Of a DNA stretch of 28,207 nt, positions 1 to 28,207 are shown one piece after another. Each line of letters begins with the position of its first letter. The first letter of the stretch is position 1. The translations under genes were made by a program, and so were the position numbers. This DNA is from Nitrospiraceae bacterium (GTDB lineage: Bacteria; Nitrospirota; Nitrospiria; Nitrospirales; Nitrospiraceae), in NCBI GenBank assembly GCA_039916745.1, contig JBDSKU010000477.1, positions 1-28,207 of the forward strand. The letters run 5' to 3'. The notes under the pieces were generated by a model. The model searched no databases, was not told where the DNA came from, and worked only from the letters and a program-made list of their open reading frames with translations.

Positions 1-693
1 ATAGTCGCATTTAATTTTTCTGACTTCTTCTCGAGAAAGTTCCTTCTTGTTTTTGGCTGCCTGCTCCAAACCTTTCCTGAACACCGCACGCTCGCCTCGG
101 TAGGTGGCCAACGAATAGTCCCATGGCAGGCATTCAAGGGCCCCATCCTCTTTCTCAACATCCTTCAAGTAGAGCATCACAATGACACAAGTCCCGGGGC
201 CTCCATCGGCGTGCCACAACTCGGAACCTGCCGGATCTCCTCTGCGATTTTCTGATTTGTAGAGCATGCCATAAAATATTTTGAAGTTGGCTTTGAATAT
301 CTCCTTTAAAAACGACTCCAGTGATCTCTTGAAGAGTTGTTCGATTTCCGGGAACGTCGTGTATATCTCCTTCAGGTATTGCCCTCGTTCGTTCCAAATT
401 TCAAGACCGGCCTGTTCTTCATCTTGAATTTTCCTGAAAATCGACTGCGCCAACTGTTGATTCTCTTGAGTCCAGAAAGAGGCAACATTCTTAGCCTGAA
501 AATCCTGCACGGCTTTTTGAACCTCAGGGCAACTCTTAGCTCGTTCCGTAAAACCTTGGCGACAATGGTCAAGATAGTTGGAATAGCGATACGCTTGCCT
601 CCAACCCAATCGTGAGCGATGTTTCTCAATGGACCGTAGACTCAGGTAATCCACCACCGTATCTTTCAATTTTCGAAAAATAGACACGCTCAT
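1..693 (-). CDS. 2OG-Fe(II) dioxygenase / PhyH-like protein (3' end outside window)
   Basis: Not in ORF track. Manual translation from ATG at 693 (SD GGGAG upstream) is open for 231 codons to base 1: MSVSIFRKLKDTVVDY...SELWHADGGPGTCVIVMLYLKDVEKEDGALECLPW... WHxD (205-216) followed by hydrophobic strand-YLxD...G-x-L-x-x-L-P is the PhyH/2OG-Fe(II) jelly-roll pattern. Confidence 0.8.
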   Translation of the reverse strand, partial: MSVSIFRKLKDTVVDYLSLRSIEKHRSRLGWRQAYRYSNYLDHCRQGFTERAKSCPEVQKAVQDFQAKNVASFWTQENQQLAQSIFRKIQDEEQAGLEIWNERGQYLKEIYTTFPEIEQLFKRSLESFLKEIFKANFKIFYGMLYKSENRRGDPAGSELWHADGGPGTCVIVMLYLKDVEKEDGALECLPWDYSLATYRGERAVFRKGLEQAAKNKKELSREEVRKIKCDY

Positions 694-950
694 TTGCTGG
701 CTCCCTGGTTAGCCAATCTTAGCCGGCCGCACCTTTATGGACCTGAACGACGCGTTCCAATAATTTGAGAGCACCTGCTGTTGCTCCTTTTGGAATGACC
801 ACCGCCTCACTGGATCCTGCCGAATCATTTCGGCGTTAGAGATCGAAGCGTTCTGGCTCCAATGCTCCATTGGGAACCGACCGCTCACGCACGGCGCAGC
901 TCCCTCCATTCCAATGAGACTGGTCATACCTGGAGCCGGACGAGGAGCCA

Positions 951-2198
951 TTATGGCCATCCCTTTCCAATTGTGATGTACTCTGCACTGCGATCGTATT
1001 CGAGAGTATCTGTCGCTTCAAAACTGCCGGACAATCCAGGCGCTTGATGATCGCTTATTTCTCTTAGCTCATGCCTGGCGCTCCATCCGTTAAACTCCCA
1101 CTTTCCGACCTCAGTCTGTATCCAGAACTTTGGATTGCGATGCTGATCGAGCATAAACTGCAACGACTTTGGCGCAATGCCTAGCCACGCGCAAAACTGC
1201 CCATGATATTTGAGCGGCGCTTGTTCGTGCTTACGAATAAGGCGTAATCCCTTCTCGCGGCTAATCCTGCCGAATCGAATTTCTCGACTGACATGATCGG
1301 TGACTTTTGAATAACCATGTTTGTAGAGCTTTAGCTGATCATGCAAATCCATATAGTTAAAACAATCGACAAAATCATAGCAGTCAAAGGTGCGATTGAA
1401 GACAGAAGTCTTGTACCCATACTCGCGCATCATCTGCTCATGCTGCGCCTTGGGATCCCACCTTACGTAGTTACCCAAGTAGATGCCCTTCACTCCTACT
1501 GCGTTCAGGTCGCGATCGTCAGGATAGCGATACTGCCAGACGTCTTCTTCCTTGAGAGTATCGAAGATGGACAAGAGATCATCGGCCTCATGTCCCATCA
1601 AGTCATGATCCTTTCGGTAGCGACGGGTCATCTCGACCTCATGCTCATGGGAAAACATCCCAACCTGCTCAAGCCCCTGGTGAGCACCCCAGATAATTAA
1701 TGGGACCTTATATCGAACAGCCGTCTGAACCGGGAATACCGTTTGGCCCGCTAAAATAGGCCAGTACATACTGCCGAACTGCAGCAGAGTGCTCCGGGTA
1801 ATATTCTTTACCGAAACGGGATTGACGTTCTGACAAAGGATGTCGCAGTTGAATCGAATGCGAAGATTCGAAAGGTTGCGGATACCGAGCGGCGTATTGA
1901 AATATTTGTTATAGGTCACTAGCAATGGATTGAGACCCAACCGCTCCTTCACCATGTAAATGATGTAGTAAGAATCCTGTGCGCCGGTCACAGGAACGAT
2001 GCAATCGTAATTTCGGCCGTCAGTACTGCGATATGGTGCCACAAGCTGGGTCAACTTCTCCCACCGAGGTGCCCAATCGAGATTATCCTTTTCTTCATGA
2101 ATGAGGCATCCGGAGCAAAGGCCTTGATCATCCAGCATGAGTCCGAGCGGATGGTCCGTAGAATAAAAACAACGACGACAAACCTGTGGATTAGACAT
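951..2198 (-). CDS. N-acetyl sugar amidotransferase (WbpG/WbuX/PseA-like), degenerate PP-loop copy
   Basis: N-terminal CRRC...CSGC, YDCIVPVTGAQDS (PP-loop position), LLVTYN, WGAHQG, YLGNYVRWD, LKLYKHGYSKVTDHVSREIRFGRISRE; start overlaps hisF stop by 8 nt. Confidence 0.85.
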   Translation of the reverse strand: MSNPQVCRRCFYSTDHPLGLMLDDQGLCSGCLIHEEKDNLDWAPRWEKLTQLVAPYRSTDGRNYDCIVPVTGAQDSYYIIYMVKERLGLNPLLVTYNKYFNTPLGIRNLSNLRIRFNCDILCQNVNPVSVKNITRSTLLQFGSMYWPILAGQTVFPVQTAVRYKVPLIIWGAHQGLEQVGMFSHEHEVEMTRRYRKDHDLMGHEADDLLSIFDTLKEEDVWQYRYPDDRDLNAVGVKGIYLGNYVRWDPKAQHEQMMREYGYKTSVFNRTFDCYDFVDCFNYMDLHDQLKLYKHGYSKVTDHVSREIRFGRISREKGLRLIRKHEQAPLKYHGQFCAWLGIAPKSLQFMLDQHRNPKFWIQTEVGKWEFNGWSARHELREISDHQAPGLSGSFEATDTLEYDRSAEYITIGKGWP

Positions 2199-2979
2199 CA
2201 GTCGTGAGGGAATACATTGATTCGTAACTTGGAAGGCGCATTGGCATACCTATCAATTGCGTTTTGATCTTCTGAATGGCATGCTCCCTATAGCTCAGAA
2301 AGTTTCCCACAGCCACGGCAGCCATGCGCGGCTGCGAGAGGAGCTCAATCAGCTGACCAGGCTCACTCAGCCCGCCAAAAGCGATTAGAGGGATTTCAGC
2401 CGGAAGTGAAGCATGGGCACTCAACCTGCGGTCAAAGCCTCCGGGCTGCCCTTCATGCTGCCAATCAATGACGAGTAGTTCCGAGACTATGCCCAATGTG
2501 ACGGCATCCAGATCTTTAGCCGAAACTTGAGTTGAGACTTTTGTGCGGTAATCCAGCCATTCGATACGCTGATCGCGATAGGAAAGCGGCAACGAGGCAA
2601 TCACCGCCTGCGCCCCAAGTTGGCGTGACAACCCCCGCACAATTTCAACATCATCGTGCAGAAGGGCATCGACACAGAGGCGGTCCGCGCCTAACCTAAT
2701 CACTTGCAAACCATCCTCCACTGATCGGATTCCGCCACCATATATCAGCGGTGTTCCCAGACCCAATTGCCCCAGTCGCCCCAGGAGCTTGAAGTCGGGA
2801 CCTAGCCGGCCGGAGGATCGATCGATGCTCAGAACGAAGATTTCATCCGCGCCCCATCGGTCCAGGTTTTGGACCAGGCATTCTGGCTTTCCCAACGGCA
2901 AATAGCGCCGATAGCCAAACGACTGAACCGCCCAGCCATTTTTCACAATGACTGTTCCAATCAAACGTTTCTTAAGCAT
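2191..2979 (-). CDS. hisF: HisF-like cyclase paralog (glycan-locus HisF2/WbuZ type)
   Basis: MLKKRLIGTVIVKNG start, GADEIFVLSID, PLIYGGGIRS, PLIAFGG, AVAVGNFL TIM-barrel motifs; adjacent to HisH-like gene. Paralog, not the histidine-operon copy. Confidence 0.85.
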   Translation of the reverse strand: MLKKRLIGTVIVKNGWAVQSFGYRRYLPLGKPECLVQNLDRWGADEIFVLSIDRSSGRLGPDFKLLGRLGQLGLGTPLIYGGGIRSVEDGLQVIRLGADRLCVDALLHDDVEIVRGLSRQLGAQAVIASLPLSYRDQRIEWLDYRTKVSTQVSAKDLDAVTLGIVSELLVIDWQHEGQPGGFDRRLSAHASLPAEIPLIAFGGLSEPGQLIELLSQPRMAAVAVGNFLSYREHAIQKIKTQLIGMPMRLPSYESMYSLTTDV

Positions 2980-3583
2980 GACACAATCCTGAAATCAGAC
3001 TTTTCAACAGTTCCTTTCCTGGCCTCTGACTCTTTTCAGGATGAAACTGCAATCCCACGACACTACCCCGGCGAACAACAGAAGGAAAAGCCTTGTGATG
3101 CCTCGATAGACCAATCTGATATTCCGATGGCCCCCGGTAAGCAAAGGAGTGATTGAAATAAAACACTTGTCCATCACTAGCCTGGAACAACGGGTCCTGC
3201 AGGACACATTCGATAGAATTCCAACCGATATGCCATTGCGGGTTGATCAGCGGCACCACCTCGCCCGGGATCAATCCAAGCCCCGTCGTGTACTGATGCT
3301 CGTACGAAGCATCGGCAAGGAGTTGCATCCCCAGGCAGAAGCCGATGATTGGGCGCTGCAAGCGGGCTTGCTCCTGCAGATAACTAACCAAACTGAGGCT
3401 GTGAAGCGCTTTCATTCCACTTGGGAAGGCACCGACTCCCGGAAGCACCAGCACATCCGCTTCATTTAAGACGGCCTGATCGTTGCTGACACGCACACGA
3501 TAATTCAGTTCACGTAAACTATGAACCACAGAAGCGTGGTTGCCCATGTGATAATCCACAACGCAGACAGTCCTCGAACTCAC
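2972..3583 (-). CDS. hisH: Class I glutamine amidotransferase, HisH-like (HisH2/WbuY type)
   Basis: VVDYHMGN, LVLPGVGAF, GFCLGMQ (nucleophile Cys), YFNHSF, QFHPEKS (His-x-Glu). Start corrected from 3709 to GTG at 3583, which forms a GTGA overlap with the upstream stop. Confidence 0.9.
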   Translation of the reverse strand: MSSRTVCVVDYHMGNHASVVHSLRELNYRVRVSNDQAVLNEADVLVLPGVGAFPSGMKALHSLSLVSYLQEQARLQRPIIGFCLGMQLLADASYEHQYTTGLGLIPGEVVPLINPQWHIGWNSIECVLQDPLFQASDGQVFYFNHSFAYRGPSEYQIGLSRHHKAFPSVVRRGSVVGLQFHPEKSQRPGKELLKSLISGLCHA

Positions 3584-4710
3584 AAGCCGACCCCTACCTT
3601 GTATTTTCGATGAATGGAGCCATTCTCTTCTATGCGGAACAAGTCTTTGTTGACGGATGAATGCACCTGCTTCCAGAACTCGGTGACAGGAATGTCGATA
3701 TAGGCGCAAAAACTTCCGATATATTCGTCACTGCATGAGTCGTCGTAACGCTCGACAAGTTCGATTCCCCGCTCACGCGTCATGCGGCCCTGGCGAATTG
3801 CTTCATTGGCATAATCTGTCACCCGGCCAAAACCAAACTTGTAGTACTTGATCATTTGATTCAGTGTGACCCAGTCCTCATCCAGCGCGGTGACACCAAA
3901 AAGATCTCCTGTGTTCTCAACGGTATCCTCGCGGATTTGCAAGCCATTGGAAACGGAATACATTCCGTTGTTGACAAGAGACCAGTCTCCAAGAAACCAG
4001 CCTAGATACACGATCTGCAGGCCATGGGCGTCGAACTCCTCGGGCGAGGGATACCGATAGGGAATCAGATCTTCCGGAGGCAAACCGGCATCAATCATCC
4101 AGTCAGCTGCGGCACCAGACAGGGTATTCATGTAGCGCAGGTTGTTACCGTCGTAACCGGTACGCCCTAGCGTTTTCAGGTCACCCAACTGCAGGCCCGG
4201 GTTCTCGCCCCACAGGATCAGCGAAATGCCATACCGAATCGCCAGTTGGGGCACCGAGCTGAACAACGTCAACTCGGTAGATCTCGCCCAATTGGTAAAA
4301 CGGGCAAAGGATTCGCGCATGAGACGTTGCCATGTACCCGGCGCGGGTGCCGACAGCACGACATCGAACCCCAGCTCGATCAAATTCGAGATATTGTCCA
4401 CGCCACGCTGAGTGACTTGCTGTGGAGGGTAACTCAGACAAGCCAGCAATGGCCTGAGGCCGAGCTTATCCCTGACCCAAAGTGCTTGGCGCGTGCTGTC
4501 CTTTCCTCCGCTCACTCCGATAATACAATCGAAATACTGCCCAGATCTGCGGCGATATTGACGAAGAAGATCTTCCAGTATCTCGTAGCGTTCCTGCCAA
4601 TCAACGTATTGGAGCTGACGGAAATAATGACAGGCCGGGCAAATGCCTTCGTCGGTGAATTGCGCGTTGGGCCTAGTATCCGGCTGGATGCAGACCTTGC
4701 AGTACTTCAT
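3580..4710 (-). CDS. N-acetyl sugar amidotransferase (WbpG/WbuX/PseA-like), intact PP-loop
   Basis: MKYCKVC...CPAC, FDCIIGVSGGKDS (PP-loop, 4495-4512), WGENPG, YYKFGFGRVTD, IRQGRMTRE. ATG at 4710 preferred over GTG at 4731. Confidence 0.88.
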   Translation of the reverse strand: MKYCKVCIQPDTRPNAQFTDEGICPACHYFRQLQYVDWQERYEILEDLLRQYRRRSGQYFDCIIGVSGGKDSTRQALWVRDKLGLRPLLACLSYPPQQVTQRGVDNISNLIELGFDVVLSAPAPGTWQRLMRESFARFTNWARSTELTLFSSVPQLAIRYGISLILWGENPGLQLGDLKTLGRTGYDGNNLRYMNTLSGAAADWMIDAGLPPEDLIPYRYPSPEEFDAHGLQIVYLGWFLGDWSLVNNGMYSVSNGLQIREDTVENTGDLFGVTALDEDWVTLNQMIKYYKFGFGRVTDYANEAIRQGRMTRERGIELVERYDDSCSDEYIGSFCAYIDIPVTEFWKQVHSSVNKDLFRIEENGSIHRKYKVGVGL

Positions 4711-4720
4711 ACAGCACTCG

Positions 4721-5605
4721 TCACAAATCACGCAGATGCTGAATTCCCCGCTGCGGCAATGCGCAGCGGGGCGCCCAGGGTGGATTGGTTGAAATTACGC
4801 GTCGATTTGCGTGAAGAGCAACGACCATGGCAAATGATTGACAGCCGACGACCCAGTCGGCCCAGGCAATCGCCTCGGCGAGGGAACTAGACGTATCGAT
4901 GGTCAGATTGAGTTCGCCCGAACGACTTAGCCATGAAGCGTATTTCCCGGAAGGATCTGACGGGTGGGAACGCAAGCGAACTTCAGGGGTGTGGCCCAAA
5001 CCCAGGGCGCCAACTCGCTCCAAGAAAAAGTCGAGGGCTTGAAATTCTCCCGGCTCTTCATTGTTCCCCCAAGGCTGCCGAATAGGCTCCAGCACATACA
5101 AGATATGGCTGCCTGGTCTTTCGTTTGGTTCGGACGACAGCGCATTAATCTGAGCAACCAATCCCTCCAAATAGCGATTGGGCAACAACACTACCGGCAG
5201 ATTAGGGAAACACCGCACTGCTTCAGTTTGGGCATCTTCATCCGCAACAAAAAGCTCATCGGGCAGGACCTCCTCCCCATTGCGAATAAAACGCTCACGG
5301 TAATTGACCCAATGATCGACCACTCCAATACTGAAAATGCCTAGCGCTCCAGCCATACGACGTGCCTCATGCTCCAAGTCACTTGCCCAGCCCGTGCCAC
5401 TCAGCAACATGGCCGCACCATCAAGTGCGTCGGACAACGATTCATTTTTCCAATTTGGGAAGGTGGCAGACCACAACGCCATGGCCGGGCCCTGCAGACA
5501 GGTTCGGACCGTTAGGTTGGGCTGATTCTTAAGCCATCCGAGGATAAGATTAGTGGCGCCTGCATCATGGGCAACAACTGCGAGAGGAGAAGACAGGCTA
5601 GTCAT
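4721..5605 (-). CDS. Hypothetical GT-B-like protein, candidate nonulosonate transferase
   Basis: 294 aa from ATG 5605 (8-nt overlap with GNAT stop). Motifs VVAHDAGA, VVDHWVNY, LPDELFVAD, LYVLEP, VRLRSHPS, ADWVVGCQSFAMVVA resemble a two-Rossmann GT-B fold with an HP motif; function inferred. Confidence 0.55.
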   Translation of the reverse strand: MTSLSSPLAVVAHDAGATNLILGWLKNQPNLTVRTCLQGPAMALWSATFPNWKNESLSDALDGAAMLLSGTGWASDLEHEARRMAGALGIFSIGVVDHWVNYRERFIRNGEEVLPDELFVADEDAQTEAVRCFPNLPVVLLPNRYLEGLVAQINALSSEPNERPGSHILYVLEPIRQPWGNNEEPGEFQALDFFLERVGALGLGHTPEVRLRSHPSDPSGKYASWLSRSGELNLTIDTSSSLAEAIAWADWVVGCQSFAMVVALHANRRVISTNPPWAPRCALPQRGIQHLRDL

Positions 5606-6140
5606 CTCTGAACTTTGCAAAGTAGAGAATGTCCTGAGCTTCCCCCTCAATAATTTCCTGTCGTACCCTCACTGCCTCAAGATGCATCCCTGAGCGTTCC
5701 ATAATCTTGATCATGCCCACATTACACCTGACCGTTCCTCCAGTAACTTTCCGGAGTCCCCTCTTTTCGAACAGAAATGACATCAGGGTCATCCACGCAT
5801 CGAGGCCTAGACCTCGTCCCCAATACGCTTGATCGCCAAGCAGAACCCCCAAGTCAGCAGTACCATGGGTCGGCGAAACATACGCCGTAATTGTGCCAAC
5901 AACTTTCCCGCCGCCTCGCACACGGACCGCAAGAAACATGTTCTCCGTCCCGTCAAAGGAGCGCAGGTATTTCAGGCAGGTGTTCGAATCATGCTGATGT
6001 AAGCGTTGGTTGCTGAAACGCACAACCTCAGGATCGCGCAACCAGCCAAGATGCTCCTCGGTAATGTCCGACTCAGCAAAAGGAGTGAGTATCGTCCGCG
6101 CCCCCGTCAGCTCGCAAAAATTGTTGGTCACTACGGTCAT
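5598..6140 (-). CDS. GNAT N-acetyltransferase (RimJ/RimL-like, PseH-like fold)
   Basis: WLRDPEVVRF, ADLGVLLGDQAYWGRGLG (acetyl-CoA binding R/QxxGxG), LRKV, N...ERSG. Confidence 0.85.
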   Translation of the reverse strand: MTVVTNNFCELTGARTILTPFAESDITEEHLGWLRDPEVVRFSNQRLHQHDSNTCLKYLRSFDGTENMFLAVRVRGGGKVVGTITAYVSPTHGTADLGVLLGDQAYWGRGLGLDAWMTLMSFLFEKRGLRKVTGGTVRCNVGMIKIMERSGMHLEAVRVRQEIIEGEAQDILYFAKFRDD

Positions 6141-6152
6141 CCTGCCTATGGG

Positions 6153-7448
6153 CTATTTATCCACCAGACTACTCATCCGATCCCATACCTTATGAAACGC
6201 CGTGACAATACGATCAATGTCCTCGCTGGAAAAATCATACACACACATCCCAATGCTGAGATAGCTATTGTCCTGAAGTTTCTCGGCGACCGGACAAATG
6301 CCTTTGCGATAATCAACATCGCGCTTGCAGATCTCAGATGTCCAGGGGAATCCCTTGGTGCCGTAGGCCATCTTTTGCTGGTACATTGGCAAGAGATGAA
6401 GATTCTGATAACTCTTCCCAATCGGAACACCCTCTGCCTGCAACGCCTCATAGATGCGACCGCGAGTGACCTGCAGTAACTCCTCATCCAGCACCAGGGG
6501 ATAGATATAGTAGGCATGGGTGCATCCTGGCTTGATCACCGGGGGGCGAAGCCCAACCAGGCCATGCAGACCGGAGGTAAGGCGCTCGGCCGCATGCTGG
6601 CGGGTGCCCACGAACCCCTTCAGCTTTTTTAGTTGTTCGATGCCAATCGCGCACTCAATTTCACCAAGACGAAAATTATATCCGATCATATTGCTAAGGT
6701 TGGTCACGCCCTTGTCGCCCACCACAGCTTCCGCATGGTTTCTGATCAATTGCAGGCGCTCGGCAATCTCGTCGTCATTGGTCACAAGGATTCCACCTTC
6801 GCCGGTATGGATATGCTTGTGGAAGTTCAGACTGTACCCGCCGACATCCGAAAGAGTTCCGGCATATTTACCCTTGACCATCGCGCCTGGCGCCTGCGCG
6901 GCATCGGTAATGACCTTGAGCCCATGCTTGCGGGCGATGGCCATCAGGACATCCGTATTGGCTGAGTGGCCGAAGATATCGACCGCCATGATGGCCTTGG
7001 TATAGGGCGAGATGGCGGATTCGACTGCAACGGGATCAAGACAAAATGTTTCAGACTCTATGTCGGCAAAGACCGGAATGGCATTCCAGTGCAGAATGGC
7101 CGTCGCGCTGGCGCACATCGTCCAGGGGCTTACGATCACTTCGTCGCCCGGCTCGATACCTATGGCGCCAACGGCGGCGATCAACCCCGAAGTCCAGGAA
7201 TTAACAGTGACTACATGCTTGACGCCGAAATACGCCTCACAGGCCCGTTCGAATTCCTGCACCTTTGGACCGCCGTAGAAGTCCGGGGTCCAGCAACCAA
7301 GGTATTGAGACAAGACACCACTCTCCACCACCTGTTTGGCAGCCGCTACTTCTTCTGGACCAATCGAATTGTAGCGCTTGAACGGGCGCTCTATAGTTTT
7401 GGGCCCGCCAAACAGTGCCAGCGGTTCGTCGATCGGGCTGTTGCTCAT
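6153..7448 (-). CDS. DegT/DnrJ/EryC1/StrS PLP-dependent sugar aminotransferase
   Basis: VNSWTSGL, GIEPGDEVIV, PVFADI, DAAQAPGA, YSLNFHKHIHTGEGG (PLP lysine), GYNFRL, CPVAE. Confidence 0.92.
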   Translation of the reverse strand: MSNSPIDEPLALFGGPKTIERPFKRYNSIGPEEVAAAKQVVESGVLSQYLGCWTPDFYGGPKVQEFERACEAYFGVKHVVTVNSWTSGLIAAVGAIGIEPGDEVIVSPWTMCASATAILHWNAIPVFADIESETFCLDPVAVESAISPYTKAIMAVDIFGHSANTDVLMAIARKHGLKVITDAAQAPGAMVKGKYAGTLSDVGGYSLNFHKHIHTGEGGILVTNDDEIAERLQLIRNHAEAVVGDKGVTNLSNMIGYNFRLGEIECAIGIEQLKKLKGFVGTRQHAAERLTSGLHGLVGLRPPVIKPGCTHAYYIYPLVLDEELLQVTRGRIYEALQAEGVPIGKSYQNLHLLPMYQQKMAYGTKGFPWTSEICKRDVDYRKGICPVAEKLQDNSYLSIGMCVYDFSSEDIDRIVTAFHKVWDRMSSLVDK

Positions 7449-7516
7449 GAGAGAACCTTTACATTGATATCACGACCCAAGGTGCCGGATGCACCCGATA
7501 GCAGTTCAGCGGACAA
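7445..7516 (-). pseudogene. Possible remnant of an internally deleted NAD-dependent epimerase/SDR gene (23-aa mini-ORF)
   Basis: TTG-start mini-ORF MSAELLSGASGTLGRDINVKVLS* fills the 57-bp gap; contains a GxxGxxG Rossmann motif and ends in an ATGA overlap with the aminotransferase start. Confidence 0.3.
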
Positions 7517-8507
7517 GGCCGGACTTCTCTTTGATTCGTTCGCAAATCTCTTGCGCCGCGAGCGCTGACCGACCCGTACTTGCCAACTCGGCCCCACTGC
7601 CTAATGCCTCGTGAATGTTACTAACAGCGCCGAGCATGGCTAAGAGGTAGCCCCCTGCATGCCGCTCGCCTACGTCGAGGGTTCGATATCCCAGAAAATG
7701 CGGACTCTCATTCGTGCGGCGTACCCGCCATGCCAACCCCCCTTCCTCCATGGTCAGCACCCCCCGCTCCGTAACAATCTGCAACTCGAATAAAGCGAAG
7801 TCGCTTGCATGGCCACAAACCAGGTGAATTGGTATGGTCTCGACCCCGGAGAGAATTGCAGGAACTGACGGATCATCGGGCAGGCCATCCCATACCGGAG
7901 TCCCTGTTGCCACGACACTCACAGGACCTAGCAGATGATGGAGCAAGTCGATCATGTGGGATCCGTTATTGAGAACCCCCTTATTGTACAGACCCACGAC
8001 TGTGCGAACTGACCCCCAAACACCGCTGGCCAGTTCGCGGCGAATACGCGTGATCTCCGGATCCCAACGACGCGTGTGGTTTATCACCAGGGGTACGCCG
8101 GCCGCTTCGCAGGACTGAACCAGCTCGGCCGTCGTTGCAGCACTTGGCGTGACGGGCTTTTCGCAAAAGATCACGCGAGGCTCCAGGCGAAGCGCAGCAA
8201 GAACATCGCTGGCGTGACAGTCCGTCGGCGAACAGATACTGACCACATCGAAACGGGAACCGGACTCGACCAGAGCATCCATTGAGGAATGGCCACTAGC
8301 GATGCCCCAATGGCGCATGAACTCCCTACGACGAGTCTCGTCGGGATCTACACAGGCCGACAACCGATACCGCCCATGACGTCTGAATGCACCTGCGTGG
8401 GTGCATGGTGCGGCATCTGGTGCACGAGCAGCATCAAAGCCGCCGGCAATATTGCCGCAGCCAACGATCAGAACAGCAAGCGCATCAGAACGCGTAGCAA
8501 TCGGCAT
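7506..8507 (-). CDS. Gfo/Idh/MocA family NAD-dependent oxidoreductase
   Basis: VLIVGCGNIA, DVVSICSPTDCH, IFCEKP, NHTRRW, NGSHMIDL. Confidence 0.9.
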   Translation of the reverse strand: MPIATRSDALAVLIVGCGNIAGGFDAARAPDAAPCTHAGAFRRHGRYRLSACVDPDETRRREFMRHWGIASGHSSMDALVESGSRFDVVSICSPTDCHASDVLAALRLEPRVIFCEKPVTPSAATTAELVQSCEAAGVPLVINHTRRWDPEITRIRRELASGVWGSVRTVVGLYNKGVLNNGSHMIDLLHHLLGPVSVVATGTPVWDGLPDDPSVPAILSGVETIPIHLVCGHASDFALFELQIVTERGVLTMEEGGLAWRVRRTNESPHFLGYRTLDVGERHAGGYLLAMLGAVSNIHEALGSGAELASTGRSALAAQEICERIKEKSGLVR

Positions 8508-8543
8508 GGATGCTCAGTTCATCTCCCGGCGCCTTCGTCTGAT

Positions 8544-9605
8544 TCACACTAACAACTCCCACCCAAGCGCCGTTCCTCGCTGCACATCCTTGCTGACCCG
8601 TCTCCCCAGCACGTGCTCAAGATATTTCGGCGCCAACCCCAGCCCCGGTCGAATAGCGCGCACATTCTCATCAGTCAACAGATCCCCTGCTTTAATGTCC
8701 CGAACCACGTAGAGTGATCGCCGGAACTGGATCGACTGCTTCTCCGCTTCCAAGGGACCGTAACTCACCTGCCCCAGCGCCTGCCAGGCACTTGTGGTTT
8801 CGATCACGAGTTGCGCCATTTCAGCTGGTTCCATGGAGAAGGTGCTGTCGACGCCACCATCGGCACGGTTGAGGGTGAAATGCTTTTCAATCACGGTGGC
8901 GCCCAGTGCGACACCGGCCACCGCAACGCCGACCCCCATGGTGTGATCGGACAGTCCCACTTCACAGTCGAAGAGTTCGCGCAGGTGCGGGATGGTCAGA
9001 AGGTTCGTATTCTCGGGCGTAGCCGGGTAGGTGCTGGTACACTTGAGCAGGACCAGATCCTTGCAGCCAGCCTCACGTGCGGCGCAAACAGTTTCGTCCA
9101 ACTCGGCTATAGTGGCCATGCCGGTAGAGATGATCAGCGGCTTGCCGGTAGCAGCGACCCGGCGAATCAGCGGCAGGTCGGTATTCTCGAAGGATGCGAT
9201 CTTGTAGCACGGCACATCCAGGCTTTCGAGAAAATCTACCGCCGTGTCATCGAAGGGCGTGCTGAATGGAATCATGCCCAATCCTCGTGCCCGGTCGAAG
9301 ATGGGCTTGTGCCACTCCCACGGAGTATGGGCTTTGCTATAGAGCTCGTAGAGCGACGTGCCCGCCCACAGGCTCTTGGGATCGCTGATGTGAAACTCCT
9401 GCTCGTCCAGATCGATCGTCATCGTATCTGGCGTATAGGTCTGGATTTTCAGCGCATGGGCACCAGCCCTGGCAGCAGCCTCGACGATTTCAAGCGCCCG
9501 CTCAAGCGATTGATTATGATTGCCGGACATTTCGGCGATGATAAAAGGCGTAGAGGCGCAACCGACAAGGCGACCGGCAATCCTTACGTGAGAGCGCTTA
9601 TTCAT
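8544..9605 (-). CDS. pseI: Pseudaminic acid synthase
   Basis: PFIIAEMSGNHNQS, KIQTYTPDT, AHTPWEWH, FSTPFD, YKIASFE, LLKCTSTYP, GLSDHT, IEKHFTL, C-terminal SAF domain (RRSLYVVRDIKAGD...RPGLG). Start corrected to ATG 9605 (GGGGAG SD, 8-nt overlap). Confidence 0.93.
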   Translation of the reverse strand: MNKRSHVRIAGRLVGCASTPFIIAEMSGNHNQSLERALEIVEAAARAGAHALKIQTYTPDTMTIDLDEQEFHISDPKSLWAGTSLYELYSKAHTPWEWHKPIFDRARGLGMIPFSTPFDDTAVDFLESLDVPCYKIASFENTDLPLIRRVAATGKPLIISTGMATIAELDETVCAAREAGCKDLVLLKCTSTYPATPENTNLLTIPHLRELFDCEVGLSDHTMGVGVAVAGVALGATVIEKHFTLNRADGGVDSTFSMEPAEMAQLVIETTSAWQALGQVSYGPLEAEKQSIQFRRSLYVVRDIKAGDLLTDENVRAIRPGLGLAPKYLEHVLGRRVSKDVQRGTALGWELLV

Positions 9606-10245
9606 TCTCCCCTTTTTCAATCGTGAGCAGATACCGCTTGCCGCGATAGTCAAAGAACGCTGGATACCTCGTATTATCTACAACTCGCAGCAAATCAAAT
9701 TGCTCTGCCAGCGTTTTATTGGGATCGAGTCGGCTGTCTTTTGATGTTCTTTTCGGCATATACGGTCCAGGATCACCGCACTGTGCCGTCGGCGTGATCG
9801 CCCCAAACTGCTCCACAGCCTGTGTCATCAGCGATAGTTCGGCGGCAAAGAGCTTTTCATTGATTTCAGGAAGAAGCTCATGGCCTTCAAGGAAGAACTC
9901 TGTCTTAATCCAAATTGCACCACTATCGACAGGATCATTTGCCTCCAGGAGACAAAGAGTGATCTGATTCGCTCCGCTCAGGATTGCCCAAACATATGGA
10001 GACCACCCCCTGCCCTTCGGCAAATCGCTGGCATGCAGGACGAGCGTAGCCCTATATTTGGTTCGTTCTGCGCCTCGAATGATCTGGCTGCAAGAAACAA
10101 GAAAGAGAATATCTCCACCCTGTAACCCCGCTTTGTCATAACACAGTACGGCGGTATGCCCCCTGAAAGACATCTCGGCAATCCAGCCCCCAAGACTCTT
10201 GACTACAGGATGACTGGGATCGGTGCAGAGTACGGAAATTTCCAT
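9598..10245 (-). CDS. Formyltransferase-family protein (putative sugar N-formyltransferase, PseJ-like role)
   Basis: LFLVSC, LVLHASDLPKGRGWSP (variant of HxSLLPxxRG), LLEANDPVDSGAI (DxG), C-terminal YMPKRT...FDLLRVVDNTRYPAFF. Start corrected to ATG 10245. Confidence 0.8.
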   Translation of the reverse strand: MEISVLCTDPSHPVVKSLGGWIAEMSFRGHTAVLCYDKAGLQGGDILFLVSCSQIIRGAERTKYRATLVLHASDLPKGRGWSPYVWAILSGANQITLCLLEANDPVDSGAIWIKTEFFLEGHELLPEINEKLFAAELSLMTQAVEQFGAITPTAQCGDPGPYMPKRTSKDSRLDPNKTLAEQFDLLRVVDNTRYPAFFDYRGKRYLLTIEKGENE

Positions 10246-10246
10246 A

Positions 10247-11323
10247 TCAATAGCCCAATGCTTGACAGAGCCTAGCACTACCCAGCCCATCAACGAGCGC
10301 ATAGGATTTTTCGGACAATGCCGCTAAACGACTTTGGTCATTCATCAAATCAAGAATTGCCCTGCGCATCAATGGCGCACTGGCTATCTCTAGCTTGCCG
10401 AGATAGATATTCGCACCCAACAGATCCAGTGTTCTCGCGATGTCAATTTGGTTGTCAGCCAGCGCAACAATCAATGCGGGCAGACCCACACAACACCGCT
10501 CCCAACTAGCAGCCCCCCCTGCCCCGATCGCCAAGTCGGCAGCCGCCATTAACTCAGCCATCCGAGCAGTTTGAACATGGCACGTAAAGCGGTGCTGAGC
10601 GCTTTCAGACTCAATCTGCTCACGACAAGGATGCTGCGCACCGATCACGACGTCCACATGCAAGTCGTAACCGCCGATATGAGCTAGTGCCTCGACGGCC
10701 CGAGCTGTGCAATTGCCAGCATCCACGCCGCCGAAAAACACCAGCACACGCGTGACCGGCCCTGTACGCGGCGTGACCTGCTCACGCAATTGACGGAACT
10801 TCTCGCGCAGCAACGCGTGGCGTGGGCCTAATAATAGCCTGCAATGCGCGGGCACTTTGCCGGTGTAACGGGTGTCCATGTCCGCATAGAGATTCTGATC
10901 CAACAGGACATCGCAGTCGTGCTGACGATTCGCGATGTCATCGATGGCCAGAATATTCTTGGCCGTTTGCCGAAGTGCGGACTCCCAACGAGCATCCAAG
11001 GCATAGTGGTCGACAACCAGCCAGTCCCAGGTTTGATCGGACAGCGCCTGGACGGTGGCTTGCGCATCAACGTGCTGGCTGGTGCCAAGCCAGTGGGACT
11101 GAGCCAGATCGCCTGAGATCGCCTCGCTTGAGCTGCTATTGAGCGGCATGAACTCATGCTCCTTTGCCGCCAGCATGTCCCTTAAATGCCCTGGCAGGTG
11201 ACGACTGAGAACGCGGATCTGTGTGCCGCGTTGTTTCAGTGCGTCCGCTAAGGTCAGGCAACGCATGAAATGACCGGTGCCGATTTGACGTGAGGCATCG
11301 ACGCGAAAGACGACTCTTCTCAT
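10247..11323 (-). CDS. pseG: UDP-2,4-diacylamido-2,4,6-trideoxy-beta-L-altropyranose hydrolase
   Basis: VFRVDASRQIGTGHFMRCLTLA, LVVDHYALD, AIDDIA, LLGPRHALLR, VFFGGVD, ADLAIGAGGAASWERCCVGLP, ADNQ. Confidence 0.92.
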   Translation of the reverse strand: MRRVVFRVDASRQIGTGHFMRCLTLADALKQRGTQIRVLSRHLPGHLRDMLAAKEHEFMPLNSSSSEAISGDLAQSHWLGTSQHVDAQATVQALSDQTWDWLVVDHYALDARWESALRQTAKNILAIDDIANRQHDCDVLLDQNLYADMDTRYTGKVPAHCRLLLGPRHALLREKFRQLREQVTPRTGPVTRVLVFFGGVDAGNCTARAVEALAHIGGYDLHVDVVIGAQHPCREQIESESAQHRFTCHVQTARMAELMAAADLAIGAGGAASWERCCVGLPALIVALADNQIDIARTLDLLGANIYLGKLEIASAPLMRRAILDLMNDQSRLAALSEKSYALVDGLGSARLCQALGY

Positions 11324-11359
11324 GCGCCAAGCCTTAAAACAGAAATGCTCCGTGCGGAT

Positions 11360-12058
11360 TCAGTCATCCTGGATCTGAGAAATGGCCTTCATCATCAACT
11401 CGGCTCGTCGCCAATCTGCCTCGGTGTCGATATCCTGTACCCGCCAGCGTGGAATGATGACCGGGAAAGAATGCCGATCGAAAATTCGTTTGCGCTCTAT
11501 CCAGGCAGTAGGCCGTCCCCAGTAGAACTGCCCGGCATCGTGCAGCGCCATAGGAAGATCCTGCGAACGGGTGGAGAACTGATCCGGAAAGAACATTTCA
11601 AGCCCGCCGTCAGGGTGGAGATGGAAAGAACGGAAAATGGGCGCAGCAAACTCTGTGACTGTAAACGCATAAGCCCAGGGACCAGACTGCAGCGCCACAA
11701 GACCACGGTTGAGATCCTCAACGCGCACAAAGGGTGCAGTGGCATAGAGACAGCAGACGGCTTCGACCGGCCACTGTTGGTCAAGCATCCATTGGGTGGC
11801 ATGAGCGATCACGTCAGTCGTGCCTGCGAAGTCATTGGATAACTCCACTGGCCGCAGGAAAGGCACCTCGGCTCCAAAGGCTTTGGCCACTTCGGCGATT
11901 TCGCAATCGTCCGTAGAGACAAGGATGCGATCGAACAAATTGCTCTCGCAAGCTGCTGCAATGGAATGAGCAATCATGGGTTTTCCTGCAAAGGGCTTGA
12001 TATTCTTGCGCGGAATGCGCTTGGATCCACCACGAGCGGGGATGACGGCTATTTTCAT
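11360..12058 (-). CDS. pseF: Pseudaminic acid cytidylyltransferase
   Basis: IAVIPARGGSKRIPRKNIK, VSTDD, PFLRP, CCLYATAPF, RSQDL, HDAGQFYWG, QDIDTEADW. Confidence 0.93.
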   Translation of the reverse strand: MKIAVIPARGGSKRIPRKNIKPFAGKPMIAHSIAAACESNLFDRILVSTDDCEIAEVAKAFGAEVPFLRPVELSNDFAGTTDVIAHATQWMLDQQWPVEAVCCLYATAPFVRVEDLNRGLVALQSGPWAYAFTVTEFAAPIFRSFHLHPDGGLEMFFPDQFSTRSQDLPMALHDAGQFYWGRPTAWIERKRIFDRHSFPVIIPRWRVQDIDTEADWRRAELMMKAISQIQDD

Positions 12059-13218
12059 GCTCTCGTCGCCAGTCGCAAAGCAGCCACAACCAGGTCCTGT
12101 TGCGCTTCCGTCAGCCCCGGGTACATCGGCAAACTAATCGCCTCCGCATAATAGTTTTCGGCCTGCGGAAAATCGCTCAAATTGAACCCTAAGCGCGCAT
12201 AGTAGGGCTGCCGATATACCGGGATGTAATGCAGGTTCACGCCGATACCGCTGGCCCGCATATATTCAAACACCTCTCGCTGGCTACCCTTCATACTATC
12301 CAGCCGCAAACGGACAACGTATAGATGTAAGGCAGAGTAACTTTCCGCATGTTGCCACGGTGTAGTGACGGGCAGACCTTTTAGCCACTTGTCATAACAC
12401 GCTGCCAGAACATGTCGCTTGCCGACATACTCATCTATACGTTGCATTTGGCTCAGTCCCAGCGCTGCCTGAAAATCTGTCATCCTGTAATTGAAACCTA
12501 ATTCGAGCTGCTGGTAGTACCAGGGGCCGTCGGAAGCGTGGGTCATCTCAGCTGCATCCCGAGTGATGCCATGGCTGCGCAGATGCACCATGCGCTTGGC
12601 CAGTTCAGAATCATTGGTGAGCGCCATACCACCCTCACCGGTCGTGATGATCTTGACCGGATGAAAACTGAACACTGTGACATCGCTGTAGCGACCGTTG
12701 CCAATGGGCTCACCCCGGTACCTGCCCCCAATGGCATGTGAAGCATCCTCAATGATCTTGAAACCATAGCGTTGACTCAATGCATGGATGCCGGCCATAT
12801 CGCACGATTGACCACACAAGTGTACCGGGATCACCACTTTAGGCAAGCAACCTGACTTCTCCGCTTGCGTCAACTTCTCCGCCAATCTTTCTACGCTTAG
12901 GTTGTACGTGAGCGGATCGATATCCACAAAATCAACCCGCGCACCACAATAGCGTGCACAGTTAGCACTGGCCACAAAGGTGATGGGGCTGGTCCATACC
13001 CAATCACTTGCCCCCACGCCCAGCGCAAGGCAGGCAATATGCAATGCACTAGTAGCACTGTTAACCGCTACCGCATACTGCGCGCCGCAGTAACCAGCAA
13101 TAGCTTTTTCAAACGCTGGTACGGCAGGGCCTTGAGTAAGGAAGTCCGAACGCAACACATCCACTACCGCCTGGATGTCGGCTTCGGAAATGTCTTGGCG
13201 TCCGTAGGGGATCATCAT
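12055..13218 (-). CDS. pseC: UDP-4-amino-4,6-dideoxy-N-acetyl-beta-L-altrosamine transaminase
   Basis: IPYGRQDI, LTQGPAV, NSATSALH, EDASHAIG, FSFHPVKIITTGEGG, LRSHGITR, LGFNYRMTD; ATGA overlap with pseF. Confidence 0.93.
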   Translation of the reverse strand: MMIPYGRQDISEADIQAVVDVLRSDFLTQGPAVPAFEKAIAGYCGAQYAVAVNSATSALHIACLALGVGASDWVWTSPITFVASANCARYCGARVDFVDIDPLTYNLSVERLAEKLTQAEKSGCLPKVVIPVHLCGQSCDMAGIHALSQRYGFKIIEDASHAIGGRYRGEPIGNGRYSDVTVFSFHPVKIITTGEGGMALTNDSELAKRMVHLRSHGITRDAAEMTHASDGPWYYQQLELGFNYRMTDFQAALGLSQMQRIDEYVGKRHVLAACYDKWLKGLPVTTPWQHAESYSALHLYVVRLRLDSMKGSQREVFEYMRASGIGVNLHYIPVYRQPYYARLGFNLSDFPQAENYYAEAISLPMYPGLTEAQQDLVVAALRLATRA

Positions 13219-13220
13219 CT

Positions 13221-14219
13221 TCAGAACTTACCGAGCTTGTCGCGGTTCTGAGCAATCCAAGTCCGCAAAGTCTCGATGCTCATCCAGTCGGTGTTGTTAT
13301 CCGAGCAGTAGATAAAGTCCGGCGCGACCTTTTTCCCGCCGTTGATACGCTCGGGATCTTCGCTCCATTTATAAATCGCAGGAAGAATCTTATAGTGATC
13401 CTTGTATTCGTACGTATACAGCGCGTCCTCAGAGCCGATCATCTGCTCGTGGAGCTTTTCGCCGGGCCGGACTCCGACAATGTCTTGGCGTACATCGGAC
13501 GCAACTGCACGGGCAATATCGGTCACCTTCATCGAAGGGATCTTCTTCACATAGATCTCCCCGCCGACCATGTCCTCAAGCGCATGCCAGACGAGATCCA
13601 CCCCCTGCTCAAGCGTAATCATGAAACGAGTCATGCGCTCATCCGTAATTGGCAGTACCCCTTTGTCGGCGATGGAAAGAAAAAACGGGATTACTGAGCC
13701 CCGCGAACCCATCACATTGCCGTAACGAACCACTCCAAAACGGGAGTCGTGGTGGCCGGCGTAAGAGTTGCCTGCAACGAATAGCTTATCGGAGGTCAGT
13801 TTTGTTGCACCGTAAAGATTGGCCGGGCTACTCGCTTTATCGGTCGAAAGTGCGACGACTCGCTTTACCTTTCGATCGATGCACGCATCGATCAGATTCA
13901 TCGCACCCAGCACATTGGTCTTCACGCACTCAAATGGGTTGTACTCGGCCGTAGGCACAATCTTGGTAGCTGCGGCATGAACCACGTAATCAATGCCGTC
14001 GAGAGCACGCAAGAGACGCTCTTTATCGCGCACATCACCGATGAAAAACCGCACCCGTTCGTCGGCACTGAACAGTTTGGCCATCTCCCACTGCTTCATC
14101 TCATCGCGCGAGAATATGACAAGCCTGCGAGGATTATATTTGGCCAACGTCATGGGCACAAAAGTGTGCCCAAAGGAGCCGGTACCACCTGTCACTAAAA
14201 TTGACTTGTCATTCAGCAT
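13221..14219 (-). CDS. pseB: UDP-N-acetylglucosamine 4,6-dehydratase (inverting)
   Basis: TGGTGSFG, FSRDEMKQ, GDVRD, HAAATKIVP, AEYNPFECVKTN, STDKA, YGATK, RYGNVMGSRGSVIPFF, RPGEKLHE. Confidence 0.95.
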   Translation of the reverse strand: MLNDKSILVTGGTGSFGHTFVPMTLAKYNPRRLVIFSRDEMKQWEMAKLFSADERVRFFIGDVRDKERLLRALDGIDYVVHAAATKIVPTAEYNPFECVKTNVLGAMNLIDACIDRKVKRVVALSTDKASSPANLYGATKLTSDKLFVAGNSYAGHHDSRFGVVRYGNVMGSRGSVIPFFLSIADKGVLPITDERMTRFMITLEQGVDLVWHALEDMVGGEIYVKKIPSMKVTDIARAVASDVRQDIVGVRPGEKLHEQMIGSEDALYTYEYKDHYKILPAIYKWSEDPERINGGKKVAPDFIYCSDNNTDWMSIETLRTWIAQNRDKLGKF

Positions 14220-14410
14220 GACATTTCCATCCCATCAACTGTTAACGATTTAACGCCCCCGCTGATATCGATCTCGCCCGACTCGGCCTGCAAAGTAAGG
14301 CACATACCCAGCGCCACCATGTGGCATCTCTTATTGCGCATGAGAACCCCGTGATCGCCCGGTGACGAATCGATGGTTCTGCTCGTCTTGGCGTGATTGC
14401 GTAGGTTCTA

Positions 14411-15139
14411 TCAGGAAGATGCCTTCTCCAGCACGACGAGGATGCGAAAGGCGACGTATCGACTCAATAGGCCCAGGAGGCGTTCAAGAGCTAGGAGGGA
14501 ACGTGCCATCCACATGGGCATCAAAGAAGGATGGTCAAAGCCTCCACTGAGTGGATAAGCGAAGAAGGCCAATCGGTGGTGCCGGAGTTTCTTCAAAGCT
14601 GGATACAGCTCATGAAACCGTCGGCGTGATCGTTCGAACAGGATCGTCGCAATGGCCTGGTTCGCGTCAAATGGTTTTCGGGCAGACCTCGTAGGGCTCA
14701 AGGCAAAAGGATCTTGACTGAAATCCACCGGCTCTGGATGCAGGAAATGGTAGACGGGCCACGAGCAGACCGAGATATATGGGTCCATAATGATGATGCG
14801 GCCGCCAGGCCGCAGCACACGGAGTGCCTCATCGAAGAAGTATCGAACATTTTCAAGATGGTGCAGGGTGTCAAAAAGCACGATGTTGGCAAAACTCCCG
14901 TTTGTGAATGGGAGCCGCTGCGCATCCACGACAGCGTCTAACCACGGCAACCTGACGATATCGGTACAGATCACGGACGGCGCACATTCCTTGAGATTCC
15001 CTGTCCCACCACCGACTTCGAGGGTCGGTCCCGGCTGAAGCCATCCGGCAATCTCTCGATACCATTCCCCGTAGAGCATCCGGAGCACGGGCTTCTCCTG
15101 CCAGACCATCTGGTGCCGCCGTAAAATCTCATCGGACAT
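14411..15139 (-). CDS. Class I SAM-dependent methyltransferase
   Basis: LEVGGGTG (motif I), VDAQRLPF, FDTLHHL, VLRPGGRIIIMDP. Start corrected to ATG 15139 (TAATG overlap with upstream stop). Confidence 0.85.
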   Translation of the reverse strand: MSDEILRRHQMVWQEKPVLRMLYGEWYREIAGWLQPGPTLEVGGGTGNLKECAPSVICTDIVRLPWLDAVVDAQRLPFTNGSFANIVLFDTLHHLENVRYFFDEALRVLRPGGRIIIMDPYISVCSWPVYHFLHPEPVDFSQDPFALSPTRSARKPFDANQAIATILFERSRRRFHELYPALKKLRHHRLAFFAYPLSGGFDHPSLMPMWMARSLLALERLLGLLSRYVAFRILVVLEKASS

Positions 15140-16611
15140 TACACAGCCTTCAGCCGGAAGAAACCATACACCGTCATCTTCAGCAGGAGCCACCCATGCG
15201 TAAAGCGATGGATATTGGTGGTCCCGTAGGTTCGCTCCTGGTAACGGATGGGCACTTCGAGAATCTTGAGATTGAGCTTGGACGCCCCGAACAGCAGATC
15301 GAAATCACCGAAGGGATCGAACTCGCCGAAATATGATCGATTCGCGACAATGCGTTCATAGTCACTTCGGAACAATACTTTCGTTCCACAGAGCGTGTCC
15401 TTAATCCGTTCACCGAGCAACCAGGAAAACGCCATGCTGAAAAACTTATTCCCCAACAGATTCAGATAGCGCATGGCCTCGTGTTCCATGGGATAGACCA
15501 GTCGGCTTCCATTGATGAACTCCCCCTTGCCGCTCGTAATCGCCTCATATAATTTAGGGAGGTCTTCTGGAGGCATCGTGAGATCCGCATCGAGAATCAT
15601 GAGAATGTCCCCCGTGGCATGCATAAAGCCCTTGCGCACGGCGTCGCCCTTGCCCTTTCCATCTTGCACGAGCAACGTGATGTCTTTCTCAGGATATTGC
15701 GCGATCACCCGCTGAATCTCATCGGGAGTTCCATCCGTCGAATGGCCATCGACGAAGATAACCTCTTGATGACGGCCAAAAGAAGGAAGACGCGCGACAG
15801 CCGCCTCGATGTTCCCCTTTTCATTGCGGCAGGGGATGACGACCGTCACCGTCTGCGGTTCATGCGTAGTCGCGGTGCGCATCCTGGCCACCATATAGTG
15901 ACAGAGGCACAGATGCGTCAGTCCTGGAAGATAGGCTAGCAGCCGGTTCACGATGCTCGAAAGAATCGGGATGCCCAGAGGCATCAACAGACGCCGTTCC
16001 GCCTTCACAACCTCAAAGTCGGCCAGCCTGAGAAGATTTCTGATATCCGCAGGCGAAAGCCAGTTTTGCTCCTCTTGCGGCATTTTCAGGCCCACCTGCT
16101 CCAACAAGCCCAAGAAGGGTTCCCACAAAAAATTGTAGTAGGCCACGACGATACGGGTTGTGGGCGTGCAACAGCGACGGAGCTGCTTCAACGTCGCTTC
16201 AATGTCGAGCACATGTCCGACGAGATCGACGAGGAGAATGACATCGAAGGTCTCATCGAGTGCCAGCGCTTCTCCATCTCCGATCAGAAATTCTAATTCC
16301 GGATGGCGCCTGGACGCTTCCCTGACCATGGCCTCACTGAGATCAATACCTAATCCCCGCCGTGGCTTGAGCGCCGCAAGCTGATCACCCAACCCGCATC
16401 CAATTTCCAACACCCTCATGCCCTCCGGTATCAAAAACCGGAGATAGCGGCGCTGATCGCTGTAATAGCAGGACGCCCGCCGTTGCCACACTTCTCGTTC
16501 CGATGCTAACCGGTCGAATCGATCCCGAATGGCCTGCTTCTTGAGCATCGCTCTCTGGCCAAGAGACGGTGAAGGGGAAAGCTGCGGAGATACAGCGGCT
16601 GGGTTCATCAT
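15139..16611 (-). CDS. Bifunctional class I SAM methyltransferase / GT2 (DPM1/ArnC-like) fusion
   Basis: N-half VLEIGCGLG, GIDLS, FDVILLVD; C-half VVIPCRNE, FVDGHSTDGT, GKGKGDAVRKG, ILDADL, GSRL, DTLCGTK. Alternative start ATG 16548. Confidence 0.88.
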   Translation of the reverse strand: MMNPAAVSPQLSPSPSLGQRAMLKKQAIRDRFDRLASEREVWQRRASCYYSDQRRYLRFLIPEGMRVLEIGCGLGDQLAALKPRRGLGIDLSEAMVREASRRHPELEFLIGDGEALALDETFDVILLVDLVGHVLDIEATLKQLRRCCTPTTRIVVAYYNFLWEPFLGLLEQVGLKMPQEEQNWLSPADIRNLLRLADFEVVKAERRLLMPLGIPILSSIVNRLLAYLPGLTHLCLCHYMVARMRTATTHEPQTVTVVIPCRNEKGNIEAAVARLPSFGRHQEVIFVDGHSTDGTPDEIQRVIAQYPEKDITLLVQDGKGKGDAVRKGFMHATGDILMILDADLTMPPEDLPKLYEAITSGKGEFINGSRLVYPMEHEAMRYLNLLGNKFFSMAFSWLLGERIKDTLCGTKVLFRSDYERIVANRSYFGEFDPFGDFDLLFGASKLNLKILEVPIRYQERTYGTTNIHRFTHGWLLLKMTVYGFFRLKAV

Positions 16612-16659
16612 GCAACGGCCAAATGTCGGGAAAGGAGCATACGATCGTGGAACAGATGC

Positions 16660-17172
16660 CTAGGCCGGCACCACATCGTTCACATCGATCTCTACTGCTG
16701 CGGCTTGCTGAATGAGGCGAACACCCAGTACCAATCGATGGTGTTTTTCTTTGCGCAAGAGAATCCCGCGAACCCCTTGCAACGGACCTCGAATTACTTC
16801 CACTTGCATACCTTCCTGCAGATACGGATGCGAGTCGTAGGGCAACACACTGGTCATCAGGGTCCTGAGTGCGGCAATTTCTTCATCCGCAATCGGCTCC
16901 GGGCAATGGCTGGCCCCGACAATATCGACCACACCGATCGTCTTCAACACCGGCAGCTTTTGCTCCGATGCAAAACGGACGAAGCAATAGCCTGAAAAGA
17001 GCGGGACTTCAATTTCCCTCTTCCGATCCTTCCATTGACTGAGACGCTTGACCGTCGGCAATAGCGGCTCGATGCCCTGAGTCGCAAGCTGGTCGCGCAC
17101 GATCTTTTCATGACGTGACTTCGTTCGCAATGCATACCAACGTGAACCGTTTGTCTGGTTGGTCTGGTTCAT
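16660..17172 (-). CDS. UpxY/LoaP-type NusG-paralog transcription antiterminator
   Basis: NGN domain WYALRTKSRHEKIV...PLFSGYCFVRF; KOW motif GMQVEVIRGPLQGVRG; sits at the head of a polysaccharide operon. Confidence 0.92.
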   Translation of the reverse strand: MNQTNQTNGSRWYALRTKSRHEKIVRDQLATQGIEPLLPTVKRLSQWKDRKREIEVPLFSGYCFVRFASEQKLPVLKTIGVVDIVGASHCPEPIADEEIAALRTLMTSVLPYDSHPYLQEGMQVEVIRGPLQGVRGILLRKEKHHRLVLGVRLIQQAAAVEIDVNDVVPA

Positions 17173-17219
17173 GTCGTTTGTTTGGTGCGCAGATACGTGA
17201 TCAGGCCAATATTAGCCAT
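17169..17219 (-). CDS. Putative 16-aa leader peptide (MANIGLITYLRTKQTT) coupled to the antiterminator
   Basis: GAGGG SD 7 nt before ATG 17219; its TGA overlaps the antiterminator ATG (ATGA); the antiterminator start has no SD of its own. Confidence 0.35.
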   Translation of the reverse strand: MANIGLITYLRTKQTT

Positions 17220-17315
17220 CACTGAACCCTCAGCGCTCTGAATCTGACTACGGCGACGAGCATCTCTTTACAAACCAAAGCAAACCTCTTCACCCAAATA
17301 GACCGGTTACAGACG

Positions 17316-17391
17316 CAGCTCCGCCCTTTCACTTACAGTTTCAAATTGCACGCCCCACAAACATGTCGACTACGCGAGGACGCGCTACGCC
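17316..17391 (-). promoter_or_regulatory. ops-like pause/recruitment motifs
   Basis: GGCGTAGCGCG (17381-17391) directly after the regulator stop and GGCGGAGCTG (17316-17325); both are one-base-deletion variants of the RfaH ops core GGCGGTAG. Confidence 0.3.
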
Positions 17392-17979
17392 TTATGCGGG
17401 CAGACCGAGGCTCAGGACTTTTTCTCGTGGCACTCCCACCTTCACCAACTCTTCCTCACACGCTGCCGCTTGATCGAGATCAGTAATCAACACCCAATCG
17501 AATTGCCATCGACTCACCTTGTCAGGTGAAGAAATGGGACAAGAAAGAAACGACTCACGCGAGCTTCCGTCAATGAATCCCACGCACTCGACATTCATCT
17601 CTCGAAGCGACAGATAGGCCAATTCGGCTAACTCAGTCGTTCCGTAAATCACCACCCTCTGACCATGAGAACCATTGAGCCTGGACATCATCTCTTTAAG
17701 CCGAGCACGCATGTCTCGGTAGTACGAGAGGGAGTGCTGCATGTAGAGATAGGTCAGCCGAGACTTTTCGGCGAGTCCTTGCGGAGTCAACAGATACTGA
17801 ATGCGGTTGCGAGGGATGGTGGTGATCTTGATGCAGCCCTTGCGAGCGAGACGCTTGAGATACAGATTCGTCAGGCCAAGCGCCACACCAAGTTTCGTCG
17901 AGAGTGATCGCTGCGTCACGCCAGCGTCGCGCTCGACTTCAGAGAGCAAAAGGAGATCCCGTTGACCTTGCACGTTCAT
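17392..17979 (-). CDS. Winged helix-turn-helix (MarR/EPS-associated type) regulator with C-terminal Rossmann-like domain
   Basis: QRDLLLLSEVERDAGVTQRSLSTKLGVALGLTNLYLKRLARKG...YLLTPQG HTH/wing; C-terminal RVVIYGTTELAE...VGFIDG. ATG 17979 preferred over GTG 17985. Confidence 0.85.
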   Translation of the reverse strand: MNVQGQRDLLLLSEVERDAGVTQRSLSTKLGVALGLTNLYLKRLARKGCIKITTIPRNRIQYLLTPQGLAEKSRLTYLYMQHSLSYYRDMRARLKEMMSRLNGSHGQRVVIYGTTELAELAYLSLREMNVECVGFIDGSSRESFLSCPISSPDKVSRWQFDWVLITDLDQAAACEEELVKVGVPREKVLSLGLPA

Positions 17980-18004
17980 GAGCACAACCCCAACAGAGCG
18001 CTGC

Positions 18005-18019
18005 GTTCACGATATGAAC
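18005..18019. promoter_or_regulatory. Palindrome GTTCA-N5-TGAAC, candidate operator
   Basis: Perfect 5-5-5 inverted repeat 26 bp upstream of the regulator ATG; TTGACT (-35-like, minus strand) at 18035-18040; degenerate second copy GTTGT-N5-TGAAC over the start codon (17974-17988). Confidence 0.45.
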
Positions 18020-18224
18020 ATGCAAGCCATTGTGAGTCAAGAGAAATTATCGCACTGAGGTCCACGGAGGGTCGTGGGTGAAACTTGGCGACACAAAAAA
18101 ACGATTCAGATGGTTCTGCAGCTATAGGGAAGGGAACGCGACCGCATGAGCGGCACATTGGCAGGGACAATCTACCGTCGATTCGAACGGGCAGCGGTCA
18201 TACGTCAAAAACCCCATCATCATC

Positions 18225-19016
18225 TTATCCATCACATTTCTCGATTAGCGTATGCCCATAGCGAAATCGTTCGTACCGCTTGGTCCATTTATTCCTGAGA
18301 TCGGTCCAGCGCCGTGCAGCCCAATTGCCACGCACGGTTCGATTCCACTTCTTCTTAAAATGGGCAAGGTTTTCGGCGGGGTATACCTTGGTCTCGGATC
18401 GCTTAATGGCATCCTGCGTCACCATGCTGAAATGATGAATGAGCACCGATCCCGTCATGCCGACCGAGAATCCGGCTGCCTGCGCGCGCCAATAAAAGTC
18501 GATGTCTTCGCATCCCCCATAGGCAAACGCCTCATCGAACAAACCGACACGATCAAAGACCTCGCGGTTGATCATCAGGCAGGCGCCATATAACGCTGCC
18601 CGCGTGGCATGCTTGCATGATCGCGTAAATTCGATGGCATAGGCGTTCAAATCGTAACTCAGGTGCCCCTCGCGTGCCGCAGGGCTCACAATCCCGTGAT
18701 CCGCCTGCTCCATAAATTCCAGCAAGCCTTCGATCCAGCCCTTCGTCACAACTATATCGTTATTCAGAATACCGATAACCTCGCCGTGGCTGGCGCGCAC
18801 GCCCTGATTCCACGCCTTGGCGCAGCCGAGGTTCTGTTGATTCGTAATCACCGTCGCCTTCACGTCGCGCAGAAACTCCTGCGTCCCATCGGTCGATGCG
18901 TTGTCCACGATGATGAGTTCATAGGGTTGCTCCGTGCAGCGCGCGATGGATTCGAGACATTGCCTCGTATAGTCCAGCTGGTTATACACAGGGATCACAA
19001 GACTAATTTTCTTCAT
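18225..19016 (-). CDS. Glycosyltransferase family 2 (WcaE/rhamnosyltransferase-like)
   Basis: ISLVIPVYN, IIVDNASTDGT, NLGCAKAWNQG, ILNNDI, GACLMI, GLFDEAF..EDIDF. Start corrected to ATG 19016 (AGGGA SD). Confidence 0.9.
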   Translation of the reverse strand: MKKISLVIPVYNQLDYTRQCLESIARCTEQPYELIIVDNASTDGTQEFLRDVKATVITNQQNLGCAKAWNQGVRASHGEVIGILNNDIVVTKGWIEGLLEFMEQADHGIVSPAAREGHLSYDLNAYAIEFTRSCKHATRAALYGACLMINREVFDRVGLFDEAFAYGGCEDIDFYWRAQAAGFSVGMTGSVLIHHFSMVTQDAIKRSETKVYPAENLAHFKKKWNRTVRGNWAARRWTDLRNKWTKRYERFRYGHTLIEKCDG

Positions 19017-19024
19017 CGCGTTCC

Positions 19025-20119
19025 CTACAAAGCGTTCCGGCATATCTCCAAGAACTGCGCGGCGCGCGGTTCACAGGCATGAAACTTCAACAGATGGGCG
19101 TGCCCTGCGCCTGCAATGGCTTCCCGCTCGGCATCGTGGGAGGCATAGTACCGGACTAACTCCTGTAAATCACTCAAATCGGATTGGCAAAAGACAGCAT
19201 GTGTACGGTGCTCGTAGTTATGCGGAATCACAATGTCCGGTTTCTCGGATAGCAGAAAGGTCCCACTGGCGACGATCTCCCAATAGCGCAACGTATCGAA
19301 CCCTCCTCCCCGTATCGAGACGGCCACCTTCGATCTCGCCAGGGCGCGATAATAGTCCTCCGGCGAGAGTTTTCGTCGCTGGATTTCCTCCGGCACCGTA
19401 GAAGGATCCCTGATCTTGGCAATTAATCGCTTCAGGGTTGTCGCTTCGAGCTTATACGCCTTATCCGTCGCCGCCGCATACAATCCTGCCGCCACCGTCA
19501 GCCCCTCCTGCGCCAGCGGTTCGAGAAGGGTCATGGCTTGCGCTCGTTTTTGGTGCGAGGCAATGCCATAGAACGACACGTCGATATCCTTCGCGCAGCC
19601 ATGGTGCTGAGTAATAGCATCGGACACCACACACATCGTGAGCGGATGGGTCCGCTCGAACAATCGGCGATTGAAATGGAAGGCCCTGGCACAGTCCACA
19701 AAACGCCCCAACTTCGACGTCGAAGTCCACCGGTACTCGCGTTTGAAATACGCCGCGAGCGGGAATCGCTCGTCCACTTCATGTCGAATACGCGAATCGT
19801 CCGCGCCGTCAATGTAGACGATGGGCGGGAGTGGAACCGCTTGACTCAGCCGCTCAAGATTGGCAAGACAGTCAGACCGGTGCGAAGCAACACAGACCAG
19901 ATCGAACACCTTGTCCCGCAACAAATCGCAAATATCGGTGTCCGAATACCCGAGGTCTGGAACTTGCGGAAGGAACCACCGCTTATCTTCACGTCTGTGA
20001 AAAATGTTCTTGGAGGGAAAATCAACCACCTGTTCCTGGCCTAATAACCTCACGAGACCAATATACAACGGATCGGAAACCAGGTCCTGGAGCTGATCAA
20101 CGACAAATAGAATCTTCAT
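19025..20119 (-). CDS. GT-B glycosyltransferase (YkvP/CgeB, Glyco_trans_1_2-like)
   Basis: YFKRE, DIDVSFYG, YYRALARSKVAVSIRGGGFDTLRYWEIVASGTFLLSE, REAIAGAG...H. Confidence 0.75.
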   Translation of the reverse strand: MKILFVVDQLQDLVSDPLYIGLVRLLGQEQVVDFPSKNIFHRREDKRWFLPQVPDLGYSDTDICDLLRDKVFDLVCVASHRSDCLANLERLSQAVPLPPIVYIDGADDSRIRHEVDERFPLAAYFKREYRWTSTSKLGRFVDCARAFHFNRRLFERTHPLTMCVVSDAITQHHGCAKDIDVSFYGIASHQKRAQAMTLLEPLAQEGLTVAAGLYAAATDKAYKLEATTLKRLIAKIRDPSTVPEEIQRRKLSPEDYYRALARSKVAVSIRGGGFDTLRYWEIVASGTFLLSEKPDIVIPHNYEHRTHAVFCQSDLSDLQELVRYYASHDAEREAIAGAGHAHLLKFHACEPRAAQFLEICRNAL

Positions 20120-20122
20120 GTC

Positions 20123-21148
20123 TTAGGATGGTTTTTCAGCCATCGCCTTGAGTTCTCCTCCATATCCAAGATGCCCAAGAACGAGACAGCCCACACCTGC
20201 CACATGGCGCAACACGCTGCCATGTTTCCGTTGACTCTTTGCGACGTACTGGAAATAGCAATCTGCGCTCCCCAGGAAAGACGACTTACTTGTGCTGGTC
20301 GTTGTCTTCACAGCCTGAAAGCCTGCCAATTCAAGGAGTCTCGCACTTGAGCGCCGATCGAAATGGAACAAATGCCGTGGAGGATCCCAGGCGACCCACC
20401 AATCGCCGAACAATGCCGCTTCGGCACTCCCTGCGTTCGGGAGAAAAAGCAGTACCCGGCCTCCCGGTTTCAAGATTCGACGGGCCTCCTGAAGGGTTGC
20501 AACCGGATCAAACACATGCTCCAACGAATGACTGAAGTTCACGACATCGAAATAATTGCTCTCAAATCCTGCCGTCAAGAGGTCGCCCTCCTTCACGTTC
20601 AATCCGACGCTCTGCGCCCGGTTGACGGCGACCGGGCTGAAATCTACCCCGTACACATCCCAGCCCTGCCCGCGAAGCTCTTGGAGCAGTCGACCCGGGC
20701 CGCACCCGACGTCTAACAATCGCCCCTGGCCATTAAACGGAAGAATATCGCGTCCAGCAAATCGCAAATGCCAATATTCCGGATAGAGCGCGATACGCCT
20801 GAGCAGTCGAACCACCCAACTGCGGCTCGTACCGGGATACCCGTAAAACTCTTCCCGAATCCCCTTCTTCATCACTTTCGACAACCGCTTAAACACGCGA
20901 TCCACCTTCGTCCGACTGGAGAGTTCGGCCGGAGGATAATATTCCGATGGATAATAGACCTTGATCTCCTCTCGGGTCGGTCGCGGATTCAGATACGTGA
21001 ACCCACAGGAACAGGTGATCAGAGTGAAGGTCTCATCCTTGACGTCAGCGTTACACGCTCCGGTGGACGGGATCACTCGCGCCGTTCCACCAGTGGATCC
21101 ACAGAGAATACAGGCAACCGTTTCCATCGTGTATGCGTCCTTCGTCAA
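20123..21148 (-). CDS. Class I SAM-dependent methyltransferase with N-terminal Cys cluster
   Basis: CILC...CSCGFTYLNPRP, LLDVGCGPG, GVDFS, HSLEHVFDP, LKPGG, PPRHLFHF. Confidence 0.87.
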   Translation of the reverse strand: MTKDAYTMETVACILCGSTGGTARVIPSTGACNADVKDETFTLITCSCGFTYLNPRPTREEIKVYYPSEYYPPAELSSRTKVDRVFKRLSKVMKKGIREEFYGYPGTSRSWVVRLLRRIALYPEYWHLRFAGRDILPFNGQGRLLDVGCGPGRLLQELRGQGWDVYGVDFSPVAVNRAQSVGLNVKEGDLLTAGFESNYFDVVNFSHSLEHVFDPVATLQEARRILKPGGRVLLFLPNAGSAEAALFGDWWVAWDPPRHLFHFDRRSSARLLELAGFQAVKTTTSTSKSSFLGSADCYFQYVAKSQRKHGSVLRHVAGVGCLVLGHLGYGGELKAMAEKPS

Positions 21149-22192
21149 TCAGCGGCAGGCGGATTCGGATGTTCCGCTGCGGCGACCCAGTGGAATCAAC
21201 CGTTGAATTCTGGCAAGCACCTCGCCAAGATCGATCTGTTTCATGCAATTCCCTTCTTCCCGCATGCAGGTTGGATGAAAACATGCGCGGCAATCAAGCC
21301 CCTTGTAGATGACCTCAGCCGGTCCGCCACGCGGTCCCCACTCATCGGGATTCGAGGGGCCGAATAACGCCACCATCGGGGTGCCCACGGCTGCGGCAAT
21401 ATGCATGGCGCCGCTATCGTTTCCGACAAATAGCGCCGCGCGTTGGGCGATCGCGGCAAACTCCTTGAGCGTCGCCTGTCCCGCTAAACTGATCGGACGG
21501 CTTTTCGCCGCTGCCTGAATGCGTTGTGCCAATGCCTCGTCTTCCCGACTGCCACCGATGAGGACCTGATAGCCATAGTCGCTCGCAAGGCGATCGGCGA
21601 GTTCGGCAAATCGTTCGTGCGGCCAAGCCTTGAACCAATAACGGGCGGCCGGCTGAAGGATGGCGATCGGTTGATCTCGTCTGACACCGAGCCGGCCGAG
21701 CAATTGGTCGGCACGCGCGACATCCTCTCCTGTCAGGCACAATCTGGGAGGCTCCTGGCTTGCGTGAAGACCCAACGGTTTCAATGCGGCCGCGTCCCGG
21801 TCAATCCGATGCTGCACACCTGGCCCTGGCAAGACCACCTGCGTATAACACCGCCCGCGCCAACGATGCTCGTCGTTGAATCCAATGCGAACCGGCGCCC
21901 CACTGATCCAGCTCAAAAACGCAGACCGGTCTCCATCCGTCAAATCGATGACCGTGTCGAATCGACGACGACGCAGCTCGACGATAAGCCGCCATTGTGC
22001 CGTCAGCGATCCTTTGTCGAGGACCATGATCTCGTCCAGGTCCTGGTTGCCGGACAAGAGGCCTTCAGTCCCGCGATTCACCATCATCGTGACCCGGACA
22101 TCCGGTCTTGCCGCTTTGATCGCACGCACAGTCGGCGTCGCCAATAAGACGTCACCAATGTAGCGCAGCTTGATGATCAGGACGTTTCTCAT
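21149..22192 (-). CDS. rfaQ: GT9 LPS heptosyltransferase (WaaQ/RfaQ III-like)
   Basis: LIIKLRYIGDVLLATP, YWFKAWPHERFA, GQATLKEFAA, FVGNDSGAMHIAAAVGTPMVALFGPS..WGP. Confidence 0.8.
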   Translation of the reverse strand: MRNVLIIKLRYIGDVLLATPTVRAIKAARPDVRVTMMVNRGTEGLLSGNQDLDEIMVLDKGSLTAQWRLIVELRRRRFDTVIDLTDGDRSAFLSWISGAPVRIGFNDEHRWRGRCYTQVVLPGPGVQHRIDRDAAALKPLGLHASQEPPRLCLTGEDVARADQLLGRLGVRRDQPIAILQPAARYWFKAWPHERFAELADRLASDYGYQVLIGGSREDEALAQRIQAAAKSRPISLAGQATLKEFAAIAQRAALFVGNDSGAMHIAAAVGTPMVALFGPSNPDEWGPRGGPAEVIYKGLDCRACFHPTCMREEGNCMKQIDLGEVLARIQRLIPLGRRSGTSESACR

Positions 22193-22212
22193 CGCGTACT
22201 CAGTGATGGTTC

Positions 22213-23325
22213 TTAGCTTTTTCCTTCACACAATTCCCGGTATAGCGCGACGGTCTTGGCTCCAGCTTGCTCCCAGGAATACTGCTTGGCGCGCTCGAAT
22301 CCTTTGACCCTCAATGTGGCTCGAAGGGACTCATCCTCCAGCACACGAATCATGGCCTCTCCAAGCGCTCGCGGATCCTGAGGATCTGCCAACACCGCCG
22401 CATCGCCTGCGACTTCTGCCAGCGCGGTCGAATTGGACGTGAGCACCGGCGCCCCACAGGCCATCGCTTCTAAAACCGGCATCCCAAACCCTTCGTACAG
22501 CGACGGAAACACAAACAGATCGGCAGCGGAATACAATAACTGCAGATCGCTCGTGGACAGCCTCCCTGGACAGAGCGCCTTTTCCTGCAAGCTACGCCGC
22601 CGAGCCGTCTCTTCATAGTTTCCAAACGGATGGATGGGCGAGCCGACCAGGACCAACATTCTCGCCCCCAGCTTTCTCCGCACCATCTCAGCGCCTTCAA
22701 GAAACGTCTGGTGATTCTTACGCGGGTCCGCCCCTCCGATAAATAAGACAAATCGTTCAGTCTTCAGACCGATCCGTTTCCGCAACTCCGCCATCGCCTG
22801 CTCATCACGACGTGGCACAAAATCGTCCGATACGCCGTTGGGAATCACCCTGATATGCTCGCGTTTCAACCCATAGAGCTCCACGAGTTCTCTCGCGGAA
22901 AACTCGGACACCGTGATCGTTTTTCTGGCTCGCAACGCCGTTTGCCTTGTCTTAAACGACGACGGCCACTGGCCCAACATCTTCTTCGAGAACTCGGGGT
23001 GGCGATCCAACCAGAGATCGTGAATAGTCACCACTCCGCCAAATCGCCCGACTGCCTGCATCCGAAAATTGGTCCCATGGTACAAATCCAATTGATCGGA
23101 CGAGCCCCGCTTTCCCATCCCCCAGCGGCTCGAGTTCACCCACTGCAGCCGCTCAACGCCCGGCCATGCAGCCAACGAATCAGGCCGCTCGGCGCCTGGT
23201 TTGGCATAGGCCACAAAATCGAGGCCTTCTTGCCGTGCCAACATCGTACGAAGCAAGTGGTAGCTGTGCCACCCAACCCCACCCATATCACCCACCATCG
23301 GATTCGCATCAAAACCGATTCTCAT
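22213..23325 (-). CDS. Glycosyltransferase family 4 (MtfB/WbpY-like)
   Basis: [51 protein letters not shown] (EX7E). Confidence 0.92.
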
Positions 23326-23338
23326 CCTCGCCCCTTCT

Positions 23339-23466
23339 CACGGGATACTGAAAAAGTCCACCAGCGTCGTTCTCGCATCGTTCAGGGCCTCAACGTACCC
23401 CCAAGGGTACGCCTCGGCCCTTCGCTCGCTGCGGCCTTGCTGGATGGCCATGTTGAGTATCCCGTG
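23339..23466. repeat. ~128-bp palindromic intergenic element (MITE/REP-like), copy 2
   Basis: Terminal inverted repeat CACGGGATACT / AGTATCCCGTG, central hairpin CGTACCC-ccaa-GGGTACG; aligns end to end with 25468-25592. Confidence 0.85.
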
Positions 23467-23540
23467 CGTCACGCTTTCTAACGTCCTACCCATGTGAACC
23501 CCAAAATCCCTAAATTACGCCAGAACGTTCCTCCTGCTTT

Positions 23541-24659
23541 CTAGACTCCCAATACTTCACTGTAGAATTGCTCCATCTTCAGAACGGACGCATCGAGACT
23601 AAATCGCTCCTGCGCACGCGCCATTCCGTTTCGGCCCATCTGTTCTCGACGAGCTCGATCTTCCAGGAGAGACACCACGGTTGCCGCCAATGATTCGACA
23701 TCTCCCGGAGGCACAAGTAGGCCCGTCTCTCCCTGCGCCACGACTTCGGGAAGCCCTCCTGTCGTGGTTGCAACCACGGCTTTCCCCATAGCCATCGCTT
23801 CGACCACCGCAATCCCAAATCCCTCCATCAGTGCCGGGTGCACATACAGATCGAGGCAGGCCAGGATGGGCTGAACCGGGTCTTGAAAGCCAACGATGTG
23901 TACGCGGTCAGCGATCTTCAGCTCCTGCGCGAGCCGCTTCAATCGATCGGCATAGTCGTGATCGTCACTGCCCACGATCACGTAATGCACCGTGGGGATG
24001 GCACGGACAATCGCCGGAATGGCCCGAAGCATGACCTCATAGCCTTTTCGTGGGAACAGATTGGCGACGGTGCCGACCAGAACCGCTCCTTCCGGAACCC
24101 CGATCATCCGGCGCATTGACTGATCGTCGCGCGCGAGTGGTTTCTCCGAGAGATCAATGCCGCTGTAAATAGTCCGCACCTTACCAGCCGACACCCCGCC
24201 AGCGATCAATGACTGTTCAATCTGCCGAGAGATGGCGATGACGGCCTCGACTCGATCAAGCTGATACCGTCGTACCTTCGCCGGCTCGATTTCCTGCCGC
24301 ACATGCGCCACGATCGGCAGGGGCTTCGATAGACCGCGTACGGCCCTCACAGTATGGGGCACCCACCAGATATCGTTCACATGGATCATGGCAGGGTCGA
24401 TCTGATGCACAAGAACCTCCAGACGCCGAACTGCCGACCGGCGCTGAAAGAATGCACGGAGCTTTCTCCAGGGAGGGAGACTGAGTGCATGAGTGGGAAC
24501 TGCGATCGCATGGAGCTGATCGTGGAAGGGCCCCGTCCCTGGACAGACCACATGCGGCTCCCATTTGTGTCGATCGAGGGTCTGCAACAAAGCCATCAGA
24601 TCGCGCTCCGCCCCTCCGATGGCTTCAACCCCATGCACGTAGAGAATTCGCGTGGCCAC
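23541..24659 (-). CDS. Glycosyltransferase family 4
   Basis: ILYVHGVEAIGGAE, IYSGID, VANLFPRKG, YVHPALMEGFGIAVVEAMAMG (EX7E), GLLVPPGD. Start corrected to GTG 24659 (TAGTG overlap). Confidence 0.9.
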   Translation of the reverse strand: MATRILYVHGVEAIGGAERDLMALLQTLDRHKWEPHVVCPGTGPFHDQLHAIAVPTHALSLPPWRKLRAFFQRRSAVRRLEVLVHQIDPAMIHVNDIWWVPHTVRAVRGLSKPLPIVAHVRQEIEPAKVRRYQLDRVEAVIAISRQIEQSLIAGGVSAGKVRTIYSGIDLSEKPLARDDQSMRRMIGVPEGAVLVGTVANLFPRKGYEVMLRAIPAIVRAIPTVHYVIVGSDDHDYADRLKRLAQELKIADRVHIVGFQDPVQPILACLDLYVHPALMEGFGIAVVEAMAMGKAVVATTTGGLPEVVAQGETGLLVPPGDVESLAATVVSLLEDRARREQMGRNGMARAQERFSLDASVLKMEQFYSEVLGV

Positions 24660-25450
24660 TATCTGGCATCCGGGTGAGAAGCCGCCTGCCTGGTGACATC
24701 CCACAGCTTGGCATATTTCACAAAGGTGTACATGCTGGCGAACACACAGACAATGAGTCCGCGCACCCCATCGCGAAACCCATTTTTCAAGACATAGGTC
24801 TTGAGGAACACCACCAGGGGACGAAAGACCAGGTCGCTCCAGCGAACCTTCCTAACCTTCTTGGCCTTCTCCTGTGCCGCCAGCGTGGTATAGAGCCCGA
24901 ACTTCTTGAAGTGATCCTGAATGCGCCGCTCCGTATGATGATCGAGGTGCTCGACCAATGTCCCAATCTCCCCCTCGACAAGAAGATTTTCATGCACCGC
25001 GACATCGTTATACTGGGCCAGCCCACGACGAAACAGCCGCACTTGATAATCGGGATAGACTCCGCCCCCTCGCACCCACGCGCCATAGAAAAAGTTCTTG
25101 CGCGGGATCCGATAGGCCACAGGTGCGCCAGGCCTCCATCGCTCGATGCAGGTCCGCACCTCTCCACGAAGCTCTTCAGTCACCCGTTCATCGGCATCGA
25201 GGATCAGCACCCACTCAGACGACGCCTGTGCCATCCCGAAATTTTTCTGCAGACCGAAACCGGGCCAAGGACGTACAGAGACCTTTGCTCCACTGGCACG
25301 GGCTAGCTCGACAGTCCGATCGCGGCTTTCCGCATCGACCACGATGATCTCATCCACCCACCGAACCGACGTCAGGCAATCGGCAATATTCCGTTCCTCA
25401 TTCTTCGTGATGACCACACATGCCACTGTTGGCCTATTTATGGCTATCAC
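24659..25450 (-). CDS. Glycosyltransferase family 2 (WaaE/KdtX-like LPS core glucosyltransferase)
   Basis: VVITKNEE, VVDAESRDRT, WPGFGLQKN, LILDADER, RLFRR, KYAKLW. True start GTG 25450 with AGAGGAGG SD; the ORF-track extension to 25606 runs through the repeat. Confidence 0.9.
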   Translation of the reverse strand: MIAINRPTVACVVITKNEERNIADCLTSVRWVDEIIVVDAESRDRTVELARASGAKVSVRPWPGFGLQKNFGMAQASSEWVLILDADERVTEELRGEVRTCIERWRPGAPVAYRIPRKNFFYGAWVRGGGVYPDYQVRLFRRGLAQYNDVAVHENLLVEGEIGTLVEHLDHHTERRIQDHFKKFGLYTTLAAQEKAKKVRKVRWSDLVFRPLVVFLKTYVLKNGFRDGVRGLIVCVFASMYTFVKYAKLWDVTRQAASHPDAR

Positions 25451-25467
25451 GAAGCACACCTCCTCTA

Positions 25468-25592
25468 ACAGGATGCTGAAAAAGTCCGCCAGCTTTGTTC
25501 TCGCATCGCTCAGAGACTCGACGTACCCCAAGGGTACGCCTCGCCTTCTCGCTCGCTGCGGCCGCGCTGGACGGCCTTTTTGAGCATCCTGT
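25468..25592. repeat. ~125-bp palindromic intergenic element (MITE/REP-like), copy 1
   Basis: Terminal inverted repeat ACAGGATGCTGAAAAAG / CTTTTTGAGCATCCTGT (1 mismatch in 17), central hairpin CGTACCC-caa-GGGTACG. Confidence 0.87.
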
Positions 25593-25670
25593 AGACAAAT
25601 CGGCAATCATCGCGAACGTCCTGCTCGCTGCGCCTTACCGAGGCAACAATAGTCTTTCCGCATCCTGGGC

Positions 25671-26519
25671 TTATCCACGAAAGCCTCGGCGAACCACTTC
25701 CCGGTAGAAGATCCAATTGAGCCACCGGCTCCTCCGGGGTGCCCATCGCTTGGCTGCCCCAATGCGTGCCCGCATGACGAGCGGATGCGACCCACCGAAC
25801 TCTTTCAACATGGCATAGTCCTCGAACTGAAAGCTGTCGTGCGCCAGTTGCTTGGCCTCTGCAGCAGGAACCTGGCCTCCATGATAGACGGTCACTTGCT
25901 CCCGTTTTTTCTCCGTCATCGTTTGAGGGTCCTTCACCCACCCATAGTGAAAAACGCGCCCGCCCGATGGAGCAATCCATTCCTTCGGTCCGCCCTGGAG
26001 ATATTGCTGTGTCGCCTTGAGATGAAACCCCACCGCATCGCCACAAGATTCGACTTCACCGTTATTCCGAATGATCCGCACGGCCTTGTGATAGAACCAG
26101 GGATTCGTCGTCCAATAGTCCGCAATAAAATGCAGATACCGAAACAAGAGCCCTTTCACATTAGGATTGCCGAGATGACGGCGCATCGCCTCTTGGATGG
26201 CAGGCAAGTCGTCCTCGTGGACAACCTCGTCAGCTTGAATGTACAGCGCCCAATCTCCGGTACAATGTGACAACGCAATGTTGGTCTGTTGCGCATAGAT
26301 CAGGCCATCTTTCCGCAGCGTCTCATCCCAGATTGACTCCACGATTTTGACCTTTGGGTCGCCGATCGAGCGAATCAGCTCCAGCGTACCATCGTCACAT
26401 CGCCCGACATTCACGATGAATTCATCGACCACTGGCAAAACAGAACGAATGGACTCTACGACCGGATAGTCGTACTTCACCACGTTCCGCACAAATGTAA
26501 ACCCGCTGACCTTCATCAT
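25671..26519 (-). CDS. Glycosyltransferase family 2-like
   Basis: VSGFTFVRN, YPVVESIRS, QQTNIAL, WALYIQADEV (DxD-like ADE), FHYGWVK. Confidence 0.85.
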   Translation of the reverse strand: MMKVSGFTFVRNVVKYDYPVVESIRSVLPVVDEFIVNVGRCDDGTLELIRSIGDPKVKIVESIWDETLRKDGLIYAQQTNIALSHCTGDWALYIQADEVVHEDDLPAIQEAMRRHLGNPNVKGLLFRYLHFIADYWTTNPWFYHKAVRIIRNNGEVESCGDAVGFHLKATQQYLQGGPKEWIAPSGGRVFHYGWVKDPQTMTEKKREQVTVYHGGQVPAAEAKQLAHDSFQFEDYAMLKEFGGSHPLVMRARIGAAKRWAPRRSRWLNWIFYREVVRRGFRG

Positions 26520-26541
26520 GCCTGCCGCTCTACCGCTAGTC

Positions 26542-27315
26542 TCATGACTTCACCGTCATATCACGGTCTCGATCCAACTCCCAGAATTTCGCATACTTCA
26601 TGAAGGTGTAATAGGCATAGAGTCCGGAAAGAATCAAGCCGGGCATCCCGTCGAGGAAGCCCACATGCTGCACATACATTTTGAGAAACGCTCCGAGCGG
26701 ATGGGTGATCAGTTGATGAGAGGAAAACCGCTTGCCCCGCTCCACCATGCGACGGGCCATCAAATCCGAGTAGCGATCCTGTTTCGCCACATAGTGATCG
26801 ATGTCGCGGAAGGGATACTGCAATGCGGGGCGCGTGAGATGTCCGACCGCCCCCTCACAATCGAAGCTCTCATGGACCAGCTCTTCGCGATACCGGAACC
26901 GTGCCTTTCGAAACAATTGCGGTTGCCGATAGTCCGGATACCAGCCGCAATGTTTGATCCACCGGCCTAGAAAATAATTCTTTCGTGGGACAAAGTAGGC
27001 ATCTGCCTCCGGTCCACGCTCAAGCAACAACCGGATCTCTTCCTTAAGCTCAGGCGTCATCCTCTCATCGCTATCCAGGCTGAACACCCACTCATGGGTC
27101 GTAAGGGCGACAGCCTGATTGCGCAAATCGCCGAACCCACTGAAGTCCACCTGATAGACCTTGTCCGTGAACTCACGACTGATCACAGCGGTCTGATCGG
27201 TACTATGAGAATCCACGACGACCAGCTCATCGCCCCAGCCCGCGACAGACTCAAGGCAGGCCCGCATATTGGGTTCGTCATTATAGGCGATGACGTAGAC
27301 CGACAGCTTAGACAT
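26542..27315 (-). CDS. Glycosyltransferase family 2 (WaaE/KdtX-like)
   Basis: LSVYVIAYND, VVDSHSTDQT, FGDLRN, WVFSLDSDER, WYPDY, GFLDGMPG, KYAKFWE. Confidence 0.9.
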   Translation of the reverse strand: MSKLSVYVIAYNDEPNMRACLESVAGWGDELVVVDSHSTDQTAVISREFTDKVYQVDFSGFGDLRNQAVALTTHEWVFSLDSDERMTPELKEEIRLLLERGPEADAYFVPRKNYFLGRWIKHCGWYPDYRQPQLFRKARFRYREELVHESFDCEGAVGHLTRPALQYPFRDIDHYVAKQDRYSDLMARRMVERGKRFSSHQLITHPLGAFLKMYVQHVGFLDGMPGLILSGLYAYYTFMKYAKFWELDRDRDMTVKS

Positions 27316-28207
27316 GAAGCACTTTCAGCGGTGAAGAGTTTCCAACCGCTTGAAGCACCTGCTGCGCAACCGCTTCTACCGTCAGTCTGTCGAGGCAATC
27401 CCAATAGGGACAGGCTTCATAGATGCATTTTTCGCAAGTCGGCACATCGGGGCGCAACACCACTCCCTTGCCGAGCGGCTGCCAGCGAGTCGGAAGATTA
27501 TTCCGCCGCGGATCGAACAGACTGACGTTGGGCACGCCGAACGCTGCGGCCATATGGGCTGGCCCTGTGGCTCCGGACACCACCGCGTGACCAGCTGCAA
27601 TCACGGACATCAACTCGCGCACCGATAACTGCCCCATGAGATTGAGGACCGAAGCGGGAAGCGGCACCGCACGATTCGACTGCTCATTGAACATCTCTGC
27701 TTCCGTCAGGCTTCCGGTCAACACCACCCCCACGCCCTTCCGATGCAACTCATGCGCGAGTGCATGATAATGCTCCACTCGCCAGCGCCTAGCGGCAAAC
27801 CCGCCTGGATGGAGCACCACCCTGGGTGTCGCCAGGCCACGCAACCGCCCTTGTCCCTGTACTCGTTCATCTTCAGTCAGCACGAGGCTCGGCGGAGAGA
27901 CGATGCCAGGCTGTAACCCGAGCCCCGCGAGCATGCCGACGTTGTATTCGGTTTCATGTTTGGAAAAATCTTTCCGATGTTGATAGACCCGACGATTTGC
28001 CAACAGGCTATACCAGCGATAACCCGTCGCCACTCGAAGTGGAACTCGCGCCAGAAACGCCGCCCACATCAAACGCTTGAAGGGCTTGAGAAACACCACG
28101 GCATCGACGGCCCGGCGAAAGATCGACACCAGTTCGCCCAGAGATTCCCGGCCTGTAATCGTCCAGACCTCGTCGAGATCCGGATGGTGCGCCAACACCG
28201 GAGCGGC
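27308..28207 (-). CDS. GT9 heptosyltransferase-family protein (5' end outside window)
   Basis: Frame stays open to the window end (AAPVLAHHPDLDEV...); VLHPG, RRW, GQLSVRELMSVI, VSGATGPAHMAAAFG, RWQP, CEKC...C..CL. Confidence 0.88.
   Translation of the reverse strand, partial: AAPVLAHHPDLDEVWTITGRESLGELVSIFRRAVDAVVFLKPFKRLMWAAFLARVPLRVATGYRWYSLLANRRVYQHRKDFSKHETEYNVGMLAGLGLQPGIVSPPSLVLTEDERVQGQGRLRGLATPRVVLHPGGFAARRWRVEHYHALAHELHRKGVGVVLTGSLTEAEMFNEQSNRAVPLPASVLNLMGQLSVRELMSVIAAGHAVVSGATGPAHMAAAFGVPNVSLFDPRRNNLPTRWQPLGKGVVLRPDVPTCEKCIYEACPYWDCLDRLTVEAVAQQVLQAVGNSSPLKVLHV

Follow-up and report, generated by a model that had tools for sequence, protein, structure and literature searches.

The window, a 28,207-nucleotide stretch of DNA from a Nitrospirota-like host, carries a genuine operon for pseudaminic acid, a sialic-acid-like bacterial surface sugar. 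Its core genes continue into a four-gene block (referred to here as the block) that encodes an oxidoreductase, an aminotransferase, an N-acetyltransferase, and an unnamed GT-B-fold protein (U294), and that recurs across phyla beside nonulosonate synthase genes. The product favoured here, at chances we place slightly short of even, is a 7-N-formyl, acetamidino pseudaminic acid bearing one more acetamido group, at either C8 or C4.

All 15 genes named by the first-pass annotation, from pseB to an oxygenase, were recovered where it had placed them, on the minus strand and packed tightly within positions 1 to 14219. The short gaps and overlaps it described hold from pseB to the second amidotransferase gene (wbuX2), where intergenic distances calculated from the coordinates range from -8 to +57 nt, but not for the oxygenase-like ORF, which is set off by a 257-nt gap. 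Because the window is a whole contig, the truncation of this last ORF stems from the assembly. Three genes precede pseB, the outermost of them the probable head of the operon:

16660..17172, minus strand: UpxY/RfaH-family transcription antiterminator (NF033644, 113 bits; cut-off, 100)
15139..16611, minus strand: methyltransferase-GT2 fusion of the AglJ/ArnC-like polyprenyl-phosphate sugar transferase type (PF00535, 88 bits; PF13489, 68 bits; TIGR04182, 117 bits, below cut-off)
14411..15139, minus strand: SAM methyltransferase (PF08241 and PF13489), upstream of pseB in the same operon and 89% identical to its counterpart in a close relative

The pseudaminic acid core proposed earlier was borne out, as PseB, PseC, PseF, PseG, and PseI each scored above the NCBI curated equivalog cut-off; by family assignment, these five provide the standard route from UDP-GlcNAc:

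13221..14219, minus strand: PseB, UDP-GlcNAc 4,6-dehydratase (inverting) (TIGR03589, 525 bits; cut-off, 408)
12055..13218, minus strand: PseC, 4-aminotransferase (TIGR03588, 573 bits; cut-off, 424)
11360..12058, minus strand: PseF, CMP-pseudaminic acid synthetase (TIGR03584, 311 bits; cut-off, 206)
10247..11323, minus strand: PseG, UDP-sugar hydrolase (TIGR03590, 309 bits; cut-off, 154)
9598..10245, minus strand: short formyltransferase-like protein, likely start ATG 10245 (PF00551, 28.5 bits; cut-off, 26.1)
8544..9605, minus strand: PseI, pseudaminic acid synthase, likely start ATG 9605 (TIGR03586, 510 bits; cut-off, 340)

The operon therefore encodes clear equivalogs of five of the six enzymes in the canonical pathway by which Helicobacter pylori and Campylobacter jejuni make CMP-pseudaminic acid. 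In contrast to that pathway, PseH is missing, the short formyltransferase-like protein stands where it would be expected, and nine more genes continue the same operon. No window protein matched PseH (TIGR03585, GNAT) at E<=0.01. The formyltransferase-like gene occupies the usual PseH position, at which a 97%-identical relative encodes a true PseH (GNAT176; 105 bits, cut-off 93), and the two genes alternate at this one position across loci. The PF00551 match is marginal and covers the second half of the domain alone (profile positions 80-181); the best PDB match is 1zgh, a 260-amino-acid Fmt-like protein with the same variant motif. Sugar N-formyltransferases of the ArnA, VioF, and WlaRD type use an Asn-His-Asp catalytic triad in Formyl_trans_N, with a usual N-x-H motif. 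In the corresponding LHASDLPKGRG motif of the window protein, the His is present, with Val instead of Asn two residues before it, and the Asp in VDSG may be the catalytic one. Formyl transfer is not assured, given that the Asn of the N-x-H motif is missing; from its sequence, the protein is predicted to transfer an N-formyl or other N-acyl group to a 4-amino sugar. In the favoured pathway it would take the role of PseH, and its presence in that place makes the 7-N substituent probably a formyl group (Pse5Ac7Fo type).

At the far end of the operon lies a set of amidotransferase genes:

3580..4710, minus strand: WbuX1, N-acetyl sugar amidotransferase, PP-loop SGGKDS (TIGR03573, 276 bits; cut-off, 203)
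2972..3583, minus strand: HisH-type glutaminase subunit, likely GTG start 3583 (TIGR01855, 178 bits; cut-off, 105)
2191..2979, minus strand: HisF-like (WbuZ/AglZ-like) subunit (PF00977, His_biosynth, 62 bits)
951..2198, minus strand: WbuX2, WbuX-family paralogue, PP-loop TGAQDS (TIGR03573, 295 bits; cut-off, 203)

This set shares its combination of PP-loop amidotransferase, HisH, and HisF-like protein with C. jejuni PseA and its HisH/HisF homologues (Cj1316c-Cj1314c), WbuX/Y/Z, WbpG/HisH2/HisF2, and AglX/Y/Z, and, like the PseA set, it adjoins a nonulosonate pathway. It differs from all of these in comprising four genes, the extra one a PP-loop-degenerate WbuX paralogue (38/38 orthologues), and in a HisF-like protein whose scores of 108 bits to WbuZ and 96.5 bits to AglZ/HisF2 both fall under the respective cut-offs and which passes at the Pfam level alone. 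The housekeeping hisF, of which the window gene is a paralogue, is on contig C75 (398 bits). The PP-loop was canonical in 44 of 44 WbuX1 orthologues and in 0 of 38 WbuX2 orthologues; WbuX2 was always accompanied by canonical WbuX, HisH, and HisF, and the WbuX1/WbuX2 pairing was also found in two Leg-like loci that lack the block. The predicted WbuX1-WbuX2 interface scored an ipSAE of 0.91 (best control, 0.00). In calibration, 55 of 80 solved complexes attained that mark, as did 3 of 110 mismatched pairs, although a paralogue pair can score high merely from family homodimer formation. The structure prediction points to WbuX2 as the probable partner subunit of WbuX1, and its invariable pairing suggests one amidotransferase complex rather than two amidino groups. 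With its degenerate PP-loop, constant company, and occurrence in block-less loci, the second amidotransferase is no sign of a second amidino group. The four proteins would form one glutamine-dependent complex that converts one acetamido group to acetamidino, a step modelled on Campylobacter PseA with Cj1314c and Cj1315c; PseA is tied to acetamidino-Pse in the literature (PMC4690887).

Between pseI and the amidotransferase genes lies the block:

7506..8507, minus strand: Gfo/Idh/MocA NAD-dependent oxidoreductase, assigned at family level (PF01408, 60 bits)
6153..7448, minus strand: second DegT-family PLP aminotransferase, 431 aa (PF01041, 304 bits)
5598..6140, minus strand: GNAT N-acetyltransferase, assigned at family level (PF13302, 63 bits)
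4721..5605, minus strand: U294, unnamed 294-aa protein with a predicted GT-B fold (the "orphan GT-B" of the first-pass annotation)

For none of these was an equivalog or close characterised relative found. The oxidoreductase had no NCBIfam equivalog match; its second-best NCBIfam match was an archaeal UDP-GlcNAc 3-dehydrogenase (45.8 bits), and its PDB matches, all weak (E about 1e-9) and confined to the Rossmann part, included inositol dehydrogenase, YjhC, and 5uhw/5ui9. The aminotransferase was rejected as a PseC (225 bits to that model, under the 424 cut-off) and is 29% identical to the window's PseC. Its best family scores were to the C4 aminotransferases PseC, LegC, and ArnB, and its PDB neighbours were 8gyh, perosamine synthetases, 2-deoxy-scyllo-inosose aminotransferases, and the octulosonate aminotransferase KdnA, which ranked above PseC and WbpE. 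The GNAT protein, 26% identical to the relative's true PseH, was itself rejected as a PseH (no match at E<=0.01). U294 has 1291 homologues, no Pfam or NCBIfam match, and no Epimerase_2 (PF02350) match even at E<=10. Its AlphaFold2 model (pLDDT 90, pTM 0.84) matched UDP-GlcNAc 2-epimerases, LpxB, polysialyltransferase, and MurG in Foldseek (TM 0.55-0.60); there were 63 PDB matches at E<=0.001, and GT-B-fold enzymes accounted for 50/50 among the matches listed. The model places U294 in the GT-B superfamily, with two Rossmann-like domains and an interdomain cleft. Specific kinship to PseG was rejected (hhalign probability, 2%).

What had been described as an unusually long tailoring line is not unique to this genome: the neighbourhood search proposed with that description recovered the same ordered cassette in Alpha-, Beta-, and Gammaproteobacteria, Cyanobacteria, Verrucomicrobiota, and Bacteroidota, with block order conserved across phyla at 45-75% identity. 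Cultured carriers include Herbaspirillum chlorophenolicum CPW301, Massilia sp. Root351, Devosia aquimaris, Blastomonas marina, and Citromicrobium bathyomarinum. Block genes were contiguous in every locus found, with the Gfo/Idh/MocA gene in 50/50 and the GNAT gene in 46/50 well-flanked loci; a NeuB-type synthase was encoded within 10 kb of the block in 48 of these 50. The block is inserted between pseF and pseG-pseI in three loci (L012, L013, and L017), and it was found with three pathway types, namely a full Pse set, a PseB/RmlD-like/NeuB-like set, and a NeuB/NeuC/NeuA set, between which the block aminotransferase orthologues are up to 72% identical. This synthase proximity and interleaving with pse genes uphold the view that the tailoring genes go with a nonulosonate pathway and not with a WbpA/WbpI-type uronate route. 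The first-pass annotation had named wbpA or wbpI beyond the window as the sign of a separate sugar; neither a UDP-GlcNAc 6-dehydrogenase (WbpA type) nor a WbpI-type epimerase was found in the close relative's locus or on the continuing contig. True PF03721 matches were on other contigs or, in the relative, about 850 kb off, and near the locus there were just 20-bit N-terminal matches.

Such a separate nucleotide sugar nevertheless has to be weighed, and we regard it as unlikely. By the logic of WbpB/WbpE/WbpD, the block would oxidise UDP-GlcNAc at C3, transaminate, and acetylate to give a 2,3-diacetamido-2,3-dideoxy hexose; U294 would be a WbpI-like 2-epimerase or the transferase for this sugar, the amidotransferases would install the 3-acetamidino group in the manner of WbpG/HisH2/HisF2 or AglXYZ, and pseudaminic acid would be the other sugar in the repeat unit. 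The Pseudomonas aeruginosa O5 set has the same order of functions as the block plus the amidotransferases: its WbpA/B/E/D/I pathway (UDP-ManNAc3NAcA) shares the logic of Gfo/Idh/MocA enzyme, DegT aminotransferase, and N-acetyltransferase, then amidotransferase. By analogy, this likeness to WbpB/WbpE/WbpD/WbpI/WbpG-HisH2-HisF2, which act on UDP-hexosaminuronate, speaks against the favoured reading. The separate sugar is also favoured by the oxidoreductase's UDP-GlcNAc 3-dehydrogenase match and by the presence of UDP-GlcNAc and UDP-2,3-diacetamido-glucuronate 2-epimerases among the top Foldseek matches of U294, and horizontal transfer of whole cassettes could also give the observed co-occurrence. 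Yet the locus differs from that of P. aeruginosa O5 in lacking WbpA, in an acetyltransferase of the GNAT rather than the hexapeptide-repeat type, in a GT-B protein outside Epimerase_2, and in its tie to NeuB-type synthases. Moreover, the aminotransferase scores higher against 4-aminotransferases, inosose aminotransferases, and KdnA than against WbpE or QdtB, only 2 of the 50 well-flanked loci are without one of the three nonulosonate pathway types, and the amidotransferase quartet also occurs in Leg-like loci without the block.

A further reading, which seems improbable to us, makes the block a self-contained, dehydratase-independent supply line for the synthase: C4 oxidation of UDP-GlcNAc, transamination, acetylation, and release of UDP by U294 would parallel PseB/C/H/G or LegB/C/H/G with the 6-hydroxyl kept, and a NeuB-type synthase would then yield a 9-hydroxy 5,7-diacetamido nonulosonate. 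This would account for the constant company that U294 keeps with the oxidoreductase-aminotransferase-GNAT trio, and it suits the aminotransferase's C4-type family scores. In the PseB/RmlD-like class, PseC and PseG are absent genome-wide (0/5 genomes over cut-off), and every gene there would be employed; in locus L005, the second NeuB-like gene has NeuC, and the first has no other aldose supply nearby. The late action that we favour for the block is weakened accordingly, since in these five genomes a hexose-level role fits better, and the block aminotransferase, GNAT, and U294 might there replace PseC, PseH, and PseG. Against a supply line, the window's own class also holds the full PseB/C/G set, and hhalign gives U294 no specific PseG kinship. 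Exactly one NeuB-family gene was found in each of five isolate genomes bearing the Pse-type cassette, so the block feeds no second synthase there, and a single synthase and a single cytidylyltransferase would have to serve both aldose lines.

Least probable of all is that nothing new is made, the sugar being a known Pse derivative (e.g., Pse5Ac7Fo or Pse5Ac7Am) and the block unrelated or redundant, for instance a salvage or glycan assembly step. The chemistry past the canonical enzymes is all inference, and both Pse5Ac7Fo (PMC11040635) and acetamidino-Pse (PMC4690887) are known sugars. A four-gene block whose order is kept at such identities across phyla within nonulosonate operons is, however, unlikely to be idle.

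Two further parts belong to the locus. The first is the truncated ORF at the contig end:

1..693, minus strand: PhyH-like 2OG-Fe(II) oxygenase candidate, N-terminal 231 aa of a 312-aa protein, cut by the contig end

The earlier label of 2OG-Fe(II) dioxygenase finds partial support: the window part has a WHADGG (HxD) motif, and the full-length orthologue in locus L001, the only place where the candidate distal His is seen, resembles PhyH-named clusters (atlas language-model score, 0.98; predicted-structure TM, 0.86), but no HMM matched, including Pfam at E<=1. As no homologue was found in the other cassette loci, the gene stands outside the conserved cassette to which it had been assigned, and the enzyme would be a lineage-specific extra. 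The second part lies on another contig, where the locus goes on to encode a KpsC/S-like transferase, an ABC exporter, and a second set of NeuB, NeuC, and NeuA. In at least 13 loci, the cassette is followed by a gene for a KpsC/S-like transferase. The claim of one sugar scaffold pathway is thus correct within the window but not for the locus, which runs on to that second set.

In the favoured pathway, the UpxY-type antiterminator would head one operon for the synthesis and decoration of a CMP-activated nonulosonate of the pseudaminic acid type, destined for a surface glycan. The block would act directly on the nine-carbon sugar. Its Gfo/Idh/MocA enzyme would convert a secondary hydroxyl at C8 or C4 into a ketone, its DegT aminotransferase would transaminate this ketone, and its GNAT would acetylate the new amine, giving a 5,7,8- or 4,5,7-triacylamido nonulosonate. 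U294, the least certain step, may be a dedicated transferase or hydrolase for the nucleotide-activated product. Transfer and export would fall to genes outside the window, for the KpsC/S-like transferase, a methyltransferase, and an MsbA/PglK-like ABC transporter. KdnA/KdnB (8-amino-Kdo) and RgNanOx/YjhC are precedents for oxidation or transamination of an ulosonic acid itself, with weak matches here; KdnB belongs to a dehydrogenase family other than Gfo/Idh/MocA. The Gfo/Idh/MocA enzymes RgNanOx/YjhC oxidise sialic acid at C4 (PMC7535918), and 8-amino-3,5,7,8,9-pentadeoxy-nonulosonic acid is present in the O-antigen of Tenacibaculum (Flexibacter) maritimum (PMC3210612). This naturally occurring Pse-like (manno) nonulosonate carries a third amino group, as would be expected if an oxidoreductase and an aminotransferase acted on Pse. 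As to its genes, an aminotransferase, an oxidoreductase, and an acetyltransferase are all that is listed, in a second locus (PMC9796276). Efforts to trace the block to Tenacibaculum did not succeed: each query matched 1 of 301 Flavobacteriaceae genomes sampled.

The block may, as we tentatively propose while holding it rather doubtful, be the missing genetic basis of third-amino nonulosonic acids (C8, as in T. maritimum, or C4), with an undescribed sugar made here. If so, the sugar expected is a 7-N-formyl, acetamidino, triacylamido pentadeoxy-nonulosonate with a predicted neutral monoisotopic mass of 360.16 or 361.15 Da, and the block would serve across phyla as a portable module for upgrading several nonulosonate pathways.

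The window is one complete contig of 28,207 bp from a MAG of 478 contigs (3.3 Mb; estimated completeness, 84%), with all of its long ORFs on the minus strand. The closest homologues of the focal genes came from a MAG labeled Nitrospirota (GCA_030684575.1; referred to as the relative), on a contig of 1.04 Mb. In downstream order, the locus reads as follows:

From 17172 down, minus strand: UpxY/RfaH-family antiterminator (113 bits; cut-off, 100)
Next, minus strand: methyltransferase-GT2 fusion, methyltransferase, PseB, PseC, PseF, PseG, formyltransferase-like protein (9598-10245), and PseI
7506-8507, minus strand: Gfo/Idh/MocA oxidoreductase
6153-7448, minus strand: second DegT aminotransferase
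5598-6140, minus strand: GNAT
4721-5605, minus strand: unnamed 294-aa protein
3580-4710, minus strand: WbuX amidotransferase (WbuX1)
Next, minus strand: HisH, then HisF-like protein
951-2198, minus strand: second WbuX paralogue (WbuX2)
After a 257-nt gap beyond WbuX2, minus strand: last ORF, first 231 codons present

With likely start codons used, the spacing from pseB to the second WbuX gene ranged between 8-nt overlaps and a 57-nt gap. All five Pse enzymes exceeded their NCBI equivalog cut-offs and the tailoring genes stood in the order listed by the first-pass annotation, whose gene list was correct. Located 5' of the antiterminator were a MarR-EPS regulator, several GT2/GT4 glycosyltransferases, and two GT9 heptosyltransferase-like genes; the genomic setting is that of envelope glycan synthesis. 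A promoter and terminator scan gave no signal exceeding shuffled expectation. At the head of this nonulosonate operon, in a Nitrospirota-like genome, the UpxY-family antiterminator adjoins the MarR-EPS regulator (16660-17985), the UpxY family being best known from Bacteroides capsule loci. Directly after the antiterminator is a 490-aa fusion of a SAM methyltransferase domain and an AglJ/ArnC-like GT2 domain (15139-16611), with a 92%-identical counterpart in the relative and none found in the other loci.

A gene-neighborhood search for the same ordered cassette, proposed in the first-pass annotation, was run by searching one genome per species with the family of the 294-aa protein; this gave 130 confirmed places, 80 of which were fetched and had all window proteins mapped onto them, including 50 well-flanked loci (at least 8 kb upstream and at least 5 kb downstream). 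In every locus, the genes for the oxidoreductase, aminotransferase, GNAT, and 294-aa protein were adjacent and in this same order, and we refer to the four as the block. The oxidoreductase was present in 50/50 well-flanked loci and the GNAT in 46/50, and a NeuB-type synthase lay no more than 10 kb from the block in 48/50. Carriers included Alpha-, Beta-, and Gammaproteobacteria (Bordetella genomosp. 1, Herbaspirillum, Massilia, Devosia, Citromicrobium, Blastomonas, Methylobacter, and a Legionella MAG), Cyanobacteria (Microcoleus and Pseudanabaena), Verrucomicrobiota, and Bacteroidota. The cassette thus recurs across phyla, and the window is an ordinary member of a widespread cassette family rather than an exceptional locus in itself. 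Among the fetched loci, an 11.7-kb contig in a MAG labeled Sulfuritalea sp. (L003, JAUYSD010000369.1) carried a cassette of 96 to 97% protein identity to that on the 1.04-Mb Nitrospirota contig (L001); this bin also has its own cassette copy, 57% identical (L006), and the short contig is probably mis-binned.

The block was found in three pathway contexts. Class A, to which the window belongs, comprised 34 of the 50 loci and has PseB-PseC-PseF-PseG-X-PseI followed by the block, where X, the N-acyltransferase slot, was filled by a formyltransferase-like gene (11/34), a PseH-like GNAT (7/34), or otherwise something else; in three loci (L012, L013, and L017) the block separates pseF from pseG-pseI. 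Cultured carriers of this cassette type include Herbaspirillum chlorophenolicum CPW301, Massilia sp. Root351, Devosia aquimaris CJK-A8-3, Blastomonas marina, and Citromicrobium bathyomarinum JL1455. Class B (at least 10 loci) combines true PseB and PseF with an RmlD-like reductase, a NeuB-like synthase under both the NeuB and the PseI cut-offs, a small GT2, the block, one WbuX, and a GatA-like amidase. Examples include L019 (2512-13481; Massilia sp. Root418), L009, L011, and L051, in which the GatA-like amidase stands in for HisH/HisF. Across five whole Class B genomes, one of them that of the isolate Massilia sp. Root418, no PseC or PseG scored over its cut-off. Class B possibly leads to a fusaminic-acid-type sugar, 7-hydroxy and 9-deoxy (PMC5595891 mentions this sugar). 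In the third context, from a Sulfuritalea sp. MAG (L005), the block has a NeuB-like gene on one side and an ABC-NeuB-NeuC-NeuA set on the other, and PseB is absent within 20 kb. The region preceding the block there (1-7200) encodes an ATP-grasp protein, the NeuB-like synthase, a CysQ-like phosphatase, an LmbE/BshB1-like deacetylase, and two unnamed proteins, none of them present in the other classes. In some Class B loci the block aminotransferase was 72% identical to that of the window, and the block probably has the same job in all contexts.

The 294-aa protein matched no Pfam or NCBIfam family, a Pfam search at an E value of up to 10 over 24 family members was also empty, and a profile search of PDB sequences with the family gave no match. 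A large protein collection held 1291 homologues, and AlphaFold2 with that alignment returned a model with a pLDDT of 90. All Foldseek matches listed for this model in the PDB were generic GT-B enzymes (TM, about 0.55 to 0.60), including UDP-GlcNAc 2-epimerases, LpxB, polysialyltransferase, and MurG, such that "orphan GT-B" is a fair label for a protein with a predicted GT-B fold and no named family. We rejected a divergent PseG as its identity, since comparison with 44 PseG sequences by hhalign yielded a probability of 2% and unrelated GT-B proteins scored no worse. Also rejected was a role as the sole nonulosonate transferase, given that a KpsC/S-like transferase comes after the cassette in at least 13 loci: in Bordetella genomosp. 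1 it lies directly 3' of the cassette (40.7 bits; cut-off, 20), with homologues after the cassette in at least 12 further loci. Judged by family, the KpsC/S-like protein is more likely to be the nonulosonate transferase.

A secondary alcohol is converted to an acetamido group, in the standard way, by an oxidoreductase, a DegT enzyme, and an acetyltransferase (WbpB/E/D, GnnA/B, NtdC/A). The oxidoreductase of the block had only generic family matches (inositol 2-dehydrogenase, 71 bits; archaeal UDP-GlcNAc 3-dehydrogenase, 46 bits), both well under cut-offs, and its weak PDB matches included 5uhw/5ui9 and YjhC; YjhC-type Gfo/Idh/MocA enzymes oxidize C4 of sialic acid (PMC7535918). The block aminotransferase was 29% identical to PseC of the window, and its best PDB matches were perosamine synthetases, inosose aminotransferases, and KdnA (8-amino-Kdo transaminase), with ArnB, WbpE, and PseC ranking lower. 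In a hexose bound for the synthase, only C3 would be free, and this position would become the ring oxygen of the nine-carbon sugar, which makes an extra amination at the hexose level unattractive. The C4 and C8 hydroxyls of the nine-carbon sugar are common to all three pathway types. Our best reading is that the block would act late, aminating and then acetylating the nonulosonate, and that the GT-B protein would act on the activated product. Replacing OH by NHAc would add 41.03 Da to the di-amino parent, and amidination would shift the mass by -0.98 Da; for the gene set of the window, the predicted neutral monoisotopic masses are 361.149 and 360.165 Da, compared with 320.122 Da for Pse5Ac7Fo.

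Several other roles were weighed. The block might duplicate PseC/PseH/PseG, an option rejected for the window's class, in which the full canonical set is present; exactly one NeuB-family gene was found in each of five Class A isolate genomes, so the block supplies no second synthase there. Alternatively, the block might make a separate 2,3-diacetamido hexose by Wbp-like logic. The first-pass annotation had named wbpA or wbpI downstream as the mark of tailoring enzymes serving a separate hexose or uronate sugar; we looked for both beyond the window, and neither was found in the locus. True matches to UDP-sugar 6-dehydrogenase occurred only far from the locus, and the sole Epimerase_2 gene near it pairs with NeuB and NeuA. 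We consider this separate sugar improbable, at roughly one chance in five. A dehydratase-independent supply line of aldose seems about equally unlikely. The main evidence against the late role is Class B without any PseG, which would be easier to explain if the GT-B protein acted as a hydrolase or if another hydrolase had escaped recognition, the class-specific GT2 being the sole candidate for the latter.

A product consistent with late amination is on record in Tenacibaculum (Flexibacter) maritimum, which has an 8-amino-3,5,7,8,9-pentadeoxy-nonulosonic acid (PMC3210612). When a Flavobacteriales orthologue served as the query of a second protein search, none of the matches was named Tenacibaculum, and the GT-B protein and the aminotransferase were each matched in 1 of 301 sampled Flavobacteriaceae genomes, a sample that may omit Tenacibaculum maritimum.

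The formyltransferase-like gene fills the PseH slot of the window, which is without PseH. Its product matched only the second half of Formyl_trans_N, and its best solved relative was 1zgh, an Fmt-like protein of 260 aa. The His and an Asp (maybe the catalytic one) were kept, with Val at the site where the formyltransferase motif normally has Asn. Formylation of N7 by this protein is a reasonable prediction, and Pse5Ac7Fo is an already described sugar (PMC11040635).

Comparison with the 97%-identical relative (L001, L089, and L090) revealed that PseG-X-PseI had been replaced (window 8544-11323 versus L001 2268-6303), between flanking genes that were 89 to 98% identical. Here, PseG was 27% and the synthase 36% identical to those of the window, the relative's synthase being below both the NeuB and the PseI cut-offs; after this synthase the relative encodes a true PseH (105 bits; cut-off, 93) plus an SGNH/AlgX-like protein, where the window has the formyltransferase-like gene. 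This exchange makes the N-acyl step a swappable slot, and the segment looks like a recombination hot spot that would set the N7 substituent.

Both WbuX proteins exceeded the family cut-off, with a mutual identity of 29%. SGGKDS was found in WbuX1 and in 44/44 of its orthologues, as well as in 19/20 of the single WbuX proteins of Class B, whereas the WbuX2 loop reads TGAQDS and a canonical loop occurred in 0/38 of its orthologues. WbuX1, HisH, HisF, and WbuX2 always co-occurred as four (28/50 loci), and the pairing of canonical with degenerate paralogue, together with HisH and HisF, recurred in two Leg-like loci that lack the block. The HisF-like gene is distinct from its paralogue, the housekeeping hisF, which is on another contig. 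A predicted WbuX1-WbuX2 complex scored an ipSAE of 0.91 versus 0.00 for the best control, a level reached by 55/80 solved complexes and 3/110 mismatched pairs, by a method that cannot distinguish family members. The proposal that two amidotransferases install two amidino groups was therefore rejected, on the never-canonical WbuX2 loop, the pairing that recurs without the block, and the predicted interface. We read the quartet as one putative amidotransferase machine with a diverged second subunit, and as a general acetamidino module for nonulosonates that would not depend on the block.

The last ORF is truncated by the contig end, and its full-length orthologue in the relative (312 aa) had no Pfam match. 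This orthologue resembled clusters auto-named phytanoyl-CoA dioxygenase (language-model features, 0.98; predicted-structure TM, 0.86), and the ORF carries WHADGG; a phytanoyl-CoA-dioxygenase-like oxygenase is a lead, not a proof. In the relative, the region 3' of this gene encodes a 540-aa protein with a weak KpsC/S (Capsule_synth) match, a methyltransferase, and an MsbA/PglK-type ABC transporter and, further downstream, a second NeuB, a 385-aa oxidoreductase-like protein, a NeuC-like epimerase, and a NeuA-like cytidylyltransferase (L089 1-6200). The window's own assembly has these downstream genes at 97 to 98% identity on contig C25 (1-7499), with the NeuC/NeuA pair on contig C122 (17375-19253), indicating that the locus extends past window position 1 with a second nonulosonate scaffold. 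The same MAG has three NeuB-family genes in total and two more nonulosonate-related loci (contigs C147, 385-3440, and C326, 2196-6535), one a Gfo-like/DegT-like/cytidylyltransferase trio and the other a PseB-like/Epimerase_2/NeuB-like set. Overall, the observation behind the first-pass annotation stood, and its interpretation was supported only in part.

Nonulosonic acids form the outermost tips of bacterial surface glycans and shape recognition by phages, immune lectins, and antibodies. A great chemical variety of N-substituents is on record for them, and we know of no genes for most of that diversity. Neither the Pse core nor the acetamidino principle is new; the searchable literature, which misses most subscription journals, yielded no description of the four-gene block, of the twin-paralogue amidotransferase set, or of Class B. 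The recurrent pairing of canonical and PP-loop-degenerate paralogues bears on how acetamidino groups form, separately from the block. Our analyses define a four-gene module in more than 100 species representatives and well over a thousand metagenomic proteins, tied to nonulosonate pathways and directly testable in harmless cultured isolates among its carriers (Herbaspirillum, Massilia, Devosia, Blastomonas, Citromicrobium, and Salinarimonas). If the module does add a third amino group, it would account for a sugar known since 2003 and would provide enzymes for new sialic acid analogues.

Follow-up and report, generated by a model that had tools for sequence, protein, structure and literature searches.

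In Shewanella oneidensis, the synthesis of Kdo8N depends on a dehydrogenase and a DegT aminotransferase, KdnB and KdnA, which convert one hydroxyl group of a 3-deoxy-2-ulosonic acid to an amine ahead of its incorporation, the same logic that we propose for the locus described here. KdnB is an iron-dependent alcohol dehydrogenase that acts on the primary alcohol, and KdnA aminates Kdo at C8. A second route, WbpB/WbpE/WbpD (WlbA/C/B), leads to UDP-GlcNAc3NAcA and employs in series a Gfo/Idh/MocA enzyme, a DegT enzyme and an N-acetyltransferase, with a WbpG/WbuX-type set nearby; WbpD is a left-handed beta-helix acetyltransferase, and WbpG in Pseudomonas aeruginosa O5 amidinates a 3-acetamido group. 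As regards finished nonulosonates, enzymatic oxidoreduction at C8 of pseudaminic acid (Pse) has been documented for EpaA/EpaB of Acinetobacter baumannii (PMC12053666). Additionally, 8-amino-3,5,7,8,9-pentadeoxynonulosonic acid is present in the O-antigen of Flexibacter (Tenacibaculum) maritimus (PMC3210612), which confirms the structure that an earlier note on this DNA had mentioned as an 8-amino nonulosonate of a marine Bacteroidetes; in the literature found, the biosynthetic genes of this triamino sugar are not defined (PMC9796276).

Here we analyze a stretch of 28,207 nucleotides from a Nitrospiraceae bacterium (hereafter the window). On balance, we lean toward regarding positions 4721-8507 as a nonulosonate-tailoring cassette that converts one hydroxyl into an acylated amino group. 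No paper describing this cassette was found in the literature.

Gene content and layout of the locus

Directly after pseI lie, on the minus strand, the three genes that the earlier note had placed there, encoding a Gfo/Idh/MocA oxidoreductase, a DegT aminotransferase and a GNAT. The features relevant to the analysis are the following:

951-2198, minus strand: second WbuX (TIGR03573)
2191-2979, minus strand: WbuZ/HisF-like protein (TIGR03572)
2972-3709, minus strand: HisH-like protein (TIGR01855)
3580-4731, minus strand: WbuX (TIGR03573; the two WbuX score 275.6 and 295.2 bits)
4721-5605, minus strand: GT-B-fold protein, 294 aa counted from the ATG at 5605 (from the predicted structure)
5598-6140, minus strand: GNAT N-acetyltransferase, 180 aa (Acetyltransf_3, 6.4e-17)
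6153-7448, minus strand: DegT-family PLP aminotransferase, 431 aa (DegT_DnrJ_EryC1, PF01041, 1.6e-90)
7506-8507, minus strand: Gfo/Idh/MocA NAD(P)-dependent oxidoreductase, 333 aa (PF01408, 4.6e-16, and PF02894)
8544-9653, minus strand: PseI, pseudaminic acid synthase (TIGR03586, 509.8 bits; cut-off 340)
11360-12058, minus strand: PseF, cytidylyltransferase (TIGR03584, 310.8 bits)

The gaps separating pseI, oxidoreductase, aminotransferase and GNAT genes are, in order, 36, 57 and 12 nt, and the ATG of the GT-B gene at 5605 lies 8 nt inside the end of the GNAT gene. Among the 30 large open reading frames of the window, PseB is the sole 4,6-dehydratase and PseF the sole nucleotidyltransferase, and no UDP-sugar dehydrogenase was found, in agreement with the earlier claim that the window holds no second dehydratase or nucleotidyltransferase and no UDP-sugar dehydrogenase. 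The pseH slot is occupied by a formyltransferase-like gene. The substrate of the cassette is presumably made by PseI.

Conservation and genomic linkage of the cassette

Conservation was assessed in 83 loci, made up of the 80 best with an orthologous aminotransferase and, in addition, Sulfuricella, Limnospira and the window. The aminotransferase has orthologues of 67-97% identity in eight or more phyla; the oxidoreductase gene is found directly upstream in 76 of the 83 loci, and in 73 the GT-B gene is no more than 5 kb away. Since this gene order is seen again in about 80 loci and many phyla, the arrangement is not a product of chance. The conserved core consists of the oxidoreductase, the aminotransferase and the GT-B gene (4721-5605), the GNAT being the variable member, replaced elsewhere by a FemAB-like gene or by an uncharacterised one. 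The triad that the earlier note had taken as a unit therefore stands as to its genes, but its GNAT is replaceable and the GT-B gene had been missed as a core member.

The expected co-occurrence with NeuB-family synthases was also found: a synthase gene lies within 10 kb in 67/83 loci, and in 48 of the 57 loci whose flanks both reach 8 kb or more; the other nine, with none inside 10 kb, count against the proposed pathway. All five tested genomes lacking a nearby NeuB encode one elsewhere. The pse operon of cyanobacterial loci contains the cassette itself, placed immediately behind pseF, between it and pseG. In 25 loci, a second cytidylyltransferase (CT2) is encoded no more than about 4 kb from the aminotransferase gene, mostly directly upstream of the oxidoreductase gene or of a GT-B gene together with the oxidoreductase gene. 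Type B loci couple the cassette with this second enzyme; the window-type oxidoreductase is always accompanied by PseF and never by CT2.

Natural fusions are present among aminotransferase relatives of 39-47% identity, joining DegT with (i) the oxidoreductase (GFO-DegT; P0271 and P0340), (ii) a GNAT (DegT-GNAT; P0251) and (iii) a cytidylyltransferase (DegT-CTP_transf_3; P0288). The longer contigs that bear fusions carry polysaccharide genes, and the P0288 loci also NeuB, PseB-like and PseC-like genes. These fusions support the view that the steps follow one another on a CMP-activatable ulosonic acid.

Some cassette loci contain a NeuB-family synthase only ~33% identical to PseI, so that the cassette would need to take different backbones, which counts against the proposed pathway. 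The oxidoreductase, in turn, comprises two subfamilies, ~50% and ~30% identical to that of the window, and the pairing of both with one highly conserved aminotransferase is a further point against it. The oxidoreductase motifs GxGxxG, E116-K117-P118 and NNGSH184 are invariant in type A, type B and fused forms. No published glycan structure for cultured carriers of the cassette was found in the literature.

Enzyme families and candidate substrates

The PseH model TIGR03585 does not match the window GNAT, which is 25% identical to a real PseH over 84 aa, and has no match above cut-off in the whole 84%-complete genome. The latter result and the formyltransferase-like gene in the pseH slot would agree with the GNAT being the strain's own PseH, the add-on then comprising the oxidoreductase-aminotransferase pair only. 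Orthologous GNATs, however, are found together with real PseH (103-163 bits) in loci L014, L015 and L044 and with a PseG-PseH fusion in each of L026 and L032, and L004, a 97%-identical relative of the window, has both this GNAT and a gene grouped with PseH by clustering. Given that genuine PseH genes adjoin the GNAT in other loci, the GNAT is not PseH, the case that the earlier note had named as counting against its proposal. The DegT-GNAT fusion also speaks against a PseH role, and N7-acylation could be carried out by the formyltransferase-like protein, yielding a 7-N-formyl sugar. We regard the assignment of the GNAT to PseH as distinctly improbable.

By ORF clustering, the gene after that of the aminotransferase is acyltransferase-like (GNAT, FemAB-like or cluster c28) in 62 of the 78 loci that could be evaluated, a count that rises to ~71 of 78 (~90%) when tblastn GNAT matches are added; this near-constancy fits the notion of a new amine that would always be capped. 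In addition, the WbuX/HisH/HisF set and the window-type GNAT are found together in 14 of 16 loci (Fisher p = 2.7e-6, uncorrected for phylogeny), an association that supports the suggested action of the amidotransferases on the new acetamido group. These proteins are acetamido-to-acetamidino enzymes, whose N-acetyl targets probably include the group added by the GNAT.

With respect to the pair itself, the best curated family of the oxidoreductase is IolG (inositol 2-dehydrogenase; E = 1e-19, far below cut-off), and its match to an archaeal UDP-GlcNAc 3-dehydrogenase model is weak (45.8 bits; cut-off 450). The aminotransferase scores below the PseC and LegC cut-offs, and its catalytic Lys211 aligns with the PseC lysine; both enzymes of the pair have their catalytic residues intact. 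Its predicted structure (pLDDT 95.8) has Fic25 as the best solved match (8gyh-8gyj; TM 0.86-0.88 over the full length), the ligand of which is a free N-acetylated acid present as a PLP adduct, and its full-length architecture is closer to RbmB/BtrR (TM 0.82) than to nucleotide-sugar enzymes (TM 0.74-0.78). KdnA (5k8b) is a clear homologue (E = 2.4e-45, ~28% identity). Since every characterised enzyme has only ~30% sequence similarity to the cassette enzymes, the substrates of homologues are a weak guide.

The inositol dehydrogenase match, the relatedness to Fic25 (amino-acid-derived substrate) and to the 2-deoxy-scyllo-inosose aminotransferases RbmB and BtrR, and the varied N-acyl groups known on nonulosonates would all be consistent with amination of a non-sugar or cyclitol-like molecule (an inosose or a hydroxy-acid), the product being a substituent or aglycone of the nonulosonate and not a third nitrogen of its backbone. 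This is unlikely in our view: the cassette is not accompanied by a ligase, an ATP-grasp enzyme, or an inositol-phosphate synthase or phosphatase, a capping acyltransferase in ~90% of loci poorly fits an amine used for linkage, and the DegT-CTP_transf_3 fusion indicates an ulosonic acid.

A WbpB/WbpE/WbpD-like branch would convert UDP-GlcNAc(A) into a separate UDP-2,3-diacetamido-2,3-dideoxy hexose or uronate, with WbuX/HisH/HisF amidinating the 3-acetamido group. The three enzyme classes and their succession are shared with this route, a WbpG-type amidotransferase set comes next in the locus, and both the weak archaeal match and three UDP-sugar dehydrogenase homologues on other contigs of the genome agree with such a branch, which we nonetheless consider highly improbable. 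WbpB (3oa2) matches 65 residues only (22 bits, E = 4.9e-4, rank 32); WbpE is outranked by Fic25, perosamine synthase, RbmB and KdnA; the acetyltransferase here is a GNAT; and profile searches found neither WbpA nor WbpI in the window. The almost constant linkage to NeuB-family and cytidylyltransferase genes and the DegT-cytidylyltransferase fusion would, moreover, be left unaccounted for. Identity of the pair with WbpB/WbpE was rejected, as neither enzyme resembles them more than generic family members, a likeness no greater than superfamily level.

The GT-B protein gave no Pfam or NCBIfam match. The structural neighbours of its AlphaFold model (pLDDT 92) are effectively tied, comprising NeuC and 2-epimerases (Z 15; NeuC 15.2), polysialyltransferase 5wc6 (Z 14.1) and PseG (Z 12.5), and its His-Pro motif (H214-P215) is invariant. 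It may act as the transferase of the modified sugar, or else as an enzyme that processes nucleotide sugars. Its presence in LPS-type loci and also adjoining flagellin genes is a poor fit with a simple acceptor-specific transferase.

The hydrolysing enzymes NeuC and PseG among these neighbours raise the idea of a PseG-like hydrolase, with the pair working before condensation on a hexose-stage Pse intermediate (e.g., at C3 of UDP-2,4-diacetamido-2,4,6-trideoxy-altrose). DegT enzymes classically take nucleotide-linked keto sugars, and the position between pseF and pseG in cyanobacteria would suit this order of events. According to pathway chemistry, however, hexose C3 becomes nonulosonate C6, whose oxygen closes the pyranose, and amination there would consequently prevent formation of the normal ring. 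PseG is kept beside the GT-B gene in most loci, the aminotransferase has the architecture of enzymes with non-nucleotide substrates, and cytidylyltransferase fusion and adjacency point to the nine-carbon stage. Action on the hexose is thus quite unlikely.

Proposed pathway and comparison with known systems

Oxidation, amination and acylation of a nonulosonate hydroxyl constitutes the best-supported reading, for which we infer the substrate and the carbon. PseB, PseC, the formyltransferase-like protein (or an unseen PseH), PseG and PseI would produce a pseudaminic-acid-type sugar, one remaining secondary hydroxyl of which would be oxidised to a ketone by the Gfo/Idh/MocA enzyme with NAD(P)+. 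The 431-aa DegT enzyme would transaminate this ketone to an amine, and acetylation by the GNAT would give a 5,7,X-triamino nonulosonate. CMP would be added to the modified sugar by PseF, as the window encodes no other cytidylyltransferase, the GT-B protein would probably use the CMP-sugar, and one of the two WbuX amidotransferases probably turns the new acetamido into an acetamidino group. We likewise infer that these steps precede CMP activation, and what the GT-B protein does. Of the two candidate carbons, C8 and C4, we favour C8, given the 8-amino nonulosonate of Tenacibaculum maritimum, and a free, not nucleotide-linked, sugar is favoured over the CMP-linked form as substrate. Overall, the earlier proposal that the triad oxidises, aminates and acetylates a Pse hydroxyl is partly supported, by the linkage, by the fusions and by the distinction from PseH and from WbpB/WbpE, and the three tests that it had named all went its way.

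When compared to KdnB/KdnA, the cassette has a Gfo/Idh/MocA partner, free hydroxyls that are secondary only and a backbone of nine carbons instead of eight; it adds an acyltransferase and a GT-B protein, and KdnA is not the closest relative of its aminotransferase. The cassette differs further from WbpB/WbpE/WbpD in being linked to genes for NeuB and cytidylyltransferases and not to those for UDP-uronates. Fic25 (Streptomyces ficellus, 8gyh-8gyj), RbmB and BtrR have in common with the window aminotransferase a ~430-aa architecture including N- and C-terminal extensions, and their substrates are, according to PDB titles, not nucleotide-linked; they differ in being ~31% identical, in belonging to antibiotic pathways with other substrates and in their unrelated genomic contexts. 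EpaA/EpaB and Ela/Aci are oxidoreductases that act on finished Pse/Leg at C8 with a dedicated CTP_transf_3 domain (PMC12053666), and type B loci are similarly paired; unlike the cassette, these belong to the short-chain dehydrogenases and the aldo-keto reductases and catalyse epimerisation, with no aminotransferase and no nitrogen added. Finally, the 5,7,8-triamino-3,5,7,8,9-pentadeoxynonulosonic acid of Tenacibaculum maritimum represents the predicted product type, Pse/Leg-like with nitrogen at C8, although its 8-amine is in amide linkage with hydroxyglutarate and not acetylated (PMC3210612).

Gene order around the cassette

Every large gene of the window lies on the minus strand, and family scans place the genes from PseB through the second WbuX in a single operon-like row:

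13221-14219, minus strand: PseB (family scan)
12055-13218, minus strand: PseC (family scan)
11360-12058, minus strand: PseF (family scan)
10247-11323, minus strand: PseG (family scan)
9598-10302, minus strand: formyltransferase-like protein of 234 aa, its Formyl_trans_N match confined to the C-terminal half of that domain
8544-9653, minus strand: PseI (family scan)
7506-8507, minus strand: Gfo/Idh/MocA oxidoreductase (PF01408 and PF02894)
6153-7448, minus strand: DegT aminotransferase, 431 aa (PF01041, 304 bits)
5598-6140, minus strand: GNAT (family scan)
4721-5605, minus strand: 294-aa protein, from its likely ATG, with no family hit and a GT-B-fold model
951-4731, minus strand: WbuX, HisH-like, WbuZ/HisF-like and second WbuX genes (family scans)
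951-2198 and 3580-4731, minus strand: the two WbuX-type paralogues, either side of one HisH/HisF pair

Since the scans set all three enzymes in this row, the oxidoreductase-aminotransferase-GNAT triad that an earlier note had read at 5598-8507 is real; together with the GT-B-fold gene it forms the cassette discussed here. The gaps between pseI, oxidoreductase, aminotransferase and GNAT measure 36, 57 and 12 nt, and the following gene overlaps GNAT by 8 nt. The same note stated that a second dehydratase, a UDP-sugar dehydrogenase and a further nucleotidyltransferase are absent, which is correct within the window, where no second 4,6-dehydratase and no nucleotidyltransferase besides PseF occur; the genome does have three homologues of UDP-sugar dehydrogenase, on contigs other than this one. 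The setting is one of LPS or polysaccharide, with GT9 heptosyltransferases and an UpxY/RfaH-type antiterminator at 16660-17172, and an ORF without a family hit in the scans (1-693, minus strand) runs off the end of the window.

The oxidoreductase displays the hallmarks of the Gfo/Idh/MocA family, namely the glycines of the Rossmann fold, an EKP motif and, further along, a His (NNGSH), and G16-x-G18, E116-K117-P118 and H184 are invariant in seven diverse module members, one fused form included. Among solved structures it is closest to inositol dehydrogenases and YjhC, with alignments limited to the NAD domain. The aminotransferase likewise bears the hallmarks of the DegT/DnrJ/EryC1/StrS family: Lys211, aligned with the lysine of PseC, is a Schiff-base lysine and not the dehydratase-type histidine, and both D182 and the TGEGG motif are retained. 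Its model (pLDDT 95.8) best matches Fic25 (TM 0.86-0.88 over the full length), next RbmB/BtrR (TM 0.82), and the nucleotide-sugar enzymes ArnB, perosamine synthase and WbpE cover less of it (TM 0.74-0.78; WbpE 0.74). The model thus leans toward a substrate without a nucleotide linkage, and it is only a lean because the identities are all near 30%.

Linkage of the cassette to nonulosonate genes

Homologues of the aminotransferase number in the thousands, the best 120 (74-98% identical) coming from Beta- and Gammaproteobacteria and cyanobacteria. A scan with one genome per species returned 248 relatives among about 185,000 species genomes, and the best 80 of these span at least eight phyla, with Pseudomonadota, Cyanobacteria, Chlorobiota, Nitrospirota, Verrucomicrobiota, Gemmatimonadota, Bacteroidota, Spirochaetota and Desulfobacterota represented.

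Gene neighborhoods were compared across 83 loci by tblastn with the window proteins and by clustering of all ORFs. In 76 of the 83, the gene immediately upstream of the aminotransferase is that of the oxidoreductase; in 73, the 294-aa GT-B gene lies at most 5 kb away, where it follows the GNAT or immediately precedes the oxidoreductase. The co-occurrence with NeuB-family synthases that the earlier note had proposed to check is borne out: a synthase is found within 10 kb in 67/83 loci, and in 48 of the 57 whose flanks extend 8 kb or more on each side. Five of five genomes lacking a nearby synthase carry one elsewhere, a weak test because the family is common (matches in 9/14 control genomes). 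Beside this linkage stands the rival reading that the target is a non-sugar substituent, which we regard as less well supported than a nonulosonate.

The majority of loci are of Pse type (PseB, PseC, PseG, PseI). About 13 have a synthase that is only about 33% identical to PseI and in one locus (L012) falls below both the NeuB and the PseI cut-offs. In cyanobacterial loci the cassette sits within the pse operon, immediately after pseF. In 25 loci a second, KdsB-like cytidylyltransferase lies no more than about 4 kb from the aminotransferase; in most of these the oxidoreductase gene, or the GT-B and oxidoreductase genes together, come immediately after it. PseF always accompanies the window-type oxidoreductase (at least 44% identity), and this second cytidylyltransferase never does; of 43 loci having the type of roughly 30% identity, 23 contain the second enzyme.

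Individual loci show further rearrangements. In the closest relative of the window, a 97% identical one from a Sulfuritalea MAG (L004:3195-7398), the PseB, PseC, PseF and cassette flanks are 89-97% identical to the window and the middle differs, holding another PseG-like gene (27%), another NeuB-family synthase (34%), a PseH-clustering gene and an SGNH/AlgX-like protein, a pattern that looks like recombinational swapping within the locus. Loci pairing the cassette with a second cytidylyltransferase (L046:2955-4982, L010, L025, L037, L038 and others) encode a 679-aa fusion of cytidylyltransferase and class III (GSA-like) aminotransferase with an aldo-keto reductase as its neighbor, a set that often stands in for PseF and recalls the architecture of EpaA (cytidylyltransferase plus aldo-keto reductase). 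A PhyH-family oxygenase adjoins a NeuB fragment in the Limnospira locus (L002:6289-7338). In L024 (12842-13681) and further loci from Methylobacter, the cassette is closely followed by flagellin genes and belongs to a flagellin-glycosylation island, unlike the LPS/polysaccharide setting of the window.

An exhaustive search revealed a continuum of 39-60%-identical aminotransferase relatives, several longer than the query. Pfam scans identified GFO-DegT fusions (P0271, P0340), a DegT-GNAT fusion (P0251) and a DegT-cytidylyltransferase (CTP_transf_3) fusion (P0288), the loci of the last holding PseB-like, PseC-like, Capsule_synth, GNAT, Gfo/Idh/MocA and NeuB genes. These fusions speak for oxidation, amination and N-acylation as successive steps, and for a substrate of the kind that a CMP-ulosonate synthetase handles. 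A rival reading places the modification at the hexose stage; the fusions, as argued here, point instead to the ulosonate. Double-DegT fusions of 777-878 aa (P0268, P0301, P0338, P0371) were also found, in which one part is related to the module aminotransferase and the other is a further DegT domain.

Predicted acyl groups and the GT-B-fold partner

The PseH model has no match above cut-off anywhere in the 84%-complete genome, and the earlier note had named, as part of the case against its proposal, that the GNAT might simply be the PseH equivalent. This turns out not to be so: the window GNAT gives no match to TIGR03585 (PseH; cut-off 93.1 bits) at E <= 0.001, its 25% identity to genuine PseH extends over 84 aa only, and the module GNAT coexists with genuine PseH (103-163 bits) in L014, L015 and L044, on which ground this candidate is rejected. 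PseG-PseH fusions also stand alongside the module GNAT in L026 and L032.

In the window, the pseH slot is occupied by the formyltransferase-like protein, which suggests a 7-N-formyl sugar. About 14 other loci carry the same pair, a roughly 360-aa PseG and a roughly 217-aa formyltransferase-like protein, and PseG-GNAT-formyltransferase fusions of about 720 aa occur in others (Sulfuricella L001, L013).

Where the module GNAT is missing, the aminotransferase is followed by a FemAB/Acetyltransf_6 protein (12 loci) or by an unknown protein of roughly 290 aa (6 loci). An acyltransferase-like gene is present in 62 of 78 evaluable loci by ORF clustering, and in about 71 once tblastn GNAT matches are added; this pattern fits constant capping of the new amine by acyl groups that vary. 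The FemAB/Acetyltransf_6 proteins, of about 320 aa, fill the GNAT slot in L023 (10367-11329), L008, L016, L018, L020, L022, L028, L036 and L048, and could put an aminoacyl group, rather than acetyl, on the new amine.

The WbuX-HisH-HisF-WbuX set recurs in 16 loci, 14 of which have a window-type GNAT (at least 40% identity) versus 15 of the 66 others (Fisher p = 2.7e-6, uncorrected for shared ancestry). This association supports the earlier proposal that one amidotransferase acts on the new acetamido group, and the two WbuX paralogues per set suggest two acetamidino groups per sugar.

As for the 294-aa protein, its model (pLDDT 92) adopts a GT-B fold whose neighbors in fold searches, tied at Z 12-15, are NeuC-type epimerases/hydrolases, MurG, polysialyltransferase and PseG, so that transferase, epimerase and hydrolase are not separated. 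An H214-P215 pair is invariant; CMP-sugar-dependent GT-B transferases (sialyl- or Kdo-transferase-like) typically carry a His-Pro motif within their C-terminal domain. The protein is present both in LPS-type loci and beside the Methylobacter flagellin genes. Feature matches in a protein atlas, to be taken as leads only, are to glycerophosphotransferase, polysialyltransferase and a Leptospira O-antigen family.

Proposed route and known systems

The best-supported reading is an oxidise-aminate-acetylate route on the finished Pse-type sugar: a free secondary hydroxyl would be oxidised, the resulting ketone transaminated and the new amine N-acetylated, after which PseF would activate the product for use. 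The 9-deoxy 5,7-diamino sugar has free hydroxyls at C4 and C8 only. We favor C8, because an 8-amino nonulosonate of exactly the predicted type, mentioned in the earlier note, is documented (PMC3210612), because C8 oxidoreduction of Pse is documented as well (PMC12053666), and because a 4-keto intermediate, with C3 and the anomeric centre beside it, would be expected to eliminate readily.

More tentatively, the cassette may be the missing route to 5,7,8-triamino nonulosonates (8-amino-8-deoxy Pse/Leg-type), with N8 acylated by swappable genes, which we offer as a possibility rather than as the probable outcome. The nonulosonic acids of LPS, capsules and flagella influence interactions with phages, the immune system and surfaces, and their diversity is usually put down to N5/N7 acyl groups and epimers. 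If the proposal is true, triamino sugars would be common in uncultured freshwater, groundwater and cyanobacterial lineages and not a curiosity of one fish pathogen, with N8 diversity comprising acetyl (GNAT), aminoacyl (FemAB-like) and acetamidino (second WbuX) groups. It would also explain a structure known since 2003 without an assigned pathway, make the roughly 430-aa aminotransferase a genomic marker for third-nitrogen sugars (248 of about 185,000 species genomes) and provide enzymes with which aminated analogues of sialic acid could be made. Because several carriers are in culture, the finding can be tested directly.

In the literature we found neither a described link between the Gfo/Idh/MocA-aminotransferase pair and nonulosonates nor a published description of the cassette. 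The paper on the O-antigen of T. maritimum names aminotransferase, oxidoreductase and acetyltransferase genes and gives no particulars of them, and the SugarBase preprint reports no triamino species.

A remaining rival is that the triad makes a separate WbpB/E-like sugar, and the comparison with WbpB/WbpE that the earlier note called for speaks against an orthologous pair. WbpB (3oa2) matches the oxidoreductase marginally (E = 4.9e-4, 22.3 bits, 65 residues, rank 32), which does not make the latter a WbpB/WlbA orthologue, and WbpE (3e-37) is not the closest relative of the aminotransferase, ranking behind Fic25 (E = 2.5e-53), perosamine synthase, RbmB and KdnA; on these grounds the WbpB/WbpE assignment is rejected. 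WbpA (UDP-GlcNAc 6-dehydrogenase), WbpI (2-epimerase) and WbpD are likewise absent from the window ORFs, and the acetyltransferase of the window is a GNAT, whereas WbpD is a left-handed beta-helix protein.

In the Kdo8N system, KdnA aminates Kdo at C8 and KdnB is an iron-dependent alcohol dehydrogenase. KdnA is a clear, although not the nearest, homologue of the window aminotransferase (E = 2.4e-45, TM 0.78), whose partner is instead a Gfo/Idh/MocA protein. The crystallised form of Fic25, from Streptomyces ficellus, carries an N-acetylated free acid as an adduct. Dehydrogenase plus aminotransferase enzymology is already known in kind, and what would be new, if the proposal is true, is its use on nonulosonates, with a dedicated GT-B partner and interchangeable acyltransferases.
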